Positions 1-64,000 of a stretch of 64,000 nucleotides of DNA are shown here, in pieces. The stretch is from an uncultured Eubacteriales bacterium (GTDB taxonomy: Bacteria > Actinomycetota > Coriobacteriia > Anaerosomatales > PHET01). The DNA is taken from positions 28,572-92,571 of the forward strand of contig CAZBLH010000003.1 of the NCBI GenBank assembly GCA_964492775.1, given 5' to 3'. Each line of letters starts with the position of its first letter. The first letter of the stretch is position 1. The position numbers were made by a program, and so were the translations under genes. Below the pieces are notes generated by a model. It was not told where the DNA came from. It ran no database searches and worked only from the letters and a program-made list of their open reading frames with translations.

Positions 1-161
1 AGCTTGTCCTCGTGCCCGGAGAGCAGACGCGCCGTGTATGAGGACTCGGGATCGGCACTCCGGCGCGACTCGATAGTCTCCCACAGGGCGTCGAGCACCA
101 CACCGATGCCTCCGCGCGCTGCCCCGGACTCGCGACCCGTAATGGCAGGTCCGTCACTCAT
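1..161 (-). CDS. hisE: Phosphoribosyl-ATP pyrophosphatase HisE, N-terminal part (gene runs off window start)
   Basis: Not in the ORF track. My reverse-strand translation from ATG at 161..159 gives [54 protein letters not shown], which resembles a HisE N-terminus. The ATG overlaps the hisI stop (ATGAGTGA). It is the last gene of the his operon. Confidence 0.8.
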
Positions 162-573
162 CGCAACCGCCCTTCGCCAGCGACTCCGGGTTCGGATAGA
201 GACGGCGGTAGAAGCAGGAGCGCTCGTTGGTGTGGCAGGCGCCCGGGCCATGCTGGGTAACCTTCACAAGCAGGCAATCGGCATCGCAGTCGTAGAGGAT
301 CTCGTGCACGTCCTGCGTGTGGCCGCTGCTTTCGCCCTTCATCCAGTACTTCTGGCGGCTGCGGCTCCAGAACCAGGTCTTTCCGGTCGCAATCGTCTCA
401 GCGAGCGACTCGCGGTTCATGTACGCAACCATCAGCACCTCGCCGGTCGCATTGTCCTGCACGACGGCGGGAATCAGCCCAGCCGAGTCGTACGTGAACG
501 CGTCAATGCCGAGAAGGTCGTGCTCGCGGTCTACCATGATCGCTCCTGTATCCTCGTCGCTGCGTGGGACCAT
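154..573 (-). CDS. hisI: Phosphoribosyl-AMP cyclohydrolase HisI
   Basis: 139 aa ORF with typical HisI motifs ([29 protein letters not shown], DCDxD, ACHT). An alternative start is the Met at 537. Confidence 0.93.
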
Positions 574-621
574 TGTCGGCCTACCGGCCGACCGGTCACC
601 ACGTCGTGCCTGCCTTCCCAG

Positions 622-1389
622 TCAGAGGCGAACCGGCACCCCGTGGGCTGCCATGTGCTCTTTGACCTGCCGAACAGTGAACGTGCCGAAATGAAACACC
701 GAGGCTGCAAGCACCGCATCAGCATCGGCCTCGACCACGATCTCAGGAAAGTGGTCGAGCTCCCCCGCCCCCCCGCTCGCAATCACCGGGATGTTCACGG
801 CGCCGGTGATCGCGCGCGTCAGGTCGATGTCATAACCCTCTTGGGTCCCGTCGCAGTCCATACTCGTGAGCAGGATCTCCCCCGCACCGCGCCGCTCGGC
901 CTCGCGTGCCCACTCCACGGCGTCGAGCCCGGTGTTGATGCGCCCGCCCGACACGAAGACCTCCCAGCGACCGGGCGTGGAACCCGGCACGCGCCGAGCG
1001 TCGATCGCGACCACGATGCACTGCGATCCGAACGCACGGCTGACCTCGGTGACAAGCTCCGGGCTCTTGACCGCCGAGGAGTTCATCGAGATCTTGTCGC
1101 ATCCGGCAAGGAGCATCGCCCGGATATCGGCCGCGGTGCGCATCCCGCCGCCGACCGTGTAGGGAATGAAGCACTCCTCGGCGGTGCGCCTCGCGAGGTC
1201 CAGCATGTAAGGCCGCTCCTCGTGTGTGGCGGTGATATCGAGGAACACGAGCTCGTCGGCGCCCTCGCGGTCGTAGACGGCCGCCATCTCCACCGGGTCT
1301 CCGGCATCGCGCAGGTTCACGAAGTTGATGCCCTTGACCACTCGGCCTTCGTGGACATCGAGGCAGGGTATGACGCGTTTCATCAGCAT
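622..1389 (-). CDS. hisF: Imidazole glycerol phosphate synthase cyclase subunit HisF
   Basis: 255 aa. N-terminus [20 protein letters not shown] and the motifs FLDITAT and ASGGAG are canonical HisF. Confidence 0.96.
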
Positions 1390-1453
1390 GCGCAGTGTGT
1401 CCTCACGACTCTCGTCAGCGTCTCGCGGCAGGCTCGCCGGCGGTCACCAGTCT

Positions 1454-2188
1454 TCAGTACTCGCCCCGGACCGCGCGGATAGCGTGCTTGAGCTTGAACG
1501 CGCCCTCGTATAACGCGCGCCCGGTTATGGCTCCTTCGATGACATCGGGACCGAGAGCGCCCAGTTCCCGGAGATCGTCGAGCGTCGAAACGCCCCCGGA
1601 CGCGATCACCGGGAAGCCGGCGGCCTCGGCAACGGCCTCGTAGGCCTCGACGTCCACCCCGGTCCGCATCCCGTCGCGACTGATGTCGGTATAGACGAGG
1701 TGCCGGATGCTCAGCTCGGCCAACTCACCGATAAGGTCCGCAGCCGGCGTCGCGGTCCCCTCGCGCCATCCTTCGACTGCGACAAGCCCATCGCGCGCAT
1801 CAACGCCGGCTACGATTGCCTCGGGCCCGAAGCGCTGGACCGCCTCGCGAACGAACCCGGGGTCCGTCGCGAGCTTGGTGCCGACCACCATCCGGGTTAC
1901 GCCGCTGTCAGCGAGCCTGGCCATCGTGTCGAGCGTACGGATGCCGCCACCGGTCTGAACCGGGAGGCCCACCTCGGCAGCAATACGCGCCACCACCTCG
2001 AGGTTCCCGGGCACGCCGTCCCGGGCGCCGTCGAGGTCGACGACGTGCAGCCACTCGGCTCCCGCATCGGCGAACTCCCGTGCCTTGGCGACGGGGTCCT
2101 CCGCGTACACGGTAACCCGCTCGTAATCCCCTTGAGCTAGCCGAACCGCTCGGCCATCGAGGAGGTCGATCGCAGGGAAGACGATCAT
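1454..2188 (-). CDS. hisA: ProFAR isomerase HisA
   Basis: 244 aa. MIVFPAIDLLDGRAVRL, VQTGGGIR and ASGGVS are HisA hallmarks. The ATG overlaps the hisH stop (ATGA). Confidence 0.95.
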   Translation of the reverse strand: MIVFPAIDLLDGRAVRLAQGDYERVTVYAEDPVAKAREFADAGAEWLHVVDLDGARDGVPGNLEVVARIAAEVGLPVQTGGGIRTLDTMARLADSGVTRMVVGTKLATDPGFVREAVQRFGPEAIVAGVDARDGLVAVEGWREGTATPAADLIGELAELSIRHLVYTDISRDGMRTGVDVEAYEAVAEAAGFPVIASGGVSTLDDLRELGALGPDVIEGAITGRALYEGAFKLKHAIRAVRGEY

Positions 2189-2805
2189 CCGCGCGCTCCT
2201 TCCACGATCTGTCCGAAGTTCGACAGCAGCTTGAGCCCTGCCGCCGACGACTTCTCCGGGTGGAACTGCACCGCGAAGATGTTGCCCACGGTAAGCGCGG
2301 AGGCGAACCGGACACCGTACTCGGTAGTGCCCGACACGACGCTCTCGTCCTTGGGCACTATTCGGTAGCTATGCACGAAGTAGAACGCGGTCGACTCGGG
2401 GATGCCGTCGAACAGCCGGCTCGAACGCGGGTACTCGACGGTGTTCCAGCCGATGTGGGGCACCTTGACGCCCCCGGGCAATCGCTCGCAGTCGCCGGGG
2501 ACAAGGCCGAGTCCCGCCCACTCGCCGTCTTCATGGCTGATGTCGGCCAGAAGCTGAAGGCCGAGGCAGATGCCGAGAAACGGCGTGCCGTGAGCGACGC
2601 GATGCCTGAGGGCCTCCTCAATTCCGCTCGCGCGCAGCGCTGCCGCAGCATCTCGAAACGCTCCCACGCCAGGGAGCACGATGCCGTCTGCGCGCTCCAC
2701 CACCGACGGGTCGTCGGTCACGAGGACATCGGCAATGCCGGCGTGCTCGAAGCCCTTCTGAACGCTGCGCAGGTTGCCCATCCGGTAGTCGATGATCGCG
2801 ATCAC
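2185..2805 (-). CDS. hisH: Imidazole glycerol phosphate synthase glutaminase subunit HisH
   Basis: The track ORF (2185..3111) is over-extended. The HisH homology starts at VIAIIDYRMGNLRSV. That GTG at 2805 overlaps the hisB stop (GTGA). The GICLGLQ catalytic Cys motif and the HSY/FHPEKS motif are present. Confidence 0.93.
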   Translation of the reverse strand: MIAIIDYRMGNLRSVQKGFEHAGIADVLVTDDPSVVERADGIVLPGVGAFRDAAAALRASGIEEALRHRVAHGTPFLGICLGLQLLADISHEDGEWAGLGLVPGDCERLPGGVKVPHIGWNTVEYPRSSRLFDGIPESTAFYFVHSYRIVPKDESVVSGTTEYGVRFASALTVGNIFAVQFHPEKSSAAGLKLLSNFGQIVEGARG

Positions 2806-3389
2806 AGAGCGCCCTTCGTCGACGGCACACCGGATACGCGCGGGTCGAGCGAGACGGCGTCTTTGAGTGCACGCGCGACGGACTTGAAGACCGCTTCGAT
2901 GATGTGATGGCTGTTGTCGCCGGCCAGAGACCGTACGTGAAGCGTCATCCCCGCGCTCGTGGCCAGCGCCACGAAGAACTCCTTGGCCAGCGTCGTGTCG
3001 AAGGTGCCGATGATCTCGATCGGCAGGTCGACCGAGTAGTGAAGCTGCCCTCTGCCGGAGAGGTCGATTGCGGCGAGCACGATCGCCTCGTCCATCGGCA
3101 CCGCCGACCACCCGAAGCGCGTGATTCCAACCTTGTCGCCGAGGGCAGAGGCGAGCGCCTGGCCGATCACTATGCCGACGTCCTCGACGGTGTGGTGTGC
3201 ATCCACCTCAAGGTCGCCGGTCGCCTCGACGGTTAGGTCGATGAGCGCGTGGCGTCCGAGTGCTGTGAGCATGTGGTCGAAGAAGGGCACACCCGTCTCG
3301 GCACGCGTCGTACCGGTGCCGTCAAGATCGAGCGTGACCGCGATGTCGGTCTCGGCGGTCTTGCGCTGTATCGTCGCGTCTCTTGCCAC
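2802..3389 (-). CDS. hisB: Imidazoleglycerol-phosphate dehydratase HisB
   Basis: 195 aa. RKTAETDI, FFDHML, DxHHxxED and NSHHIIEAxFK motifs are present. GTG start. Confidence 0.95.
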   Translation of the reverse strand: MARDATIQRKTAETDIAVTLDLDGTGTTRAETGVPFFDHMLTALGRHALIDLTVEATGDLEVDAHHTVEDVGIVIGQALASALGDKVGITRFGWSAVPMDEAIVLAAIDLSGRGQLHYSVDLPIEIIGTFDTTLAKEFFVALATSAGMTLHVRSLAGDNSHHIIEAVFKSVARALKDAVSLDPRVSGVPSTKGAL

Positions 3390-3403
3390 GCCAGGTCCCC
3401 CTT

Positions 3404-4528
3404 CTAGTCCCGCGCTTGGAGTTCGGCGGCCGCGCGCTCGCCGAAGTGCTCGGCGGCTCGGCGAAGCGAAAGCACCTCGTCGGTCGCCTCAAGGAAGCGG
3501 CGGTTCTCCTCGTGCGTGCCGACCGTGACGCGCAAGCAGTCATCGAGTCCCGGGGTGCGCGAGAAGTCACGCACCAGCACCGAGTAGTTGCGCAGCAGGT
3601 CGCGCCAGAGCGCAGAGGCATGCGACACACGGAAGAGCACGAAGTTCGCCTCGGACTCGAAGACCTCGACCCCGTGCATGATGCGCAGCCCATGGATGAG
3701 CTGGTCGCGGCCACGGAGCGTCTCGGACACGCCCTGCTCGAACGCGACGCGCTCCCGGTAGACCATGGCAGCAACCATCTGGGAGAAGGCATCCACCGAG
3801 TACGGCTGGCGCACTTTCATCACCTCGCGCACCACCTCCGGGTGCGCGAGCATATAGCCGATGCGCAGACCCGCGAGCGAGAACGCTTTGGAGAAGGTGC
3901 GCAGGATGACGAGGTTGGCGTGACGCGACATGTGCGGCCGCATCGTGTGCCGGCTGAACTCGAAGTACGCCTCGTCCACAAGCACGAGCGCGTCGGTCGA
4001 CTCGAGCAACTCGATCAGGAACGACTCGTTTGCGAGCCCTCCGGTCGGGTTGTTCGGGTTAGATATGGCGATGATGTCGATGTCGCCCTCACGCACCCGC
4101 GCAAGGACGGCCTCCTCATCGATGGAGAAGTCCGCGCGACGCGGGATGCTCACGGCCTCGGTGCCCGTCGCCTGCGCGTCGATGCCGTACATCGAGAAGG
4201 TCGGCGGCATGTCGAGCAGCTTGCGTCCGGGCCCGCCCCATGCGAGCGCCAGGTTGAAGATGATCTCGTCTCCTCCGTTGCCGACAAGGACGTTCGCCGC
4301 ATCCAGCCCATTCGCCTCGGCAATCAGCTCGCACAGCTCCGTCGCAACCGGATCCGGGTAACGGTTGTAGGCGAAGCTCTCCATCCGGCTGGCGATCTTG
4401 GAGAGCAGCTCTTGGGGCAGGTTTGCAGGATGCTCGTTGGAGGCAAGCATCACGTCGGCCCGGATGTCTTTGGCGCTATAAGGAACGAGCTGCTCGAGAT
4501 CCTGCCGAGGGGCCCTCAGACGCTTCAT
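3404..4528 (-). CDS. hisC: Histidinol-phosphate aminotransferase HisC
   Basis: The track ORF extends to 4681, but homology begins at MKRLRAPRQDLEQLVPY (ATG at 4528). This is 1 nt after the hisD stop, with AGGAG upstream. It shows class II aminotransferase features, including NPNNPTG and RTFSKAFSLAGLRIGY (PLP lysine). Confidence 0.92.
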   Translation of the reverse strand: MKRLRAPRQDLEQLVPYSAKDIRADVMLASNEHPANLPQELLSKIASRMESFAYNRYPDPVATELCELIAEANGLDAANVLVGNGGDEIIFNLALAWGGPGRKLLDMPPTFSMYGIDAQATGTEAVSIPRRADFSIDEEAVLARVREGDIDIIAISNPNNPTGGLANESFLIELLESTDALVLVDEAYFEFSRHTMRPHMSRHANLVILRTFSKAFSLAGLRIGYMLAHPEVVREVMKVRQPYSVDAFSQMVAAMVYRERVAFEQGVSETLRGRDQLIHGLRIMHGVEVFESEANFVLFRVSHASALWRDLLRNYSVLVRDFSRTPGLDDCLRVTVGTHEENRRFLEATDEVLSLRRAAEHFGERAAAELQARD

Positions 4529-4529
4529 G

Positions 4530-5882
4530 TCACTCCTGCTCTTCGTAGTCTTCGGATTCGCCCAGGTCCTCGTCGAACAGGCCGAGGCGCATGTTCTCCG
4601 CCAGGTCGAGCCTGAGCGAAACGGCCCGGCCGTGGGCCCACAAGCCCTCGCGCTCGGCCAGCTCCAGCACAGAAGGCCCATCGATCTCGAGCGCTTCGAG
4701 ACTGTAGCCGAGAACCGAGGACTTCTTCACGAAGTCATCGACGGACAGCGGCGACGAGAACCTGGCCGTGCCGCCCGTAGGAAGCACATGGTTGGGACCG
4801 GCGATGTAATCCCCCACGCTCTCGGGAGTCCAGTTGCCGAGGAAGATCGCGCCTGCGTTCTTGATCGCGCCGATGAGCTCGTACGGCTCCGACATCTGCA
4901 CCTCCAGGTGCTCGGGCGCGATAAGGTCGACAGCGTCGAGCGCGGCGACTATGTCAGGGCACACCACCACGAGCCCGTTATCGATGAGCGAGCGCGACGT
5001 GATCTCGCCGCGAGGAGACTCGGCAATCAGAATCTCGAGCGCCTCCTCAACTAGGTCGGGGAGCTCTGGGTCCACCGTCACGAGGTACGTGGCGGCGCGC
5101 GGGTCGTGTTCGGCCTGCGCCATCAAGTCAATGGCCACGAGCCCGGCAACTGCCGTCTCGTCGGCAAGCACGAGGACCTCAGACGGGCCGGCGAGCATGT
5201 CGATACCCACGTCGCCCATCACGAGCTTCTTAGCGGCCGTGACATACGCGTTGCCGGGTCCGGTGACCTTGTCGACCCGAGGGATCGTATCGGTGCCGTA
5301 CGCGAGTGCGGCAATCGCCTGCGCACCCCCCACCTTGTAGATCTCGGTCACACCAACGTGCGCGGCCGCGGCCAGCGTATGCGGGTCCACGCTACCATCC
5401 GCCGCCGGCGGGACGACCATGGCGATCTCTTCGACCCCAGCCACAAGCGCGGGGATTCCGTTCATAAGAACACTGGAGGGGTAGCGTGCGCGCCCGCCCG
5501 GCACGTAGATTCCGACGCGCGCGATGGGCGTGATCTTCTGGCCAAGGAAGATGCCCTCCTGCGCGGTCGTGAACCAGCTCTGCGGAACCTGCCGCTCGTG
5601 GAAGTCCTCGATGGCCGCGGCGGCTGTCGCGATCGCGTCGAGGAATGCCTCGTCAACCTGGGACGTTGCCGCCGCGATCTCCGCCTCGCTGACCCGAAGC
5701 GCGCTCAGCTCGGCCTTGTCGAACTGCTGAGTGTACTCAAGAAGCGCTTCGTCGCCGCGCCTGCGGACGTCATCGATGATGCGCGCGGCAACGCCGAGGA
5801 CCTCGACATCGACACCCCCACTACGCGAAAGGTCGGCCTCGGTGAGCCTTTGTCCCGGTTCGAGCACGATCCGGCGCATCAT
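4530..5882 (-). CDS. hisD: Histidinol dehydrogenase HisD
   Basis: 450 aa with typical HisD blocks (YVPGGRA.YPSSVLM, GPGNAYV, AGPSEV, QAEHD, NHVLPT). Confidence 0.95.
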   Translation of the reverse strand: MMRRIVLEPGQRLTEADLSRSGGVDVEVLGVAARIIDDVRRRGDEALLEYTQQFDKAELSALRVSEAEIAAATSQVDEAFLDAIATAAAAIEDFHERQVPQSWFTTAQEGIFLGQKITPIARVGIYVPGGRARYPSSVLMNGIPALVAGVEEIAMVVPPAADGSVDPHTLAAAAHVGVTEIYKVGGAQAIAALAYGTDTIPRVDKVTGPGNAYVTAAKKLVMGDVGIDMLAGPSEVLVLADETAVAGLVAIDLMAQAEHDPRAATYLVTVDPELPDLVEEALEILIAESPRGEITSRSLIDNGLVVVCPDIVAALDAVDLIAPEHLEVQMSEPYELIGAIKNAGAIFLGNWTPESVGDYIAGPNHVLPTGGTARFSSPLSVDDFVKKSSVLGYSLEALEIDGPSVLELAEREGLWAHGRAVSLRLDLAENMRLGLFDEDLGESEDYEEQE

Positions 5883-5967
5883 CTCGATGGTCTCCTATCT
5901 CCACTACCGTCCGCTTTCGTGGCGTACTCCATGTCTGCAGTCTCACCGTCCTGAGCGCATCCTGCGG

Positions 5968-6651
5968 TCAGGGGCGCCAGGCCTCTCCCGATTCTACCGA
6001 CAGCGCCGATAGCGCATCGGCGAGTTCGACCACGCGCTTGTCAATGCGCGTAGCCACCGGGTTGCCCACGAACCGAGCCGTCGACGACCAGACGTCCTCC
6101 ACGACCCTGAGCCCGTTCTCACGAAGCGTCGTGCCCGTCGCGGTGATGTCGACGATCACGTCCGCCATCCCCGTGAGCGGCGCAAGCTCTATGTTCCCGT
6201 AGAGCTTCACGATCTCAACCTGGATGCCGCGCTCGTCAAAATGCGCCTGCGCGATGTTGGGGTACTTCGTGGCGACGCGAAGCACACCGAGCTGGCCGTA
6301 CCGCTCGTAGATCTCGTCGCAGCCGACCGGCGCCGCGACCACGAACTTGCACCCGCCGAAGCCGAGATCGACGAGCCCGGATACCTCCAGTCCGGCCTCT
6401 ACGAGCACGTCACGCCCGGCTATGCCGCAGTCAGCGCCACCGTAGGCGACGTAGATCGGGACATCCGAGGGCTTGGCGATCACCACCTCGGCCTGTGGGA
6501 TGTCGATGATCAGCTGCCGTCCGGGATTCTCAAGCGCCGAGGTGTCCCACCCCGCGCCGGCAAGCATCGTCAGGCTGCCCTCGTACAGGGCGCCCTTGGG
6601 AACGGCGATCCGCAACTTCCTGTCGAACGCTCCACGCGCCGTCGCGATCAT
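5968..6651 (-). CDS. hisG: ATP phosphoribosyltransferase, short form HisG
   Basis: 227 aa short-form HisG (LRIAVPKG, DVPIYV, GIAG.D, TGTTLREN). The ATG overlaps the hisZ stop (ATGA). Pairing with hisZ is expected for short-form enzymes. Confidence 0.93.
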   Translation of the reverse strand: MIATARGAFDRKLRIAVPKGALYEGSLTMLAGAGWDTSALENPGRQLIIDIPQAEVVIAKPSDVPIYVAYGGADCGIAGRDVLVEAGLEVSGLVDLGFGGCKFVVAAPVGCDEIYERYGQLGVLRVATKYPNIAQAHFDERGIQVEIVKLYGNIELAPLTGMADVIVDITATGTTLRENGLRVVEDVWSSTARFVGNPVATRIDKRVVELADALSALSVESGEAWRP

Positions 6652-7919
6652 CGCGCATCGCCCCCCGCAGGCAGCTGCACGCGCCCGGTAGGCTCGCCCG
6701 CGCCATCGAGGCGCTCGACAACCAACTCGCCGGCTTCGCCGCCACCGCTCGCCCAGAGCGCCTCGATGGCGCCGCTGCGCTCGGCCTCACGCGCGAGTTC
6801 GATCCCGCTTCGGCCCGAGAGGCGCACGCATAGCCCGGCCGAGCGCAGCGCGGCGGCGGCCGCGAAGGCGGCCTCCGCCGGCGAGCCCCCGACGACGGCG
6901 TCGAGCTGCGGGGCGGGCGGCTCGGCGTCCTGCTCGGCGAGCGCGATCAGAACCCGCTCGACGCCGAGCGCGAAACCCGCCGCCGGCGACGGCTGCCCCA
7001 GCCGTCCCAGCACGCCGTCGTAGCGCCCCCCGCCGCCGAGCGGCACGCCCACCCCCGGTGCGTACGCCTCGATGACGATTCCGGTGTAGTAGTCGAAGGA
7101 GCGCATGACCGAGAAGTCGGCGATCACCTCGCCCGCAATCCCGCCCGCCTCGAGCAGCGCGAACGTCTCCGCGAGCGCATCGAGCGCGTCTTGGCACCCG
7201 AACCCGGCAGTCAGCTCGCCGCAGGCGTCAACTGCGTCGGCAGTGCCCCGGAGACGCGGCACCGCGCGCAGCGCCTCTCCAGCCGCTGGCGCCACGCCCT
7301 CGGCGCGGGAAAGCCGGTCGATCCCTACCAGGTCGCGGCCATGCGCCGCTGCGACGACCGCCTCGCCCCATGCTGCGTCCATCCCGGCGGCCGCCACGAC
7401 AGCCGATAGCACCTCAACCGAGCCGACGGCCACGGTGAACCTGGGCAGCCCGGCGCTTCGCAGCGCCTCCACGAGCGCCGAGATCACCTCGGCGTCGGCG
7501 GCTGGCCCAGCAGTGCCGATCAGCTCGATGCCTGCCTGAGTGAACTGCCGCGCCTGGCCACGAAGCGATTCGTGCTCCCGAAACACGGATGCGAGATAGC
7601 GGAGCCGGTGCGGGCCCGGCTTGTCGGCAAGGCGGGCAGCGGCCATCCGCGCGATCGGGACAGTGAGATCGGGCCTAAGCGCGAGCAGCCGCCCGTCAGT
7701 GTCAGAAAGGGTGAATGCGGTACCGGAGAGCGGGCCTGCACCCGCCTCGAGCATGTCGAGGCGCTCGACCACAGGAGTCTCGACAAGCGAGTATCCCCAC
7801 GCGGACAGCGCCGCGCCTATGCGTGCCATCACGACCTCGCGCGAGGCCGCCTCATCCGGCATCACGTCGCGGAAGCCTCTCGCAGTAACAGGACGCACGA
7901 AGACCACACCTTCAATCAT
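6648..7919 (-). CDS. hisZ: ATP phosphoribosyltransferase regulatory subunit HisZ (HisRS paralog)
   Basis: 423 aa with a class II aaRS-like core (RGFRD, RLRY...VFR, GGGRYD). It sits directly upstream of, and overlaps, short-form hisG. Confidence 0.85.
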   Translation of the reverse strand: MIEGVVFVRPVTARGFRDVMPDEAASREVVMARIGAALSAWGYSLVETPVVERLDMLEAGAGPLSGTAFTLSDTDGRLLALRPDLTVPIARMAAARLADKPGPHRLRYLASVFREHESLRGQARQFTQAGIELIGTAGPAADAEVISALVEALRSAGLPRFTVAVGSVEVLSAVVAAAGMDAAWGEAVVAAAHGRDLVGIDRLSRAEGVAPAAGEALRAVPRLRGTADAVDACGELTAGFGCQDALDALAETFALLEAGGIAGEVIADFSVMRSFDYYTGIVIEAYAPGVGVPLGGGGRYDGVLGRLGQPSPAAGFALGVERVLIALAEQDAEPPAPQLDAVVGGSPAEAAFAAAAALRSAGLCVRLSGRSGIELAREAERSGAIEALWASGGGEAGELVVERLDGAGEPTGRVQLPAGGDAR

Positions 7920-8026
7920 TCACGGGAACGTGTGTGGGTTCGCCGCGCTCGGCTCGCCCTCATTCTGCCACTCTATCACAGTAGAGTGCTAAAGCACAAC
8001 CAAGCCCGTCCGCAGCATCATGCGCC

Positions 8027-11000
8027 TCAGGCCTCGATGGCGGCCGCTCCGAACAGCTCCATCAACTCGGCATGCAGGCCACCGGCGTCAGCGTCCACGC
8101 GCTCCTGCATCCTGCACGTGATTGTCTTGCCCGCGGCGGCATCCCAGACCTTCAGCTCGACGATGTCGCTACCAGGGTAGTGTCCGAGCGCGCGCTTGAG
8201 CTTCTCGGCGCGCCCGTTCACAAGCGCATCGCCGTCGGCGTTGACCACCAGTCGCTTCGGGGGACGGCCGAACTTGCTGCCGTCGAACTCCTCCGCGGCG
8301 AGCACCATGAGCTTCTTGCCGCGATCGTTGTCCTCGAGCTTCGCCCGCACGCGCAAGACCCGGTCGACCTCGAGTATCGCGCTGTACTGTTCGTACGTCT
8401 TCGGGAAGAAGACCGCCTCGATCGAGCCGTCCAGGTCCTCGATCTCGACCGTCGCCATCATGGCGCCCTTCTTGGTGGGTCGCCGGTCTACCGAGGCCAC
8501 GATGCCCGCGAACCAGCCGCTGGAGCCGTCGGGGAGCTCCTCGATGTCGCCGAGCGAGTGATCGGCGGCCGCTCTGACCTGGTCGGCGATCTCGCGGAGA
8601 GGGTGATCCGAGACGTAGATGCCGAGCATCTCTTTCTCGAACGCAAGCTTCATCTTCTTGTCCCACTCGTCATCGGTGGGCTCAGGCACGTCGACCGAGA
8701 ACCCGTTGTCCTCGGCGGCGAGCATGTCAAACATCGACACTTGGCCAGTCGCGCGATCGCGCTGGCGCTTCACGGCGGCGTCAACGCAGTTGTCCATCAT
8801 CGACATCAGGTGCTTGCGGGTGTAGCCGGTGGAGTCGAACGCGCCGGCCTTGATGAGCGCCTCGATCGTCCTCTTGTTCATGCTCGAGAGTTCCACTCGA
8901 TCGCAGAAGTCCTGGAGCGATGCGAACGGGCCCGACTCACGGGCTGCAATGATGCCCTCGACCACAGACTCCCCCACTCCGCGGATTCCCGCGAGGCCGA
9001 AACGGATGGCCCCGTCGACCACGGTGAAGTACGCTCCCGAGCTGTTCACATCGGGCGGCAGCACCGAGATGCCCGCGCGGTTGCAGGCGCCCAGGTAGTG
9101 GACGATCTTCTCGGTCTTGCCGGTATAGCTGGTGAGCACCGCTGCCATGAACTCGAGCGGGTAGTGCGCCTTGAGGTACGCGGTCTGGTACGAGAGGACG
9201 CCATAGGCGGCTGCGTGACTCTTGTTGAAGGCGTACTTCGCGAACTCGGCGATATCGCGCCAGAGCTCCTCGACGACCCGCGCGTCGTACCCGCGCTCTA
9301 CCGAGCCCTCGACAAACTGCGGTTTGAGTTCGTCCATGATGGCCTGGATCTTCTTGCCCATGCCCTTGCGCAGCTTGTCGGCTTTGGCAGCGGTGAACCC
9401 CGCCATCTCCATCGAGATCTGCATGACCTGCTCCTGGTAGACCATCAACCCGTAGGTCTCCTCCAGGATCGGCTTCAGACGGTCGTCGTAGTACTTAATA
9501 GGCGCCTTGCCGTGCTTGCGCTTGATGAAGTTCGGGATCGAGTCCATCGGACCCGGGCGGTAGAGCGCGACGACGGCGACGATATCGGCGAACTGGTTCG
9601 GCTTGAGCTGCTTCAGCACGTTGCGCATGCCCGGCGACTCGACCTGGAACACACCGTCGGTGTCGCCGCGCTGGAGCAGCTTGAAGGTGGCATCGTCGTC
9701 GAAGGGGATCTCGTCGATGTTGATGTCGACGCCGCGGTTCTCTCGGATCTGCCTCAGTGCGGTGGCAATCACAGTGAGGGTGCGCAGGCCGAGAAAGTCC
9801 ATCTTGAGCAGGCCCAGATCGGCGACGGTGGGACCGTCGTACTGGGTGATGACAGCGCCACCCTTGGTGTCACGCTTCACCGGAACGTGCATGTCCAGCG
9901 GATCGGGGCAGATGACCACGCCGGCGGCGTGCACGCCCTCGTTGCGAGTGATGCCCTCGATTGCGCGGGCCGCGTCAATGATGCGCTTCGTGTCCGGGTT
10001 GCTCTTGTAGTCGGCTACAAGCTCGGGGCTCGGCGGAATCCCCTCTTTCTTGTCGCCGTTCAGCGCCTGGTCGATGGTGATGTCCAGGGGCATCGCCGGG
10101 ATCATCTTCGAGATGCGGTCCGGCACACCGTACGGGAACCCGAGGACCCGGCCGGCATCGCGGACAGCCGCGCGCGCCTTCATGGTGCCGAAGGTGATGA
10201 TCTGCGCCACCTTCTCGTCACCGTACTTGCGTCTTACGTAGTCGATGACCTCGCCGCGGCGCTCGTCGTCGAAGTCCATATCGATATCGGGCATCTCGGT
10301 CCGCTCGGGGTTCAGGAACCGCTCGAACAGCAGGCCGTTCTCGATGGGGTCGAGCGCGGTGATGCCGAGCGTGTAGCTGATGATCGAACCGGCCGCCGAG
10401 CCGCGGCCCGGGCCCACGCCGATGTCGTTGTCCTTCGCCCACTGGGTGAAGTCGGCGACGATCAGGAAGTAGGCGGCAAGCCCCTTCCCGTTCACGACCT
10501 CGAGCTCGTACTCGAGGCGCTCCATGACCGTGTCAGGCAGCGGGTCGCCGTACCGGGCCTTCGCGCCCTCGATGCAGCGCGAGCGCAACAGCGACTCGGA
10601 CGTGTGCTCCTCCGGCAGCGGGAACGCCGGGAGGATGATCTTGCCGAACTCCATCGACAGCGAGCACTTCTCGGCGACATCGAGGGTGTTCGTGATCGCC
10701 TCGGGGTACTCCGAGAGCGACTCTGCCATCTCCTCGGGCGTCTTCATGTAGAACTGGTCGCAGGAGAACTTCATTCGCCCCGGCTGGTCGAGCGTCGAGC
10801 CGGTGCCGATGCACAGCAGCAGGTCCTGGGTCTCGGAGTCGCGCTTCTCCAGGTAGTGGATATCGTTCGTTCCCACAAGCCCGAGTCCGAGCTCTGAGGC
10901 TATCGAACTCAGCTCCCGGTTGATCTGGGCCTGGCTGATGCCGTTGTCGGCAACGATGCCCTGATCCTGCAGCTCGATGTAGAAGTCGCCGGGCGCGAAG

Positions 11001-11482
11001 ATCGAGGCGTACTTCTCGGCCCAGCGCCGCGCCTCCTCTGGCGTGCCCCGCTCCACGGACTTGCTGACGATGCCGCTCATACACGCCGAGGTGCCGATAA
11101 GCCCCTCGCTGTACCGCTCGAGAAGCTCGAGGTCCACCTGAGGCTTGTAGTAGAAGCCGGAGACCGCCGCATCGGAAACGAGCGCCATGAGGTTGCGGTA
11201 GCCCTCGTTGTTCTTGGCCAGCAGTAGCAGATGGTACAGGTCAGGCTTGCCGCCGGAGAGCTGGCGCTTGGGAGTGAAGTAGACCTCGCAGCCGATGATC
11301 GGCTTGACCCCGGCCTTGGTGGCGGCGCGATAGAAGTCGACGGCACCGTACATGTAGCCGTGGTCGGTGAGCGCGAGCGCGGGCATCTCGATGTCTCGCG
11401 CACGCGACACGAGCTTCTCTACGCGAGCGGCTCCGTCCAGCATCGAGTACTCGCTGTGGGTGTGCAGATGCACGAACGACAC
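8027..11482 (-). CDS. dnaE: DNA polymerase III alpha subunit DnaE
   Basis: 1151 aa. PHP domain N-terminus (FVHLHTHSEYSMLDGA), polymerase core (PDIDMDF) and a C-terminal OB fold. GTG start. Confidence 0.97.
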   Translation of the reverse strand: MSFVHLHTHSEYSMLDGAARVEKLVSRARDIEMPALALTDHGYMYGAVDFYRAATKAGVKPIIGCEVYFTPKRQLSGGKPDLYHLLLLAKNNEGYRNLMALVSDAAVSGFYYKPQVDLELLERYSEGLIGTSACMSGIVSKSVERGTPEEARRWAEKYASIFAPGDFYIELQDQGIVADNGISQAQINRELSSIASELGLGLVGTNDIHYLEKRDSETQDLLLCIGTGSTLDQPGRMKFSCDQFYMKTPEEMAESLSEYPEAITNTLDVAEKCSLSMEFGKIILPAFPLPEEHTSESLLRSRCIEGAKARYGDPLPDTVMERLEYELEVVNGKGLAAYFLIVADFTQWAKDNDIGVGPGRGSAAGSIISYTLGITALDPIENGLLFERFLNPERTEMPDIDMDFDDERRGEVIDYVRRKYGDEKVAQIITFGTMKARAAVRDAGRVLGFPYGVPDRISKMIPAMPLDITIDQALNGDKKEGIPPSPELVADYKSNPDTKRIIDAARAIEGITRNEGVHAAGVVICPDPLDMHVPVKRDTKGGAVITQYDGPTVADLGLLKMDFLGLRTLTVIATALRQIRENRGVDINIDEIPFDDDATFKLLQRGDTDGVFQVESPGMRNVLKQLKPNQFADIVAVVALYRPGPMDSIPNFIKRKHGKAPIKYYDDRLKPILEETYGLMVYQEQVMQISMEMAGFTAAKADKLRKGMGKKIQAIMDELKPQFVEGSVERGYDARVVEELWRDIAEFAKYAFNKSHAAAYGVLSYQTAYLKAHYPLEFMAAVLTSYTGKTEKIVHYLGACNRAGISVLPPDVNSSGAYFTVVDGAIRFGLAGIRGVGESVVEGIIAARESGPFASLQDFCDRVELSSMNKRTIEALIKAGAFDSTGYTRKHLMSMMDNCVDAAVKRQRDRATGQVSMFDMLAAEDNGFSVDVPEPTDDEWDKKMKLAFEKEMLGIYVSDHPLREIADQVRAAADHSLGDIEELPDGSSGWFAGIVASVDRRPTKKGAMMATVEIEDLDGSIEAVFFPKTYEQYSAILEVDRVLRVRAKLEDNDRGKKLMVLAAEEFDGSKFGRPPKRLVVNADGDALVNGRAEKLKRALGHYPGSDIVELKVWDAAAGKTITCRMQERVDADAGGLHAELMELFGAAAIEA

Positions 11483-11516
11483 GCCGAAGCGCCCCTTTCT
11501 TCGGGCGGGATGCGGT

Positions 11517-11810
11517 TCACTCCTCGCCGAGCTTGCTGATTACGCCGCGGTATCCCTCGGCACCGTAGTTGAGCGCTTTGCTCACACGCGAGATCGTGGT
11601 TGCTGAGGCTCCCGTCGCCTTCTGGATCTCAGCGTAGTGGTCCCCCGCGGCGAGCATGCGCGCGACCTCAAGGCGCTGCGCCATCTCCTGGATCTCGCGA
11701 ACGGTGCACAGATCGAGCAGGAACGCGTACGCCTCGTCGGTGGATTCGAGAGTCAGCAACGCGCGCAGCAACTCCTCCACCTCAGCTGTCCTGAGGCGAT
11801 CCTCGGCCAT
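11517..11810 (-). CDS. YerC/YecD-family TrpR-related small DNA-binding protein
   Basis: 97 aa. The sequence LCTVREIQEMAQRLEVARML...Y.EI...TGASATTISRV is characteristic of the YerC/YecD (TrpR-like) family. Confidence 0.8.
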   Translation of the reverse strand: MAEDRLRTAEVEELLRALLTLESTDEAYAFLLDLCTVREIQEMAQRLEVARMLAAGDHYAEIQKATGASATTISRVSKALNYGAEGYRGVISKLGEE

Positions 11811-11934
11811 TCGTTGTCTACTCCCTCAAGGCTGGGCTACCACAAGATATCGCGGTCAGGATACCACTCGACGACGACATACTGGGTCCGAGCGTGCCGA
11901 GCGGCGCGCCTGTTGCGATAAGCGGCTTGCAGCC

Positions 11935-12669
11935 TCAGACGAGCCCGAGGCTGCGCCACACGCCTGCCGCGATACCGAATGACGGGAGGTACCAGGTCAG
12001 CGCACCGGCGAGGTAGATGATGACGTCCTTGCGCGCAAGGTCGTAGATGTTGAGACCCGGAATGAAGCTCAGCACGATGCCCGCGACCACAAGCACGAAG
12101 GCGACTGCGATTACGACGATCTGCACGACATCGGCGGCCTGCTTCGGCGCGCGAAGTCGGCGCACCAAGCTCACCGCGAGCGGCGCAGCCACGGCCACCA
12201 GGCCCGGCCAGAAGGCGACGGCAAGCCCTTGTCCGGCTATGCCGAGCAACTTGCTCAACGGCACCATGAAGAGCGAGGCGGTGAACATGATCGTCACCCC
12301 GCTCACGACGATGATGGGAGTGAGCACGGCGATTCGGACAAGTCGCTTGCGCAGACTCTCCTCGTGCGCGCTGTCGAGCAGGAACGTAGCGATCAGACCG
12401 AGCAAGAACGGCACCGTCACATAAGAGACGTAGGCGAACGTGTAGGTGGTGGAGCGGTCGTCTCCGAACGGCAGACGGCTCATCAACGCGACGCCCGGAA
12501 TGAGGAACATCAGGATGAACGCGTAGACGGCGGCGTAGGTGTCAAGCAGCCTGGGGACGTGATGGTCGTCGGACTCGTGGGCCTGAGGCACGTCACCGCG
12601 ATACTCGGTGGCGACGGGTGAACCGGCGATATGTGGCGTTGTAGCGGCCATCTGTGTACTCCTCGGCAA
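11935..12669 (-). CDS. Polytopic membrane protein, function unknown
   Basis: 244 aa with about 6 hydrophobic helices and good GC3 coding bias. I recognise no family. Confidence 0.6.
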   Translation of the reverse strand: MPRSTQMAATTPHIAGSPVATEYRGDVPQAHESDDHHVPRLLDTYAAVYAFILMFLIPGVALMSRLPFGDDRSTTYTFAYVSYVTVPFLLGLIATFLLDSAHEESLRKRLVRIAVLTPIIVVSGVTIMFTASLFMVPLSKLLGIAGQGLAVAFWPGLVAVAAPLAVSLVRRLRAPKQAADVVQIVVIAVAFVLVVAGIVLSFIPGLNIYDLARKDVIIYLAGALTWYLPSFGIAAGVWRSLGLV

Positions 12670-12719
12670 AGGGCGATCGAATGCCTGTCGATCAGATAAT
12701 GCCCGCCGGGAGCACGTAG

Positions 12720-13568
12720 CTATATGACTTCAGTCAAGTCTGCCGTCTGACATTGCTCCGGCCCTGCTTCGGCGACCGGGTTGATGAGCGAGCCGATGCC
12801 CGAGATACGCACCTCGACGACGTCGCCGGCCGACAGCGCACTGACCCCTGCCGGCGTGCCGGTAAGCACCACGTCACCAGCCACGAGCGTCATAACGTGG
12901 CTGACAAAGCTCACGAGCTCGAAGGGGTCGAACAGCATGTCGCTTGTGTGTACCGACTGGCGCTGCTCGCCGTTGACGTAGCACTCCAGCGTGAGGTCTC
13001 GCGGATCGGCGAGGTCGGTCTCAACCCAGGGCCCGAGCGGACAGAAGGTATCGAAGCCTTTCGCGCGCGCCCACTGCCCGTCCTTGCCCTGCAGCTCCCG
13101 CGCGGTCACGTCGTTGGCACACGTGAAGCCGAGCGTGTTGGCGCGTGCCTCCCCGGGCGAACAGCGGTGCGTCCGCCGGCCGATGACGACACCCAGCTCG
13201 GCCTCGTGGTCGACTCGGCCCACGCCAGGTGGCAGCAGTATCGGCTCTCCCGGCCCGATCACCGCGGTCGAGGGCTTGATGAAGATCAGGGGCTCGACCG
13301 GCGTGTCGTGGCCCATCTCGGCGATGTGCGCCTTGTAGTTCAATCCCACGCACACGACCTTGGTCGGCGTGACCGGAGCGAGGAACTTGGCTGCCGAGAG
13401 AGGCAGCGACTCCTCAGGCTCCCATGCGGCGAAGGGCTCGTCACTGATGAGCGTGATTGTGTCGTCATCGGCAAGACCGTATCGGCAGTCGTCGCCGTGC
13501 AGGACGCGAACCAGACGCAACCCCGGCACCTCCCCTGAACGCGTAATCGCAACCCTCAAGGAATGCAA
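12720..13568 (-). CDS. Fumarylacetoacetate hydrolase (FAH) family protein
   Basis: 282 aa. VVCVGLNYKAH, DHEAELGVVIG, GFD.FCP.GP and TGTPAGV are typical FAH/HpcE-family blocks. The start is uncertain. Confidence 0.85.
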   Translation of the reverse strand: MHSLRVAITRSGEVPGLRLVRVLHGDDCRYGLADDDTITLISDEPFAAWEPEESLPLSAAKFLAPVTPTKVVCVGLNYKAHIAEMGHDTPVEPLIFIKPSTAVIGPGEPILLPPGVGRVDHEAELGVVIGRRTHRCSPGEARANTLGFTCANDVTARELQGKDGQWARAKGFDTFCPLGPWVETDLADPRDLTLECYVNGEQRQSVHTSDMLFDPFELVSFVSHVMTLVAGDVVLTGTPAGVSALSAGDVVEVRISGIGSLINPVAEAGPEQCQTADLTEVI

Positions 13569-13652
13569 TACGGTGCGCGGCGGGCCATCCCTGCGAGAAC
13601 CGGCTGAGAGTTCGGTGAACGGACAGTCGAGCTGGCGAACGGCGTGCAGGCC

Positions 13653-15212
13653 CTAGGTGGAATCGCCTCGCGACAGCCCGTACTCGATGGAGTCGACGAG
13701 CGCCTCCCAAGATGCCTCGATGACGTTCTCGGAGACACCAACGGTGCCCCAGCTTGTCTCGTGGTCCGTCGTCTCGATGAGAACGCGTGTGACCGCGCCG
13801 GTGCCCTTCTTCTCGTCGAGGACGCGCACCTTGAAGTCGGCGAGCTCGATCTCGGCGAGTCTCGGGTAGAAGCTCGAGATCGCAAGCCTGAGCGCCTTGT
13901 CGAGCGCGTTGACGGGACCGTTGCCCTCGGCGGTGGCGATGAAGCGCTGTCCCTGGCAGTGCACCTTGAGCGTGGCCTCGGTCATCACGCGACCGTCCTC
14001 GCGCTTCTCGGCGATCACCCGGAAGCTCTCGAGCCGGAAGAACGGCACGAACGTCCCAAGCCGCTTCTTGAGCATGATCTCGAGCGAGCCGTCGGCAGCC
14101 TCGAAGCTGTAACCCTGGTACTCGAGCTCCTTGATCGAGTCGAGCACCTCCGTGGCCGTCTCTCCGGTGAGCTCGATCCCCATCTCCTGGGCCTTCATCA
14201 TCAGCGAGGTGCGTCCGGCGAGCTCACTGACGATCACGCGTGCCATGTTGCCCACCGCCGAGGCGTCAACGTGCTCGTACGCCTCGGGCAGCCGCGCTGC
14301 AGCAGACGCATGCACACCGCCCTTGTGCGCGAACGCGCTCGTGCCCACGTAGGGCTGGTGCGGGTTGGGCGCGATGTTGGCGATCTCTGCCACGAAGTGG
14401 CTGACCTCGGTGAGCAGCCGCAAGCGTTCGCGACCAATGGCGTGGCGTCCCATCTTGAGCTCGAGAGCGGGGATGATCGACATGAGATTGGCGTTGCCGG
14501 CCCGCTCACCATACCCGTTGGCTGTGCCTTGCACCTGGACGCAACCCGCCTCGACAGCCACGAGCGAGTTGGCGACCGCACACCCCGAGTCGTCGTGCGC
14601 ATGGATGCCGAGCCGGACACTCGGCAGGGCCGCCGCCGTCTCGGCCACGATGCGCATCACGTCCTGCGGAAGCGTGCCGCCGTTGGTGTCGCACAGCACG
14701 ACGGTGTCGGCGCCGGCCTCGGCAGCGGCGCGGCACACCGCGATGGCGTACTCGGGGTCCGCGACGTAGCCGTCAAAGTAATGCTCGGCATCGAAGAAGA
14801 CGGTGCGCCCAGCCGACACAAGGAAGGTCACCGAGTCACGCACCATCGCGATGTTGGTCTCAAGCGTGGTCCGAAGCGTCTCGGTGACATGCACCGTCCA
14901 CGCTTTACCGAAGATGCACAGCGCCTCGCAGCCTGTCTCGAGCAGGGCCGCCAGCCCCGGGTCCTCGTCGGCGGGAAGGTCCTTGTGTCGCGTTGAGCCG
15001 AAGGCCGAGATGATCGCGTTCTCCAGGCGCAGCTCACCCGCGCGCTCGAAGAACTCGGCGTCCTTGGGGTTCGAGCCGGGAAACCCGCCCTCAATGTAGC
15101 GCACGCCGAGAAGGTCGAGCTTGGCCGCGATCCGCAGCTTGTCGTCGACCGATAGTGACATTCCTTCGCGCTGCGTGCCGTCGCGCAGCGTGGTGTCGTA
15201 GATCGCGATCAT
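13653..15212 (-). CDS. cimA: (R)-citramalate synthase CimA (LeuA-family)
   Basis: 519 aa. IYDTTLRDGTQ and HAHDD.G.AVAN form the HMGL-like domain, followed by a C-terminal LeuA-dimer regulatory domain. The length and N-terminus fit the CimA subgroup better than LeuA. The subgroup assignment is from memory of family signatures. Confidence 0.8.
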   Translation of the reverse strand: MIAIYDTTLRDGTQREGMSLSVDDKLRIAAKLDLLGVRYIEGGFPGSNPKDAEFFERAGELRLENAIISAFGSTRHKDLPADEDPGLAALLETGCEALCIFGKAWTVHVTETLRTTLETNIAMVRDSVTFLVSAGRTVFFDAEHYFDGYVADPEYAIAVCRAAAEAGADTVVLCDTNGGTLPQDVMRIVAETAAALPSVRLGIHAHDDSGCAVANSLVAVEAGCVQVQGTANGYGERAGNANLMSIIPALELKMGRHAIGRERLRLLTEVSHFVAEIANIAPNPHQPYVGTSAFAHKGGVHASAAARLPEAYEHVDASAVGNMARVIVSELAGRTSLMMKAQEMGIELTGETATEVLDSIKELEYQGYSFEAADGSLEIMLKKRLGTFVPFFRLESFRVIAEKREDGRVMTEATLKVHCQGQRFIATAEGNGPVNALDKALRLAISSFYPRLAEIELADFKVRVLDEKKGTGAVTRVLIETTDHETSWGTVGVSENVIEASWEALVDSIEYGLSRGDST

Positions 15213-15248
15213 GCTGTCCGTCTCCCCCGTCGCCGGCAGGCCCGGCGG

Positions 15249-16163
15249 CTACAACCGGTCGAGCCACACCTCATACGCAGGATCCTCGCCGCGCACGGCC
15301 TTGAAGAACGTCTCCTGCAGCTCCTTGGTAACGGGGCCCGGCTCGCCAAGCACGTGCCCGTCCACCGAGCGCACCGGAACGACCTCTGCTGCCGAGCCGG
15401 TCATGAAGAACTCCTCGGCGGTGTAGAGGTCCGTGCGGATGAGCGACTCCTCGAGCACCACGTAGCCGAGGTCGTCGGCGATGAGCATGATCGAGTCGCG
15501 AGTGATGCCCTCGAGAATACCGTCGGAGACCGGCGGGGTCGAGATGACACTGTCGCGGACGATGAATAGGTTCTCGCCTGTGCCCTCGCAGACCTTGCCC
15601 TCCTCGTTGAGGAGGATCGCCTCGTTGTAGCCGTGGCGGTTTGCCTCAATCCGCGCGAACGACGAGTTCAGGTACTGGCCGGTCGCCTTGACCGCGGGCG
15701 GCATAGAGTTGATGCCGCGCTGGCGCCACGAGCTCACGCCGACGTCTACACCTGCGGAGAGCGACTCTTCGCCAAGATAGGAGTCCCAGGGCCATGCGGC
15801 GATCGAAACCACGACCGGAGCCGGCATCGGGTCCAGCCCCATGATGCCGTAGCCGCGGAATGCGAGCGGCCGGATGTAGCAGCTCTTGAGGCCGTTCGCA
15901 GCGATGGTGTCTTTGACGGCCTGCACCATCTCATCCACCGAGTAGGGCAGGTCCATGTAGAGCATCTTGGCCGAGCGCTCGAACCGCTCCATGTGCTCAC
16001 GCAGACGGAAGACGGCGGGACCGTCAGCGGTCTCGTAGCACCGGATGCCTTCGAATACCCCGGACCCGTAGTGCAGCGCATGCGTGAGTACGTGTACCTG
16101 AGCCTTGTCCCAGTCGACGAGCTCGCCATCCATCCAGATCTTGTCCACCGCTGGAAGCGACAT
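15249..16163 (-). CDS. ilvE: Branched-chain amino acid aminotransferase IlvE
   Basis: 304 aa. Class IV aminotransferase blocks are present (HYGSGVFEGIRCY, EGTGEN.F, TGSAAEV.PV). Confidence 0.93.
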   Translation of the reverse strand: MSLPAVDKIWMDGELVDWDKAQVHVLTHALHYGSGVFEGIRCYETADGPAVFRLREHMERFERSAKMLYMDLPYSVDEMVQAVKDTIAANGLKSCYIRPLAFRGYGIMGLDPMPAPVVVSIAAWPWDSYLGEESLSAGVDVGVSSWRQRGINSMPPAVKATGQYLNSSFARIEANRHGYNEAILLNEEGKVCEGTGENLFIVRDSVISTPPVSDGILEGITRDSIMLIADDLGYVVLEESLIRTDLYTAEEFFMTGSAAEVVPVRSVDGHVLGEPGPVTKELQETFFKAVRGEDPAYEVWLDRL

Positions 16164-16220
16164 TGCGAACGCACCTCTCTTCTCACGCTGCAGGGTAATC
16201 CGATTAGTTTACTGCAAGTC

Positions 16221-16246
16221 GCGCCGAGAAAGCAGAGACTCGGCGC
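16221..16246 (-). terminator. GC-rich hairpin downstream of the UPF0104 gene
   Basis: GCGCCGAG-N10-CTCGGCGC is an 8-bp perfect stem, about 20 nt after the stop at 16265. No U-tract follows. Confidence 0.3.
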
Positions 16247-16264
16247 ATAAAGCAGGCGTGGATG

Positions 16265-17227
16265 CTACTCAATCTTCGATGCGAACACCCGACGCAGGAC
16301 ACCCGGGCGTGACGCGAGCACGACCCAGCCGAGAGCTATTCCCAGCCAGAGCGTAGAGGTCCTGACGATCAGGGTCGCCGCCGAAGCACCGGCAGTACTC
16401 ATTCCCAAAGCCACCAAGATGCCGACCATCGAGGCCTCGGTGAGCCCGATGCCACCGGGGAGCATCGTCGCAGCCCCGATAATCGCTGATATCGCGTAGA
16501 TCGAGATGAGCACCAGCGCACTCACGGCATCGAAGCCGAGTTCCCTCACGAACAACACGAACGCGGCGCCCTCCAGCCCCCAAGCGACGAACGCGAGTCC
16601 GGACGACCAGACCAGCACTCGCCACCGGAGAGCCGAGTGAACGGTCTCGGCGATCGAAGAGATCGCCTCCTCGTGCTTTCGCGCCCACGACGTCCTGCAC
16701 GCGAGCTTGGAGGCCAGATCGAGGAACCAGCGGGAACTCAGGACGCGTGTGCCGATAACGAGCAGCGCCAGCCCAGCGGCGAGCCACCACCTACCCGCTC
16801 CGAGCACGGAGAGCCCGCCGAGCGAGAGCAGGCACACCGCAAGCAGATCGGCGACGCGCTCAGAGACGACAAGGGCAAGTCCACGACCCATCGGCATGCC
16901 CGCGAGTTCCCGAGCAAGCCAGGGCTTCAAGGCCTCGCCTACCCTGCCAGGAGTGACCCCCATCGAGTAGCCGGAGGTCTGCAGATACCAGGCATCACGA
17001 ATGCTCACTGGGTAACCGACCAAGCGCATGAGAAGACGCCACCTCACGCTGCGCAAGAAGAACCCCACGACGACCATGGCGATCACAGCAAGCACCGTCG
17101 TCAGCCGATAACTGGCGAGAGCTTTGGTGACCGCACGCCAGTCGCTTACCACGACGAGCACGGTGTAGACGAACGCCGCGAGGATCATCACCAGGATCAT
17201 CGCTCTGAGCGTCTTGCGCAGGGTCAC
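16265..17227 (-). CDS. UPF0104 / lysylphosphatidylglycerol-synthase-TM-like (flippase-like) membrane protein
   Basis: 320 aa, about 8 TM helices. Overall similarity to the LPG_synthase_TM/UPF0104 family (WR...R.LL, GGIG..E motif). Confidence 0.7.
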   Translation of the reverse strand: MTLRKTLRAMILVMILAAFVYTVLVVVSDWRAVTKALASYRLTTVLAVIAMVVVGFFLRSVRWRLLMRLVGYPVSIRDAWYLQTSGYSMGVTPGRVGEALKPWLARELAGMPMGRGLALVVSERVADLLAVCLLSLGGLSVLGAGRWWLAAGLALLVIGTRVLSSRWFLDLASKLACRTSWARKHEEAISSIAETVHSALRWRVLVWSSGLAFVAWGLEGAAFVLFVRELGFDAVSALVLISIYAISAIIGAATMLPGGIGLTEASMVGILVALGMSTAGASAATLIVRTSTLWLGIALGWVVLASRPGVLRRVFASKIE

Positions 17228-17260
17228 AGCTCGCCGCCTGTCAGTGTGTGGCGTTCAGGA

Positions 17261-18370
17261 TCAGAGTGCCCGGACTACGAGATCCCCCATGGCCTCGGTG
17301 CCCACGAGCTTCTCGGCAGGCGTTGAGGCGTCGGCGATGTCGCGCGTCCGCCATCCCTCGGCGAGCACGCACTCGATCGCCGCGGCGAGCCGGTCGGCCT
17401 CGGCGTTCATTTCGAAGCTGTGGCGCAGCATAAGCTCGACCGAGAGCAGCATCGCCAGCGGGTTCGCGACTCCCTGCCCGGCGATGTCGGGAGCGGAGCC
17501 GTGACTCGGTTCGTAGAGCGCGGTCCCGTCACCAAGCGAGGCGCTCGCGAGCATGCCGAGCGACCCGGTGAGCATCGACGCTTCGTCCGAAAGGATGTCG
17601 CCGAACATGTTCTCGGTGACCATCACGTCGAACTGGCCGGGAGCGCGCACGAGCTGCATCGCCGAGTTGTCGACGAGCTGGTCGGCGAGTTCGACGTCGG
17701 TGTACTCCGTCTCGTGCAGGCGGTGTACGACCTCACGCCAGAGCCTCGAGGTCTCCAGCACGTTCGCCTTATCCACGCTGGTGACATGGTTGCGCCGGTT
17801 GCGCGCCGCCTCGAAGGCGACCCGCGCGATGCGCTCGATCTCGAACTCTCGGTAGTCGAGCGTGTCGTACGCGCGCATGCCGGGCGCGCCATCGGTGCCC
17901 GCGCCTTCAACACCGAGCTCGCGAGCACGCGCGCCAAAGTACAGCCCGCCGGTGAGTTCGCGCACGATGAGCATGTCCACGCCCTCGAGGAACTCGGGCT
18001 TCAGGCTCGAGGCGTCACGTAGCGCGTCGAAGATCTTGACCGGCCGCAGGTTCGCGTAGAGCCCCAGCGCTTTCCGGATGCCGAGAAGCCCCTGCTCGGG
18101 CCGTGGCTTGTCCGGGTCGGTCGTGTCCCACTTCGGCCCGCCGATGGCGGCGAGCAGCACCGCATCGGCAGCGTGTGCTGCCGCGAGCGTCTCCTCAGGC
18201 AGCGGGTTACTGGTCGCGTCGATGGCGGCCCCGCCGAGCAAGGCCTCGGTGAACTCGAACTTCGCGTCGGCCATCTCGCCGATCGCGCCGAGGACCTTCA
18301 CCGCCTCGGCGGTGATCTCGGGACCGATCCCGTCGCCGGGAAGCAGGCAGATCGAGTACGTGCGGCTCAT
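17261..18370 (-). CDS. leuB: 3-isopropylmalate dehydrogenase LeuB
   Basis: 369 aa. [25 protein letters not shown] and NMFGDILSD are present. The ATG overlaps the leuD stop (ATGA). Confidence 0.95.
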
Positions 18371-18861
18371 CCGTTGACCTTCTCGCGCACGGAGGCAATC
18401 AGCCCGCCGCGCTCGATGATCTCGCGCACGAACGGCGGGAACGGCTGCGCTTGGAACGACTGACCCGTCGTCTCGTTCACGATCATACCGGTGTCGGCGT
18501 CCACGCTCACGCGGTCGCCGGCGGAGATGCCGTCAACTGCGTCGGGCGCCTCCATGATCGGCAGGCCGGTGTTGATGGCGTTGCGATAGAAGATGCGCGC
18601 GAAGCTCTTGGCGATCACAACCGAGACTCCAGCCGCCTTGATCGAGATCGGCGCGTGCTCGCGTGAAGATCCGCAGCCGAAGTTCTCGCCGGCAACGAGG
18701 ATGTCGCCGGACTCGACCTTGGCGACGAACCCCGCGTCGAGGTCCTCCATGCAGTGCTTCGCCAGCTCGGCGGGATCGCTCGTGTTCAGATAGCGGGCCG
18801 GGATGATGACGTCGGTGTCGATGTCACGACCGTACTTGTGCGCGGTACCGGTGAAATTCAC
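18367..18861 (-). CDS. leuD: 3-isopropylmalate/citramalate isomerase small subunit LeuD (short type)
   Basis: Homology starts at [28 protein letters not shown] at 18861 has GGAGCAGGAG 8-10 nt upstream. GCGSSREHA is present. The track ORF (to 19026) is over-extended. Confidence 0.88.
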
Positions 18862-18951
18862 GGTGGGCTCCTGCTCCGAAGGCGCGGTCGGGTTCGCAGG
18901 ATTGTAGCAGTTCAGAACACGCATAGCAGAAGGTCGCGTTAAGATACAGTC

Positions 18952-20115
18952 ATGAGCCCCTCTGCGCTGTTCGTCACGACCGTCCCCATAACGCTTGAAG
19001 CGTTCTTGCTGCCGTTCGCGGACCACTTCCGAACAGCCGGATGGCGCGTCGACGCGCTAGCGACCGCAGCCACCGAGAACCCGCATGTCGCCGGCCACTT
19101 TGACGAAGTATTCGACGCCACCTGGCGCCGCAACCCTCTGGCTCCCGGCAACTTCCTCGGCGCCGGGCCGCTCGTGCGACGAATCGTTCGTGACGGACAG
19201 TACGACATCGTCCACGTGCACACGCCGGTAGCAGCATTCGTCACCAGGCGTGCGTTGCGCAGCCTTCGGCGGGAGCGCTCGGCAAGCGACCGACCGGCGA
19301 TCATCTACACGGCTCACGGCTTCCACTTCTACGAGGGCCAGTCCGCGGCACCGCACGCGCTCTACCGGACGATGGAGCGAACGGCCGCACGCTGGACGGA
19401 CTTCCTCGTCACTATCAACGCCGAGGACTACGCGGCCGCACGCGCGTTCGGGACCATCGATCCCGCCAGGGTGCGTCTCATTCCGGGCATCGGGGTGGAT
19501 CCGGACGTCTACCACCCGGTGCCGCGCGAATCCACCGAGTCCGAGCGAATCCGACGCGAGCTTGGCTTGGCGCCCGAGGCGTTCATGCTCACGATGGTCG
19601 CCGAGATGGCGCCAGTGAAACGTCACGCTCACCTTTTCCGGGCTATCGCACAGGTGCGCGATCCCGGCGTTACGCTCGTCCTCGTCGGCGAGGGGCCGCT
19701 CGAGGTCGAGCTGAAGTCGCTCGCCGAGTCGCTCGGCATAGCTCCAAAGCTCAGATGGGCGGGCTATCGGAGGGACGTGCCGCTCGTGCTCGGCGCGAGC
19801 GATGCGGCGGTGCTCGTCAGCGAACGCGAAGGCCTGCCACGCTTTGTGCTGGAGGCCATGTCTTGCGCGAGGCCGGTCATCGGGACGGACACTCGGGGAA
19901 TTCGCGACGCGATCGGGTCCGATGCCGGATGGGTAGTCCCAAAGCATGACGTCCTGGCGCTAGCTCGAGCGATCGACGAGGCGGCAGGCGCACGCGAAGC
20001 GCGCCGGCGTCGGGGTGGACTCGCCCGCGAGCGGGTCCTCGCGGAGTTCTCCCTCGGCAGGGTGATCGGCGATTACGAGGAGCTATACGATGAAGCGCTC
20101 GCATCGCGCATTTGA
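18952..20115 (+). CDS. Glycosyltransferase family 4 (GT-B, group 1)
   Basis: 387 aa. C-terminal EGLPRFVLEAMSCARPVIGTD is the E-x7-E GT4 signature. This is the first gene of the island, divergent from leuD. Confidence 0.85.
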   Translation: MSPSALFVTTVPITLEAFLLPFADHFRTAGWRVDALATAATENPHVAGHFDEVFDATWRRNPLAPGNFLGAGPLVRRIVRDGQYDIVHVHTPVAAFVTRRALRSLRRERSASDRPAIIYTAHGFHFYEGQSAAPHALYRTMERTAARWTDFLVTINAEDYAAARAFGTIDPARVRLIPGIGVDPDVYHPVPRESTESERIRRELGLAPEAFMLTMVAEMAPVKRHAHLFRAIAQVRDPGVTLVLVGEGPLEVELKSLAESLGIAPKLRWAGYRRDVPLVLGASDAAVLVSEREGLPRFVLEAMSCARPVIGTDTRGIRDAIGSDAGWVVPKHDVLALARAIDEAAGAREARRRRGGLARERVLAEFSLGRVIGDYEELYDEALASRI

Positions 20116-20749
20116 TGTCGTCAAGCGCGTGGGTGACATCGTGGTCTCGGCGCTGGCTCTCGTGCTACTGAGTCCGCTGCTCGCCCTGATCGCCATCGGC
20201 GTCCTCATCACGATCGGAAGTCCTGTGCTCTTCCGGCAGGAGCGGCCCGGCAAGGGCGGACGCATCTTCACCATCTACAAGTTCCGGACGATGCGCGATG
20301 CGCAGGGCGCCACCGGTGCCGCAGCCGTCGACACCGACGCCGAGCGTCTCACGGCCTTCGGCAGACTCTTGCGCGCGAGCTCCCTCGACGAACTGCCGGA
20401 GCTGGTGAACGTGCTCAAGGGAGACATGAGCATCGTCGGCCCTCGGCCACTGCTGCCGGAGTACTTGCCGCGATACAATGAGAGGCAGGCCAGACGACAT
20501 GAGGTTCGGCCGGGAATCACCGGATGGGCGCAGGTCCATGGCAGGAACGCCCTGTCGTGGGAGGAGCGCTTCGAGATGGACGTCGAGTACGTGGACAACC
20601 GCTCGCTCGGGCTGGATCTGCGCATTCTCGCGATGACCGTCAGCACCGTGTTCTCCCGCAAGGGTGTCTCTGCCGAAGGACACGCGACGATGCCGCCGTT
20701 CGATCCCGAGGGCACCTCGACCGCCGATAAGGACGTGAACGCACGATGA
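20090..20749 (+). CDS. Small monotopic phosphoglycosyl transferase (PglC/WecP-like sugar transferase, initiating enzyme)
   Basis: 219 aa. KR..D, SP(L/V)LF.Q.R.G..G..F...KFRTM, DELP and GPRP motifs are typical of the bacterial sugar transferase family. Confidence 0.9.
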   Translation: MKRSHRAFDVVKRVGDIVVSALALVLLSPLLALIAIGVLITIGSPVLFRQERPGKGGRIFTIYKFRTMRDAQGATGAAAVDTDAERLTAFGRLLRASSLDELPELVNVLKGDMSIVGPRPLLPEYLPRYNERQARRHEVRPGITGWAQVHGRNALSWEERFEMDVEYVDNRSLGLDLRILAMTVSTVFSRKGVSAEGHATMPPFDPEGTSTADKDVNAR

Positions 20750-21363
20750 GACTGCTAGTAGTGGGAGCTGGCGGCCATGCGAAGGTCGTGATCGACGCCG
20801 CACGCCTCTGCGGATATGAGATCGCAGGTGTCATCGGCAGTGCAGATGGAACGCCTGAGGTCCTCGGAGCGCCGGTCACGACAGATCCGGCTGGCCTCAA
20901 CGCTTCTGGCTTCATCGTCGCCGTCGGCGACAACCACGAGCGCGCGCGCCTGTTCGCCGAGCACCAGAAGCTGGGACTAGAGCCTGCGAACGTGATTCAT
21001 CCGTCTGCGGTCATCGCTCAGGACGCCGAGCTCGGACCCGGCACGTTCGTGGCGGCCAACGTCACTGTGAACCCGGGAGCTCGCATCGGCAGCAATACGA
21101 TTCTCAACACCGGCTGCACCGTGGACCATGACTGCGAGATCGGCGTGCACGTGCACATCGGCCCCGGTGCCAACCTGTGCGGTGGCGTCGTCGTTGGTGA
21201 GGGAACCCTCCTTGGCGTGGGGTCGTGCGCGGTCCCACGGTCGCGTATCGGCGAGTGGGCCGTCGTCGGCGCAGGCGCCGCAGTGACGCAGAACATCCCC
21301 GACCGCGCCGTCGCGGTGGGCGTGCCCGCACGCGTGACGAGACTCGCGGGGGCGGACCAGTGA
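20746..21363 (+). CDS. NeuD/PglD-family sugar N-acetyltransferase (left-handed beta-helix)
   Basis: 205 aa. N-terminal Rossmann-like LLVVGAGGHAKVV is followed by hexapeptide repeats. The start overlaps the upstream stop. Confidence 0.88.
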   Translation: MRLLVVGAGGHAKVVIDAARLCGYEIAGVIGSADGTPEVLGAPVTTDPAGLNASGFIVAVGDNHERARLFAEHQKLGLEPANVIHPSAVIAQDAELGPGTFVAANVTVNPGARIGSNTILNTGCTVDHDCEIGVHVHIGPGANLCGGVVVGEGTLLGVGSCAVPRSRIGEWAVVGAGAAVTQNIPDRAVAVGVPARVTRLAGADQ

Positions 21364-22580
21364 CTACGGCACTCGCGATTGACGGTGGGGCGCCGGTCAG
21401 GACCACTCCCATGCCGAGGTGGCCGTCGCTCGGCGAGTCCGCTGCCGAGGCGGCTGCGGCGGTAGTCCGTTCGGGGCGCCTCAACTATTGGACCGGCGAT
21501 CGCGGCCGCGAGCTGGAGCGTGAGTACGCGAGCTCGCTCGGGCGGAAGCACGCGGTGGCCGTCGCCAACGGTACCGTGGCACTCGAGCTTGCGCTGCGCG
21601 CATTCGGGATCGGACCCGGTGACGAAGTCATCGTGCCAGCACGCACCTTCATCGCGACAGCCGGCGCCGTCGTAGCAGTCGGCGCTGCTCCCGCGATCGC
21701 CGACATCGACACCACGAGCAACAACCTGACCGCCAACACGGTCTCAGCCGTACTCACCGACCGGACGCGCGCCGTCATCCCGGTCCACCTCGGCGGATGG
21801 CCGGTTGACATGGACCCCATCATCGCGCTCGCCGATGAGCGCGGCCTCATCGTGATCGAGGACTGCGCGCAGGCCCACGGTGGCACGTATCGAGGCCGCC
21901 CCATCGGTTCGCTCGGCAGCCATGCTGCCGCGTTCTCGTTCTGCCAGGACAAGATCCTGCCGGTCGGCGACGGTGGCCTGCTGGTGCTCGACGACGATCT
22001 CGCATTCGATCGCGCTTGGAGCTACAAGGATCAGGGCAAGTCGTTCGCGAAGGTGGAGGCGCTCGACTCGGCTCGGCCGGGTGCAAGCTTTCAGTGGCTT
22101 GTCGACAGCTTCGGCTCCAACCTGCGCTTGGACGAGATCTCGGCCGCGCTCGCGCTTGACAGCCTTGCGCACCTGGACGAATGGCACGCGGCTCGAACCC
22201 GGAACGCCACGCGTGTTGCCGAGGGGCTGCGAGGTGTAGCCGGCATCAGCGTGCCCCTGCCCGAGCCCGGCAGCGAGCACGCGTTCTACCGACTCTACGG
22301 CTCAATCGACCCCGAGGCGCTCGCGGACGGATGGGACCGCGACCGGGTGCTTCAGGCAATCATCGCCGAGGGCGTCCCGGTTCAGTACGGCGCCTGCGCC
22401 GAGATCTACCGCGAGGAGGCGTTCGCACGCGCCGGGCTCGCTCCCGCCGAGCGGCTGCCGGGCGCTGCACGCGCACACGAGACCTCGATCGCGTTCTTCG
22501 TGCATCCGACGCTCGGCGATTCGGACATTGACGACACGGTCGCGGCCGTACGCAAGGTCATGGAGGCTGCGACGCGATGA
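21360..22580 (+). CDS. DegT/DnrJ/EryC1 (PglE-like) sugar aminotransferase
   Basis: Homology starts at VTTALAIDGGAPV. GTG at 21360 overlaps the upstream TGA (GTGA). The track ORF from 21225 is over-extended. AHGG.Y.G...GS and SF...K (PLP Lys) are present. Confidence 0.9.
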   Translation: MTTALAIDGGAPVRTTPMPRWPSLGESAAEAAAAVVRSGRLNYWTGDRGRELEREYASSLGRKHAVAVANGTVALELALRAFGIGPGDEVIVPARTFIATAGAVVAVGAAPAIADIDTTSNNLTANTVSAVLTDRTRAVIPVHLGGWPVDMDPIIALADERGLIVIEDCAQAHGGTYRGRPIGSLGSHAAAFSFCQDKILPVGDGGLLVLDDDLAFDRAWSYKDQGKSFAKVEALDSARPGASFQWLVDSFGSNLRLDEISAALALDSLAHLDEWHAARTRNATRVAEGLRGVAGISVPLPEPGSEHAFYRLYGSIDPEALADGWDRDRVLQAIIAEGVPVQYGACAEIYREEAFARAGLAPAERLPGAARAHETSIAFFVHPTLGDSDIDDTVAAVRKVMEAATR

Positions 22581-24445
22581 GCGTACGGGGACTCTTCGAT
22601 CGCGTCCGCGCAACTGGCCGCCTCTGGAACTCGGCGTTGATCGCGCTCGACCTGGCGGTCGTGGCGCTGGCGACCACCATCGCCTACTACGCACGTTTCG
22701 AGGGCCAAGTACCCGCGGAGTACGCGCGCTTCACGACCGATCTCATCGTAATCTCGTGTGTCTTGTACGTGGCCCTGTTCGCCTTGGTCGGCCTGTACCG
22801 TCTCGTGCTGCGCTACGTCGGCGTCGACACCCTGCTCAAGCTTCTCGGCGCGGTCTTCTTGGGTGCCGTCACGATCCTTGCCGCCAATGTCACCGCCTCG
22901 GATGCCCAAGGACTGCGCCCCGTACCTATCGGCGTCATCTTCATACAGGCAGTGCTGGTCTTCCTCGGCGCTGCAGGCACCCGGCTGGCCGCACGCGTAC
23001 TGCGATACCTGCAGGCTACGCGAGCCGGGTTCGGGCATCGCGTGCTGATCATCGGCGCTGGCAGCGCGGGCTCGCTGCTGCTGCGCGAAATCCAGGAGCA
23101 CCCGTCGCTCGAGCTGTTCGTCGTAGGCTTCCTCGACGACGACCGACGACTCATCGGTCAGACGATCAATGGCGTCCCAGTGATTGGGACCACCAGCGAG
23201 CTCAGGGAGATCGCCGAGCGCTCGCGCATCGAGGAGATCCTCGTCGCGCTACCCTCTGCGCCGAAAGAGACTGTGCGCCGCATCCTCAACACAGCCGCAG
23301 ACATCGGCATACAGACGCGCGTCATGCCGCAAATCGTGATTGCTAAGGGCTCGGTGAGCCTGCGCGACCTGCGAAACGTCGACGTGGAGGACCTGCTCGG
23401 CAGGAAGCCGACGCCCATTGATGTGGACCAGGTGCGCAACACGATCGCCGGCCGCGTGGTTGCCGTGACTGGCGCGGCGGGCTCAATCGGCTCAGAGTTG
23501 TGTCGGCAGATCGTGCGGCTCGACCCCGCCAAGCTCCTGCTTCTGGAGATCGATGAGACGCGCCTCTACGAGCTGTGGCTCGAACTCGAGGGCATGGCCC
23601 CCGGGACGAGCGAGATGCGCGTGTGCGACATCAGAGACACCCGGGCGCTTGACGTCGTATTCGCTGATGACGCGCCCTCGGTCGTTCTGCATGCGGCGGC
23701 ATACAAGCACGTCCCCGTCATGGAGCTCGCGCCCGCCGAGGCGATCAAGACCAACGTCGGCGGCACCCGCAACGTAATCGAGGCCTGCGAGCGGTTTGGG
23801 ACCGAGCGCTTCGTGCTCATCTCCACCGACAAGGCGGTTGCGCCCGTCAACATCATGGGGCTGACCAAGTCCCTTGCCGAGCGGATCATGCTGGATGCGA
23901 CGCGGCGCGGTGGACTGAACGCCGTCGCGGTGCGGTTCGGCAACGTGTTGGCCAGCCGTGGCTCGGTCGTGCCGATCTTTGAGGAGCAGCTGCGCCGCGG
24001 GGGGCCGCTCACCGTCACGCATCCTGAGGTCACGCGGTACTTCATGACGATCCCCGAGGCCGCGCGTCTCGTGCTACAAGCCCAGGCCATCGGCTCCAGC
24101 GGAGACATTTTCGTGCTCGAGATGGGCGAGCCGGTCAAGATCGTCGACCTCGCCAGGAAGATGATCGCGCTGTCAGGCGTGCCGGCCGACATCGCGTTCA
24201 TCGGACTGCGCCCGGGAGAGAAGCTGCACGAGGAGCTCGTCAACGAGTGCGAAGAGCTGCTCCCGACCGAGCGGGAGAAGATTCTGCGGGTCAGACACGT
24301 CGACGTTCTCGGCACCGACCTTGGCAGCCGCATCGATGCGCTCGTCGTGGCCGCCGAGCAAGGCAAGGCCATCGAACTGACACCGCTGATCGATCAGCTC
24401 GAACCAGGATTCTACGATCGGGAGGGCGCGGCGTGCCGAGTGTGA
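22577..24445 (+). CDS. Membrane-bound CapD/PglF-like UDP-GlcNAc 4,6-dehydratase
   Basis: 622 aa. N-terminal TM helices are followed by two Rossmann domains (GAGSAG and VTGAAGSIGSEL). YKH..ME and STDKAV are typical of the Polysacc_synt_2 family. Confidence 0.9.
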   Translation: MSVRGLFDRVRATGRLWNSALIALDLAVVALATTIAYYARFEGQVPAEYARFTTDLIVISCVLYVALFALVGLYRLVLRYVGVDTLLKLLGAVFLGAVTILAANVTASDAQGLRPVPIGVIFIQAVLVFLGAAGTRLAARVLRYLQATRAGFGHRVLIIGAGSAGSLLLREIQEHPSLELFVVGFLDDDRRLIGQTINGVPVIGTTSELREIAERSRIEEILVALPSAPKETVRRILNTAADIGIQTRVMPQIVIAKGSVSLRDLRNVDVEDLLGRKPTPIDVDQVRNTIAGRVVAVTGAAGSIGSELCRQIVRLDPAKLLLLEIDETRLYELWLELEGMAPGTSEMRVCDIRDTRALDVVFADDAPSVVLHAAAYKHVPVMELAPAEAIKTNVGGTRNVIEACERFGTERFVLISTDKAVAPVNIMGLTKSLAERIMLDATRRGGLNAVAVRFGNVLASRGSVVPIFEEQLRRGGPLTVTHPEVTRYFMTIPEAARLVLQAQAIGSSGDIFVLEMGEPVKIVDLARKMIALSGVPADIAFIGLRPGEKLHEELVNECEELLPTEREKILRVRHVDVLGTDLGSRIDALVVAAEQGKAIELTPLIDQLEPGFYDREGAACRV

Positions 24446-26274
24446 CGGAGAGCCGGTCAGCCGCATGGGAACGGGCCTCGTGGCTCGCGTTCCTTGCACT
24501 GTTCGCGGTCACGACCTTGGCCGTCGCCAAGGTTCCCTTCCTGCCGGACACGAACCCGGTCGTCGAGCGCTTCACTGGCCCCGAGTTTTCGGCGCTCACC
24601 GTCTTCACGATCATCGCCGCTATGGCATGGTTCATCAGCTGGATTCTCGGCGAGAGAGCCGCGAGGGTCACCCGAGCGCACCTCGCACTTGCCGCCACGT
24701 GTGTGGTCGGCGTCGCCTCGACGGTCATCGCAGACGTACGACCCCTCGCGCTCGTCGGCGAGAGTGGTCGCTACATGGGCCTTGTGACGTGGTTATGCCT
24801 CGCGGTAACGCTCTTACTCGCCACTCAGCTCGTGCGAACGCCGTCGCGTCTTGGGACTCTCAGCCGAGTGGTCATCATCGTCGGCGTGATCCAGGCGGTC
24901 ATCGGCCTCTCGCAGGTTCTCGGCATCGATATCTTGCGCTTCGACTTCCCTGAGCAGTACCGCTGGATGCTCGCACAGGGCGTGGGCACCGTGGGAAACC
25001 CCAACCAGTACTCCACCACACTCATCGTCCCGTTCATCCTGGCTTGTGCCGAGGCACTGTCGGCAGAATCCCGCCGGTGGCGGTACTTGGCCGTGACGGC
25101 CATGGTCGTCACCGGCATCGCTATCGTCGCTTCGGCCACCCGCGGCACATGGATCGGTGCACTGGTCGGGGCAGTCATCGTCGCGATACTCGCAGTGCGA
25201 TGCCGTCTCGCCCGCGGCAGGGCCATCTGGATCGGGGCAGCCGTTCTGGTAGGCACCGTCGCGCTCGGCTCGCTCCTCGCCGACCCCGCCATCCTCGGCA
25301 CGCGCTTCGATCAGGGCGACGCCAACGGAGGCGCAGCCGTCGAGCAACTGTCGAGTGGCAGACTTGCCCTCTGGCGCCAGGGCGTGGATGTCTTCGGCAG
25401 CCATCCAGTGCTCGGAGTCGGACCCGACTCGATTCGCAACGCCTACAAGGCGGCCGGCCATTCCACTGGAATCAGAGGAGTCTTTACTGACGACCCTCAC
25501 AGCCTGCCGCTACTCGTCGCAGTGTCGTTCGGTGCGGTCGGACTTGGGGCTGCCGCTTGGCTCCTCTGGGCCCTCTTGAGCCAGCCGATGATGCGGGTGA
25601 TCCGCGACCCCAGATCCGCGAAGGGCGAGACTTTCGCGCGCATGAACGCGTGGTTTGCCGGCTCTCTCGCCCTGCTCGTCACGTCTCTCGTGTCCGTGAT
25701 CTCGATTCCGATGATGGTCGCGGTCGCGGTTGCCGTTGGCACCGCTTACGCACCGTTCCTGGCGCGCACCGCCGAGCGAAGGGCGCCCGCATGGAGCACT
25801 GTCGTCGCAGGTGTGCTGCTCATTGGCTTCGCGGGACTCTCCATCTGGGCCTCCCTCGTGCCGCTCTACCACAACGCTCGAATCACGGCCGTGCCGCTTG
25901 AAGTGCCTCTCTCGGAAAACGATCTCGCCGTCCTCCACGCAGCTGACAGCGCGCTGCCGTGGCGCTACGAGATGCTTTCGAGGCGCACGAACAAGATCAT
26001 CGAGCAGGCGTCGTTCGAGTACTCGCAAGGGAGTTCCTCGGCTGCCGAAGCGCGTCTCGCACAGCTGCGAGAGCAGTTGGACCAGCGTGTCCAAGTGTAC
26101 CCTGCCGAGTACTTCGCCTGGTACAACCGTGCGAAAGCATGGGCCGACTCGGCAGCAATCACAGGCGACAGGGAGCTCGGCGCGCAGGCCCGCGATATCA
26201 TCGCCGAAGCGCTAGAGCGCTTCCCTGACGACCTCGAGCTCATGGCCTTGTCGATCACCGCGCGCGGGCTATGA
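24433..26274 (+). CDS. Wzy_C (O-antigen ligase-like) polytopic membrane protein with C-terminal helical-repeat (TPR-like) domain
   Basis: In-frame GTG at 24433 (or 24442) overlaps the PglF-like stop. The Wzy_C core is SATRGTWIGALVG...GRLALWRQG...HPVLGVGPDS...DPHSLPLL. The last 150 aa or so are soluble and helical. Confidence 0.8.
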   Translation: MPSVTESRSAAWERASWLAFLALFAVTTLAVAKVPFLPDTNPVVERFTGPEFSALTVFTIIAAMAWFISWILGERAARVTRAHLALAATCVVGVASTVIADVRPLALVGESGRYMGLVTWLCLAVTLLLATQLVRTPSRLGTLSRVVIIVGVIQAVIGLSQVLGIDILRFDFPEQYRWMLAQGVGTVGNPNQYSTTLIVPFILACAEALSAESRRWRYLAVTAMVVTGIAIVASATRGTWIGALVGAVIVAILAVRCRLARGRAIWIGAAVLVGTVALGSLLADPAILGTRFDQGDANGGAAVEQLSSGRLALWRQGVDVFGSHPVLGVGPDSIRNAYKAAGHSTGIRGVFTDDPHSLPLLVAVSFGAVGLGAAAWLLWALLSQPMMRVIRDPRSAKGETFARMNAWFAGSLALLVTSLVSVISIPMMVAVAVAVGTAYAPFLARTAERRAPAWSTVVAGVLLIGFAGLSIWASLVPLYHNARITAVPLEVPLSENDLAVLHAADSALPWRYEMLSRRTNKIIEQASFEYSQGSSSAAEARLAQLREQLDQRVQVYPAEYFAWYNRAKAWADSAAITGDRELGAQARDIIAEALERFPDDLELMALSITARGL

Positions 26275-27382
26275 TCCTCGCAGTGTCTTCGCTGCGCGCG
26301 TACCAGCTGCACTCGGCTTCGGCATAGCGCCGACCGTTCGCCCCCAACTCGGCGGCGAGACCCGGAGAGCCTGCCAGCTGCGCGACCGCCCTGGCGAGCG
26401 CCTCAGGGTCACGCTGGGGCACGATCAGCCCTGCTCGGTTGTCGCGGACGACCTCGGTGAGTCCGGGCATCCCGTCTGTGGCGATCACGGGAGTACCCGA
26501 AGCCATCGATTCGTAGAGCTTGAGTGGCGAGATGCCCGCCTCGGAGAACTCATCGGCTTCTTTGTTCACGAGCGAGACGAGCGCGTGCGCGACAACGCCG
26601 GCGATCTGGTCATAGGGCAGCGTGCCGAGGTAGACGACGCGCGAATCGGTCCGAGCAGCCTCCTCGACCTCGGCCCGCTTCGTTCCCTGCCCCACGATCA
26701 AGAGTGAGACGTCCTGGGGCCACTCAGGCCTCCGAACAGCCTCCAAACTGGTGGATATTCCCTGCCACGGCGCGAACGAGCCAAAGAACACGGCGTAGCG
26801 CCCTGGAACGACGATTCCTTCCGGTATCTCCTCGTCGGGGTTGAAGATCTCCGTGTTCGCGCCGTTGGGGACGATGTCTGCGACGACTCCAGTCTCACGC
26901 AACAGCCACTCGGCAAGCCCGCTCGACCCGGCGATCACGGCGTCCGCTCGGCGGAACTGGGTATAGGTGAGCCACCTGATGAGCGGAGCGAACAGGCGCG
27001 CCGACGGCCACGCGATGAAGAAGTCGTCCACGATACCGTTGCACTCCTGGACGACCGTGACGCCTCTGCGACGAGCGCCCTCCGAAGCCCACCAGGCGAG
27101 CGCATGACCGCGCACGTAGAGCACATCGTACCGGTCCATCGCATCGAGTACCCTGCGCTGGACTCGGGCGAACTCGAGAACCCGCCCGATTGCCCCCGGC
27201 GCCTCCTTGCCCGCGTATGAAGGCTCGAAGAGATCGACTGCTGCGCCCTGTTTTCGAAGGCCGCTGATGATCTCGTGAACGTGTGCGTACGATGCCTGAC
27301 CCGGTGTGGTCGCCTGCAGGCAGAGGTAGGCGATCCTGATTCCTGCGACCGGGGAGGCGTCGATCGGCGCCGGACCAACCAT
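26255..27382 (-). CDS. Glycosyltransferase family 4
   Basis: Starts at MVGPAPIDA (ATG 27382, TGATG junction with the upstream gene). The track ORF is over-extended to 27664. The GT4 E-x7-E region is SPLKLYESMASGTPVIATD. It is a paralog of 44137..45261. Confidence 0.85.
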   Translation of the reverse strand: MVGPAPIDASPVAGIRIAYLCLQATTPGQASYAHVHEIISGLRKQGAAVDLFEPSYAGKEAPGAIGRVLEFARVQRRVLDAMDRYDVLYVRGHALAWWASEGARRRGVTVVQECNGIVDDFFIAWPSARLFAPLIRWLTYTQFRRADAVIAGSSGLAEWLLRETGVVADIVPNGANTEIFNPDEEIPEGIVVPGRYAVFFGSFAPWQGISTSLEAVRRPEWPQDVSLLIVGQGTKRAEVEEAARTDSRVVYLGTLPYDQIAGVVAHALVSLVNKEADEFSEAGISPLKLYESMASGTPVIATDGMPGLTEVVRDNRAGLIVPQRDPEALARAVAQLAGSPGLAAELGANGRRYAEAECSWYARSEDTARIIARAR

Positions 27383-28227
27383 CACACCCTCCCCGTCTGC
27401 GCCATGCGCCGCCTGATCGGGATGCCCCAGCGGTGCCAGCGAAGCGCGAGCTTCAGCCGATACCTGCGAATCGCCTTGCGGGCGAGATCGGTCTCCCGCT
27501 GGTCTAGCATACCCTCGGCGATCAGGTACTCGATGATCTCGATGTGTGAGCGCCAGACCGCTGCGACATCGTCGCTCACCCGGTTGGGCGCGTCTTGGTA
27601 GTAGAGAAAAACAGGCTCCGGCAGGTGATGGTGAGTCGCACCCATCGCCACAGCGCGCATCCACAGATCGATGTCTTCCGAGCGCGATTCCGGTCTTGGG
27701 CCTCCGGTCATCTCAAACACTCCGCGCGTCATCACCGCACTCGTACCGATGAGCAGCCCCGAGAGCATGTCGCCGATGGAGAGTGACGACTCCTCTTGGA
27801 ACACCGGCGCGGTGTAGTAGTAGACACGGCGCCCGTCAGCGAACACCTGGTAGCCGTTGGTGCTCACGATCTCGGCGTCAGGGTGCTTGCCGAAGAACGC
27901 CTCGACCTTCTCGAGGTACTCAGGCGTGAACGCATCATCAGCATCGAGCCGCGCGAAGAGCTCGCCTCGCGCCTGCTGCATCGCCTCGATGCGCGAAGCC
28001 GTCACCCCGCGGTGCGCACACGCGTACACCCGGATGCGTACATCCTGCTCGGCGTAGGAACGCGCCAGCGCGAGCGTGCCGTCGGTGGAGCCGTCGTCGA
28101 TGATGATGTGCTCCCAGTCGTCGAACGCCTGAGCAAGCACGGACTCGATGGCGCGCGAGAGGGTGCGCTCGGCGTTGTACGCCGGCGTGAGGACCGAGAA
28201 ACGTGGTGCCTTCTCCCGCTCGGCCAC
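27382..28227 (-). CDS. Glycosyltransferase family 2
   Basis: FSVLTPAYNAERTL...IIDDGSTDGT...DADD is a GT2 signature. GTG at 28227 is preferred (GGAGGAAGGAG 5 nt upstream, no overlap with the upstream gene). The ORF extends to 28377. Confidence 0.82.
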   Translation of the reverse strand: MAEREKAPRFSVLTPAYNAERTLSRAIESVLAQAFDDWEHIIIDDGSTDGTLALARSYAEQDVRIRVYACAHRGVTASRIEAMQQARGELFARLDADDAFTPEYLEKVEAFFGKHPDAEIVSTNGYQVFADGRRVYYYTAPVFQEESSLSIGDMLSGLLIGTSAVMTRGVFEMTGGPRPESRSEDIDLWMRAVAMGATHHHLPEPVFLYYQDAPNRVSDDVAAVWRSHIEIIEYLIAEGMLDQRETDLARKAIRRYRLKLALRWHRWGIPIRRRMAQTGRV

Positions 28228-28264
28228 CGATGCTCCTTCCTCCGGTTGCTGGCTACGCGCTTCC

Positions 28265-30235
28265 TCACCGGAAGACTCGGGCGAGACGCCGAGCCGCACT
28301 CGTGGCATATCGCCTGAGAACACGGGCAGCTGCGCGCACATCTCTCGCCTTAGGCACCAGGATGTCAGCATATCCAAAACCGCTTTCGCGTTTCATCAGG
28401 TACACGATGACCGCCGAATAGATGCAGTACGTCGTGCTCGACGCCAGTGCAGCACCCATGATGCCGAATCGCGGGATCACTATGAGGTTCGCTACGGCGT
28501 TCAGCACGACCATCACCGCCGAGGTGCGCCAGTAGATCACCTCACGCGAGAACAGGTAGGAGCTCGGCACCTCGGAGATGCTCATCGCGGCCACTCCGGG
28601 CAGGAGCGCCAGAAGGACCGGACCCGCCTCAGCGAACGTCGGTCCGAACACGACAGGCACGAGCATGGGCCCGAAAAGCGCAAAGACCGCGACGATGCCG
28701 AGCACGAGCAGCACCGTGAGTCTCGAGACGCCCGCCGACAGCGCCGAGCCCTCGTCGCGACCCACCTGCGATGCGCGCGCGAAGAGTGCCGAGCCCAGAA
28801 CGACAGGAATGTAGCGCGCCACCTCGGCAAGGCTCGTCGAGACCGAGTACACGCCCACGGCGGCCTGCCCGGCAAGCCACCCGAGGATCAGCATGTCCTG
28901 GCGAAGGTGCAGGTAGCCCACGAGCGACACGAAATACGACTTCGCTGAGTAGCCCACCATCGCGCGCATCGCGCCGAGGTCGAGCCGCCAGCCGGTCATC
29001 ATCCGACCGCGCTCAAGCAAGAGAAGGACGGCCGATGCAACCGCCTGCCCGAGCACGCCGAGCGAAACCATGAACAGCGCCGAAAGCAACCCGGCTTGCC
29101 ACAGGACGAACGCGCCCATGAGCACGAGAGTGACCGAGCTGATGCCCGCTATCGCCTGCGGACGCAGGCCCGAGAGTCCGATCGCAATGGCACCGAGCCA
29201 GGCGAAGAGCGTTGTCGTCACGAACAGCACCGCAGCCACGAGCGCCATGGCCAGCGAGTACGGCGGATCGGGCGCAAGAGGTCCGGTGATGACGAGCAGG
29301 CAGGCGATGGTTGCCGCGAGGCCCGTGACGCCGGTGAGCAGGACGCTGTTCGCCACAGCAGAGCCCGGGGTGACCTCTCTGCGCGCCACGAAGTAGACGT
29401 TCGATGTGGACAGCCCGAGCCCGAGCACGACGACGAGCACGCCCACGATCTGCTGAACGAGCGCGTACCCACCCTTGCCGACCGGCCCCAGCGCCCGTGC
29501 GAGAATGACGCCGATGAGGAAGTTCACGGCTACTGTGACGAACTTTGCGGCCAGGCCCCACGCAGTGGAAGCACCGAGTCGATGTCGACGAGGGCGCGCC
29601 GTCTGAGCGAGCGCCGCCACAGGAATCTCCGCCGGATCGAGCTCGTCCATGGTGACGAACGCCGCGCCTTGCGCAATGAGCTCGTCCAGGATTCCCGGCA
29701 GTGCCTCCGCTGTGACCTCAGGCCAACTGTGCAGCAGCACGATCAGGCTACCGCTGCCCGCGGCAGCGCGTTCGGAGTGCGCCGCGACCACGCGGCTGGC
29801 GAGCTGATCGGCCGTCGAACCCTGCTCCCAGTCGAGGCTGTCGAGGTGCCAGCCGATCTGCCGGTAGCCTGCTGCCTCGATGTGCGACAGTACCTGCGAA
29901 TCGAATGCTCCCGAGTTCTGCGGGCAGCGGAAGTACGGGCGCGGCGACTGGCCCGTTGCGCGCTCAATCGCCTCCTCGGCGCGTTTGACCTCGCTCCGAA
30001 GCTCCGCTTCTGTGATCTGGCCGGGAAGCGCGTGCGAGTAGGTGTGATTGCCGACGCGATGGCCATCGCGCGTCAGTCGCGCTGCAAGCTCGGGGTTCGC
30101 CTCGGCCCACTCGCCCTGGAGGAAGAAGGTGGCCACGACGCCACGCTCGGCGAGTACCTCGATGATCCGCTCCGCCACCGCAGGGTCATGCCCGTGCGGT
30201 GCAGGCTCGACATCGAAGGTGAGCGCTACCTTCAT
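28265..30235 (-). CDS. Fusion protein: N-terminal polysaccharide deacetylase (NodB/CE4) + C-terminal Wzx-type (MOP) flippase
   Basis: 656 aa. Residues 1 to about 200 are ALTFDVEP...GNHTYSH...LLHSW (CE4 motifs), with no signal peptide. Residues from about 215 to the end have about 12 TM helices with polysaccharide-biosynthesis-protein (Wzx) similarity. This part is clearly paralogous to 47962..49347. Confidence 0.85.
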   Translation of the reverse strand: MKVALTFDVEPAPHGHDPAVAERIIEVLAERGVVATFFLQGEWAEANPELAARLTRDGHRVGNHTYSHALPGQITEAELRSEVKRAEEAIERATGQSPRPYFRCPQNSGAFDSQVLSHIEAAGYRQIGWHLDSLDWEQGSTADQLASRVVAAHSERAAAGSGSLIVLLHSWPEVTAEALPGILDELIAQGAAFVTMDELDPAEIPVAALAQTARPRRHRLGASTAWGLAAKFVTVAVNFLIGVILARALGPVGKGGYALVQQIVGVLVVVLGLGLSTSNVYFVARREVTPGSAVANSVLLTGVTGLAATIACLLVITGPLAPDPPYSLAMALVAAVLFVTTTLFAWLGAIAIGLSGLRPQAIAGISSVTLVLMGAFVLWQAGLLSALFMVSLGVLGQAVASAVLLLLERGRMMTGWRLDLGAMRAMVGYSAKSYFVSLVGYLHLRQDMLILGWLAGQAAVGVYSVSTSLAEVARYIPVVLGSALFARASQVGRDEGSALSAGVSRLTVLLVLGIVAVFALFGPMLVPVVFGPTFAEAGPVLLALLPGVAAMSISEVPSSYLFSREVIYWRTSAVMVVLNAVANLIVIPRFGIMGAALASSTTYCIYSAVIVYLMKRESGFGYADILVPKARDVRAAARVLRRYATSAARRLARVFR

Positions 30236-31158
30236 GACCGGCCGCCTCTGCGCATGGTGAGCGACGCAACCCGAGCGGCGACCGGCCGCAAGGCATTTGA
30301 GCTCACATGCATGGCTTCAGAAACCCACTCGCCGGCTCGCTCGCCAAGTACCCGGGCCACGGCGTTCTTGACCGCGGTGCGCCGCAGGTAGATCCACTCG
30401 TCCTGCCGAGCGCGCGCGATCGCCGCGCGCGCCGCCACTGCCTGTTCCGGCGAGAAGGTCCCGTCGTCGATCAGGCGCTGGTAGATGGCGAGCCGCGACT
30501 CGAACAGCTTCACGACATCGGCCGTCATCTGACACTCGCTCGCGTAGAACACCGCAAGCATCTGCGGCGTGTAGCGGTGCCGAGCGCCGGACGCGAGCGC
30601 CCGCAACCAGAAATCGACGTCCTCACAGTAGACGTCGGGCCGGATGCCGCCGACCCGCTCGAACAGCTCCCGCGAGAAGACGGCGATCGTGAAGATGTGC
30701 GTGGCCTGAAGCATCTCCTCGAGCGTGAACGAGCGCTCGACCTGGTAGAACGCGCCAGGCCTCGCGAGCCGGCGCGTGCCATCAGGGTTAACGTGCCATC
30801 CGTTGCAGCTGTAGATGTCGTAACCCGGCCTCGCCCGGATGAACTCGTCCATCCGGGCGAGGTATTCGGGCAGCAGTTCGTCGTCGGCGTCGAACCGGAC
30901 GACGTACTCGCCGCTGGACACGCGCACGGCGGTGTCCCGGGCGGCTCCGCACCCGGCGTTTTCCTGGCGCACGAGCCGGATGCGGCCGTCACGCTCGGCG
31001 TACGCCGACACAACCTCGGCGGTAGCGTCGACCGAGCCGTCGTCGGTGACGACGAGCTCCCAGTCCTCGAAGGTCTGCGCGAGGACGCTGTCGAGCGCAC
31101 GCGGGAGCGTCGCGGCCGCATTGAATGCGGGCATCGCTATCGAGAAGCGCGGGCTCAC
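30232..31158 (-). CDS. Glycosyltransferase family 2
   Basis: 308 aa. FSIAMPAFNAA...VVTDDGSVD...FDADD. 4-nt overlaps at both ends. Confidence 0.85.
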   Translation of the reverse strand: MSPRFSIAMPAFNAAATLPRALDSVLAQTFEDWELVVTDDGSVDATAEVVSAYAERDGRIRLVRQENAGCGAARDTAVRVSSGEYVVRFDADDELLPEYLARMDEFIRARPGYDIYSCNGWHVNPDGTRRLARPGAFYQVERSFTLEEMLQATHIFTIAVFSRELFERVGGIRPDVYCEDVDFWLRALASGARHRYTPQMLAVFYASECQMTADVVKLFESRLAIYQRLIDDGTFSPEQAVAARAAIARARQDEWIYLRRTAVKNAVARVLGERAGEWVSEAMHVSSNALRPVAARVASLTMRRGGRS

Positions 31159-32144
31159 GGGCGCCGCCCTTTGCGGCGAGCTCGCTCGGCAAGCGCGATC
31201 CTAAGCGGTTGCACGATGCCTTTGACCCGGTTCGCAGCCCGGATCACCGAATCCCCGGCGCGCCTGCCGAACACGCGGTAGACGCCGGCCTTGAAACGCC
31301 TGGCCTGGGCATCCGTGTACTCGGCGACGGTCGTGCCGTCCTCCTCGAGCTGACGAATGCGCTCACGGAACCGCTCGATCGACTTGGTGGCAAGCGCCTT
31401 CTCGCGCTCGCCGAACGTCCCGTCGGCAGAGAGTTCCTCGAGAATGTCGATGTAGGACAGGAACGACGGAATCGGGTCCTCATTCATCCGGCCGGACAGC
31501 TCCATCGTGTACAGGTAGATGTGCTCGGGCACGTAGCGGTGCCTCGCGCCAGCCGCGAGCGCGCGCAGCCACAGGTCGTAGTCCTCGCAGCGCACGTGAG
31601 GCCGAAAGCCACCCAGGCGCTCGAGAGTGCTACGACGGATCGTGGCCGCGCCACCAAAGATCCAGCAGTCCTCGATGAGATCGTCGACCGTGAGTGAGAG
31701 CGAGCGCAGATACTTCGGGTCGTTCAGAGCCTCTCGCCGGGTGCCGTCTGGGTAGACCTTGTAGCCCGTCGCCGAGTAGATGTCGTAGCCCGGCTCCGCA
31801 TCGATTGCGCTCGAGAGCACCGAGAGCGCGTCAGGAGTCAGGGCGTCGTCAGCGTCAATCTTCGTGACGAACTCCCCGCAGGCGACGGCCGCTCCCGCCT
31901 GGCGCGCTCCCGCACATCCGGCGTTTCGCTGCGTGAGCACGCTCACTCGCTGGTCGGTGCGCTCCCACCCGCGCGCGATCGACAACGTGTCGTCCGCCGA
32001 GCCGTCGTCGACCACGATGAGCTCGAAGTCCCGGCAGCTCTGCGACAACACGCTTTCGACTGCCCGCGCAAGCGTCCCTGCGGCGTTGTACGCGGGCATT
32101 ACCAGCGAGAAGCGCGGCGAGGAGCCGTGGTCGGATGCGGTCAC
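31155..32144 (-). CDS. Glycosyltransferase family 2
   Basis: 329 aa. FSLVMPAYNAAGTL...IVVDDGSADDT...IDADD. It is a paralog of the neighbouring GT2. Confidence 0.85.
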   Translation of the reverse strand: MTASDHGSSPRFSLVMPAYNAAGTLARAVESVLSQSCRDFELIVVDDGSADDTLSIARGWERTDQRVSVLTQRNAGCAGARQAGAAVACGEFVTKIDADDALTPDALSVLSSAIDAEPGYDIYSATGYKVYPDGTRREALNDPKYLRSLSLTVDDLIEDCWIFGGAATIRRSTLERLGGFRPHVRCEDYDLWLRALAAGARHRYVPEHIYLYTMELSGRMNEDPIPSFLSYIDILEELSADGTFGEREKALATKSIERFRERIRQLEEDGTTVAEYTDAQARRFKAGVYRVFGRRAGDSVIRAANRVKGIVQPLRIALAERARRKGRRP

Positions 32145-33991
32145 TGCGCCAGCATCTCCTCGGCACGCGTGATGTACGCCTCGGTGGCCGGATACGTGGC
32201 GCCAAGAGCCCGAGCACGAGCGATGCGCTCCGGCAGCGAGGCCGTATCACCCGTCACAATTGCGAGGTGCAGCTGCTCGGCGGCGAGGGAGGGCAAATCC
32301 GGGACAGCCTCCTCGGCGCGCTCGAGCAGGCCGCGCTCCCACGAGAAGTCGGTCTCGCCGAGCGACTCACCCTGACCCATGCCGAACGCCGCGAACTGCA
32401 CCAGGTTAGGCGCGAAGCCGGTGATGTATCCGGGAGCCGCATCCACGGAGGCACGCGCGGCGGCGAGTTCGTCCGAGGTCGCGGCGCCAATGAGCGCGAG
32501 ATCGATCCGGCGGCGCTCGTTCAGCGGCTCACCGGGGATGATACGAGCCGCACGCTCGACGCGCGCGACGTCGTCGGCAAGGCTTCCCTGGCCGGCGATC
32601 TGGCCGGCATCAAGCCCGAAGCCGCGCCACACGCCGTAGCCCCCGAGTGCGACCGCTAACACGAGCGCCACCCAGCGAAGCGCTCCAGATGCACCGAGCT
32701 CACGCTCACCCGCCGAAGAATGCGCTGGAGCAGCGATGGCAAACCCGCCGACGACGACGCCCAGCAGCCCTGAGGCAAAATGCACCGGTGTGACCATGAG
32801 CGAGAACAGGTACGCGGCGAAGCCGACCGCGAGACCGAGCCGCACGGTGTTCGCAGGTGAGTGAGGCGCCGGCGCAACCAACTCAGCCACTCGGCGAGTC
32901 CAGATCACGAGCAGTGCGACGAGAGCGGCCATGCCGAGCAACCCGAGGCGCGTGAGCGCCTCCCAGAGCAGCGAGTGCGGCGAGGGGGCGCTGAAGGCGG
33001 TCGGATCGCTACCGGCCCCCGCGATGTAGGCGAACACGCCGGGGTCGTACCGGTCGACCGCGAAGAACCGGTACCCTGCCGGGCCGAACCCGAGCACAGG
33101 CCGCTCGGCGACCATGCGCTGTGCGCCCTCCCAAAGGTACAGGCGCGTAGCCACTGTCTGCTCGGCGCCCGCGCCCTTCTCGGCATCGATGAGCCACGAC
33201 CCCAGGGCCGGGACCTGCACCAGCACGATCACCACGCACGCGAGTGCCAGGACCGCCGCCGCTGAGACGCGTAGCGCGCGGTGCCACGAAGTCGGCACGG
33301 GCAGCAGCTGCGGCCCCGCGACGCACGTGAGAAGCAACCCCATGCCGAGCATGAAGATCGCCGAGAGCCCCGCCGCCGCGTAGGCGAGGCCGAGCGCCAT
33401 GCCGAGTGCCAGGAGGTCGTAGGCGAGCGGGCGCTCCGAGGTCCTCGCCAGGCCGAGCGACACGAAGATGAGCGGCGCGAGGGCGGGTACCGAGTAGGCC
33501 GGGCTGCCGAAGGTGGTCACGAAGCCCTGGGTCCAGCGCCAGACGACCATCACCGCGATCAGCGCCGCGCCGGCGTACACGGTCCAGCGCATCGCTTCGC
33601 GCGTGTGCTCGCCCAGCGGGAAGCATGCAGCTACGAGAAAGACCGCCGGGTACGCGAGCCATAGCACGCCCGGCATCTCCCCGTAGAGATCGAACAGCGC
33701 CTGCTGCACAGGAAAGACGTTGCTCGCGAGCGAGAAGGCAGCCACCGCGAGCAGCCCTGCGATCCCAGCAAGCACGGAGCGCCTCGGCAGGCGCAGACGC
33801 GGTGCGAGCCACGCGGCAGCCGCGATCCACACCCCTGCTGTCACGAGATGCAGCGCCTGGGCGGCAGGCTGCGCCGGCAGGGTCACGACAAGCCATGCGC
33901 CAGGCGACAGGAACGCCGCGAGGACGAGCAGGGTGACGAGCCGGGGATCGAGACGCGGGCCGGAGTTGGACGGAGCTTTAGCCATGTTCAC
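32141..33991 (-). CDS. Wzy_C (O-antigen ligase-like) polytopic membrane protein with soluble C-terminal domain
   Basis: 616 aa. The Wzy_C core is RLYLWEGAQRMVAERPVLGFGPAGY...PSPHSLLWEALTRLGLLG. It has more than 10 TM helices. Confidence 0.78.
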   Translation of the reverse strand: MNMAKAPSNSGPRLDPRLVTLLVLAAFLSPGAWLVVTLPAQPAAQALHLVTAGVWIAAAAWLAPRLRLPRRSVLAGIAGLLAVAAFSLASNVFPVQQALFDLYGEMPGVLWLAYPAVFLVAACFPLGEHTREAMRWTVYAGAALIAVMVVWRWTQGFVTTFGSPAYSVPALAPLIFVSLGLARTSERPLAYDLLALGMALGLAYAAAGLSAIFMLGMGLLLTCVAGPQLLPVPTSWHRALRVSAAAVLALACVVIVLVQVPALGSWLIDAEKGAGAEQTVATRLYLWEGAQRMVAERPVLGFGPAGYRFFAVDRYDPGVFAYIAGAGSDPTAFSAPSPHSLLWEALTRLGLLGMAALVALLVIWTRRVAELVAPAPHSPANTVRLGLAVGFAAYLFSLMVTPVHFASGLLGVVVGGFAIAAPAHSSAGERELGASGALRWVALVLAVALGGYGVWRGFGLDAGQIAGQGSLADDVARVERAARIIPGEPLNERRRIDLALIGAATSDELAAARASVDAAPGYITGFAPNLVQFAAFGMGQGESLGETDFSWERGLLERAEEAVPDLPSLAAEQLHLAIVTGDTASLPERIARARALGATYPATEAYITRAEEMLAQ

Positions 33992-34069
33992 ATTCTACCG
34001 CACGAACAGGCGTTTTCGGGTATCGAGTGGTAACATGAGAAGGTTAGACTGGCCGGCTAGGAGTCGCCC

Positions 34070-35977
34070 GTGTCCGCTGCCCATAAGACGTCCTGGATCG
34101 CGCTCCTGTGTGTGATGGTCGCCGTCCCCACTGTCGTAGGCACTCTGCCGTTCGGGTACCAGTTCATGCTAAGCCCGTTCTCTTCCCCTGCAGTGCTTAT
34201 CCTCGGAGTTGGAGCCGCAGTATCCGTCATCGCCTGGGCCGTCGCGTGCCTTCGCGGAGAACTCGGATACCGACACCACTCGCTTATGCCCGTGGTGGGC
34301 ATCTTCGCCCTGATGGCGGGCCTCTCCACCCTCTTCTCGCTGGACCGCGACTACGCGTTCTTCGGCGACGGCGACGATCTGAACGGCCTCGCCGTGTACG
34401 TGCTCTGTGCTCTGCTTGTGCCCGTCACGGCCAGCCTCTGTTCGGGCTCACGGAGGATCCGGTCGCTCACGACCGCGGTGATCGCTTCGGGTGTAGTGGT
34501 GGGAGCTATCGCACTTCTCCAGCAGCTGTTCGGCGCTGACATCTTCCGCGAGATAGCCGCGGATCAAGTCGCCGAACTCGGCTGGCTGATATCGCAGGGC
34601 GCCTCGACTCTCGGCAACCCCGACTTCACCGGCACCTTCCTCGTGGCGCCGGCAGTGCTCGCGATCGCCCGCGCAATCGCATCCGATACGCGCGATCCGG
34701 CCGCCGCAGCCGTCGAGATCGCCCCTGCCGCCGTCATCTCGGGGGCGCTCGTCCTGACGCTGACCCGCGGGGCATGGCTCGGCCTCGCAGCGGGCGTTGG
34801 AGTGCTGCTCGCGATCACCATCGTCCGCAGCGGCAAGTCGGCTGCGCACCTGCGGCGCGTGGCCATCGCCGGCGCCATCACCCTTGCTGCGGTACTCGCC
34901 CTCGGGGGCTCCGAGATCCTCCGGCGCTTCCGAGAGCTCGCCGAGGGCGGTCTCGCAGGGCTCGCCGGACGCACGATCATCTGGTCCGAGACGCTGCGCA
35001 TGATCGCCGAGCGTCCCCTTTTGGGCACCGGCCCTGCTGCGTTCAGGCTCGGCTGGTACCAGGCACGCGAGGTTGCGGGCCTGATCGTCTCGGCTGACGC
35101 CTTCGCCACCGACGCGCACAACTACCCGCTCATGCTCGCGGCGACCATGGGCATCCCCGCCGCCGTCGCGCTCCTGTACGTGTGGATCCACGCGCTGGTG
35201 GACTCGAGGCGCCTCGTTTGGGGCGGCGAGGCCAAGGGGTCGATCGACTATCAGGGCTGGTGGGCCGCATCGCTCGCGCTTGCGGTCGCGCTTCTGACCG
35301 GCGTCGCCACCACGCCGGTGGTGCTACTGGTTTTCGTGGGGATTGGCGTGCTCCTGTCGCCTCTCGCGTCGCCTCCGGCCTCCTCCCCCGGCAGGCAAGC
35401 CGCGATTTCGTACCCGGCGGCCGCGATCGCGCTCGCGGCGCTTGTCGCGACCGGCGCGCAGGGGTGGGCGCATGTCGCCGCGCGCTCGGCGCTGAACGAG
35501 TCTCCGCAGGCGCTGTCCCAAGTGGCCGCATCGGTTCCGTGGAACGGCCACCTCGGGCTTCTCGCCGCGCAGCTGGAGGCCGCCGCGGCGCAGCAGGCCT
35601 TCGTCACCTCCGAAGACGGGCGCGACACCCTCGCGCGAGTCTTCGGACCACCCGCCGAGCGGCATCCGAACGATCCCGAGTTCGCGGCCTCATGGGCTGT
35701 CCAGCTTTTCATCGCCGGGGAAACGTTGGGCGATCGGGACTTGTTCACTGAGGGCCTCGAGGTCTCCGAGCGGGCGGTGAGGCTCTACCCGAACTCGCTC
35801 CGGCTGCGTACCGACCGCGCGCGGGCGTTGATCGCGTCTGGGCAGCCCGAGAAGGCGCTTGAGGAACTCCAGCGGTTCAGGGAGCTTGACGCTAGCGCGC
35901 CCGATGTCGGTGTGGTGCGCGGTTTGATCGACGATGCTGAGGCGGCCGCCTCCGGGGAGACGACCACGACGCCCTAG
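34070..35977 (+). CDS. Wzy_C (O-antigen ligase-like) polytopic membrane protein with C-terminal TPR-like domain
   Basis: 635 aa. LTRGAWLGL...GRTIIWSETLRMIAERPLLGTGPAAF...DAHNYPLML. The C-terminal 170 aa or so are helical repeats. It is divergent from 32141..33991 across a 78-bp spacer. Confidence 0.78.
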   Translation: MSAAHKTSWIALLCVMVAVPTVVGTLPFGYQFMLSPFSSPAVLILGVGAAVSVIAWAVACLRGELGYRHHSLMPVVGIFALMAGLSTLFSLDRDYAFFGDGDDLNGLAVYVLCALLVPVTASLCSGSRRIRSLTTAVIASGVVVGAIALLQQLFGADIFREIAADQVAELGWLISQGASTLGNPDFTGTFLVAPAVLAIARAIASDTRDPAAAAVEIAPAAVISGALVLTLTRGAWLGLAAGVGVLLAITIVRSGKSAAHLRRVAIAGAITLAAVLALGGSEILRRFRELAEGGLAGLAGRTIIWSETLRMIAERPLLGTGPAAFRLGWYQAREVAGLIVSADAFATDAHNYPLMLAATMGIPAAVALLYVWIHALVDSRRLVWGGEAKGSIDYQGWWAASLALAVALLTGVATTPVVLLVFVGIGVLLSPLASPPASSPGRQAAISYPAAAIALAALVATGAQGWAHVAARSALNESPQALSQVAASVPWNGHLGLLAAQLEAAAAQQAFVTSEDGRDTLARVFGPPAERHPNDPEFAASWAVQLFIAGETLGDRDLFTEGLEVSERAVRLYPNSLRLRTDRARALIASGQPEKALEELQRFRELDASAPDVGVVRGLIDDAEAAASGETTTTP

Positions 35978-35980
35978 CTG

Positions 35981-37252
35981 CTACCGCCTGTCAGGGTGGC
36001 ACATCGCGCAGGTGTTCGGGAACCACTTCTGCTTGTTGTGGCAGTCCTCGCAGCTGTTCACCGGCTGCCGCTGATGCTCTTCGCGCCAGCTACCGTCCTC
36101 GGAGTGCAGCGGCATGTCGAACTCGTGGCATCCGGCCCGGTAGCAGGAGCGTCGCTGCTCGGTGTGGCACTTGAAGCAGGTCTGTCCGCCGTTGTCCCAC
36201 AGGTCGACGGCAGCATCACGCATGTGACTGGTCACGTACTCGGCGGCATGTGGGAGCCTGACACCATGGCAGCTGTCACACGGGGCGGGATCATGGCAGC
36301 TGTAGCAGTCGGGGTTGAGCACGAGCTGGCGCGGCTCGGGATTCTGCTCGCTCCGGCGCCCCACGGCGGCCCGGCTCACATCGCCCGTATGGCACGTCTC
36401 GCAGCCTCCGGGAGCCTGATCGCCATCGTGGCAACGCAGACACGGGCCCATGCCCTCGATGACGCCGGTGACGTGCTGGTTGGAGTCGAGCAGGTGGCAG
36501 TCTTGGCAGGTCGCCCCCGCCTCAAGCGGCTCGCGATGCGACATCTGCAACGCGCGTTCCGGGTTCTCGGTGATACCCGTCAGGACCGCCGAATGGCACC
36601 GGGTGCAACCGCGCGACGTGCTCGCCCCGTAGCTGCCTGAGGGGTTCTCGGCGAACATCGCGCTCGTGATGTGGACCACACGGGGCGCCACCGAGATGGT
36701 GACGGCGGCCACGGGGTTGCCGGCTTCATGGCACCGGACGCAGGTCACGGAGGCGTGAGGGTCGGCGTCGGCCGCTGTCACGTGATCCGTGTCGTTGTGG
36801 CACGAGGTGCACACTGAGCGGCTCTGGGTGGTGACGCCGGTGGCGATGATGAGGAAGGCAGCCACGAACGCGGCCCACAGGAACCTCTTGTGGAAGCGCA
36901 GGGGGTCCTTCACCCGCTCGGCGGCGCGCACGGTCGACGGCGCGACCACGGCGCCCTCGCCCGCCCCCTGCAGCTCCTCGGATACCAGCACACGGGTGCC
37001 GTCTTCCCGAATGAGTACCTGGACCTCTTCTTCTTCCCTGACTCGCATCAGGAGCGCGACAACGCTCATGATCACCATCAGCAGGACCACGACGACGATC
37101 ACGGCCATGACGATAGCGGCCGGCTTGTTGCTGGCCGGGTCCCTCACGATTCCGAGGATTGTCGGCCAGAGGTTTTCGAAGAACTCCCGGTCAGGCACGC
37201 GGATCTCTGCAGTCGACAGAAGCTCAAACAGCTCCCTGAGACCGTCCATCAC
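35981..37252 (-). CDS. Membrane-anchored multiheme cytochrome c, 12 heme-binding motifs
   Basis: 423 aa with two hydrophobic helices (about aa 44-68 and 125-140). It has 11 CXXCH motifs plus one CX4CH (CYRAGCH). The start is GTG 37252 (GTGA overlap) or ATG 37249 (TGATG). Confidence 0.88.
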   Translation of the reverse strand: MMDGLRELFELLSTAEIRVPDREFFENLWPTILGIVRDPASNKPAAIVMAVIVVVVLLMVIMSVVALLMRVREEEEVQVLIREDGTRVLVSEELQGAGEGAVVAPSTVRAAERVKDPLRFHKRFLWAAFVAAFLIIATGVTTQSRSVCTSCHNDTDHVTAADADPHASVTCVRCHEAGNPVAAVTISVAPRVVHITSAMFAENPSGSYGASTSRGCTRCHSAVLTGITENPERALQMSHREPLEAGATCQDCHLLDSNQHVTGVIEGMGPCLRCHDGDQAPGGCETCHTGDVSRAAVGRRSEQNPEPRQLVLNPDCYSCHDPAPCDSCHGVRLPHAAEYVTSHMRDAAVDLWDNGGQTCFKCHTEQRRSCYRAGCHEFDMPLHSEDGSWREEHQRQPVNSCEDCHNKQKWFPNTCAMCHPDRR

Positions 37253-38205
37253 TGGGCATCACCCCCAAGCGAGACGGCGCCGCCCGGGTGCACGTGCTTC
37301 TCGTGGCAGGTAGTGCAGTCCTGCTCGGCATGGCAGCGCGAGCAAGACTCGTCGCCCTGTTCGCGCACGAGAGCGCTGTGTTCCTGGACGAACGCATTGG
37401 GGTGCGGCATCTCAAGGGTGTGACAGTCGTTGCAGAACTTCTGCTCGTGGCAGTCGCCACACTGGGCGCCGTTCGTCTGCGAGGTGGGGCCATGCAGTTC
37501 GAAGAACTTACTGTCGTGCGGTACCCCGGCACCGTGGCAGCGCGTGCAGTAGTCCTGCGGGTGACAGGCGCCGCACGTGGACATCGCGCCCATACCGTGA
37601 GTCGTTTCCCAGTTCGGGCCATGGGTGATCGCCCAGGGGCCGGTCGTGGGACGACGGCGGGAGTCGGCCGCCTGCGTATGGCAGGTCTCACACGAGGTAG
37701 AAACCTGCTTGACCTCGTGGCAGCGCAGGCACATGTCCATATGATAGGTGGTCGGCCACTTGATCGACTCGGCATGCGCGACGGTCGAGTGGCAGTCGGT
37801 GCACGCCGAGCCTTCTGCGCAAGACTCGTGCCGGATCCGAAGGCCGCGGGCATCGATAACGCCGGGCAGCTTCTCGTGACAGCTCCTGCAGGCAGCGTCG
37901 TCGACTCCGGCAACCGAGCTTCCCTGGGTATGGAGCACCGGAAGGGTCATGGCGTACGCCTGATAGAAGCCGAACTGCAGTCGCTCAGAGAGGCCCCTGC
38001 CGATGTGGCAGTCCTGGCAAGACGCCTCAGTGCCCGCGTGCGCGGCGACGTCAACCTCGGCGACCAGCCCCCTGCCTTCGTGGCATGAGACGCATCCCAC
38101 CGGAGCCGCGGCAAAGACGACGGGAAGCCCGGCGAACAGCACGAACGCGGCGACGAGCGCCCAAGGCGCCCACCGGACTATGCGTCGCGTAATCTCGGGA
38201 TTCAC
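37249..38205 (-). CDS. Membrane-anchored NapC/NirT/NrfH-like multiheme cytochrome c, 12 CXXCH motifs
   Basis: 318 aa. An N-terminal TM helix is immediately followed by CVSCHE, and there are 12 CXXCH in total (about one per 26 aa). GTG start with AGGAG 5 nt upstream. Confidence 0.88.
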   Translation of the reverse strand: MNPEITRRIVRWAPWALVAAFVLFAGLPVVFAAAPVGCVSCHEGRGLVAEVDVAAHAGTEASCQDCHIGRGLSERLQFGFYQAYAMTLPVLHTQGSSVAGVDDAACRSCHEKLPGVIDARGLRIRHESCAEGSACTDCHSTVAHAESIKWPTTYHMDMCLRCHEVKQVSTSCETCHTQAADSRRRPTTGPWAITHGPNWETTHGMGAMSTCGACHPQDYCTRCHGAGVPHDSKFFELHGPTSQTNGAQCGDCHEQKFCNDCHTLEMPHPNAFVQEHSALVREQGDESCSRCHAEQDCTTCHEKHVHPGGAVSLGGDAQ

Positions 38206-38314
38206 TCGTCTCCTAAGAAGACTGCTCAGACTTCGTAAGAATCAACAGAAGTATAGCAAACAACATGCCCTGAAAGAGCAGCTCGATATCTGCTGCCCGA
38301 CGACCCGGAACGCA

Positions 38315-38345
38315 GAACGGGCCGACCCGAAGGGCCGACCCGTTC
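38315..38345 (-). terminator. GC-rich hairpin after the 7-heme cytochrome gene
   Basis: GAACGGGCCGACCC-GAA-GGGCCGACCCGTTC is an imperfect 14-bp stem with 2 mismatches. It lies about 40 nt downstream of the stop at 38386. There is no U-tract. Confidence 0.45.
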
Positions 38346-38385
38346 TCACAGGCACCGATCGGTACCTGGGCCTTACTGGTTGACG

Positions 38386-39645
38386 CTACTTCGTGGCGAA
38401 GTTGAGCGCCGCGGACCCACCGTGCGATCCGGTATCCTGCAGGCCGTGCCTGGGCCAGTACTTGTAGCCGTGGCACTTCAGGCAGGTACCGTCGTTGATG
38501 TTGCCGGCGTGACCATCGTGGAAGCCAGCGGCGTCGTCGATGACCTTGCGGCTCGGGTTGGTGGTACCGGTGGCAGACGGAGCGCCAGCGGTGTCACGCA
38601 TGGTCGCGTCGCCCGCATACATCCAGAGGTTGCCGCTTTCAACGGTCCTCTCGCTCGGCGAGCCGTCGGCCTCGGTCTCCAGGACGACGATGTTGCGGTT
38701 GGCGTGCGGGAAAGCACTCGAGTTGGTGGCCTTGCCCTTCATGTCGTGGCACGCGGCGCACTTGTTGTCGTTGGTCACGTGGCACGGACCGCAGCCGGAA
38801 GGCATGTTGGTGATGTGGCCGGTCATGACCTGGTCGAGCGTGGTGCTCGCCGCAGGCTTCGAAGCGCGAAGCTCGCCGTAGCCATGCTTGTTGACCGCGA
38901 ACTGCGAGGAGCTGTGGCAGCCGGCGGCGCCACACGTGTAGCCGGTGGCCATGGCCTTGGCAGTCGCGATGTCCTGAGGGGCGGTGCCGAGACCGTTGAA
39001 GAAGGTCGTGCCGTTGATCGCGGCGTAGGTCGCGTGCTTGTTCGAACCACCAGCGCCCGCGCCGGTGCTCTCGCTGACGTTACCAGCGCCGAACGCCTCC
39101 AAGATCGCGAGGTCGTTGCGGTTGGTCAGGTTCAGGGCATTGATCGCGCCGAACAGGGACGTGGTTCCGCCGTGAACGCCAGCGTGGCAGGCGCCCAGGC
39201 ACTGGAAGCTCGAGTGCGGGCCACTACCGGTCGGCGCCCACTCGACGAGAGCGGTCGACACGGGGTTGGAGCCCGACGGGGTGTGGCATGCGACGCATGC
39301 CTGGGCACCCGGGGTGAGCTTCCAGTACGTACCGACACCAGCGGCGGTCAGGTCGGACTGCGCGCGGTGGGCCGAGTGACACACGGCACACTTGGTGGTG
39401 TTGACGGCGTAGCCGCCGTGCGGGGTGTCGCCGTTGACGCTCGTGCCGCCGTTGTAGTTGGCCGAAATCGCGTTGGCGCCCTGCCAGGACAGATAGCCCG
39501 GTGCCGCGTTAACGGTGGAGGTCGCCGGGTCGCCGGCGAGGACGGGGTTGTTGTAGGCGTATCCAGCGTACTTCGCGAACGCGACCGTGCTGAAGGAAAG
39601 GACGAAGACGGCAGCGAGGGCGAAGACGAAGAGAGTCTTCTTCAT
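38386..39645 (-). CDS. Secreted multiheme cytochrome c, 7 heme motifs (paralog 1)
   Basis: ATG 39645 has AAGGAG upstream. An alternative ATG at 39693 has AAAGGAGG upstream. Sec signal peptide MKKTLFVFALAAVFVLSFSTVAFA|KYAGY. Motifs are CAVCH, CVACH, CLGACH (CX3CH), CGAAGCH (CX4CH), CGPCH, CAACH and CLKCH. The first pair resembles the doubled-CXXCH domain. Confidence 0.88.
   Translation of the reverse strand: MKKTLFVFALAAVFVLSFSTVAFAKYAGYAYNNPVLAGDPATSTVNAAPGYLSWQGANAISANYNGGTSVNGDTPHGGYAVNTTKCAVCHSAHRAQSDLTAAGVGTYWKLTPGAQACVACHTPSGSNPVSTALVEWAPTGSGPHSSFQCLGACHAGVHGGTTSLFGAINALNLTNRNDLAILEAFGAGNVSESTGAGAGGSNKHATYAAINGTTFFNGLGTAPQDIATAKAMATGYTCGAAGCHSSSQFAVNKHGYGELRASKPAASTTLDQVMTGHITNMPSGCGPCHVTNDNKCAACHDMKGKATNSSAFPHANRNIVVLETEADGSPSERTVESGNLWMYAGDATMRDTAGAPSATGTTNPSRKVIDDAAGFHDGHAGNINDGTCLKCHGYKYWPRHGLQDTGSHGGSAALNFATK
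38471..38764 (-). repeat. Near-identical nucleotide block shared by cytochrome paralogs 1 and 2 (C-terminal coding part)
   Basis: 38471..38764 aligns without gaps to 40052..40345. By eye, roughly nine of ten positions are identical. Weaker similarity continues to about 38950/40530. Confidence 0.85.
39169..39439 (-). repeat. Second near-identical block shared by cytochrome paralogs 1 and 2 (doubled-CXXCH region)
   Basis: 39169..39439 aligns to 40789..41066 with one 6-nt indel. A more diverged copy lies at about 55400..55700 in paralog 3. Confidence 0.85.
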
Positions 39646-39755
39646 GCTTGTTACTCCTTGTAGAGTCGAAGTAGAGATAGAAGTCTTTTGCATTCTTGCA
39701 CCTCCTTTCCAGACATGAATTTCTGACGGAACACACACAATTTCCATCACGGTAG

Positions 39756-39784
39756 ATACTACAGGCTCAAACGGCCGGGTGCAA
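39756..39784 (-). promoter_or_regulatory. Candidate sigma70-type promoter for cytochrome paralog 1 inside an AT-richer 336-bp spacer
   Basis: The minus strand reads TTGCAC-17 nt-TAGTAT, about 100 nt upstream of the start codon. The spacer 39646..39981 is visibly less GC-rich than its surroundings. Confidence 0.3.
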
Positions 39785-39936
39785 TGCTTTCTTTAACTAA
39801 TCTTAGCTTCGTTCATGACGGTAGCCGATGCGTCCCGATTGGTGGCAAGTCATCCTTATCGCTTCTGAACCTGCGACACCGTACCGGTCGTTTCTTGCGG
39901 ATCCACACCGCTCCCCTGGGCAGGCTCGGAGAATGA

Positions 39937-39966
39937 GGCGGGGTCGACCCTCAGGCCGACCCCGCC
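39937..39966 (-). terminator. Perfect 10-bp GC hairpin after the 14-heme cytochrome gene
   Basis: GGCGGGGTCG-N10-CGACCCCGCC starts 16 nt after the stop at 39982. There is no U-tract. Confidence 0.5.
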
Positions 39967-39981
39967 AGAGACACCAGACCC

Positions 39982-41733
39982 CTACCTGCGGGTGAAGTCC
40001 GTGACCGAACCGGCCGAGTGGTAGGCGTTCGGGCCGAAGTAGCCCATGCCATGGCACTTCAGGCAGGTACCGTCGTTGATGTTGCCGGCGTTACCATCGT
40101 GGAAGCCAGCGGCGTCGTCGATGACCTTGCGGCTCGGGTTGGTGGTACCGGTTTCAGACGGAGCGCCAGCCGTGTCACGCATGGTCGCGTCGCCCGCGTA
40201 CATCCAGAGGTTGCCGCTTGCAACGGTCGTCTCGGTCGTCGAGCCGTCGGCCTCGGTCTCCAGGACGACGATGTTGCGGTTGGCGTGCGGGAAGGCGCTC
40301 GAGTTGGTGGCCTTGCCCTTCATGTCGTGGCACGCGGCGCACTTGCTGTCTCGGCTTGCGTGACACGGCTCGCACCCGCGGATCATATTGGTGCTGTGGC
40401 CGGTCATGGCCTGGTCGAGCGTGCTGCTCGCTGCGGGATTCGATGCGCGAAGCTCGGCGTAGCCGTTCTGATTGACCGCAAACTGCGAGGAGCTGTGGCA
40501 GCCGGCGGCGCCACACGTGTAGCCGGTCACCATAGCGCGCATCACCGCCAGCCCCTGGTTTCCGCCGTACGAGTCGTTGGGCCCGAAGTCGTTGTCGCGG
40601 AACTCGTCCTCGTCGAACGATGCATAGTAGTCGTCCCCGTGTGACCCGCCGTTAGAGGCCACCGAGTCGGAGTTGGGCTGATTGTCGATGCTCGGAGCGT
40701 TGCCTGCGGCGAAGGCCGCTGCGAGTGCCGCATCATTGCGGGAGGTGAGGTTCCAAGCACGCACCGCTCCGTACTCGGAGGCCATCCCACCGTGAACGCC
40801 AGCGTGGCAGGCGCCCAGGCACTGGAAGCTCGAGTGCGGGCCACCCTGGCTATAGGTCGACGACCACTCGACGAGAGCGGTCGACACGGGATTCGCACCC
40901 GACGGGGTGTGGCATGCGACGCATGCCTGGGCACCCGGCGTGAGCTTCCAGTACGAACCGACACCAGCGGCGGCCAGATCGGACTGCGCGCGGTGGGCCG
41001 AGTGACACACAGCACACTTGGTGGTGTTGACGGCGTAGCCACCGTGCGGGGTGCTGCCGTTGACGGCTCCCGCGATCATGTTTGCCTCGGCCCATGTCAG
41101 ATACGGGTCCAATGAAGCGCCAGCGTAGTGTGCTCCAGGGTGACAGCTGTCACACCGCAGGTCGTCGGCGGCAATCGCAGCGATCACCTTCGGGTCCGTA
41201 CTGCTATGGCAAGCCCAGCAGTCGCCACCGTGCTCCGACAGGACGTCGGTCGTGTGGCAGTCGCCGCATGCGGCGTCGGGCAGGGCTCCCGTGTGAGGAG
41301 GGAACTCCCCGTGAGCCGGAGGAACCGAAGGACGAGAAGGATTGTGGCAGTCCTGACACTCGTACGTGCGGCTGGTGGTGGTGACGCCATCGGCGTTAAC
41401 CGTGCCGGGGATGAATGGATCCGAGTAGTGCCCCATCTGACCGGCGACTTCGGGCTCGTGGCAGTCCAGACACTCGTCATCCGACTGGACTTGACGGTGA
41501 TCGTCATAGTACGACGGACGTCGATTGAGCGGTTCGGTGCCGTATGGGTGACACGTCACGCAGTCGTTCCCGGCAGGGTGCGCGACCACGGTGTGACACC
41601 CGGCGCACTCCAACGCGAGCGCCGGAGCCGCATCAGCGATCAGCATGGTCACCGCGACTAGGAACAGTACGGCTACCACGACCGCCGTTCGAACGAACGC
41701 CCCTCGTTTGAGAGCTAGTGGCATCGTCATCAC
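39982..41733 (-). CDS. Secreted/anchored multiheme cytochrome c, 14 heme motifs (paralog 2 = 7-heme N-terminal module fused to the paralog core)
   Basis: 583 aa with an N-terminal hydrophobic signal/anchor (AVVVAVLFLVAVTMLIADAAPALA). Seven CXXCH lie in aa 40-200. From aa 201 or so (HYAGASLDPY..PHGGYAVNTTKCAVCHSAH) it is collinear with paralogs 1 and 3, including CLGACH and CGAAGCH. Confidence 0.88.
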   Translation of the reverse strand: MMTMPLALKRGAFVRTAVVVAVLFLVAVTMLIADAAPALALECAGCHTVVAHPAGNDCVTCHPYGTEPLNRRPSYYDDHRQVQSDDECLDCHEPEVAGQMGHYSDPFIPGTVNADGVTTTSRTYECQDCHNPSRPSVPPAHGEFPPHTGALPDAACGDCHTTDVLSEHGGDCWACHSSTDPKVIAAIAADDLRCDSCHPGAHYAGASLDPYLTWAEANMIAGAVNGSTPHGGYAVNTTKCAVCHSAHRAQSDLAAAGVGSYWKLTPGAQACVACHTPSGANPVSTALVEWSSTYSQGGPHSSFQCLGACHAGVHGGMASEYGAVRAWNLTSRNDAALAAAFAAGNAPSIDNQPNSDSVASNGGSHGDDYYASFDEDEFRDNDFGPNDSYGGNQGLAVMRAMVTGYTCGAAGCHSSSQFAVNQNGYAELRASNPAASSTLDQAMTGHSTNMIRGCEPCHASRDSKCAACHDMKGKATNSSAFPHANRNIVVLETEADGSTTETTVASGNLWMYAGDATMRDTAGAPSETGTTNPSRKVIDDAAGFHDGNAGNINDGTCLKCHGMGYFGPNAYHSAGSVTDFTRR

Positions 41734-41801
41734 GCACCCCCCGCTTCGGTACAGTCACCGCTGACGTGCCTGTCTGGCGAGCAGCAACCGTCTGATTAAC
41801 C

Positions 41802-41831
41802 ATTATTGCACGCCTCTGTGATTGTTGTGAA
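41802..41831 (-). promoter_or_regulatory. Candidate promoter for the 14-heme cytochrome gene
   Basis: The minus strand reads TTCACA-18 nt-AATAAT, about 70 nt upstream of the start at 41733 and just downstream of the terminator hairpin. Confidence 0.25.
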
Positions 41832-41866
41832 GAAGTATTGCCGTTCGGCACGGTTTGCAGCACAAA

Positions 41867-41902
41867 GATGAAGGAGCGGCACTGAGGCGCCACTCCTTCA
41901 TC
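41867..41902 (-). terminator. Rho-independent-like terminator after the NHL gene
   Basis: GATGAAGGAG-N16-CTCCTTCATC is a 10-bp perfect stem. On the transcribed strand it is followed by TTTGTG. It lies about 37 nt after the stop at 41939. Confidence 0.55.
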
Positions 41903-41938
41903 TTGACTCACCGCATTTCCCGGGCTGCGAGCGGCCCG

Positions 41939-43210
41939 TTATGAATCCGACAGGCTGTCCGCGAATGCCTGATTCTCGGCGAGCTCGGCCTGCCGCTGTG
42001 CACTTCTCTTGCGCAGCGCGCGCACGACGGCGACGACAGCCAGCACGAGCAGCAGCAACAGCAGCGGGATCAAGCAGGCCTTCAGCGGGCCGGACAGCAG
42101 GCGCCTAGCAGCGGCCGCGGCGGAGTCGCCCGAGTCCGGAACTCGGATGATCTGCGCACGCTGGTTGCCCGAGTCCGAGACCACGAACCAGTCATGGACA
42201 GCATCGTAGTCGATGTCGGCGGGGTACATGAACTTGCCGTCCTCGCGCCCGAACGTGCCCCACTTGCCCAGCACCGAACCGTCTTCCGTGTCGAATGCGG
42301 CGATGGAGAAGTCGAGCAGGTCGACGACGACCAGGCGCCCTGCCCCATCAATCGTGGCGCCCATGGGGGCCTGCATCATGGCCGGATACTCCTCTGCGAG
42401 CTTCTCTGCGTCGCCGGGGTCCATGTTGGAGCCCGCTCGGTTCGCCGGACGCCCGGTCTCGACGATCCAGACCCGCTCTCCTTCAGCGTCGTACTTGCTG
42501 ATCCGGTTGTTGAACGTGTCGACGATGTAGGCGTTGTTCTCATCGTCGAGCGCCACGCCATTGACGGTGTCGAACTGGTCGTCTTCAATGCCGCGAACGC
42601 CGATGATGCCGATGAGCTGTCCCTCGCGGTCGTACGCGGCGAACCCTGACTGGGCGCCGATGACAACCATCTCATCATTGGCCGCGACCGACATCGGACT
42701 CGGGATGTTGAGTGTCTGACGCAGAGTGCCGTTCTCGTCGTACGCCTTCACGGTGTTGTACGTCGACTGCACGACGTAGAGCCAGCCGTCAGGCGCGAGC
42801 GCGATGCGCGACGGGTAGTCGAACTTGTCCCCGTTGGCGGTGTCGCCCTCGAACACGCCGAGGTAGCGACCGTTCGCGTCGTACTTCACGATGCGGAAGC
42901 GTCCCTGGTCGGCAACCCAGATGGTTCCGCCTTCCGAAGGAATCGCGGCCGAGGCAGGCTCGGTCATCTGACTGATATCAGGCCCGTACCCGTAGATCGA
43001 ACGGATCCATGTCACGCCGCCGATCTCGTCGGCCTCGGGACCGTCGTTGTTCCCGAGAAGCTGGGTCAGCAGTCCGAAGGCGACGAGCAGGATGATGATG
43101 AGCAACGCCAGCAGAGCCGTCAGGATACGGCGACCTCGGCGCGACACGTACGCCTTGTTGTCCTGCGGCGGCTCAAGCACTACCGCCTGTTCGGAGATAA
43201 CAGGATCCAT
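41939..43210 (-). CDS. NHL-repeat beta-propeller protein with N- and C-terminal TM helices
   Basis: 423 aa. TM helices are at about aa 28-50 and 385-407. The region between has about 6 NHL-like blades (F.YP..IA...DG.LYV.D...N.V..YD..G). The ATG abuts the upstream TAG (TAGATG). Confidence 0.82.
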   Translation of the reverse strand: MDPVISEQAVVLEPPQDNKAYVSRRGRRILTALLALLIIILLVAFGLLTQLLGNNDGPEADEIGGVTWIRSIYGYGPDISQMTEPASAAIPSEGGTIWVADQGRFRIVKYDANGRYLGVFEGDTANGDKFDYPSRIALAPDGWLYVVQSTYNTVKAYDENGTLRQTLNIPSPMSVAANDEMVVIGAQSGFAAYDREGQLIGIIGVRGIEDDQFDTVNGVALDDENNAYIVDTFNNRISKYDAEGERVWIVETGRPANRAGSNMDPGDAEKLAEEYPAMMQAPMGATIDGAGRLVVVDLLDFSIAAFDTEDGSVLGKWGTFGREDGKFMYPADIDYDAVHDWFVVSDSGNQRAQIIRVPDSGDSAAAAARRLLSGPLKACLIPLLLLLLVLAVVAVVRALRKRSAQRQAELAENQAFADSLSDS

Positions 43211-44101
43211 CTACTTCTCAACTCCGATCTTCTTCAGGCCAGCGAGCGCTTCCTCGTAGTCAGGGATGAACCGGAGGGCTTCTCGGAAGTCCTTCTCGGC
43301 ACCCTCGGTGTCACCGAGTTCGGCCTTGGCGTTACCGCGCTCAACCAGAACCCCCGCCTCGCGAGGATGGTTGGCCAGGTACGTGTCGAACATCTCTACC
43401 GCCTGCTCCCACTTGCCGGTCTCGGCGTAGATGCCTGCCCGGCTGAGCGCGCTGAGATAGTAGTTCTGATGCCGGCCGTAGGCGACGGCCCAGTTCTGGA
43501 ACTCGCCGCCCTCCTTGTACTCCTTCTCGTAGGCCTCGTCCGTCTTCTTCATGACCTGCTCGAAGATCTTCGCGGCCTCGTTTAGCTCGCCCTGGGCCTT
43601 CTTGAGTTCAGCCTCGACGAACAGCATCTGGGATCCCTGAGACTGGTCGATTTTGTCATTGGAGTTGACTTCGTCGATCACGTCCTGCGCGCGCGAGAAC
43701 TCCTCGGCGGTGATCAGGGCCAGAACGTACGACTGGTACTGGTCGGCGTTGGCGTCCTCCTGCTTGACGGAGGACTCCCACCCCGCGAGATCGCGCTCGG
43801 CCTGGGTGCGCGGCGCCTGGTCAGGTCCGATGAAGCCGAAGAACAGCGCGGCGGCGACGGTCATCAGCGCGCCGACGACGATGAGAGCCGCCGCCCACCC
43901 CATGACTCGAACGACCGGGTCCTCCCAGATTGAACGCCGTCGTCTGACCGTGACGATCTGGCCGGTACCGGTAGCGCGCTCCGGGGCGGCCTGCCCGGCC
44001 TGCCCAGCGTCCACCGGCCCGAGATCCTCAGACCTCTGTGCCTCGTCCACCATCGAATACCTCCGCCTTCGAGTCTCACCCGTGCTCGCCTGAGCGCGCA
44101 T
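43211..44101 (-). CDS. Membrane-anchored TPR-repeat protein
   Basis: 296 aa. One TM helix (VMGWAAALIVVGALMTVAAALFFGFI) is followed by TPR-like helical repeats (AYGRHQNYYLSALSRAGIYAETGKWEQAVEMFDTYL..). Confidence 0.75.
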   Translation of the reverse strand: MRAQASTGETRRRRYSMVDEAQRSEDLGPVDAGQAGQAAPERATGTGQIVTVRRRRSIWEDPVVRVMGWAAALIVVGALMTVAAALFFGFIGPDQAPRTQAERDLAGWESSVKQEDANADQYQSYVLALITAEEFSRAQDVIDEVNSNDKIDQSQGSQMLFVEAELKKAQGELNEAAKIFEQVMKKTDEAYEKEYKEGGEFQNWAVAYGRHQNYYLSALSRAGIYAETGKWEQAVEMFDTYLANHPREAGVLVERGNAKAELGDTEGAEKDFREALRFIPDYEEALAGLKKIGVEK

Positions 44102-44136
44102 GCATTGCCTCGTGTCCGCGCGTGTTCATGCGGGTG

Positions 44137-45261
44137 TCAGCTTCCTGCTCGGCCCGAAACCACATCGCGCAGCACGTCCGCTCTCGCCGCAGCGCGCGCC
44201 GTCCAGGAGCACTCCTCCAGTGCCGCCCGTCTGCCGCTGCGACCGGCCAAAACCAGTTCGTGCGCCGCAGCAGTGAGCTCGGTGACGCGGCGAGCGAGAT
44301 CGTCCGCATCGCCAACAGCGAAAGATGCGCCACATTCATATTGCTTCACGATTTCTTCAAGACCGCCGGTGTCAGCGACCACGACAGGCGTTGCGCAAGC
44401 CATCGACTCGTAGAGCTTCAGCGGCGAGAATCCCGTCTCCGCGCGCTCCGGGGCGTTGATAGGAATCACCGACACGACTGCGTTGGCGACGACGGATCCC
44501 AGCTTGGCGTAGGGGACGTGCCCGAGGTAGATGAGCGAATCGGGGTGGCGTTTGCTCGCCGCCTCGATCTCGGGTGTCAGGACCCCGTCGCCCGCCACCA
44601 CCAGAGGAAGATCGGCAGGCCACGTCTCACTCTCGAACGCGCGCACCAGCACCTCGATGCCCTGCCACGGTGCGAAGTTGCCGAAGAACACGGCGTAACG
44701 CTCGGGCAGCCCAGGGTAGCGTGGCGAGGTATCGCAGAAGACCTCCAGGTTCACGCCATTGGGGATCACCACCGTCGCCGCTCCGGGCGCCTGCGTGCGG
44801 ACCCATTCGGCAAGTCCCTGGGTCACGCAGACCACGCGCGCCGACATCGCGTACTGCGAGCGCTGCATGGCATCAAAGACCCAGCGCAGCGCCCGTGCCT
44901 GGGGCCAGGCAAGATAGAGATCGGCGTACGTCCCGTTGCACTCCTGCACGACGGGGATACCGCGACGGGAGGCTGCGCGCGAACACAGCCACGCGAGCGG
45001 ATGGCCGCGAACGTAGAGCGCGTCGTACTCGGCGAGATGCGCGATCAGCGTGCGCTGAAGCCGGAGCATCTCGGCGATTCGGCCAAGCGGCCCGGGAGCT
45101 CCGCCAGGGCCGTACTCGGGAAACCAGCGATCAACGACGATACCGGTCTCCTCGAGACCGGTGATGACCTCGTTGACCGCGGCCCAGCTGTCGAGGCCCT
45201 CCGCGACCTGCTGCAGGCTCAGGTATGCGATTCTGAGGGATTGACCCATTTCCTGCCCCAC
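44137..45261 (-). CDS. Glycosyltransferase family 4 (paralog of 26255..27382)
   Basis: 374 aa. LRIAYLSLQ...VVQECNG...SPLKLYESMACATPVVVAD is collinear with the module-A GT4. Confidence 0.85.
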   Translation of the reverse strand: MGQEMGQSLRIAYLSLQQVAEGLDSWAAVNEVITGLEETGIVVDRWFPEYGPGGAPGPLGRIAEMLRLQRTLIAHLAEYDALYVRGHPLAWLCSRAASRRGIPVVQECNGTYADLYLAWPQARALRWVFDAMQRSQYAMSARVVCVTQGLAEWVRTQAPGAATVVIPNGVNLEVFCDTSPRYPGLPERYAVFFGNFAPWQGIEVLVRAFESETWPADLPLVVAGDGVLTPEIEAASKRHPDSLIYLGHVPYAKLGSVVANAVVSVIPINAPERAETGFSPLKLYESMACATPVVVADTGGLEEIVKQYECGASFAVGDADDLARRVTELTAAAHELVLAGRSGRRAALEECSWTARAAARADVLRDVVSGRAGS

Positions 45262-45310
45262 GCGTCAGGGATTTCGGCCTGCACGATGGTATCACCCCTC
45301 GTGGGCTCGC

Positions 45311-46651
45311 TCACGCCGAGTCCGGCATCGCGCGGCGGCGGATGCCCTCGTCCGCGCCGGCTGCAAGGCCCAGGGTGAACAGGGTCGTGCAAGCGAACGC
45401 CGGCATGCTCGAAGCCGGCAGGGCCATCCCCGTCACCAGCCAGGCTACGGCGGTGAGCGGGCCGAGTAGAGGCGCGGAAGCGTACCTGCGCAAGCCAGTC
45501 CAGGCCAGTGCGAGCACGGCGACTCCAAGCAACAGAGGCCCGCCCCAGACAAGGCGCTCGAGAAAGTCGTTGTGGAGGGAGACGCCTGCGGCCCACTCCG
45601 GAGGCTGGAGCAAGCCGAACGGGTGCTCCCGCCACAGAGCAATGCCGATGCGCCACCGCGCGAGTCTGCCGGCGGTCAGTTCGTCTGCGGCAGTGATTCC
45701 CTGCTCGGCCGTCCCCGCCTGGACGACTGCCTCCACCGACCGATGCAGGGTCTCAATGCGCGGCATCACGACCACCGTGCCGAGAATGACGGTCACCAGG
45801 AGGAGGACCAGGAACGCCAGACGGTACCAGCTCCGTCCCTTGCCCCTCGCGAAGCTGCGGCGCCGGATCCAGTGCACCCCCGCGATCATGACGCAGACAA
45901 CCGACGCGATCAGCGCCGTCCTTGAGGCCGACAGCAGCACGATGCCGAGGCCGGTGAGCACAGCGGTCCCGCGGGTTCTCGGCTGTCTGCCGCGCCAGGT
46001 CACGCCCCAAATCAGCAGTACGACGCCGAGCGCACCGGTGAAGTTCGGATCGATGTCGAGCGCGGCCGTCCTGAAGGACTCGGTGGGGTCTCGTGTCCAT
46101 ACCTGAATCGCCGAGGGCAGGGCACCGTTCCATGCGGCGAGTCCCGAAGCGAGCGGATTGCCCAATCCGAGGAAGTCCAGACCCTCGGCCCCAGCGACGA
46201 TGAGCGTGACGATGCCCACGACCGCATACATCGGCCCCGGGTACCGGGGATTCGTGACACCTGCCGAGAAGCCGATGTAGATGCTCGCCGCAAGCGCCAC
46301 TGGGAGCAGGCCCGACTCCACGGAGTAGAGCAATGCACCAGCCGGACTGGACGCGTGTATCGCGCCCGTGAGCGCGCGGACTCCCACGTCTAACGCGACC
46401 AGAACCACCCACGGCCACAGAGCACGCGTTGACGCGAACGCGTGGGCGGCGCCTCCCGGAGCGAGCGATAGCAGGAACGCGGCGGCGATCACCAGCAGGG
46501 TCGTGACCCTGACGCTTCCATCGAGAAGCCACAGCCGGTTGGCAAAGAGTGCGTTCAGTCCTATGGCGGCGATACCGCCCACCTGCAGCACGTCCACCAT
46601 GCTCGGGCGTTGCGAACCGTTCATCCACGGCCTCGCGGGATTGGTTGACAT
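45311..46651 (-). CDS. Wzy_C-family membrane protein (O-antigen polymerase/ligase-like)
   Basis: 446 aa, about 11 TM helices. SASRTALIA...GRLARWRIGIALWREHPFG...SLHNDFLERLVWGG. It has no C-terminal soluble domain. Confidence 0.78.
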   Translation of the reverse strand: MSTNPARPWMNGSQRPSMVDVLQVGGIAAIGLNALFANRLWLLDGSVRVTTLLVIAAAFLLSLAPGGAAHAFASTRALWPWVVLVALDVGVRALTGAIHASSPAGALLYSVESGLLPVALAASIYIGFSAGVTNPRYPGPMYAVVGIVTLIVAGAEGLDFLGLGNPLASGLAAWNGALPSAIQVWTRDPTESFRTAALDIDPNFTGALGVVLLIWGVTWRGRQPRTRGTAVLTGLGIVLLSASRTALIASVVCVMIAGVHWIRRRSFARGKGRSWYRLAFLVLLLVTVILGTVVVMPRIETLHRSVEAVVQAGTAEQGITAADELTAGRLARWRIGIALWREHPFGLLQPPEWAAGVSLHNDFLERLVWGGPLLLGVAVLALAWTGLRRYASAPLLGPLTAVAWLVTGMALPASSMPAFACTTLFTLGLAAGADEGIRRRAMPDSA

Positions 46652-46795
46652 CGATTGTGAGTCCTTCGTTGCGAGTTTGCGGCCTCAGGCTGCGCCGCCT
46701 CAGGGACTGTTGTCAAGGTCACCCGCGGAGCAGGCCGGCCACGGAGCACGCGGGTGATACGATGCACGGCAGACTATGAGCGACCGAACGGGACC

Positions 46796-47920
46796 ATGAG
46801 CCGACTCCACATCACCCTGTGCACGCACCTTTTTCCCTCCGAGGTGACGGAGCTGTCCGGGCCGTGGCTCGCAGAGCAGGCGGACGCTCTCGCAGCTCGC
46901 GCCGATGTCTCCGTGCTCGCATGTCTTCGCCGCTGCCGAAACCGGGACGAGACGCGCGCCAGCGGCGTACGCGTGTTGTATCGGCAGACAGCCCTGGTGC
47001 CGGGTACTGGCCGGATTGCGCTGCTGGCTGCCGCGGTCCGGTACCGGGCGATCGCAGGTCGGCTCCTGGAGCGGCTCGATCCGCCGCCCCATGTGCTCCA
47101 TGCGCACTTCGGGTTCCCCGACGCCGTCGTGGTGGCAAGCGTCGCCCGACGGCTGGGGCGGCCCTGGGTCGCCACTCTGCACGGCGATGACGCGTTCTTC
47201 CTGTTACGGCGCCGTGATCCGCTCGGAGCGCTGATCCGACGGGCGCTCCATCAGGCTTCGGCGGTCGTATGTGTGAGCCCTGCGATGGGCGAAGCAGTAC
47301 GTGAGGTCCTCGGCGCGAACACCCAAGTGGAGATCATCGAGAACGGCTTCGACGACGCGCTGTTCGCACCCGGCGAGGGACCGGTCTCGGCGCGCCCGGG
47401 CGGCGTGCTGTTCGCCGGCACGCTCACGCCGGTCAAGAACGTCGACGTGCTCCTCCATGCCTACGCGTCCCTCGTGGACCCTCCCCCGCTCACGATCGTG
47501 GGAGACGGGCCTCTTCGCACGGCTCTCGAGCACCTTGCAGCTCAACTAGAGGTTGATGCTCGAGTCCTCTTTCTCGGAGTGCAGGGGCGCGAAGAGGTGG
47601 CGCGCCTGATGAGGGAGGCACGCGTACTCGTCATCCCGAGCGCCAGCGAGGGCTATGGGATGGTGGCGGCCGAGGCGCTTGCGTGCGGAACGCCCGTCGT
47701 AGCGAGCGATGTGGGCGGCCTGCCACGTATCGTGACCTCCGCTGAGGCGGGGGCACTGGTAGCGCCGGGCGACAGCGAGGCGCTTCGGGACGCGATCGAG
47801 TGCGTTCTCACGGCCGAGTGGGAGCCGAAGGCCGTCGCTGCGGCCTCGGGCGCGCGGCCCTGGCGCGAGCCTGCGCGGGAGCTGCAGGCGCTCTACGAGG
47901 ATGTTCTCAACGGGAGATGA
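46796..47920 (+). CDS. Glycosyltransferase family 4
   Basis: ATG 46796 (MSRLHITLCTHLFP). E-x7-E region is SEGYGMVAAEALACGTPVVASD. The track ORF begins at an upstream GTG (46754). Confidence 0.85.
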   Translation: MSRLHITLCTHLFPSEVTELSGPWLAEQADALAARADVSVLACLRRCRNRDETRASGVRVLYRQTALVPGTGRIALLAAAVRYRAIAGRLLERLDPPPHVLHAHFGFPDAVVVASVARRLGRPWVATLHGDDAFFLLRRRDPLGALIRRALHQASAVVCVSPAMGEAVREVLGANTQVEIIENGFDDALFAPGEGPVSARPGGVLFAGTLTPVKNVDVLLHAYASLVDPPPLTIVGDGPLRTALEHLAAQLEVDARVLFLGVQGREEVARLMREARVLVIPSASEGYGMVAAEALACGTPVVASDVGGLPRIVTSAEAGALVAPGDSEALRDAIECVLTAEWEPKAVAAASGARPWREPARELQALYEDVLNGR

Positions 47921-47961
47921 GCCGCCGGTGACGAGCAGCGCGGCATGCGCTCTCGCTGCCT

Positions 47962-49347
47962 CTACGACGCTTCGCGCTTGAAGTATCCGGAAGCCACACG
48001 AGCGAGTAGCCGCACGTCGTCGGGGGTCGGCACGAGGAGCCTGCGCAACGGCACCCCGGTGTCTCTGACCATCGTGTACAGGATGGCAACGAAGTACGTG
48101 GCGTACGAGACTGACGAGGCTACGGCTGCGCCCGCCGCCCCCACTCTCGGCACAAGCACGAAGTTTCCGAGTGCGTTCAGCACCGCGACCGCGACCGATA
48201 CCTTCCAATACACGATGCCACGCGCGACCTGATAGTAGAGGATCAGCGAGGTCAGGCCGTACAGCATCGTCCCGGGCAGGAGCAGGTAGAAGATCCTGAC
48301 GGACGGTGCGAACGTGCTTCCGAAGATGAGCGGGAGCGCGACTGGGACCACGACCACCAGGGCTGCCGCCACGACGACCGTGATCAGTATCGAAAGCCGG
48401 AGGCTACGTGCGCTGAAGTCAAGCGCGCTTTCGTGACTCACCCGCGCCGCTTGAGCCTGAATCGCCTGCCCCACGGCGTTGGGGATGTACCAGGCCAGCT
48501 CGGCGAAGCTCACGCCCACCGAGTAGAAGCCGACTGCAGCGGACCCGGAGAGCCAGCCGAGCAACAGTATGTCCTGCCGCATGTGCGTGAAGTCCGCCAA
48601 CCCGGACAGATGTGCCCTGATCGAGTGGCCCGCGCCCCTTCGCATCGCCCGGAGATCAACCCGGATCCGGCCGATACGCCCACGCCCCCAGTACGTCATG
48701 CTGGCGAGCCCGGCGAGTGATCCCGCAATCGTCGCGATGAGTACGCCGGCAACTGACAGACGCCCCGCCCACGCCAGAATCAGCGACAGCATTAGCGTCA
48801 CTGCGGTGCTGACGATCCCGGTAGCCGCCTGAGGCCCGAGTCCGCGCAACCCCACCACTACGGAACCGAACCAGGCAAGGATCAGCCCCACCGCGAATGT
48901 GGCGACCGCGAGGAGCGCGATGCGCAGTGGCATGTCGGGCACCACGGCAAGCGGCCCGAACAGCAGGAAGATGATGGGCACCGCCGTGATGGCGGTCATA
49001 ACCGATGCAAGCGCAAGGGTGTTGCCCGTCGCCACTCCTGGCGTGATCTCCTTACGCGACAGGTAGTAGAGATTCGACGTGGAGATGCCGAGATTGCCGA
49101 AGACCAGAGCGATCGCGACCGTCTGTTGCACGACCGAGAGCGCTCCTTTGCCGGCTGGGCCGAGGGACCGGGCGATGAGCGCACTCACGACGACGCTCGA
49201 CACGAGCGCGACAGCCTGTGAGATCAGCGCGACGGCAGTCCCCGACCCAAGGCGGATCTCATCCGCCTTTTCGTCTGGGCCGACATGGGGCTCCGAGGAG
49301 GTCGAAGCCGGCGGACGCGGCACATCCGAATCCTGCACCGCCGCCAT
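47962..49347 (-). CDS. Wzx-type (MOP superfamily) oligosaccharide flippase
   Basis: 461 aa, about 12-14 TM helices. It is collinear with the C-terminal part of 28265..30235 (GKGALSVVQQTVAI...STSNLYYLSRKEITPG). Confidence 0.82.
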   Translation of the reverse strand: MAAVQDSDVPRPPASTSSEPHVGPDEKADEIRLGSGTAVALISQAVALVSSVVVSALIARSLGPAGKGALSVVQQTVAIALVFGNLGISTSNLYYLSRKEITPGVATGNTLALASVMTAITAVPIIFLLFGPLAVVPDMPLRIALLAVATFAVGLILAWFGSVVVGLRGLGPQAATGIVSTAVTLMLSLILAWAGRLSVAGVLIATIAGSLAGLASMTYWGRGRIGRIRVDLRAMRRGAGHSIRAHLSGLADFTHMRQDILLLGWLSGSAAVGFYSVGVSFAELAWYIPNAVGQAIQAQAARVSHESALDFSARSLRLSILITVVVAAALVVVVPVALPLIFGSTFAPSVRIFYLLLPGTMLYGLTSLILYYQVARGIVYWKVSVAVAVLNALGNFVLVPRVGAAGAAVASSVSYATYFVAILYTMVRDTGVPLRRLLVPTPDDVRLLARVASGYFKREAS

Positions 49348-50246
49348 CAGACCATGCCTTCGGCTGTGCCGTCGTCAGAAGCGGGGGGTGTCGAGGAAGG
49401 GCCGGCATTGACCCATTCCTCAAGCGACCGCGAAGACCTCCCCCAGGGGACGAACGACAGCCTGCCTGAGTCACAATGTGCGCACCAAGGCACCGGTCGA
49501 AGCAGGAAGTCCATGATCTTCCAGCCGTCAGACGCAGACATGATGTCGCTCGAGCTCTGACCCTCATCACGCAGTCCCTGGAGGCCGAAGCGTTCCTCCA
49601 GCACATCGGAGAACGCGACGTACGCACATGGGTACAGCCGACCGTTTCTGACGATGGGACAGTTGTTGTAGCCCTGGCAGTGCCAGAAGGACTCAACCGG
49701 GTCGTGGCGTAGATCGAGATCGACCGGCAAGCGGAAGAACTCCTCCCGGAACACGGTCCACTCGACTACCGCTCCGTGCTTCCTGCCAAGCTCGTTGATC
49801 TCATCGACCGGCAGGCCGATCGGATAGTTGTCGCACAGCAGGACGATTCCCGTCTCGGCGAGGGCTCGCCACGCGAGCTCGCTCATGCGAGTGACCAGGA
49901 CGCCATTGGTCATGAGATACATCTTGAGATCGGGGAACGCGTCCTTGGGAAACGCCTTCCTTGCTGAGTACAGGAATCTCGGGAGATCAGGATGCAGGAG
50001 CGGCTCCCCTCCCAGCAGGTAGATCTGGTCAACCGCTCGGAACAACCGGGCCACGGCCCGCATCTCTGATTCGAACACGTCAGGGTCGGCGAACCACGGC
50101 CGGGCGATATTGCTGAAGTGGGCACAACCCCTGCAGTTGAGGTTGCAGTGATCGGTGATGTGGATCTCGAAGTGATGCAGGCGCGGTTTGCGTCTCAGGA
50201 TGTAGCGATCCACCCAGCGTCGAACGCGCGACTCCGTGGAGCTCAT
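49347..50246 (-). CDS. Radical SAM enzyme with C-terminal Cys-rich (SPASM/twitch-like) region
   Basis: CNLNCRGC is a CX3CX2C cluster motif, and GGEPLL is present. C-terminal cysteines are CQGYNNCP...YPC and CAHC. I prefer ATG 50246 (33 aa before the cluster) because it leaves a divergent promoter gap. The ORF is open to 50474. TGATG junction with the flippase gene. Confidence 0.75.
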   Translation of the reverse strand: MSSTESRVRRWVDRYILRRKPRLHHFEIHITDHCNLNCRGCAHFSNIARPWFADPDVFESEMRAVARLFRAVDQIYLLGGEPLLHPDLPRFLYSARKAFPKDAFPDLKMYLMTNGVLVTRMSELAWRALAETGIVLLCDNYPIGLPVDEINELGRKHGAVVEWTVFREEFFRLPVDLDLRHDPVESFWHCQGYNNCPIVRNGRLYPCAYVAFSDVLEERFGLQGLRDEGQSSSDIMSASDGWKIMDFLLRPVPWCAHCDSGRLSFVPWGRSSRSLEEWVNAGPSSTPPASDDGTAEGMV

Positions 50247-50397
50247 CACGGACTTCGGGAACGCGCGGATGTAGGCGCGACGGGCAACCGCGAACCAACG
50301 CTCGGGCACTGCCTTCCTGATCAGACCCTGAACTCGAACAAGCACGTCCGCGATCCGCTCCCGAGACTCAACGAACCGCAGGCTGCGGCCCTTCAGC

Positions 50398-51750
50398 ATG
50401 CTAGACTTCAAGGCCATGGACAGCAACGCTCGGACCACACCCGCGCGGTTGACCGACATTCTGCAGGTCAACACCTCCGATCTCAGCGGAGGCGCCGAGA
50501 AGGTATCGCTCGGCTTGCACCGCTACTACCTCCAGCGAGGCCTTCGCTCGACCCTCGCCGTGGGCTGGAAGCGCACGCTCGAGCCCGGTGTCGTGGAGAT
50601 TCCGCAGCTACCGTTCCGCAGTGCCTGGGCACGAATGTTCGGCGAGAATCGCCGAGCTGGCCTGCTGGGAACGGCAGGCCGCGCGGCCGCAGAACCACTG
50701 CGCTACCTTTCGCGGCTGGCGGGACACGAGGATTTCGGCTTTCCCGGGACGCTGCATGTCGATGAGCTCGCTCCCCGGGCTCCTCAAGTACTGCATCTGC
50801 ACAACCTGCACGGTGGCTACTTCGACATCCGGGCCTTGCCAGAACTCACAGCACGCTACCCAACCATCTACTCGCCCCACGACCCCTGGGCGCTCAGCGG
50901 GCACTGCGCGCATCCGATGGATTGCCCGAGATGGCGCACGGGATGCGATACCTGCCCGGACCTGCAGCGCTATGTTCCCATCGCGCGCGACTCGAGTGGA
51001 GCGAACTGGGCCACCAAGCGCGAGGCGTTGGAACGCAGCCGCTTCTACCTGGCATCACCGTCCAGGTGGATGCTGGACATGTTCCTCGATGCCAGGCTGG
51101 AGTCCTCCATCATCGATGCTCGGGTGATCCGCAACGGCATCGACTCGGCGGTCTTCTCGCCCGGCGACAGGGGTTCGGAGCGAAGGACGCTCGGCATCGC
51201 GGAGGACGCGACGGTCATCGTCACCTCGGCCCGAGCCGGCGTCGCCGGCGACTTCAAAGGCGCCGACATCCTCGAGGACGCATTCGAGATCGCCTCCCAA
51301 AGCGGCATCGATCGTCAGGGCATCATCGTGCTTACCCTGGGCGACACGGCGCCACCGAGAAGGGTCGGCTGCTTCCGCATCGAGTCGGTGCCGTACACGG
51401 CCGACCCGACTCGCGTGGCCAGCTACCTGCGTTCGGCCGACCTTTACGTCCACCCCTCAAGAGCCGAGAACTACTCGCTCTCGATCCTCGAGGCGCTCGC
51501 GTGTGGCACGCCGGTGGTGGCAAGCGACACTGGCGGCACCCCCGAGGTCGTAGAGGATCGCAGGGCTGCCCTGCTGTTCCCGAGTGAGGACAGCGCCGCG
51601 CTCGCCCAGGTGCTCGTCTGGCTTCTGCAGGCGGATCACCGGCTCGACGATCTTGCCGAGAAGGCTCGTGATGACGCCGCCCGCTGCTACACTCTCGAAC
51701 AGCAGGCAGAAGCGTATCTGGACTGGTACGGCCAGATAATCGGCGCGTGA
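50398..51750 (+). CDS. Glycosyltransferase family 4
   Basis: 450 aa (alternative ATG at 50416). HLHNLHGGYF, C..W..GC..CP, and PSRAENYSLSILEALACGTPVVASD (E-x7-E). Confidence 0.85.
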   Translation: MLDFKAMDSNARTTPARLTDILQVNTSDLSGGAEKVSLGLHRYYLQRGLRSTLAVGWKRTLEPGVVEIPQLPFRSAWARMFGENRRAGLLGTAGRAAAEPLRYLSRLAGHEDFGFPGTLHVDELAPRAPQVLHLHNLHGGYFDIRALPELTARYPTIYSPHDPWALSGHCAHPMDCPRWRTGCDTCPDLQRYVPIARDSSGANWATKREALERSRFYLASPSRWMLDMFLDARLESSIIDARVIRNGIDSAVFSPGDRGSERRTLGIAEDATVIVTSARAGVAGDFKGADILEDAFEIASQSGIDRQGIIVLTLGDTAPPRRVGCFRIESVPYTADPTRVASYLRSADLYVHPSRAENYSLSILEALACGTPVVASDTGGTPEVVEDRRAALLFPSEDSAALAQVLVWLLQADHRLDDLAEKARDDAARCYTLEQQAEAYLDWYGQIIGA

Positions 51751-51811
51751 CTCCGCTGCGCGCATATCGGCACGTGTCTGCCGCGCGGACGCGAAGGAGG
51801 ACAGGGCGGTC

Positions 51812-52573
51812 TTGAGGCAGGGTCGCTTCGGGATACTGATGGGCCTCGGCCCGCGGGGACTGCTTCGGGCCCTCAGGCGCAGGCTGCTCAATCCACGCTC
51901 CGGTGAGGTCGACTTCGGTGACCTGCGCTCGCTGGAGCCGGTGAGCCGGCTGTTCGGCATGGACCGAGGCACACCCATCGACCGCCACTACATCGCCGTG
52001 TTCATCGAGTCCAACAAGGACGCTGTCCGGGGCCGATGTCTCGAAGTCGCAGACCGCGCATACACGATCGAGTACGGTGGCGACTCCGTCACTCAGAGCG
52101 ATGTCCTGTACGCGGAAGGCTTCGACGACGCTCATTCTGAGCAGGCCACGGTCGTGGGAGACCTGACCGACCTGGCCTGCGTCGGCGACGGGACCTACGA
52201 CTGTGTGATCGTCACCCAGACTCTCCAGTTCATCTACGACTTCCGACAGGCGGTTCGGGAAATCGAGCGCGTCCTGAAGCCGGGCGGAACCTGCCTCTGC
52301 ACGATCTCGGCGATCAGCCAGATCAGCCGCTACGACATGGATCGTTGGGGCGAGTACTGGCGAATGACGTCGCTGGCTGCCGATCGTGTCTTCTCTGATG
52401 CCTTCGCTGGAGGCACAGTCGACGTCCGCTCCTTCGGCAACGCCCTGAGCGCCGTCGCGGGGTTGCAAGGTCTCTCGGCCGAGGAGCTGTCCGCAAGAGA
52501 GCTCGAATACCACGATCCCGACTACGAGATGCTCGTGTGCATCCGCGCGACCAAGGGTTCCCCACTGTGCTGA
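51812..52573 (+). CDS. Class I SAM-dependent methyltransferase
   Basis: 253 aa. CLEVAD...YDCVIVTQTLQFIYD...LKPGGT is typical of Methyltransf_11/23-type enzymes in glycan loci. Confidence 0.78.
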   Translation: MRQGRFGILMGLGPRGLLRALRRRLLNPRSGEVDFGDLRSLEPVSRLFGMDRGTPIDRHYIAVFIESNKDAVRGRCLEVADRAYTIEYGGDSVTQSDVLYAEGFDDAHSEQATVVGDLTDLACVGDGTYDCVIVTQTLQFIYDFRQAVREIERVLKPGGTCLCTISAISQISRYDMDRWGEYWRMTSLAADRVFSDAFAGGTVDVRSFGNALSAVAGLQGLSAEELSARELEYHDPDYEMLVCIRATKGSPLC

Positions 52574-53604
52574 GCCCAACCGCCCTCCGCGTATTGTCAC
52601 GCACGCGCAGACGCGTGCTCGGCCTGCTCGGCGGATCTGCGGTAGTGCTGATCTACCACCGGGTGGCCACCCTTGAGCGGGACCCACAGGGGCTCTCCGT
52701 CCCGCCCGCCGTCTTTCGGGAACAGATCGCGACGATCACGGAGCGGTACCCGGTCGTACCTCTGGGACACCTGGTGCGGCTGCTGGCGAGAGGTCAGCGC
52801 ATGCCCCGACGGTGCGTCTACATAACCTTCGACGACGGCTACGCCGACAACCTCATTCACGCGAAGCCTGTGCTCGAAGCTGCGGGGGCATCGGCCACGT
52901 TCTTCGTGACGACCGACCGCTTGAGCGATCCCGCGGAGCAGTGGTGGGACGAGCTCGATCGGCTGCTTCTGTCCCCTTGCAGCCTTCCCGAGAAGCTCAT
53001 TCTTCCCATCGGAGACGCGCTCGACTGCTCATCCTGCCGAGATTGGGACGCCAGCCCGGCGCGCGCCTCGGCAGGATGGACGGTGCGCGATAGCACCCGT
53101 ACGCCGAGACAAGCGCTGTACGCCGAGCTCTGCGACCGGGTGAGCCAGCAAACCCCGGCCGAGCGAAGCAGAACGCTCGAGTGCCTACGCGAGCAGATCG
53201 GCGCGACCGATGGCCCTCGAGCCGAGAACCGGCACCTCACCGCAGGCGAGATCGGCGAACTCGACACCGGCGTGACCTCTGTCGGTGTCCACACCGCGTC
53301 GCACCCGAGGTTGGCGACACTCAGCGCTTCCCAGCAGCTCGGACAGATCGCTGACAGCAAGCGGCTGCTCGAAGAGATCTGCGGAAGGACGATGGATCTG
53401 TTCTCGTACCCGTACGGCGACCCTGATTCGTACACGCCTGAGACGGTGCAGATGGTGAGACGTCTCGGTTTCGCCGGCGCGGTGGCGACCCATCATGGCA
53501 TCACCCACCGCCTCACTGACCCCTATCTCATTCCGCGGTACCCGGCTGCGGGGCTGAGCGCCCCGGAGCTGGCGGACTCGCTCGCCACGTGGTTCGGCGC
53601 GTAG
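52567..53604 (+). CDS. Polysaccharide deacetylase (NodB/CE4 family)
   Basis: GTG 52567 overlaps the upstream stop. ITFDDGYADN, HTASHPRL and FSYPYG are CE4 motifs. Confidence 0.82.
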   Translation: MLSPTALRVLSRTRRRVLGLLGGSAVVLIYHRVATLERDPQGLSVPPAVFREQIATITERYPVVPLGHLVRLLARGQRMPRRCVYITFDDGYADNLIHAKPVLEAAGASATFFVTTDRLSDPAEQWWDELDRLLLSPCSLPEKLILPIGDALDCSSCRDWDASPARASAGWTVRDSTRTPRQALYAELCDRVSQQTPAERSRTLECLREQIGATDGPRAENRHLTAGEIGELDTGVTSVGVHTASHPRLATLSASQQLGQIADSKRLLEEICGRTMDLFSYPYGDPDSYTPETVQMVRRLGFAGAVATHHGITHRLTDPYLIPRYPAAGLSAPELADSLATWFGA

Positions 53605-53610
53605 GCCCGC

Positions 53611-54417
53611 CTAAGTCCGATTGCGGTGAACGACGCCGTAAGCCCAGATGTTCAGGCGATGCCGCAGATAGCGTAACCGCTCCCAAACCGGGTTCGCCCC
53701 GTACGCTACCCTGATGCGCTCCCTCTCCCGGTTCGCGGCCGCGGTGTCGGTATTGCACACCCCGCCGAGCCGGAACTGCGCTATGACAGCCGCCACCCGG
53801 ATCGCGCGCACACCCGCCGAAAGAGCGCGCAGCACGAAATCGTAGTCGGCGAGGATCCGGTACCGCAGGTCGTAGCCGCCAAGCTCACGGTACACGCTCG
53901 CCCGGACAAGAAGCGACTGGTGGCACATGGGCAACCAGTCCGGACGGCCGCCAGGCTCCACCTCGGCAGCTCGGTCGATGCGGAGGGGCTCCCCCTCCTC
54001 CGAGATGATCTCGACATCCCCGTAGACCAGGCCCGCGTCCGGATGCGTGGTCGCCGCCTCGACGATGAGCTCGATCGCTCGGGGCATGTACCGGTCGTCG
54101 CTGTTGAGCAGCCCGATCAGCTCGCCGGAGCACAGCGCGATGCCCTTGTTCATGGCGTCGTAGATGCCCGTGTCGGGCTCGGAGATCCAACGCAGACGAC
54201 CGGCAAATCGTGGCTCGAAGGAGCGGATGACGTCCAGCGTACCGTCGGTCGAGCCACCGTCGACGATGATGTACTCGATCTCGGGATAGGTCTGGCCGAG
54301 CACCGATTCCATGGCCTCAGCCAGATACCGATCGGAGTTGAAGCAGACGGTCACCACCGAAACAAGCGGCTTCTTGACGGTGTGCTCAGTTCCGTTGTCA
54401 CGTGTCGAGCTTCTCAT
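53611..54417 (-). CDS. Glycosyltransferase family 2
   Basis: ATG 54417 (MRSSTRDNG..). VSVVTVCFNSDRYL...IIVDGGSTDGT...SDD. The track ORF extends to 54495. Confidence 0.85.
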   Translation of the reverse strand: MRSSTRDNGTEHTVKKPLVSVVTVCFNSDRYLAEAMESVLGQTYPEIEYIIVDGGSTDGTLDVIRSFEPRFAGRLRWISEPDTGIYDAMNKGIALCSGELIGLLNSDDRYMPRAIELIVEAATTHPDAGLVYGDVEIISEEGEPLRIDRAAEVEPGGRPDWLPMCHQSLLVRASVYRELGGYDLRYRILADYDFVLRALSAGVRAIRVAAVIAQFRLGGVCNTDTAAANRERERIRVAYGANPVWERLRYLRHRLNIWAYGVVHRNRT

Positions 54418-54528
54418 AGCACCTGGCAGGTCGCCTGTCTTCGCGAGCATCAACCATGATTCTACTCGCGCGCGCGCCCGTTGCCGAACTATCAACCCAG
54501 ACAGCCCATTCTAAGGGACCGAATGCGT

Positions 54529-54559
54529 CGGAGGCCGGCCCCGACGGAACCGGCCTCCG
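54529..54559 (-). terminator. Perfect 10-bp GC hairpin after cytochrome paralog 3
   Basis: CGGAGGCCGG-N11-CCGGCCTCCG lies about 30 nt after the stop at 54590. There is no U-tract. Confidence 0.5.
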
Positions 54560-54589
54560 ATGCGCTATTCGAACTTGGTCCGATCGAGA

Positions 54590-55885
54590 CTAGTAGTTCG
54601 CAAAGGATCTGTCGTCGTCATGGGTGGTGTCCCACAGCGGCCAGTATCCGAACCCGTGGCACTTGAGGCACACACCGTCATTGATGTTGCCGGCGTGACC
54701 ATCGTGGAAGCCAGCGGCGTCCTCGATCACTGTTCGGGTGTTGATGCGGTTGGGCGCGAGGCCTCCAACCGCCGTCCCATGAGTGATTCCGAGCCCGGTC
54801 TGCCCGTTCCACATCTCGGTCGGCGTGGGCTTGCCAGCAGCGTCACGGTACGTCACGTCACCGCCGTACATCCAGAGGTTGCCGGACTCGACATCTTTCT
54901 CGGTCTGCACGAGCGTACCGGCCGGGCGTGTCCACTCCCAGACGGTAATGCCGCGGTTGGCATGCGGAAACGCACTCGAGTTGGTTGCCTTACCCACCAT
55001 GTCGTGGCATGACGCGCACTTGCTGTCGCTGGTGTCACCGATTGCCTGGTGGCACCCTCCTGTGCTGCAGTGAGTCGAAGAGCCCGACGTACTGTGACCA
55101 GTCATGACCTGGTCCAGGCTGGTGGATTGAGCGGGGTCAGATGCGCGAAGCTCACCGTAGCCGTCGGCATTGACCGCGAACTGCGAGGAGCTGTGGCACC
55201 CAGAAGCGCCGCAGGTGTAACCAGTGACCATCGCTCGGTTAGAGGCCTTCTGCGACGCGGTCAGCAGACTGAAGTCGCCCCCGAGTGTCGTGGCATCGAC
55301 GATCGCGGGCCTGACGTTGCCTGCGGCAACCGCGGCTGAGATCGCAGCGTCATTGCCGGACGTCAGGTTGAACGCGGAAACAGCCCCGTACCCGGAGCTC
55401 ACTCCGCCGTGGACACCCGCATGGCAGGCGCCCAGACAGTTGAAGCTCCTGTGCGGGCCGCCTTCCGTGTAAGTCGAGGGCCACTCGACCAAAGCCGTCG
55501 AAACGGGATTGGCTCCATTCGGCGTGTGGCAGGCGACGCACGCCTGAGCGCCCGGCGTGAGCTTCCAGTAACTGCCGACACCGGCTGTGGTCCGATCTGA
55601 TTGTGCGCGGTGTGCGGAGTGGCAGACGGCGCACTTGGTAGTGTTGACCGCATAGCCGCCATGGGCCGTGCTCCCATTCGTGCTCGTACCGCCGTTGTAG
55701 TTGGCCGAGATCGCATTGGCGCCCTGCCATGACAAGTAGCCTGGCGCAGTATTCGTCTGAGTTGTTTCGGCACTCACGCGCACTGGGTTGTTGTACGCAT
55801 AACCCGCGTATTTGGCCGACGCCACCCCGCTGAATGCAAGCACGAGGGCGATGGCGATGGCCATTGTGAACAGGATCTTTTTCAT
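54590..55885 (-). CDS. Secreted multiheme cytochrome c, 7 heme motifs (paralog 3)
   Basis: 431 aa. Signal peptide MKKILFTMAIAIALVLAFSGVASA|KYAGYAYNNPV, with GGAGGAGG before the ATG. Motifs are CAVCH, CVACH, CLGACH, CGASGCH, CSTGGCH, CASCH and CLKCH. It is collinear with paralogs 1 and 2. Confidence 0.88.
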   Translation of the reverse strand: MKKILFTMAIAIALVLAFSGVASAKYAGYAYNNPVRVSAETTQTNTAPGYLSWQGANAISANYNGGTSTNGSTAHGGYAVNTTKCAVCHSAHRAQSDRTTAGVGSYWKLTPGAQACVACHTPNGANPVSTALVEWPSTYTEGGPHRSFNCLGACHAGVHGGVSSGYGAVSAFNLTSGNDAAISAAVAAGNVRPAIVDATTLGGDFSLLTASQKASNRAMVTGYTCGASGCHSSSQFAVNADGYGELRASDPAQSTSLDQVMTGHSTSGSSTHCSTGGCHQAIGDTSDSKCASCHDMVGKATNSSAFPHANRGITVWEWTRPAGTLVQTEKDVESGNLWMYGGDVTYRDAAGKPTPTEMWNGQTGLGITHGTAVGGLAPNRINTRTVIEDAAGFHDGHAGNINDGVCLKCHGFGYWPLWDTTHDDDRSFANY

Positions 55886-55948
55886 ACCTCCTCCAAATGC
55901 CGGAAGGTGTTCAGCCGTGAGACTCCCGTCTCACATTCGCCGATATCG

Positions 55949-56902
55949 CTACTTGTGGCATACCCAGCAGTTCTCCTTGCCGACCACAGTCGTGGCACCG
56001 GTGCCGCCATTGTGGCATCCCGCAGTGGCACAATCCGCCCTAGCTGTGGAGAGTGCCGGCGTTGCATAGCCTTCCGTGCCGTTGAACTGCTTGTCGAGGA
56101 CCTTGATCAGTATGTAGGCGAGGTCCGCGCACAGGCGCGCGCATCCGTCTGATCGGGTGTAACCAGGAATGTCCTTGACGGCCTTCGTGAACTTCTCCAG
56201 CGAGTTGTGGCACTGGAGGCTCCCCAGTTTGCTCGGGGGTACCACCACATTCGGCTTCGGCATGTTGGCAGCCACGCGCTCCCGCAGCCACTCCGAGTTG
56301 CCGACCTCGGGCATGGGGTGGGGAATCTGACCGTACGCCGAAAAGACATCGTCAATCTGGGCGCGCTTGTTGACCATCTGGCAGACACCAGCGACCGCAA
56401 GCGCGACGCCACATGTCTGACCCCAAGAATTCATGCCCGCAGCGCCGTAGGAAACGGGCGTGACGCCCACGGCTACGTAGTTGCGATCGGCGCCATTCTG
56501 CGTAAACGGCCCGTACTCGCCACCGATGTAGTCCCACTTGTAGAACTTGGTATCGTCCTGGGCGTGCAGTGCTTCTTGTAGGACCGAAACTGGTCCCATC
56601 CAAGTACCGCAGCCTCAACCGCCGCCGGCCTTGTACCGCTCGTAGGAGCGTGTCGCAGCCTCGCGAGCAGCCTCCTCCAAAGAGCCGAACGCAGCGACCC
56701 AGCCAGCAGTCGTCGGCCACTCGCAGGCACCGTCCACCTGCGACGGCACAAGTGCAGCATCTGCCCCGGGAGCGCCGAATACCACGCTGGATCCGTGGGC
56801 CAGCTGCCCCACGGTGTAGCCGGCCGCGATGCTGCCGACGCCCAGCAACCACTGCCTTCTGGAAAGGCCTCGCTCATCAACCTCGGACTTGCTCATTGAC
56901 AT
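55949..56902 (-). CDS. TAT-signal C_GCAxxG_C_C / split-Soret-cytochrome-like redox heme protein, single reading frame interrupted by one in-frame TGA (56617..56615): selenocysteine candidate or pseudogene
   Basis: Track ORFs 56615..56902 and 55949..56599 are in the same frame (303 nt apart), separated only by TGA plus 5 sense codons. The upstream part carries a twin-arginine signal (SRRQWLLGVGSIAAG). The downstream part has the family block GMNSWGQTCGVALAVAGVC and the C-terminal heme motifs CATAGCH and CWVCH. Confidence 0.6.
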
Positions 56903-57007
56903 ACCTCCTTCTTGTGTCTCAGTTAATAACAGCGCGAGGCGTCGTCACCTCCCTCTCCTCCGCTCTCCCCGTTCTTGCTTGAGCTCTGTTTCGGTCCATC
57001 CCGAACA

Positions 57008-57718
57008 TCACTCCTGCGGTGTTAATTCCTTCTCGAAGTCGATCCCTTGTGGACCCAAATCGGGGTCAAGCTGTCGTGCGGTCCTAAAGTCCGCGGATGC
57101 GCTGATGTCCGCACCCCGTTCCAGATAGGCGCGACCCCGGTTGAAGTAGGCCATCGCAAAGCCTGGGTGCAGCTTTATTGCTTTCGAGAAGTCCTGGATG
57201 GATTGATCCTTAATCCTGTCTGCCTTGAGCCGCCAAGCATATCCACGGTTGTTGTAGGCGACGGGATCGTCGGGATTGAGCGCGATGGCGGCGGTGTAGT
57301 CCTCAATGGCTCTGTCGAGCTCGCCCTTCTCCTGCCAAGCGAGGCCTCGGTTGTTAAGGGCGATCGAGTCCAAAGGGTCGAGTTCGGCGGCGCGTGTGTG
57401 GTCCTCGATCGCTCGGTCGAAATCCCCCTCGTGCTGCCTTATGACTCCGCGGTTGTTGAGCGCTCTGGCATTCGCAGGGTCAAGTTCGATGGCCTTCGTG
57501 TAGTCATCCACCGCCGGGCCCAAGGCACCGCTCTCCTGATGTGCGACACCGCGCTTGTACCAGTACTCCGCATTCTCCGAATCCAGTTCGATCGCTCGGG
57601 AGTACTCCGACACTGCACGTTCCGGGTTGTCCTTCTCCATCCAGTCGAGCCCACGCTGAAAGAAGGTTGCGGCATCGTTCAGATCTACTGCGCTATCTCC
57701 CGGCACTCTCAGTCCCAT
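57008..57718 (-). CDS. Cytoplasmic TPR-repeat protein
   Basis: 236 aa with about six 34-aa TPR units (A(I/V)ExY(S/T)xAIELDP.N..A.NNRG). No signal peptide. Confidence 0.85.
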   Translation of the reverse strand: MGLRVPGDSAVDLNDAATFFQRGLDWMEKDNPERAVSEYSRAIELDSENAEYWYKRGVAHQESGALGPAVDDYTKAIELDPANARALNNRGVIRQHEGDFDRAIEDHTRAAELDPLDSIALNNRGLAWQEKGELDRAIEDYTAAIALNPDDPVAYNNRGYAWRLKADRIKDQSIQDFSKAIKLHPGFAMAYFNRGRAYLERGADISASADFRTARQLDPDLGPQGIDFEKELTPQE

Positions 57719-57780
57719 CCCTATCCGTCCTCACGTGAGCCCTTCCGGGCAACCTTGCATCGAAGAAATGTGGCGTTTCG

Positions 57781-60411
57781 CTACTCGACCAGTCCCTTGA
57801 GCGCCTGCGCGACCGGTTCCGAGACGGCACCTGTACCGCCGACGATCCTGATTGCGGAAACGGAGCTCTTTCGCGTGGACAAGAAGCCCGCCACGGGACC
57901 CGGAATCGTGTTGGGAGAAACCAGAAGCAGAACGTGTCTGGACGAGGCCGTCGCTGAACCTACCGCCAGGGCGTCGGGGTAGTTCATGCCCGTGGAAACG
58001 TAGACGCCCGAGTCGCTGAGGATGTGCTCCCGTATCGCGTACTCGGCTACACGCACGCCCGTCGAGTACCTGTCGGTTCCGGCGATTCGGTCCGGGCTCG
58101 GCAGTTGCCTCTCCACAACGCCCGACACTGCGGACGACCCGCCCAGCACGACAGTTCGGCTCACCGATAGAGACGAAAGCGCGTTCTTGGTGATGGGCGG
58201 AAGGGAGGCGCCCCTGACAAGCAGGATCGGCGAACCTTCTGCGGCCGCGACTCCGGCTGCAGACAGCGCGTCCGAGAAGCCCTCGCCGGTTGCCACGTAC
58301 GCCTTCTCGAATCCGCTCACGCCTCGAACGATCTTGAGCTCGTTCGCGATGGCGACGGCGGTGCCGTAACGATCGCTGCCGGCTACTCGCTTGACCGACA
58401 ACCCCATCGTCCGCAGACCATTCTCGACCGACACCGAGACAGCCGGCGGGCCTCCGATGATGAGCGCCTGCTTAGCTCCCACCCTGGTTATCTCAGCGCT
58501 GACCGCGGCAGGGACCCCGCCGGATGGTACGAGCAGTATGGGTGCCTGAAGCGCGTGAGCGAGCGGTGCTGCAGCCAGCGCGTCAGGGTAGTTCATTGCG
58601 GTCGCCACAATAACCGTGTTCGCTTCGGCGAATGTGTCTTTGGAGATCTCGACGGCGGTCTTGATCCTGTCAGCGCCGGCGATCCTTCGCGCCAGGACCC
58701 CGGTCGTGAAGCTGACACTCGTCCCTGCGAACTGGTTGCCGCGCGCGTCCTGTAGGGCGTTCGCAGGAATAGCCAGCGTGTAGGAGTCCCGAAGCTGCAG
58801 GGGCTTCTCGGGCATCACGTGCAGGGTCCGATCGCCAGAACTGCCGATGACAACGGAGCAGGGGACCTGAGCACCCTGCCCATCGACCAGCCCGATGCTC
58901 CCGAAGGCCGATCCCGCCTTGAGCGCTTCATCGAATGTGACGAACAACGCCTGATCAACCGACACGCCCCGCGCGTCGTTCGGCGGGTTCGCCGAGACGA
59001 CGACCGGTGGAAGCGTGTCAGGGGTGGACAACTCGAATTGGACGGCTCTGGAGGCGTTCCCCCACGCGTCTTTCACCGCTGAAGCGGGAACGAGGACCGT
59101 GTAACGCCTATTGTTGCTGAGCGGGCCTCTCGACCTGATCTCGAGCAGGGGCCCGACTATAGACGTGTCGATGGCAACCTGTTTACCTGCGGAGTCCTTG
59201 ACGGTGATCTGATCGTAGGTCGATCCGGCCTGCACGGGTGCACTGTGGCTGATCGTGAGCGTGAGGTTGACAGGGATCTCCGTGGACCAAGGCGCAGGAT
59301 TCACGGAGGTGATTCCGAGCGTCTGACCTGTCGCATTGTTGCCCCAGCCAGCGAATGAGCCGTCCGGAAGCACGGCAAGGGAGTGCTGTCCTCCCGCACT
59401 GATCGCGGTCGCGTCAGTCAAGGCAGCGGGGACCACAACGGACGGGTCGGTGAAGAGCTCAAGGACGCCGCCCCAGGCGACTACGCTGCCGTCGGACTTG
59501 AGCGCCAAGGAGTGCCGAAGCCCCGCTGCGACCTGGATTACGTCCGCCAGCGTGGCTGGAACGCTGCACTGCTCCTCGGCGTCCCTGCCCCAAGCGACGA
59601 CGGTGCCGTCGGACTTGAGAGCGAGCGAGTGCAGTCCCCCCGCTGCGATCGCCACTACATTCTCGAGTCCGCTCGGCACGGCGCACTGACCCGAGGCATT
59701 GCTGCCCCAAGCGACGACGGTGCCGTCGGACTTGAGAGCGAGCGAGTGGTCAAAACCGGCCGACACCGCGATGACGTCACTCAGGCCCGGCGGTACCTCG
59801 CACTTCGCAGCGTTGTTGCTCCCTGCCGCAGTGACAGTCCCTCCCGCGTTGAGGACCAGCGTGTGGTCGTAGCCCGCTGCTATGGCGATGGCCTCATCGG
59901 TATCTGGCGGGACATACGACAACTCGCCCTCGCCGCCCCATGCCACTAGCGTCCCGTCGGAGCGCAGGGCCACCGAGTGGGTGTAACCGGCCGCAACAGC
60001 CACGACATCATCGAGTCCAACAGGGACGTCACATTGGCCGTAGAAGTCGTCCCCCCACGCCACGACACCGCCGTCCGGCCCTATTGCCAGGGAGTGCATG
60101 TCTCCCGCCGAGACCCTCTCACCGGCTGACCGGGCATCCTGAACCGTCAACGCGTGGACTCGCGCGGGTACTGCAAAGACGCTCATCGACAGCAGCGCTG
60201 CGCTCAGAGTCACCGAAACCATCCGGCTCCACGCGCGACCGCTACGCTTCGCCGAAGAGCCCTCTCTCAGTCGAGGCATCAACCTCGCGCCAGCCCTCTG
60301 CATCTTCTGGAGCTCCTGTCCCGTTCCTCGGTCACCCGGCACAAGCGCGCGCCGAGCAAATCGCCTCAGCAGCATCAGGGGTTTGCCGAATCGGCCGGGG
60401 ACCGAGGGCAC
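57781..60411 (-). CDS. Surface protein: signal peptide + 7-bladed RCC1-like propeller + 2 SbsA-type Ig-like domains + 3 CWB2 cell-wall-binding repeats
   Basis: 876 aa ORF. The likely true start is Met at 60303 or 60222 (signal MVSVTLSAALLSMSVFAVPARVHA). RCC1 blades are G..HSLALKSDGTVVAWG.N..GQC.VP. The Ig-like part is PPVVVSANP.... Three R(I/V)AG.DRY.TAV modules are typical of CWB2 (PF04122-like). Confidence 0.85.
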   Translation of the reverse strand: MPSVPGRFGKPLMLLRRFARRALVPGDRGTGQELQKMQRAGARLMPRLREGSSAKRSGRAWSRMVSVTLSAALLSMSVFAVPARVHALTVQDARSAGERVSAGDMHSLAIGPDGGVVAWGDDFYGQCDVPVGLDDVVAVAAGYTHSVALRSDGTLVAWGGEGELSYVPPDTDEAIAIAAGYDHTLVLNAGGTVTAAGSNNAAKCEVPPGLSDVIAVSAGFDHSLALKSDGTVVAWGSNASGQCAVPSGLENVVAIAAGGLHSLALKSDGTVVAWGRDAEEQCSVPATLADVIQVAAGLRHSLALKSDGSVVAWGGVLELFTDPSVVVPAALTDATAISAGGQHSLAVLPDGSFAGWGNNATGQTLGITSVNPAPWSTEIPVNLTLTISHSAPVQAGSTYDQITVKDSAGKQVAIDTSIVGPLLEIRSRGPLSNNRRYTVLVPASAVKDAWGNASRAVQFELSTPDTLPPVVVSANPPNDARGVSVDQALFVTFDEALKAGSAFGSIGLVDGQGAQVPCSVVIGSSGDRTLHVMPEKPLQLRDSYTLAIPANALQDARGNQFAGTSVSFTTGVLARRIAGADRIKTAVEISKDTFAEANTVIVATAMNYPDALAAAPLAHALQAPILLVPSGGVPAAVSAEITRVGAKQALIIGGPPAVSVSVENGLRTMGLSVKRVAGSDRYGTAVAIANELKIVRGVSGFEKAYVATGEGFSDALSAAGVAAAEGSPILLVRGASLPPITKNALSSLSVSRTVVLGGSSAVSGVVERQLPSPDRIAGTDRYSTGVRVAEYAIREHILSDSGVYVSTGMNYPDALAVGSATASSRHVLLLVSPNTIPGPVAGFLSTRKSSVSAIRIVGGTGAVSEPVAQALKGLVE
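59286..60126 (-). repeat. Tandem 117-nt (39-aa) coding repeats = RCC1 blades
   Basis: The string CCCCAAGCGACGACGGTGCCGTCGGACTTGAGAGCGAGCGAGTG occurs at about 59588 and 59705, with a diverged copy at about 59471. The period is 117 nt. Confidence 0.8.
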
Positions 60412-60824
60412 TTGCTATCCGTGTCACTCGCGGGATGCCACGGTGGCTTGGCCATCGAGCCGCCGGTGCCGCTACCATCAGCCGTCGATCCGCCTGCGGG
60501 TGTGTCTGCTTCCGGATCGCCACCGCCGGATCCGGAGAGCTCGCGAACGGGTGAATGGGCGGAGTCGTCAGTCATCCCGGTCAGTCCCGTTGGAGCCTGT
60601 TGCCCCTGTGCGTAGCAGTCAGAGCTGTCCAGGACAGCTGTGCCCGAATCCCCAACACTGGAGTGAACGGGGTGAGACACGAGCGACGGATCCGCTTCAC
60701 GCGGGGGAACGCCTGCATCCCCCTGGCCACCTATGAGGGCCGCAATGCCGAATCCCGCGAGAAAGAGCACGGGAATCGCAAGCAGCCGGAGTCTCCTGTC
60801 CACCACACTCCCCCGTTCGGCCAC
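60375..60824 (-). CDS. Hypothetical small membrane-anchored protein with G/S/T/D-rich tail
   Basis: 149 aa. One TM helix (LRLLAIPVLFLAGFGIAALIGG) is followed by low-complexity sequence. Coding status rests only on ORF length, orientation and GC3 bias. Confidence 0.4.
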   Translation of the reverse strand: MAERGSVVDRRLRLLAIPVLFLAGFGIAALIGGQGDAGVPPREADPSLVSHPVHSSVGDSGTAVLDSSDCYAQGQQAPTGLTGMTDDSAHSPVRELSGSGGGDPEADTPAGGSTADGSGTGGSMAKPPWHPASDTDSKCPRSPADSANP

Positions 60825-60949
60825 CGAAGGGAATCATGTCCGCTTATTCCGGGCTGAGCGTTCATTAAGCCATCTGAACTGCCATTCCCCAGCGCCAGGC
60901 ATCGAACAGGGGACGGATTGCGGCCCCAGGAGGATGAAATGCGGATGGT

Positions 60950-60983
60950 GAGCAAGCGCAGTCGATATCGGCTGCGCTTGCTC
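60950..60983 (-). terminator. Perfect 12-bp hairpin after the response-regulator gene
   Basis: GAGCAAGCGCAG-N10-CTGCGCTTGCTC lies about 22 nt after the stop at 61005. Confidence 0.5.
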
Positions 60984-61004
60984 AGAAGGTGACCGCGCGT
61001 GCAG

Positions 61005-61760
61005 CTAGGGCTTCAGCCCCAGCTCTCTCTGAATCTCGGGTATCATCGCCCGACTGACAGGAATCTCAGTGTCCGCCGCATCAGCTAGTCGCAGTCTGTA
61101 CGAGGACTTGCCTGCCCAGCCACACCCTCTGACATGATTCATGTTCACGATGTAGGAGCGATGGACGCGGCGGAACTCAGCGATCCCCTTCTGCTCAAGT
61201 GCTCCGAGTGTGAGTCTGCTCAGGAAACGGCTATCGGCAGTGTGGACGTAGCTGTAGTTGCGAATCCCTTCCACGTAGAAGATGTCGCGCGCCCTCAACA
61301 GTCCGATACCCGAGCCTTGGACAACGGGGACCGTGTCTGACTGCTCGAACGGTTCAGAACTCGCCCTGCGAAGCACGGCTGCAATGCGACATCTTAGCTC
61401 ACGGACACTGAACGGCTTGGTGAGGTAGTCGTCCGCACCCAACTCGAAACCCCGGATCTTCGACGTGCTCGAGTCATCGGCAGTGAGCATGATGACCGGC
61501 ACGCTGCTACCAGAATCCTGGGACCGCAGACGTTCGAGTACTTGCCACCCGTCGACGGCAGGCATCATGACATCGAGTACGACAAGATCGGGTTGGAACA
61601 CGGTGTGCGAAGCAAGCCCCTGCTCCCCATCAGAGCACGTCATCACCGTGTAGCCCTGGTTTCTGAGGGCGTGCTCGAGACCCGACAGCAGACTCGTGTC
61701 ATCGTCGATGATCAGAATTCGTCGCGCACCCGCCAGGTTCCTGATCTTCGATTCACTCAC
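61005..61760 (-). CDS. Two-component response regulator, REC + LytTR DNA-binding domain
   Basis: GTG 61760 overlaps the kinase stop (GTGAGTGA). The track ORF to 62012 is over-extended. REC: ILIIDDD...DLVVLDVMMP..DG...LTA...K. LytTR: FYVEGIRNYSYVHT...F.RVHRSYIVN. Confidence 0.88.
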   Translation of the reverse strand: MSESKIRNLAGARRILIIDDDTSLLSGLEHALRNQGYTVMTCSDGEQGLASHTVFQPDLVVLDVMMPAVDGWQVLERLRSQDSGSSVPVIMLTADDSSTSKIRGFELGADDYLTKPFSVRELRCRIAAVLRRASSEPFEQSDTVPVVQGSGIGLLRARDIFYVEGIRNYSYVHTADSRFLSRLTLGALEQKGIAEFRRVHRSYIVNMNHVRGCGWAGKSSYRLRLADAADTEIPVSRAMIPEIQRELGLKP

Positions 61761-63291
61761 GTCGGGTCTCACCCCCAGAAACCCTGATTGTCGTGTTCTC
61801 TCGGTCCGCCTCGTCACCACAGGGAAGCTCGATGCGGAACACGCTTCCGACACCGTTCTCGTTGGCGCGATGTGTAAGGCGGCCACCGTGCGCTTCGACG
61901 ATGCGAGCGCTGATCGCAAGACCGAGTCCCAGCCCAGCCGTATCGCGACTATCACCAACATCAACACGGCCGAAGAGCGTGAACAGGACTCCCTGGTCTT
62001 CTGAGGCGACACCGCGTCCCCAGTCTGCTACCTCAACAGCGACCGTGTCGCTGTCAGCGGTGACAGAGACCACCACCCTGCCCCCTGGCGGAGAATACTT
62101 GAACGCGTTGGACAGTATGTTGTCCAGAACCTGCCTCAGGCGACCGCCGTCCCCTTTGATGGAGAGATCAGGAATCGGGCCCTGCAGTCCGATGGAGACC
62201 TCGTGCTGTCGTGCCAGAGGTTGCGCATCGCGCACCGCACCCTCCACGAGAGATGCCACCTGCACATCACCGAACGTGATCGGCAGAAGTCCTCTTTCGA
62301 GCAGGGCGGAGTCCATCAAGTCCGAAACGATAGACTTGAGCCTCCAGGCAGCAGACGAGATCGCCCCGAGCGCTTCCTGGGCCGCAGGATCCAGCTCCCC
62401 AAGCTCGCCAGCCTCAAGGAGCTCTGCGTACAGGCTTATGGTGGACAATGGCCCGCGAATCTCGTGAGCAGCGACCGCCACGAAGTTCGACTTCACTGAA
62501 GACAGCTGCTCGATCTCAGCATTCCGTCTCTCAAGCTCACGATAGGCCTCCTCAAGTTCCCCGTAGAAATCCCGAAGTCGTTCGTCACGGTCTCGCAGCT
62601 GCTGCGCCATTTCACGCAGACCTTGGTGGAACTCGGCGATCTCCGCACTCATGCCAGCAGGCGCCGGGATGTCGACCTCTCCGTCTGATGCCAGCCGTTC
62701 CGCATAGCGCCCGAGATCGTCCAGGGGTTCTACGACATCCACCATCAGCCGCCACGCGGCCCACGGGATGGATACGACCATGATTATCGCGAGAACGATC
62801 AGCGATGCCAGCATCGGGGCACCGAGTGGAGAGAACCCCGGTGGGGCGAAGCGCACCGCGATCGATGCCACCTCGAGGCCATCGACGATAACGGGTTCCA
62901 CGACGACCTGCTCCTCTGTCAGCACTGACCACGGTGCTCGGTTCTCGGGTTGTTCGCGCACCGCCACCCCGAACATGCTCTGGCAGGCGATCTCGTTACC
63001 CGCCGAGTCCCTGATGCAGACTCCGATCACATCGTGAATCTCGGCGGTATCGAGAACGCTGGCCAGCTGGGCCTCTACGTGCGTCAACTGCTGATCCGCA
63101 ATCATCGGCATGAGGCCCGCGGCCAGCGAGGAGCTGATCTGCCGAATGGATTCCTGTCGTTGCCGCACGTCGGACAGCAGGCCGAAGACGCCGATCGTCA
63201 CGCCCATTACGGCGGCAAATGCCACCTCGGCAGCGACTATCGCAACGAACACGCGCCGGCCCACAGAGCCCTTTCTCAACAGCTGTCTCAT
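61753..63291 (-). CDS. Sensor histidine kinase (2 TM, extracytoplasmic loop, HisKA + HATPase_c)
   Basis: 512 aa. H-box is FVAVAAHEIRGPL. N/G boxes are NILSNAFKY, DWGRG and GLGLGLAI. Confidence 0.9.
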   Translation of the reverse strand: MRQLLRKGSVGRRVFVAIVAAEVAFAAVMGVTIGVFGLLSDVRQRQESIRQISSSLAAGLMPMIADQQLTHVEAQLASVLDTAEIHDVIGVCIRDSAGNEIACQSMFGVAVREQPENRAPWSVLTEEQVVVEPVIVDGLEVASIAVRFAPPGFSPLGAPMLASLIVLAIIMVVSIPWAAWRLMVDVVEPLDDLGRYAERLASDGEVDIPAPAGMSAEIAEFHQGLREMAQQLRDRDERLRDFYGELEEAYRELERRNAEIEQLSSVKSNFVAVAAHEIRGPLSTISLYAELLEAGELGELDPAAQEALGAISSAAWRLKSIVSDLMDSALLERGLLPITFGDVQVASLVEGAVRDAQPLARQHEVSIGLQGPIPDLSIKGDGGRLRQVLDNILSNAFKYSPPGGRVVVSVTADSDTVAVEVADWGRGVASEDQGVLFTLFGRVDVGDSRDTAGLGLGLAISARIVEAHGGRLTHRANENGVGSVFRIELPCGDEADRENTTIRVSGGETRRE

Positions 63292-64000
63292 TGATGAGCA
63301 CTCCCAAACGCCTCGATTTCGAGGTGACGCTGGATGCCGTCAAGCTCTCGCGCAAAATCGTAGTCAGTGTCGGCGGGGGACCGAAAACCGGTGATGACGC
63401 TGTTTGCGGGAAGGATCCTGTCTTCCTGAGCGTCCAGCAAGCTGCGCCTCACCAACTCTATCGTCTCATCGTCCAGGGATGTGCTCACGACGATCGGAGG
63501 CATGCCGAGGTCGGGCGACCGCTCGATGATCCTGAACGTGCGCTCGGGCCAGTGAGACAGTGCCGAGGCTCTGACGCTCGTGGCATCCGCTCGGCCGTTC
63601 TCTACTCTTGTGAGATTCTCGTCCTGGACTCCGCTCATCGTCTCCGAGAAGAACCCCCTCGGGTCCTCACCCGCTTGCTCAAGCAACCAGTAGGCATACG
63701 CAGAACCGGCAAGGTCCGGAGATACGGCGAAGCGGCCCCCTCGAAGATCCAGGATGTCTTCGGCGGCGCTGTCGTACGGGACGACAACAACGGCGGCGTC
63801 CAGGGGTTGGTCTCCGATGATCGCCGTGGCGACGGCCTCGATCTCGCCGGTGTTCTCCATGTCGAGATAGGCGAGTGTGGACATGAGCGCGACGTCGAGT
63901 TCGCCGCGTCGCAGCATTGTGATCTGGTCCTCACTGGACAGGCCGTAGTTGACAACAATCCTCCGGTCGAGATTCCGCTGCATTTGCGCAAAGACCTTCG
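63288..64000 (-). CDS. PhnD-like (phosphonate/phosphate ABC-type) periplasmic binding-domain protein, 5' end outside window
   Basis: The frame stays open upstream of the track Met (…KVFAQMQRNLDRRIVVNYG) to the window edge. GELDVALMS and GSAYAYWLL are typical of the PhnD/SBP_bac_3-like fold. The stop overlaps the kinase start by 4 nt. Confidence 0.7.
   Translation of the reverse strand, partial: KVFAQMQRNLDRRIVVNYGLSSEDQITMLRRGELDVALMSTLAYLDMENTGEIEAVATAIIGDQPLDAAVVVVPYDSAAEDILDLRGGRFAVSPDLAGSAYAYWLLEQAGEDPRGFFSETMSGVQDENLTRVENGRADATSVRASALSHWPERTFRIIERSPDLGMPPIVVSTSLDDETIELVRRSLLDAQEDRILPANSVITGFRSPADTDYDFARELDGIQRHLEIEAFGSAHQ

Follow-up and report, generated by a model that had tools for sequence, protein, structure and literature searches.

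Within the 64-kb stretch of DNA that we analysed (hereafter the window; GC content 62-70%), six plus-strand genes at 18952-26274 are all joined by overlaps of start and stop codons and form an operon with a four-gene sugar module in its middle. The sequence-only reading had described the module as four consecutive, overlapping genes at 20090-24445, which is borne out by open reading frames, domain matches, and nearest solved structures, but the coupled unit is larger than these four genes and comprises:

18952..20115, + strand: GT4a, a GT4 glycosyltransferase and first gene of the operon (Glycos_transf_1 3e-30, Glyco_transf_4 3e-14)
20090..20749, + strand: small monotopic phosphoglycosyl transferase of PglC/EpsL type (Pfam Bac_transf 9e-66)
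20746..21363, + strand: N-acetyltransferase of the PglD/NeuD family with left-handed beta-helix (PglD_N 2.8e-13 plus Hexapep)
21360..22580, + strand: PLP-dependent sugar C4 aminotransferase of Pcryo_0638 type (DegT_DnrJ_EryC1 1.7e-85)
22577..24445, + strand: membrane-bound UDP-GlcNAc 4,6-dehydratase of PglF/WbpM/EpsC type (Polysacc_synt_2 1.2e-105 plus CoA_binding_3)
24433..26274, + strand: WzyC1, a 13-helix WaaL-like membrane protein and last gene of the operon (Wzy_C 4e-18)

The 3' end of the GT4a gene overlaps the transferase gene by 26 nt, the junctions inside the module read ATGA, GTGA, and ATGA in this order, and the WzyC1 start (GTG at 24433 or 24442) overlaps the dehydratase stop codon. 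For the aminotransferase, the longest open reading frame begins at 21225, while the GTG at 21360 suits the N-terminus of the family and overlaps the acetyltransferase stop. By sequence comparison, the E-values of the four module genes against protein families and their nearest solved structures lie far beyond chance, and domain searches revealed no second initiating transferase elsewhere in the 64-kb window.

The solved structure nearest to the phosphoglycosyl transferase is PglC of C. concisus (8G1N; 5e-62, 53% identity), and alignment with this enzyme shows that the Ser-Pro helix break, the Asp-Glu dyad, PRP, and E117 are retained. The aromatic box is complete (Y118, Y122, W150, F154, and F197) and a C-terminal extension is present, a combination of box and long C-terminus that constitutes the UDP-diNAcBac fingerprint according to Anderson et al. 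(PMC10186338). We compared 35 phosphoglycosyl transferases adjoining PglF-type dehydratases in 80 genomes and found the box in the seven that are most similar to the enzyme of the window (52-62% identity) and in none of the remaining 28; in five of these seven cases, a gene for a PglD-type acetyltransferase directly follows. In diNAcBac transferases, conservation of the aromatic box goes together with that of a GLLLP motif in the mobile loop. Each of the seven other box-type enzymes keeps this motif exactly or with one substitution, whereas G-A-A-A-V with a two-residue insertion takes its place in the window and in the 76% identical transferase of a related genome (L085). In addition, the salt-bridge residue Lys196 is a proline in the window.

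The acetyltransferase scores 212.5 bits against TIGR03570 (the NeuD/PglB/VioB family; NCBIfam cut-off 160.8) and retains the catalytic His-Asp of the "VDHDC" motif. Its best solved match is the GDP-perosamine acetyltransferase PerB (3e-42, 42% identity), and it also matches the acetyltransferase domain of Neisseria PglB (3e-29, 37% identity), C. jejuni PglD (2e-26, 30% identity), and Pcryo_0637 (1.6e-10). Acetyltransferases encoded beside box-type transferases in five other genomes behave similarly, with PerB scoring above PglD in all five and above both PglB and PglD in four. The aminotransferase had been read as PglE-type, a label that does not hold: C. jejuni PglE matches at 2e-18 only, while the nearest solved structure is Pcryo_0638 (7L7X; 2.5e-108, 45% identity). 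Ten of the 12 named active-site residues of Pcryo_0638 are identical, including K185, Q183, and W9-P10, the Gln contacting the C2 acetamido group is retained, and both changes (Y229 to Phe and F335 to Gln) lie in the uracil pocket. Pcryo_0638 is a characterised bacillosamine-pathway enzyme acting on the same substrate as PglE, though the authors of its study warn that alignments do not allow ligand binding to be predicted within this family (PMC8040287). The aminotransferase of the window would be expected to perform the same job as PglE or EpsN without being a PglE orthologue. Finally, the dehydratase has four N-terminal hydrophobic helices, aligns with C. jejuni PglF as its nearest solved structure (5BJU; 8.7e-73 over 329 residues), and conserves the "ISTDKAV...NIMGxTK" motif, i.e., the T-D-K and M...K of PglF.

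Nearest solved structures and residue conservation thus support the proposed enzymology of PglF, aminotransferase, PglD, and PglC type, and at the level of sequence they demonstrate family membership and the retention of catalytic and fingerprint residues in the module enzymes. The module most likely makes a UDP-2,4-diacetamido-2,4,6-trideoxyhexose and loads it onto undecaprenyl phosphate as the reducing-end sugar. That this sugar is UDP-diNAcBac or a close variant appears well supported because the dyad and aromatic box, a Pcryo_0638-like aminotransferase, and the PglF T-D-K are all kept; C4 stereochemistry and acyl group are not readable from sequence, and the exact sugar is inferred. QuiNAc4NAc, previously offered as an alternative pathway, is actually the same sugar as diNAcBac.

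A different product, i.e., the C4 epimer (2,4-diacetamido-2,4,6-trideoxygalactose, which is N-acetylated FucNAc4N/AATGal) or a differently N-acylated bacillosamine, would account for the divergent mobile loop of the transferase by a different substrate. The loss of GLLLP in the window and L085 but in none of the seven other box-type enzymes, the proline at K196, and the two uracil-pocket substitutions of the aminotransferase are consistent with this idea, as is the caution about predicting ligands by alignment. However, we consider it unlikely, given that the aromatic box is complete and that an enzyme producing the gluco-configured 4-amine is, with a lead of 180 bits, the closest characterised relative of the aminotransferase. 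Moreover, the 4-amine stays free in the FucNAc4N pathway of B. fragilis PSA, yet the module includes a PglD-type acetyltransferase. It is more improbable still, to the point of being nearly negligible, that acetyltransferase and aminotransferase belong to GDP-perosamine (4-amino-4,6-dideoxymannose) synthesis, an idea prompted by PerB as the nearest structure of the former and by hits of perosamine synthetases to the latter (ca. 1e-49): the aminotransferase scores 366 bits against Pcryo_0638 and 170 against perosamine synthetases and keeps the Gln for the C2 acetamido group, the coupled dehydratase is of the UDP-GlcNAc PglF type with no gene for a GDP-mannose 4,6-dehydratase found in the window, and acetyltransferases in clear diNAcBac contexts elsewhere likewise score higher with PerB than with PglD.

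The operon is the front part of a 17-kb, Wzx-dependent glycan locus reaching to position 35977, which encodes five glycosyltransferases, three Wzy_C proteins resembling WaaL, and a fusion of deacetylase and flippase. Downstream of the operon, it contains:

26255..27385, - strand: GT4b, a GT4 glycosyltransferase (Glycos_transf_1 and Glyco_transf_4 matches)
27382..28227, - strand: GT2a, a GT2 glycosyltransferase (Glycos_transf_2 3.3e-32; GTG start at 28227)
28265..30235, - strand: N-terminal NodB-type polysaccharide deacetylase fused to a Wzx/MOP flippase (Polysacc_deac_1 4.9e-28 over residues 2-126, Polysacc_synt, Polysacc_synt_3)
30232..31158, - strand: GT2b, a GT2 glycosyltransferase (Glycos_transf_2 1.4e-33; start/stop overlaps with its neighbours)
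31155..32144, - strand: GT2c, a GT2 glycosyltransferase (Glycos_transf_2 1.2e-29)
32141..33991, - strand: WzyC2, a Wzy_C membrane protein and first gene of the minus-strand operon (Wzy_C 3.1e-8)
34070..35977, + strand: WzyC3, a Wzy_C membrane protein with C-terminal TPR domain (Wzy_C 1.1e-16 plus TPR_9 8.6e-11)

GT4b starts with GTG at 27385, preceded by a GGGGAGGG ribosome-binding site and overlapping the GT2a stop. The Wzy_C proteins have no sequence matches among solved proteins and resemble WaaL by fold alone, and the PglL_A motif (PF15864) is undetected in all four Wzy_C proteins of the window, the fourth being 446 aa long, even at E<=1. WzyC1 (identical to the 613-aa protein P0001) gave an AF2 model with pLDDT 83 and pTM 0.87, for which the best Foldseek match is WaaL (7TPG; 5e-5, TM 0.57 on target); residues 495-612 of the model resemble TPR folds, and from the placement of Lys and Arg among the loops this domain is predicted to be extracytoplasmic. 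WzyC3 is paralogous to WzyC1 over the full length (27% identity), and WzyC2 ends in a helical tail of about 160 aa.

The nearest genome match is an Actinomycetota MAG. The earlier suggestion of a monoderm host remains plausible in light of this match, of a surface protein with RCC1, Big_5, and three CWB2 repeats encoded at 57781-60411, and of the absence of outer-membrane markers among the genes of the window. Orthologues in related genomes include GT4b (58-72% identity in L082-L087), GT2a (66-79%), the deacetylase-flippase fusion (63-77% in L082, L083, L085, and L086), and WzyC2 (55-57% in L082, L083, and L086; 40% in the Actinomycetota MAG L022, where its gene lies between dehydratase and cytochromes). 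The position of WzyC3 is conserved in L082, L083, and L086, always with a multihaem cytochrome gene after it. GT4a accompanies the dehydratase in L085 (77% identity) and L082 (59%). L084, L086, and L087 have the rest of the locus without the sugar module, so the downstream genes can do without it; as judged from these gene contents, the module behaves as a cassette that varies between relatives, while the locus carrying it, next to multihaem cytochromes, is conserved. Further afield, the order transferase, acetyltransferase, aminotransferase, and dehydratase recurs in Thermus scotoductus and a Chloroflexia MAG (L002 and L056), and the same four genes are found in other arrangements in a Bacillota MAG (L049), a Balneolaceae MAG (L071), and Fictibacillus fluitans (L034).

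The bacillosamine-type pathway itself is already well known, and we consider it probable that the six-gene coupled operon starts a surface glycan with such a sugar. The membrane-bound dehydratase would convert UDP-GlcNAc into UDP-4-keto-6-deoxy-GlcNAc, which the Pcryo_0638-type aminotransferase would turn into UDP-4-amino-4,6-dideoxy-GlcNAc and the PglD-family acetyltransferase into UDP-diNAcBac. The PglC-type transferase would then put diNAcBac-1-phosphate onto undecaprenyl phosphate. GT4a is a candidate for the second step, extending Und-PP-diNAcBac by analogy to PglA/EpsD, with the extension presumably continued by the four glycosyltransferases that the convergent operon encodes. The deacetylase-Wzx fusion may de-N-acetylate the lipid-linked glycan before flipping it, and outside the cell WzyC1, WzyC2, and WzyC3 would polymerise it, attach it to the final acceptor, or do both; WzyC1 itself could function as polymerase, ligase, or O-oligosaccharyltransferase.

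The glycan had been proposed to decorate proteins or an S-layer and not to form a capsule, which is not established and cannot be derived from the four genes because the same module, EpsC/N/M/L, primes a biofilm exopolysaccharide in B. subtilis (PMC10653937). By this reading, secreted proteins (S-layer or surface proteins and possibly the adjacent multihaem cytochromes) would receive the diNAcBac-primed oligosaccharide en bloc on Ser, Thr, or Tyr from at least one WaaL-like, TPR-bearing Wzy_C protein acting as O-oligosaccharyltransferase. The translational coupling of WzyC1 to the module, its WaaL-like fold with predicted outward TPR domain, and the same architecture in WzyC3 fit this proposal, as Wzy_C with C-terminal TPR is the architecture reported for PglL and for P. 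alvei WsfB, an S-layer O-oligosaccharyltransferase (PMC2943079). It further agrees with a set of three Wzy_C proteins that is conserved in relatives beyond the needs of a lone polymerase, the lack of a lipid A-core acceptor for a WaaL-type ligase in monoderms, the failure to find Wzz/BY-kinase and LCP genes in the 64-kb window, and the multihaem cytochrome genes adjoining the locus in the window, L022, L082, L083, and L086. Nevertheless, we regard it as possible but doubtful: the outward TPR tail of the WzyC1 model is only suggestive, polysaccharide export scaffolds also use TPR domains, the PglL_A motif is missing, the likeness to WaaL is one of fold, and the analysis yielded no acceptor protein or sequon.

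Moreover, Wzx, Wzy_C, and five glycosyltransferases are a standard set for polysaccharide repeat units, and with the initiating transferase they provide the full toolkit for a Wzx/Wzy-dependent wall polysaccharide, i.e., a secondary cell wall polymer or a capsule-like or exopolysaccharide that Wzy_C proteins would polymerise and ligases encoded elsewhere would attach to peptidoglycan. We give this alternative a chance somewhat short of even. The B. subtilis system is a precedent for diNAcBac-primed exopolysaccharide in a monoderm, and a front cassette that varies while the rest of the locus is conserved is reminiscent of the way serotype polysaccharides diversify. A CWB2-anchored surface protein calls for a secondary wall polymer made by some locus, and the glycan could be such a ligand; in C. 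difficile, CWB2 modules bind the secondary wall polymer PSII. However, a second glycan cluster (44137-54495) lies nearer to the CWB2 gene and could make this polymer instead, chain-length regulator, BY-kinase, and LCP ligase were not found within the 64 kb, and it would be unusual for polymerases to occur as a conserved trio of 600-aa Wzy_C proteins with additional C-terminal domains. The hints from the gene neighbourhood thus seem to point both ways, and sequence does not decide between protein and wall polysaccharide as the end point.

Among known systems, Campylobacter PglF/PglE/PglD/PglC (N-linked) and Neisseria PglD/PglC/PglB (O-linked) have the four chemical steps and folds in common with the window, including a PglC-like transferase with dyad and aromatic box and an acetyltransferase of the PglD/PglB family. 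Unlike them, the window has an aminotransferase that is not orthologous to PglE, a transferase without GLLLP loop, neither a PglB (STT3) N-oligosaccharyltransferase nor a PglL_A motif, and downstream Wzx, five glycosyltransferases, and three WaaL-like proteins instead of the pgl glycosyltransferase set, all in a high-GC, probably monoderm, uncultured lineage. The Psychrobacter cryohalolentis enzymes Pcryo_0612/0638/0637 make QuiNAc4NAc for an LPS O-antigen in a diderm (PMC8040287); Pcryo_0638 and its counterpart in the window would share the substrate UDP-4-keto-6-deoxy-GlcNAc, while the acetyltransferase is PglD/PerB-like and not Pcryo_0637-like. WaaL of Cupriavidus metallidurans, whose lipid A-core acceptor is absent from monoderms, shares with WzyC1 an Arg and a His in a large outside loop (R310 and H356, invariant in the alignment A1), but the two are only 17% identical, and WzyC1 carries an additional transmembrane helix and a TPR domain that is predicted to lie outside. 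Paenibacillus alvei WsfB and Neisseria PglL are similar by their reported architecture of a Wzy_C membrane domain with C-terminal TPR motif, and the Wzy_C genes of the window also lie inside a glycan locus of a probable monoderm like those of the S-layer O-oligosaccharyltransferases WsfB and Geobacillus WsaB, though without PglL_A motif and with no adjacent S-layer gene found. The B. subtilis eps operon, compared by description, likewise embeds a membrane-bound dehydratase and an aminotransferase, together with a PglD-type acetyltransferase and a small transferase of the box type, in a larger polysaccharide operon of a monoderm. It differs in gene order, in having EpsA/B (a chain-length and kinase module), and in lacking the Wzy_C-TPR trio, while its GT4 enzyme EpsD extends Und-PP-diNAcBac in the same role that we propose for GT4a.

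The four genes that the sequence-only reading had described as consecutive and start/stop-overlapping are indeed four ORFs on the + strand joined by ATGA, GTGA, and ATGA junctions, and Pfam and TIGR matches agree with the enzyme type that it had proposed for each of them. At the level of sequence, the family assignments are unambiguous:

20090-20749, + strand: transferase (small monotopic phosphoglycosyl transferase), Bac_transf 9e-66
20746-21363, + strand: acetyltransferase, PglD_N 2.8e-13 plus Hexapep, TIGR03570 212.5 bits (cut-off 160.8 bits)
21360-22580, + strand: aminotransferase, DegT_DnrJ_EryC1 1.7e-85
22577-24445, + strand: dehydratase, Polysacc_synt_2 1.2e-105 plus CoA_binding_3

The aminotransferase ORF at its longest opens at 21225, and we prefer the GTG start at 21360, from which the N-terminus reads 'VTTALAIDGGAPVR...PRWP' and the alignment with the closest homologue begins at residue 1 of that homologue. 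Upstream of the module, the glycosyltransferase gene GT4a (18952-20115) shares 26 nt with the start of the transferase gene. Downstream, the start of the Wzy_C membrane protein WzyC1 (GTG 24433 or 24442) spans the dehydratase stop at 24445, and the gene ends at 26274; a recorded protein of 613 aa is identical to WzyC1 from the 24433 start. The overlaps at either end of the module therefore give a six-gene coupled operon. Base composition (66-67% GC in the module vs 65% in the flanks) holds no hint of recent acquisition, shuffled sequence did equally well in promoter and terminator scans of 18300-36500, and there were no tRNA or Rfam matches in the window.

The transferase is 53% identical to Campylobacter concisus PglC (8G1N; 5e-62) and has a single long hydrophobic segment with a Ser-Pro inside it. 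Its helix break (Ser23-Pro24), catalytic dyad (Asp93-Glu94), PRP motif, and Glu117 are retained, the aromatic box is complete (Y118, Y122, W150, F154, and F197, five of five), and its C-terminus extends 15 residues past F197. Aromatic box and long C-terminus together have been described as the fingerprint of enzymes using UDP-diNAcBac, i.e., the UDP-linked 2,4-diacetamido-2,4,6-trideoxyhexose of the bacillosamine type (Anderson et al. 2023, PMC10186338). As a control, we took 80 genome loci from the matches listed, each centred on a PglF-like dehydratase; together they contain 35 phosphoglycosyl transferases. Box and C-terminal extension were present in only seven of these, namely those closest to the window transferase (52-62% identity), with a PglD-type acetyltransferase directly after the transferase in five of the seven cases; the aromatic box is missing from all of the remaining 28. 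The same study found a GLLLP mobile-loop motif (G71-P75) to be co-conserved in diNAcBac-specific small monotopic phosphoglycosyl transferases, and it described an E117-K196 salt bridge (PMC10186338). Here, the GLLLP loop is replaced by G-A-A-A-V with two inserted residues; E117 is retained, but position 196 is a proline.

This variant loop (20300-20340, transferase residues 70-85) is Ala/Val-rich, two residues longer than the GLLLP loop, and accompanied by the full aromatic box. It recurs in the 76% identical transferase of a related contig (L085, 275-961), while the loop of Thermus and Bacillota relatives reads G-x-L/P-L-P. Here, the two published fingerprint motifs may have become uncoupled in nature and, because the box is kept and the GLLLP loop lost, the locus is a natural test case for the diNAcBac fingerprint.

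The aminotransferase has its best match among solved structures in 7L7X (2.5e-108, 366 bits, 45% identity), with the runner-up at 183 bits. That best match is Pcryo_0638 from Psychrobacter cryohalolentis, which acts on UDP-4-keto-6-deoxy-GlcNAc en route to 2,4-diacetamido-2,4,6-trideoxy-D-glucose (PMC8040287). Ten of the 12 residues named for Pcryo_0638 are identical, including K185 (Schiff base), Q183 (which reads the C2 acetamido group), D156, S180, T60, N239, and Trp9-cisPro10; the two substitutions are Tyr229 to Phe and Phe335 to Gln. By homology, the enzyme would thus be a PLP-dependent C4 aminotransferase acting on UDP-4-keto-6-deoxy-GlcNAc. Its match to Campylobacter jejuni PglE reaches only 2e-18, and we therefore expect it to do the job of PglE without being its orthologue.

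The dehydratase aligns with C. jejuni PglF (5BJU) across 329 residues (8.7e-73), and its 'ISTDKAV..NIMGLTK' stretch matches 'ISTDKAV..NIMGCTK' of PglF, with Thr-Asp-Lys kept and Met...Lys in place of Tyr...Lys. With four hydrophobic helices at the N-terminus and a Polysacc_synt_2 SDR domain, it shows the features of membrane-bound retaining UDP-GlcNAc 4,6-dehydratases. Similarly, the acetyltransferase has those of the PglD family of acetyl-CoA-dependent N-acetyltransferases, in which a PglD_N domain is joined to a left-handed beta-helix, including the catalytic His-Asp pair aligned with H141/D142 of the GDP-perosamine N-acetyltransferase PerB. Among solved structures, it is most similar to PerB (42% identity), followed by the acetyltransferase domain of Neisseria PglB (37%) and C. 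jejuni PglD (30%).

This ranking bears on the possibility, raised by the sequence-only reading, that the acetyltransferase groups with a different 4-amino sugar pathway. We therefore compared PerB and PglD scores for five acetyltransferases from other genomes (Thermus, Fictibacillus, and one MAG each of Bacillota, Balneolaceae, and Chloroflexia), each of which has a box-type transferase and a PglF-type dehydratase as its neighbours. PerB outscored C. jejuni PglD in five out of five of these diNAcBac contexts and was the top match in four, so that the resemblance to PerB is a trait of this branch of the family and does not point to a perosamine pathway. A GDP-perosamine pathway was rejected for this reason and also because the aminotransferase matches Pcryo_0638 best and the window lacks a GDP-mannose dehydratase gene. 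Specificity of the acetyltransferase for a UDP- rather than a GDP-linked sugar is suggested by the operon context and by this score comparison in other genomes.

Taken together, the complete aromatic box, the Pcryo_0638-type aminotransferase, the PglF-like Thr-Asp-Lys, and the PglD-family acetyltransferase make the proposed bacillosamine-type priming chemistry well supported: the predicted product is UDP-diNAcBac or a very close variant, loaded onto undecaprenyl phosphate. Of the PglF-PglE-PglD-PglC signature that had been claimed, the PglF, PglD-family, and PglC types stand, while the aminotransferase is not a PglE orthologue. The priming pathway itself is well known and widespread, and the locus is a solid functional annotation rather than a discovery. 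A scan of genome contigs confirmed at least 596 relatives of the dehydratase; Thermus scotoductus and a Chloroflexia MAG share the order transferase-acetyltransferase-aminotransferase-dehydratase, and other arrangements of the four genes are found in Bacillota and Balneolaceae. What the locus does is carry this well-studied module into a high-GC, uncultured lineage that is rich in multihaem cytochromes and probably both monoderm and a member of the Actinomycetota.

The six-gene operon meets a converging minus-strand operon that runs from 33991 down to 26255 with overlapping start and stop codons, in the order WzyC2, GT2c, GT2b, a NodB-deacetylase/Wzx-flippase fusion, GT2a, and GT4b. A third Wzy_C gene, WzyC3 (34070-35977), diverges from WzyC2. 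Upstream in the window lie leuD, leuB, ilvE, leuA, dnaE, and his genes; in a related contig (L087), a gene for a class A penicillin-binding protein sits between leuB and leuD. Further features of the surroundings are:

16265-17227, - strand: protein with a lysylphosphatidylglycerol-synthase-type transmembrane domain, interrupting the run of leucine/branched-chain amino-acid genes
28265-30235, - strand: deacetylase-Wzx fusion with an N-terminal NodB-type polysaccharide deacetylase lacking a signal peptide, 63-77% identity in relatives
35981-41733: four genes for membrane-anchored and secreted multihaem c-type cytochromes with 5-7, 11, 12, and 12-14 haem-binding motifs, directly after WzyC3
41939-44101, - strand: NHL-repeat beta-propeller protein and TPR protein, both membrane-anchored, between the cytochromes and a second glycan cluster
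44137-54495: second glycan cluster with three GT4, one GT2, a fourth Wzy_C protein (446 aa), a second Wzx, a radical-SAM enzyme, a methyltransferase, and a deacetylase
57781-60411, - strand: surface protein of 876 aa with seven RCC1 repeats, two Big_5 domains, and three CWB2 (cell-wall-binding) repeats
61005-63983, - strand: LytTR-type response regulator, histidine kinase, and phosphonate-type periplasmic binding protein at the 3' end of the window

The architecture of the fusion protein suggests that de-N-acetylation of the lipid-linked glycan may be coupled to flipping. No initiating phosphoglycosyl transferase is encoded in the second glycan cluster, and the one at 20090 is the only one found within the window. 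The response regulator and kinase group could possibly regulate the region of surface-protein and glycan genes. Multihaem cytochromes are also encoded at 54590-56599, in the related contig L022 at 2833-5038, and at the ends of the related contigs L082, L083, and L086; those at 38386-39750 and 39982-41733 have a large paralogous domain in common.

About a dozen homologues of WzyC1 are detectable, and the contigs of its relatives (L082-L087, a small uncultured lineage) contain a conserved locus that always starts directly after leuD. Its layout is a variable front module followed by WzyC1, the block of GT4b, GT2a, deacetylase-Wzx, GT2b, GT2c, and WzyC2, then WzyC3 with its TPR domain, and a multihaem cytochrome, with 46-82% identity between orthologues of the conserved genes. 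The front module comprises GT4a, transferase, acetyltransferase, aminotransferase, and dehydratase in the window and in L085. L083 has acetyltransferase, aminotransferase, and dehydratase plus an additional Wzy_C gene, and L082 has GT4a, the dehydratase, and a UDP-GlcNAc 2-epimerase-family gene, with no aminotransferase, acetyltransferase, or initiating transferase seen. In L084, L086, and L087, the front position holds no sugar module. Since the front module varies while the rest stays fixed, the glycan locus is conserved and the bacillosamine module is an exchangeable cassette on it. Among the matches listed, a single genome comes close in its dehydratase (69% identity), L022, an Actinomycetota MAG in which the dehydratase gene is directly followed by a WzyC2-like gene and then two cytochrome genes. 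Adjacency of a Wzy_C gene and a cytochrome gene is kept in four related contigs (L022, L082, L083, and L086), i.e., the link between glycan locus and cytochrome genes is conserved across relatives.

The Wzy_C (PF04932) scores of WzyC1, WzyC2, and WzyC3 are 4e-18, 3e-8, and 1e-16, respectively, and the outside-loop residues R237, R310, and H356 are invariant in the alignment examined. Neither domain nor Arg/Arg/His discriminates an oligosaccharyltransferase, because WaaL ligases and many Wzy polymerases have both. When the three sequences were compared with all PDB chains, designed TPR proteins matching WzyC3 were the sole hits, and none of these was relevant. In its AlphaFold (AF2) model (pLDDT 83, pTM 0.87), WzyC1 has 13 membrane helices, four of them following the large catalytic loop. 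The sole significant membrane-protein match of the model is WaaL (7TPG, 5e-5), and the C-terminal 120 residues (495-612 of the model) match TPR domains with a probability of about 1. The distribution of Lys/Arg in the loops of the model would place this TPR domain on the outside of the cell. WzyC3 is a full-length paralogue of WzyC1 with the same layout (TPR_9 8.6e-11), and a C-terminal TPR domain of the PglL/WsfB type is thus found in both WzyC1 (in the model) and WzyC3.

Where the glycan ends up can be read in more than one way. That it becomes a wall polysaccharide or exopolysaccharide comes close to an even chance in our judgment: a single locus combines an initiating transferase, glycosyltransferases, a Wzx flippase, and a candidate Wzy-type polymerase, i.e., the complete toolkit for a repeat-unit glycan, which at the same time speaks against a pathway dedicated to proteins. 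Moreover, the triple-CWB2 surface protein carries a monoderm-type anchor, which implies a secondary cell wall polymer as its ligand. In Clostridioides difficile, CWB2-type anchors bind the secondary wall polymer, and a wall polysaccharide must therefore be made somewhere. However, the ORFs annotated in the 64-kb window include neither a chain-length regulator (Wzz/PCP or BY-kinase) nor an LCP ligase, which fits transfer of the glycan to proteins better, though such genes may be encoded in another part of the genome.

Protein glycosylation is a more tentative reading, and we think that it could well be wrong. It gains from the WaaL fold of the WzyC1 model with its TPR tail predicted outside, from the paralogous WzyC3, and from the fact that a WaaL ligase would miss its lipid A-core acceptor in a monoderm. 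Yet TPR domains serve polysaccharide export scaffolds too, no acceptor protein came to light, and none of the four Wzy_C proteins matches the PglL_A motif (PF15864) at E<=1. This motif, by which PglL can be told from WaaL (Schulz et al. 2013, PMC3643930), is based solely on PglL proteins of Gram-negatives. The remaining probability lies with other fates or with a glycan that goes to both proteins and polysaccharide.

A more far-reaching proposal, which we consider unlikely, is that the conserved trio of WaaL-like enzymes with outward TPR domains forms a general O-glycosylation system whose targets would be surface proteins, among them the secreted multihaem cytochromes encoded next to it, with the diNAcBac cassette as one of several interchangeable priming modules. 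If true, the extracellular electron-transfer machinery of a Gram-positive cell wall would be tied to protein glycosylation, and TPR-bearing WaaL-like enzymes acting as O-oligosaccharyltransferases would provide new tools for glycoengineering and indicate glycosylated electron-transfer proteins. Literature searches on glycosylated multihaem cytochromes in Gram-positives, multihaem cytochromes in Actinobacteriota, and bacillosamine in actinobacterial wall polymers turned up nothing useful. The points to retain are the loop variant of the transferase, the exchange of the front module in the manner of a cassette, the conservation of three WaaL-like proteins, two of them TPR-tailed, and their conserved position next to multihaem cytochromes.

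The sequence-only reading had favoured protein or S-layer glycosylation rather than a capsule, a choice that the four-gene signature cannot decide: B. subtilis, a monoderm, has the same module in EpsC/N/M/L and uses it to prime exopolysaccharide (PMC10653937), which supports the wall polysaccharide or exopolysaccharide reading. In favour of protein glycosylation, both the S-layer O-oligosaccharyltransferase WsfB and PglL are reported to combine Wzy_C with a C-terminal TPR domain (PMC2943079), and WzyC1 and WzyC3 are built alike.

Follow-up and report, generated by a model that had tools for sequence, protein, structure and literature searches.

A WaaL-like candidate oligosaccharyltransferase gene accompanies multihaem cytochrome genes in an uncultured member of the Coriobacteriia and its relatives

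Results

In an uncultured Gram-positive (monoderm) bacterium of the Coriobacteriia (Actinomycetota; Anaerosomatales; PHET01), we found multihaem cytochrome genes interleaved with sugar-chain assembly genes, as judged by Pfam assignments and haem-motif counts. The strongest conserved link between the two is the gene for Wzy_C 2 (32141..33991, minus strand), which an earlier note on this DNA had overlooked and which is one of four Wzy_C-family genes found by Pfam in the locus together with two Wzx-type glycan pathways. Since this WaaL-like gene adjoins cytochrome genes in every evaluable relative, it provides a concrete candidate enzyme for the glycosylation or anchoring of extracellular cytochromes. 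The window, that is, the whole stretch analysed, comprises 64,000 nt (assembly GCA_964492775.1, contig CAZBLH010000003.1, forward-strand positions 28,572 to 92,571).

In Wzy_C 2, a membrane transferase part that is WaaL-like and assigned to Pfam Wzy_C is followed by a TPR-like domain at the C-terminus. The top PDB match of its AF2 model (pLDDT 87.4) was WaaL 7TPG (E 3.5e-5, probability 1.0), and residues ~469-613 of the model matched TPR superhelices, forming a domain predicted to lie on the outer face. The protein belongs to a small family in which R281, H337, S338, G348 and G351 are invariant. In relatives, members of this family were located directly downstream of cyt1, an ~11-haem cytochrome gene: in a reciprocal test that took the Wzy_C 2 family as its starting point, cyt2 and cyt1 stood immediately upstream and co-directional in 16/16 evaluable metagenome loci, irrespective of the gene on the other side. 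In several relatives the gap between cyt1 and the Wzy_C gene is 1-7 nt, in one direction, an operon-like spacing. The model and the gene order together suggest that Wzy_C 2 is a candidate cytochrome-linked O-oligosaccharyltransferase (O-OTase) or ligase.

In the window, another gene, encoding a Wzy_C + TPR protein (34070..35977, plus strand; 635 aa; Pfam Wzy_C 61.4 bits, TPR_9 42.1 bits), sits between Wzy_C 2 and cyt1 in the opposite orientation and runs towards cyt1, leaving a gap of 3 nt, an arrangement that recurs in locus L104. Members of its subfamily flank the conserved cassettes described below in loci L014, L016, L023, L028, L030, L032 and L056. Wzy_C protein 1 (24247..26274, plus strand; 675 aa; Pfam Wzy_C 66.7 bits) carries an H[NSQ]x9Gxx[GTY] motif; its best matches come after GT4-PGT, a short way upstream of TPR-NHL cassettes (L051, L075, L076, L081), and its L052 equivalent scores best against the Wzy_C + TPR protein. 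Members of three distinct Wzy_C subfamilies are found repeatedly at the edges of cassettes. The Wzy_C proteins linked to cytochromes measure 616-675 aa and have C-terminal TPR domains, and Pfam detected no PglL_A or Wzy_C_2 accessory domain in the proteins of the locus.

All the cytochrome genes lie on the minus strand. The cyt1 product (35981..37252) is membrane-anchored, with 11 CxxCH and one Cx4CH motifs, a Pfam Cytochrome_C7 match and two hydrophobic helices. The cyt2 product (37249..38205) is a candidate quinol oxidase with 12 CxxCH motifs, an N-terminal NapC/NirT/NrfH-like membrane anchor and matches to Pfam Cytochrom_NNT (30.4 bits, cut-off 24.1) and NCBIfam NrfH (30.5 bits, under its cut-off). 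The gene at 38386-39750, left unassigned in the earlier note, is a multihaem cytochrome: its product, a secreted hexahaem-family protein (38386..39645), carries a signal peptide and, besides six haem sites that are invariant in the family, one further CxxCH, and gave no match in Pfam, NCBIfam or PDB sequences. This secreted bis-His hexahaem occurs in three copies in the window, one of them fused, behind a 7-haem N-terminal module, into the 14-site protein cyt3 (39982..41733; 12 CxxCH and 2 variant sites; 70% identity to 38386-39750 over 372 aa). The other paralogue, 63% identical to 38386-39750 and recognised by its haem motifs, lies in a second cytochrome block (54590-55885) with a small C_GCAxxG/split-Soret-like cytochrome (55949-56599) that was assigned by motifs and weak Pfam and NCBIfam matches. 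Pfam further identified a soluble TPR protein (57008-57718) and a cell-wall-bound surface protein with RCC1, Big_5 and three CWB2 domains (57781-60411), both on the minus strand. In locus L003, the hexahaem paralogue and the C_GCAxxG/split-Soret-like gene are placed directly after cyt1, and a homologous RCC1/Big_5 protein and a TPR gene adjoin the cytochromes.

The earlier note had described two paralogous glycan modules, A (18952-35977) and B (44137-54495), bracketing a cytochrome core, and every gene that it named obtained its Pfam assignment. Module A starts on the plus strand with a bacillosamine-like block of GT4 (18952-20115), small phosphoglycosyl transferase (20090-20749), NeuD/PglD-type acetyltransferase (20746-21363), DegT aminotransferase (21225-22580) and PglF-like membrane dehydratase (22577-24445); its minus strand encodes GT4_A (26255-27382), GT2 (27382-28377), a CE4-Wzx fusion (28265-30235) and two further GT2 (30232-31158 and 31155-32144), the module totalling three Wzy_C, three GT2 and one CE4-Wzx gene. 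The order Wzy_C 2, GT2, GT2, CE4-Wzx is repeated in L035, L083, L085, L088 and L104. Module B contains GT4_B (44137-45261), Wzy_C 4 (45311-46651, 446 aa), Wzx (47962-49347), radical SAM (49347-50474) and GT2 (53611-54495) on the minus strand, and two GT4 (46754-47920 and 50398-51750), a methyltransferase (51812-52573) and CE4 (52537-53604) on the plus strand.

Paralogy was evident for GT4_A and GT4_B (42% identity over 359 aa, E 1e-82) and for the two Wzx proteins (38% identity across 425 collinear residues, E 2e-76), but only these two pairs are clear and the gene order differs between A and B, which are therefore not duplicated modules. The two CE4 domains had no BLASTP match to each other at E 1e-3, and that of module A is fused to the Wzx N-terminus. 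Nor do the modules bracket a core: because 38386-39750 is a cytochrome with a paralogue beyond module B, the order along the locus is cytochromes, glycan B, cytochromes, glycan A. The compositional check proposed for horizontal origin gave uniform values and no island signature, with GC of 0.62-0.69 throughout, GC3 of 0.70-0.87 in the locus genes (0.75-0.87 without the outlying TPR gene 57008-57718) versus 0.79-0.89 in the his/leu/dnaE genes, and tetranucleotide correlations of 0.88-0.97 between the locus and the first 18.9 kb. A search for tRNA genes found none, and the Pfam scans returned no integrase or transposase domain.

Upstream of, and co-directional with, the minus-strand genes for a TPR protein (43211-44101, one transmembrane helix) and an NHL beta-propeller (41939-43210, a transmembrane helix at both ends), both assigned by Pfam, lie GT4_B and Wzy_C 4, and this arrangement had led to the proposal that glycan and electron-transfer genes are co-transcribed. 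The gaps of 35 nt (44102-44136) and 49 nt (45262-45310) between these genes are real and showed no significant RNA structure. The hairpin reported near 41867..41902 is also present, 3' of the NHL gene at 41865-41904 (minus strand), and is very stable (18 bp stem, -39.4 kcal/mol, z = -8.0, none of 200 shuffles folding as well); with its UUUGUG tail, it is a probable terminator or attenuator. Since this hairpin and a promoter-like site upstream of cyt3 (41831..41802) part the GT4/Wzy_C-TPR-NHL genes from the cytochromes, the probable co-transcription extends to the accessory genes only, joining glycan genes of the window with TPR and NHL. Other hairpins directly 3' of cyt3 (39937-39966), 3' of hexahaem 38386-39750 (terminator-like, 38314-38368) and 3' of its paralogue 54590-55885 (54528-54560) divide the cytochrome genes of the window into separate units.

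Conservation was surveyed in about 100 Coriobacteriia loci, that of the cassette being derived from 77 genome loci. The conserved unit consists of TPR, NHL, secreted hexahaem, 12-haem NapC-like cytochrome and then ~11-haem cytochrome: a TPR gene precedes 80 and a secreted multihaem gene follows 70 of the relatives' 91 NHL genes, and cyt1 is paired with cyt2 in 57 loci. Among the 42 loci of 15 kb or more, 22 had a Wzy_C gene at most 3 kb from a cassette gene and 25 had any detected glycan gene near the cassette, counts that are lower bounds because only window proteins served as queries, and that do not represent independent events since the loci are phylogenetically related. This synteny comparison bears out the physical coupling of glycan and cytochrome genes as real and apparently kept well beyond chance in relatives. 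Cassettes with no detected glycan gene nearby, a situation that the earlier note had named as evidence against the coupling, do occur, in 17 of these 42 loci, and the link is therefore not obligatory.

The glycan gene content beside the cassette varies, even among close relatives. These retain module-B-like genes upstream of TPR-NHL, and orthologues of the remainder of module B (46754..54495) were found there in L001, L004, L011, L089, L090, L094, L095, L106, L107 and L108. The GT4_B/Wzy_C 4 pair, formerly seen as the coupling element, did not hold up: Wzy_C 4 is missing from L001, L106, L107 and L108, at 74-79% NHL identity, and of these four loci L001 and L107 have a GT4_B orthologue ahead of the TPR gene, whereas L106 and L108 have none there.

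Discussion

Our preferred reading, to which we would give an even chance, is that of a monoderm Coriobacteriia locus for extracellular electron transfer (EET) genetically fused with lipid-linked glycan assembly and dedicated candidate O-oligosaccharyltransferases. An oligosaccharide carried by undecaprenyl phosphate would be assembled on the inner membrane face, trimmed or modified by CE4, methyltransferases and radical SAM enzymes, flipped by Wzx and moved en bloc at the outer face by the WaaL-like/TPR enzymes. The likeliest acceptors would be secreted or membrane cytochromes, perhaps also other surface proteins, and TPR domains and TPR/NHL proteins may act as docking or assembly scaffolds. 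By analogy with proposals for OmcS/OmcE filaments, glycosylation might solubilise, protect, insulate or position cytochromes inside the thick cell wall. Several observations count against this reading, namely the lack of Pfam PglL_A and Wzy_C_2 matches, the 17 long loci without a nearby glycan gene, the hairpins that split the cytochrome genes of the window and the inverted gene between cyt1 and Wzy_C 2. The Wzy_C family also contains polymerases and ligases acting on non-protein acceptors.

Such a role would suit a different, rather unlikely explanation, in which the genes build a wall-linked or secreted polysaccharide (secondary wall polymer or matrix), the Wzy_C proteins being polymerases or ligases, and this polymer anchors or embeds both the cytochromes and the surface protein with CWB2 domains, much as Geobacter cytochromes are anchored by Xap polysaccharide and the CWB2 proteins of Clostridioides by PS-II. 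The two Wzx flippases and the four Wzy_C proteins, of which Wzy_C 4 has a polymerase-typical size of only 446 aa, are consistent with it, as are the three CWB2 wall-binding repeats of the RCC1/Big_5 protein adjoining the second cytochrome block and the secreted hexahaems, whose sequences carry no sortase or lipobox signal and which therefore need some means of retention; the conserved linkage fits a polysaccharide and protein glycosylation equally well. However, neither a Wzz/PCP chain-length regulator nor a LytR-CpsA-Psr ligase was found by Pfam in the 31 genes at 18.9-60.4 kb, the cytochrome-linked Wzy_C proteins, at 616-675 aa and with C-terminal TPR domains, are built as has been reported of the O-OTases WsfB and PglL, not of Wzy polymerases, and the strict operonic site after a cytochrome gene resembles that of O-OTases encoded beside their substrates.

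We consider it improbable that this is a general surface or S-layer glycosylation locus targeting other envelope proteins, such as the RCC1-CWB2 protein, with the cytochromes merely sharing the envelope neighbourhood. In L003 the RCC1 protein goes with the cytochromes, without glycan genes nearby, and both the constant position of the Wzy_C 2 family beside cyt1, whatever its other neighbour, and the recurrence of three Wzy_C subfamilies at cassette borders argue against it, even though Gram-positive S-layer glycan clusters with Wzy_C O-OTases adjoin the S-layer gene (PMC2943079), the CWB2 protein lies 3.3 kb from module B and variable cassette-side glycan content is expected of a variable surface-glycan locus. 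A horizontally acquired bipartite island, its glycan module duplicated around a cytochrome core, seems very improbable: the two paralogue pairs and the differing glycan content of close relatives point that way, but identities of 38-42% indicate ancient divergence, the GT4 paralogues have their own orthologues beside cassettes (GT4_B in L001, GT4_A in L030), and the non-collinear modules, CE4 domains without detectable similarity, a base composition matching that of the adjacent his, leu and dnaE genes and scans that found no tRNA gene and no integrase or transposase domain all speak against it.

Coupling of cytochromes with glycan genes, which the earlier note did not know as a described system, has a Gram-negative analogue in the OmcE nanowire clusters of Desulfuromonadia, which are followed by 15-70 glycosylation genes whose presence tracks with glycosylated filaments (bioRxiv 10.1101/2025.10.22.684050, 2025 preprint); OmcS and OmcE filaments are glycosylated (PMC9473688). 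Like those clusters, the present locus combines two multihaem cytochromes with one or more beta-propeller proteins and a small multihaem subunit that is secreted, and has GT2/GT4 glycosyltransferases, methyltransferases, sugar exporters, TPR proteins and regulators beside them. Unlike them, it belongs to a monoderm actinobacterium and so has no outer-membrane beta-barrel, its propeller, of the NHL type, is tethered by transmembrane helices and is not a lipoprotein, its secreted subunit is a hexahaem of ~390 aa for which no similar sequence was detected among PDB chains (a set that would include deposited OmcE, OmcS and OmcZ), and its WaaL-like/TPR genes are embedded within the cytochrome operon.

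Among Gram-positives, EET clusters that include proteins with NHL and TPR repeats have been described in Dethiobacter alkaliphilus, Thermincola and Carboxydothermus also being discussed (PMC10376724), and multihaem clusters have been reported in Anaerosomatales (PMC9686372). The locus shares with these clusters a candidate CymA/NapC-like quinol oxidase, a number of multihaem proteins that are secreted or anchored, and NHL and TPR proteins, proposed helpers of cell-surface cytochrome assembly. The Anaerosomatales paper uses no word that starts with "glycosyl", and no paper in the literature searched joins O-antigen ligase with multiheme, or with c-type cytochromes and extracellular electron transfer; the Wzy_C linkage is therefore new for Gram-positive EET/Anaerosomatales multihaem clusters.

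The Wzy_C proteins were compared with PglL, TfpO/PilO, PglS and TfpM of Gram-negatives and with WsaB and WsfB of Gram-positive S-layer glycosylation. O-OTases bear a Wzy_C domain, followed in WsfB and PglL by a C-terminal TPR (PMC2943079), and TfpO, TfpM and PglS genes adjoin their substrate genes (PMC12645811). Our proteins have in common with them the Wzy_C/WaaL-like membrane domain, the C-terminal TPR, the predicted use of Und-PP-linked glycan donors flipped over the membrane and a gene position beside the putative substrate gene; they differ from PglL in having no detected PglL_A or Wzy_C_2 domain, and from all these systems in that the putative acceptor is a multihaem cytochrome, not a pilin or S-layer protein.

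In Campylobacter and Neisseria, PglF/E/D/C/A constitute the pgl-type di-N-acetylbacillosamine pathway. The block 18952..24445 is similar in uniting a membrane 4,6-dehydratase, an aminotransferase, a NeuD/PglD acetyltransferase, a small monotopic phosphoglycosyl transferase and a GT4; only the acetyltransferase passed a curated NCBIfam cut-off (212.5 > 160.8), with a model at subfamily level. Judging from these matches, the block could make a bacillosamine-like sugar, another 4-amino-4,6-dideoxy-hexose also being possible. Its orthologues lie beside the cassette in L021, L037 and L078 and between cytochrome units in L072 and L082, the latter position being occupied at ~31% NHL identity.

Gene organization and glycan genes of the window

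The window was found to consist of high-GC chromosomal DNA (about 65% GC), with his, dnaE and leu genes at 0-19 kb and, according to Pfam, a LytTR/histidine-kinase pair at 61-63 kb. The Pfam searches placed the following genes between them. On the plus strand, genes for a GT4, a small phosphoglycosyl transferase, a PglD-like acetyltransferase, a DegT aminotransferase and a PglF-like dehydratase (18952-24445) were followed by a Wzy_C gene (24247-26274). Wzy_C, GT2, GT2, CE4-Wzx fusion, GT2 and GT4 genes ran on the minus strand from 33991 down to 26255, and an inverted Wzy_C+TPR gene (34070-35977, plus strand) closed this first glycan region, module A. TPR, NHL and four cytochrome genes occupied the minus strand from 44101 down to 35981. 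The second glycan region, module B (44137-54495), comprised GT4, Wzy_C, GT4, Wzx, radical SAM, GT4, methyltransferase, CE4 and GT2 genes, and beyond it lay two further cytochrome genes, a TPR gene and a surface protein gene with RCC1, Big_5 and three CWB2 repeats (54590-60411). An Rfam scan of the whole window at the gathering threshold gave 0 matches, no tRNA gene was found in it, and Pfam scans of its genes revealed no integrase or transposase domains. A composition check for horizontal origin, suggested in the earlier note, yielded no deviant signal, and on this ground a horizontally acquired island was rejected.

The two modules had been regarded as paralogous. This was confirmed for a GT4 pair (26255-27382 and 44137-45261; 42% identity, 359 aa, E 1e-82) and for the two Wzx proteins (38% identity across 425 collinear residues, E 2e-76), but not for the CE4 domains, which we discarded as paralogues after BLASTP gave no match between them, nor for gene order. 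Since gene order is unlike in A and B, they represent two distinct glycan clusters sharing old paralogues, not one duplicated module. Within module A, the segment 20090-24445 clusters Pfam Polysacc_synt_2, DegT, PglD_N+Hexapep and Bac_transf domains, resembling the pgl-type bacillosamine pathway in its grouped PglF-, PglE-, PglD- and PglC-like enzymes, although the window offers no equivalog-level match: the acetyltransferase scored 212.5 against NCBIfam NeuD/PglB/VioB (cut-off 160.8), and the dehydratase, aminotransferase and phosphoglycosyl transferase fell under all NCBIfam equivalog cut-offs.

Two glycan genes showed unusual features. The CE4-Wzx fusion (28265-30235, minus strand) carries a complete CE4 deacetylase domain (residues 2-199) at the N-terminus of Wzx, with neither a signal peptide nor a membrane helix ahead of it, an architecture suggesting that a lipid-linked sugar may be deacetylated at the cytoplasmic face just ahead of flipping; locus L088 of a relative gave a match to a similar fusion. 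The radical SAM gene (49347-50474, minus strand) sits inside the glycan module and passes no NCBIfam model cut-off. Radical SAM genes recur among the cassette-adjoining glycan genes of relatives (L004, 1090-2064; L021, 4952-7123), and the role could lie in modifying sugars or, possibly, in maturing cytochromes or peptides.

A family of secreted hexahaem cytochromes

The cytochromes of the window carry signal peptides or transmembrane helices. Between 35981 and 41733, CxnCH sites numbered 12 in the membrane cytochrome of about 11 haems (cyt1, 35981-37252), 12 in the NapC/NirT-like cytochrome (cyt2, 37249-38205), 7 in the secreted cytochrome at 38386-39645 (the hexahaem gene) and 14 in cyt3 (39982-41733), all on the minus strand; further on, 54590-55885 has 7 and 55949-56599 has 2. 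The hexahaem gene (38386-39750 as an ORF) gave no Pfam match. It encodes a signal peptide and seven haem motifs, of which five are CxxCH, one Cx3CH and one Cx4CH; its product shares 70% identity with the C-terminal half of cyt3 and 63% with the product of 54590-55885, a gene past module B. The family is thus present three times in the window (38386-39645, the C-terminal half of 39982-41733, and 54590-55885), and the cytochrome core is not simply bracketed by two modules, as had been proposed: with this ORF being a cytochrome and its paralogue lying past module B, cytochrome and glycan blocks alternate.

Across the family, which has 95 homologues, six haem sites never vary, four of them being CxxCH, one Cx3CH and one Cx4CH. 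Six extra histidines are likewise invariant or nearly so, and these indicate that the secreted family is of a predicted bis-His hexahaem type. It matched nothing in Pfam, NCBIfam or the PDB sequences (the latter at E <= 1). An AF2 model built on a 36-sequence alignment reached a mean pLDDT of only 55 and its Foldseek search against the PDB returned noise (best E 2.5), so that an OmcS-like or OmcE-like fold cannot be stated. Two further stretches are conserved in the family, A↓KYAGY at the mature N-terminus, immediately past the predicted signal-peptide cleavage site (arrow), and, mid-protein, the Ala/Pro/Ser-rich LRAS-x-PA-x-S-T/S-T/S-LDQ, a possible, putative O-glycosylation site. As for cyt2, Pfam Cytochrom_NNT was matched with 30.4 bits (cut-off 24.1), its N-terminus is NrfH-like and a PDB sequence search returned c7 matches only, all marginal; we consider it a candidate quinol-oxidising membrane cytochrome of the NapC/NirT/CymA-like type. 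No cytochrome, NHL, TPR or Wzy_C protein of the window was named above cut-off by NCBIfam.

Two genes next to the distal paralogue deserve mention. The minus-strand gene 55949-56599 encodes a small Cys-rich protein with weak C_GCAxxG_C_C and weak split-Soret cytochrome matches and a CxxCH at its extreme C-terminus; it adjoins the hexahaem paralogue here and in the relative's locus L003 (15422-15985). The product of 57781-60411 (minus strand), a surface protein of 876 aa, combines RCC1 repeats with two Big_5 domains and three wall-binding CWB2 repeats. A homologue adjoins the cassette in L003 (16586-19213), where no glycan genes are near; instead of being a generic S-layer protein, it may belong to a surface apparatus for extracellular electron transfer (EET). 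In L003 the hexahaem, small C_GCAxxG cytochrome and RCC1 protein genes come directly after cyt1, an order which shows 54590-60411 of the window to be part of one cytochrome system with the cassette.

The cytochrome cassette in relatives

The NHL protein (41939-43210) has about 100 homologues, and those with a source label are given as Coriobacteriia or Actinomycetota MAGs. A genome scan seeded with the NHL alignment retrieved 77 loci; almost every one bears the label of a Coriobacteriia, Actinomycetota or Anaerosomatales MAG. Their six-frame ORFs were labelled by phmmer with the window proteins as queries, and CxxCH motifs were counted. A recurring unit emerged, made up of TPR, NHL, a secreted multihaem of about six haems, a 12-haem NapC/NirT-like cytochrome and an approximately 11-haem cytochrome. 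Among NHL genes of relatives, a TPR gene precedes in 80 of 91 and a secreted multihaem gene follows in 70 of 91. The window presents features of Gram-positive EET clusters, namely exported or anchored multihaems, a NapC-like cytochrome and adjacent NHL and TPR genes; NHL and TPR proteins have been noted in such clusters in Dethiobacter (PMC10376724), and multihaem clusters have been described in cultured Anaerosomatales, one strain of which reduces Fe(III) (PMC9686372).

Variants of the cassette were also observed. In some cassettes of more distant Coriobacteriia (L044, L050, L058, L075, L081), giant multihaem ORFs (41-61 CxxCH), then 14-haem and 10-11-haem ORFs, lie upstream of TPR-NHL. In L015-L018, L020, L021, L030, L037 and L069 (e.g. 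L016, 15136-16671), the ~11-haem cytochrome gene is soon followed by one for a protein of about 515 aa, which in many cases precedes a Wzy_C+TPR gene. The N-terminal part of this protein is a polytopic membrane domain, and its C-terminal part, judged by eye, resembles a spermidine synthase or methyltransferase; the window has no such gene.

Linkage between cytochrome and glycan genes

The linkage of cytochrome and glycan genes is conserved in several independent ways. In loci of at least 15 kb, a detected glycan gene lay within 3 kb of a cassette gene in 25 of 42 and a Wzy_C gene in 22 of 42, both counts being lower bounds as obtained with window proteins only as queries; a comparison of radii from 3 to 10 kb gave no information, most of each locus being taken up by cassette genes. 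The Wzy_C gene found directly 3' of the ~11-haem cytochrome gene, and co-directional with it, is the orthologue of the window gene 32141-33991 (244-578 bits; hereafter Wzy_C 2), with a gap of 1-7 nt in several relatives' loci. This family is small (27 matches), its taxon labels, where given, being Coriobacteriia or Actinomycetota. A metagenome scan seeded with it recovered 19 true members, 16 with upstream sequence and 3 starting at contig ends. Cyt2 and then cyt1 lay upstream in the same direction in all 16 evaluable cases, and it is on this reciprocal adjacency, rather than on a calibrated null, that the argument for enrichment rests. The three contig-end members are followed by GT2, GT2 and CE4-Wzx genes, matching the window. 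In the window itself the inverted Wzy_C+TPR gene lies between cyt1 and Wzy_C 2, an arrangement repeated in L104, whose Wzy_C is 68% identical.

A different form of linkage was seen in two distant relatives (L072 and L082, about 31% NHL identity), where cyt1 and Wzy_C genes are succeeded by an inverted PglF-DegT-PglD-PGT-GT4 block and by TPR-NHL, the sugar block matching the window genes 18952-24445 with 484-842 bits. Close relatives (63-79% NHL identity) retain module-B-like genes upstream of TPR-NHL. The glycan neighbourhood at this position was therefore kept, but not the Wzy_C/GT4 pair which the earlier note had singled out: among close relatives a co-directional GT4 gene upstream of TPR occurs only in L001 and L107, and the 446 aa Wzy_C protein (45311-46651, minus strand) is absent from every one compared. 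This pair, missing in relatives at 74-79% NHL identity, was rejected as a conserved link. Cytochrome genes with no glycan genes nearby, which would speak against the proposed coupling, did occur in some relatives (L003, L017, L024, L033, L036, L039, L067, L077), while in others the linkage was kept.

Predicted transcription units

Upstream of the TPR gene, the gaps of 35 and 49 nt were indeed unstructured (z = -0.4 and -1.0), and the hairpin previously placed at 41867-41902 proved strong (18 bp stem, -39.4 kcal/mol, z = -8.0). Very stable GC-rich minus-strand hairpins were located 3' of NHL (41865-41904), cyt3 (39937-39966), the hexahaem gene (38314-38368) and its paralogue (54528-54560). The four have stems of 13-18 bp, z values of -3 to -8 where tested and little or no U-tail, and may be actinobacterial-type terminators or mRNA-stabilising elements of highly expressed genes. 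Ahead of the first cytochrome gene, at 41831..41802, the sequence TTCACA-18-AATAAT, preceded by a TG, resembles a promoter. From the hairpins and this site we predict four separate likely transcription units, Wzy_C-GT4-TPR-NHL, cyt3, hexahaem and cyt2-cyt1. The co-transcription of glycan and electron-transfer genes put forward in the earlier note would consequently hold for glycan genes with the accessory TPR and NHL genes, but not for glycan genes with cytochromes. For relatives such as L035, by contrast, one cyt2-cyt1-Wzy_C-GT2 transcript would be expected. The cyt1 (-) and Wzy_C+TPR (+) genes converge with 3 nt between their stop codons (35977-35981), leaving no space for terminators, so that their transcripts must overlap antisense.

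A cyt1-linked gene for a WaaL-like protein with a TPR-like domain

The Pfam Wzy_C domain was detected in four window proteins. The AF2 model of Wzy_C 2, built on 25 homologues, reached a pLDDT of 87.4, and its sole significant PDB match was the O-antigen ligase WaaL (7TPG; E 3.5e-5, probability 1.0). Its C-terminal ~145 residues (~469-613) form helical repeats matching the TPR superhelices of Tom70, APC and OGT; in Wzy_C+TPR (34070-35977) the C-terminal TPR is recognised by Pfam TPR_9. PDB sequence searches gave no match for Wzy_C 2 and designed TPR proteins only for Wzy_C+TPR. Residues R281, H337, S338, G348 and G351 are invariant among the 25 Wzy_C 2 homologues and fit H[NSQ]x9Gxx[GTY], the conserved His/Arg motif of the WaaL periplasmic loop, which is present in both 24247-26274 and 32141-33991. 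Four hydrophobic helices after the catalytic loop of Wzy_C 2 would place the TPR-like domain at the outer face. Coriobacteriia/Actinomycetota labels of homologues and the nearby CWB2 protein argue for a host that is presumably a monoderm without LPS.

These proteins resemble O-oligosaccharyltransferases (O-OTases) such as WsfB and PglL, which have a Wzy_C domain and a C-terminal TPR (PMC2943079), in their Wzy_C domain (all four), WaaL-like polytopic fold (Wzy_C 2) and C-terminal TPR (Wzy_C 2 and Wzy_C+TPR). PglL_A and Wzy_C_2 domains were absent from all four proteins in Pfam searches, which excludes the PglL and PglS classes and those classes only; TfpO and TfpM are also without these domains (PMC12645811). 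In several O-OTase classes (TfpO, TfpM, PglS) the gene adjoins that of its substrate (PMC12645811). The Wzy_C 2 gene adjoins cyt1 in 16/16 loci, the cytochromes being candidate substrates only.

Possible function of the locus

The locus contains a gene set to assemble a glycan on polyprenyl phosphate (the bacillosamine-like primer block and several GT2 and GT4), together with CE4, methyltransferase and radical SAM genes to modify this glycan and two Wzx genes to flip it, and putative WaaL-like/TPR transferases are locked to the cytochrome operon. En bloc transfer of the glycan would take place at the outer face of the membrane, with cytochromes or the surrounding wall as acceptors and with TPR and NHL proteins possibly acting as assembly scaffolds; glycosylation might contribute to stability, positioning or insulation. 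The reading to which we give about an even chance is that proteins of the cytochrome system are glycosylated. A wall or matrix polysaccharide anchoring that system is a possible product, held with clearly lower confidence; as regards polysaccharide-locus features, Wzx occurs twice and Wzy_C four times, and no Wzz/PCP or LytR-CpsA-Psr domains were found among the genes at 18.9-60.4 kb, though they could lie elsewhere in the genome. That this is a general surface-protein glycosylation locus seems quite unlikely, an origin of the region as an island or by duplication highly improbable given the uniform composition, and the remaining probability falls to chance linkage.

Cryo-EM has revealed glycans on the extracellular OmcS and OmcE filaments (PMC9473688). 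In the literature searched, no enzyme was described as attaching them, and the role of the glycans, filament insulation, was proposed only. According to a 2025 preprint, an OmcE cluster holds two multihaem cytochromes, OmcE, a pair of beta-propeller lipoproteins and a beta-barrel and is commonly followed by 15-70 glycosylation genes, a pattern in agreement with which filaments are glycosylated and which are bare; among the neighbouring genes are GT2, GT4, GT39, methyltransferases, exporters, TPR proteins and regulators (bioRxiv 10.1101/2025.10.22.684050). Cytochrome-glycan coupling, taken in the earlier note for an undescribed system, is accordingly already described in Gram-negative Desulfuromonadia in that preprint. 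The window shares with these clusters multihaem cytochromes, a beta-propeller and adjacent GT2, GT4, methyltransferase, exporter and TPR genes; they, however, have an OmcE-homologous tetrahaem and an outer-membrane beta-barrel, whereas the window has a hexahaem and no beta-barrel gene was seen in it. It is an analogous, non-homologous monoderm version of the OmcE-type cluster, not a member, and what sets it apart is that a dedicated WaaL-like/TPR gene forms part of the cytochrome operon. In the literature searched, O-antigen ligase nowhere appeared together with multiheme, nor with c-type cytochromes and extracellular electron transfer. A bolder proposal, which we hold to be rather unlikely, is that the hexahaem family supplies the subunit from which monoderm Actinomycetota build a glycosylated cytochrome polymer outside the cell, or a conduit spanning the wall, and that the WaaL-like/TPR protein is a cytochrome-dedicated O-OTase; if true, this would be the first genetically defined machinery glycosylating EET cytochromes.

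The passage of electrons through the thick Gram-positive wall is also poorly understood. For the attachment of glycans to cytochromes this locus family offers a specific candidate, a small WaaL-like/TPR clade whose genes occur nowhere but immediately 3' of a cytochrome gene, accompanied by genes that would build and flip the sugar. If confirmed, the link would provide a genetic handle on cytochrome glycosylation, a genomic marker for such EET in uncultured Coriobacteriia of subsurface, sediment and termite-gut samples, and parts for engineering glycosylated conductive proteins. Many of the loci in which cyt1 is followed by a WaaL-like gene (L011, L012, L014, L087, L089-L095, L097-L098) derive from MAGs or samples with common Ga0123353/54/57 and Ga0099364 identifiers, and the isolate names Lab288, Emb289 and Th196 resemble those of a termite-gut dataset, an origin which, if it holds, would be a hint of EET-type cytochromes among the Coriobacteriia of guts.
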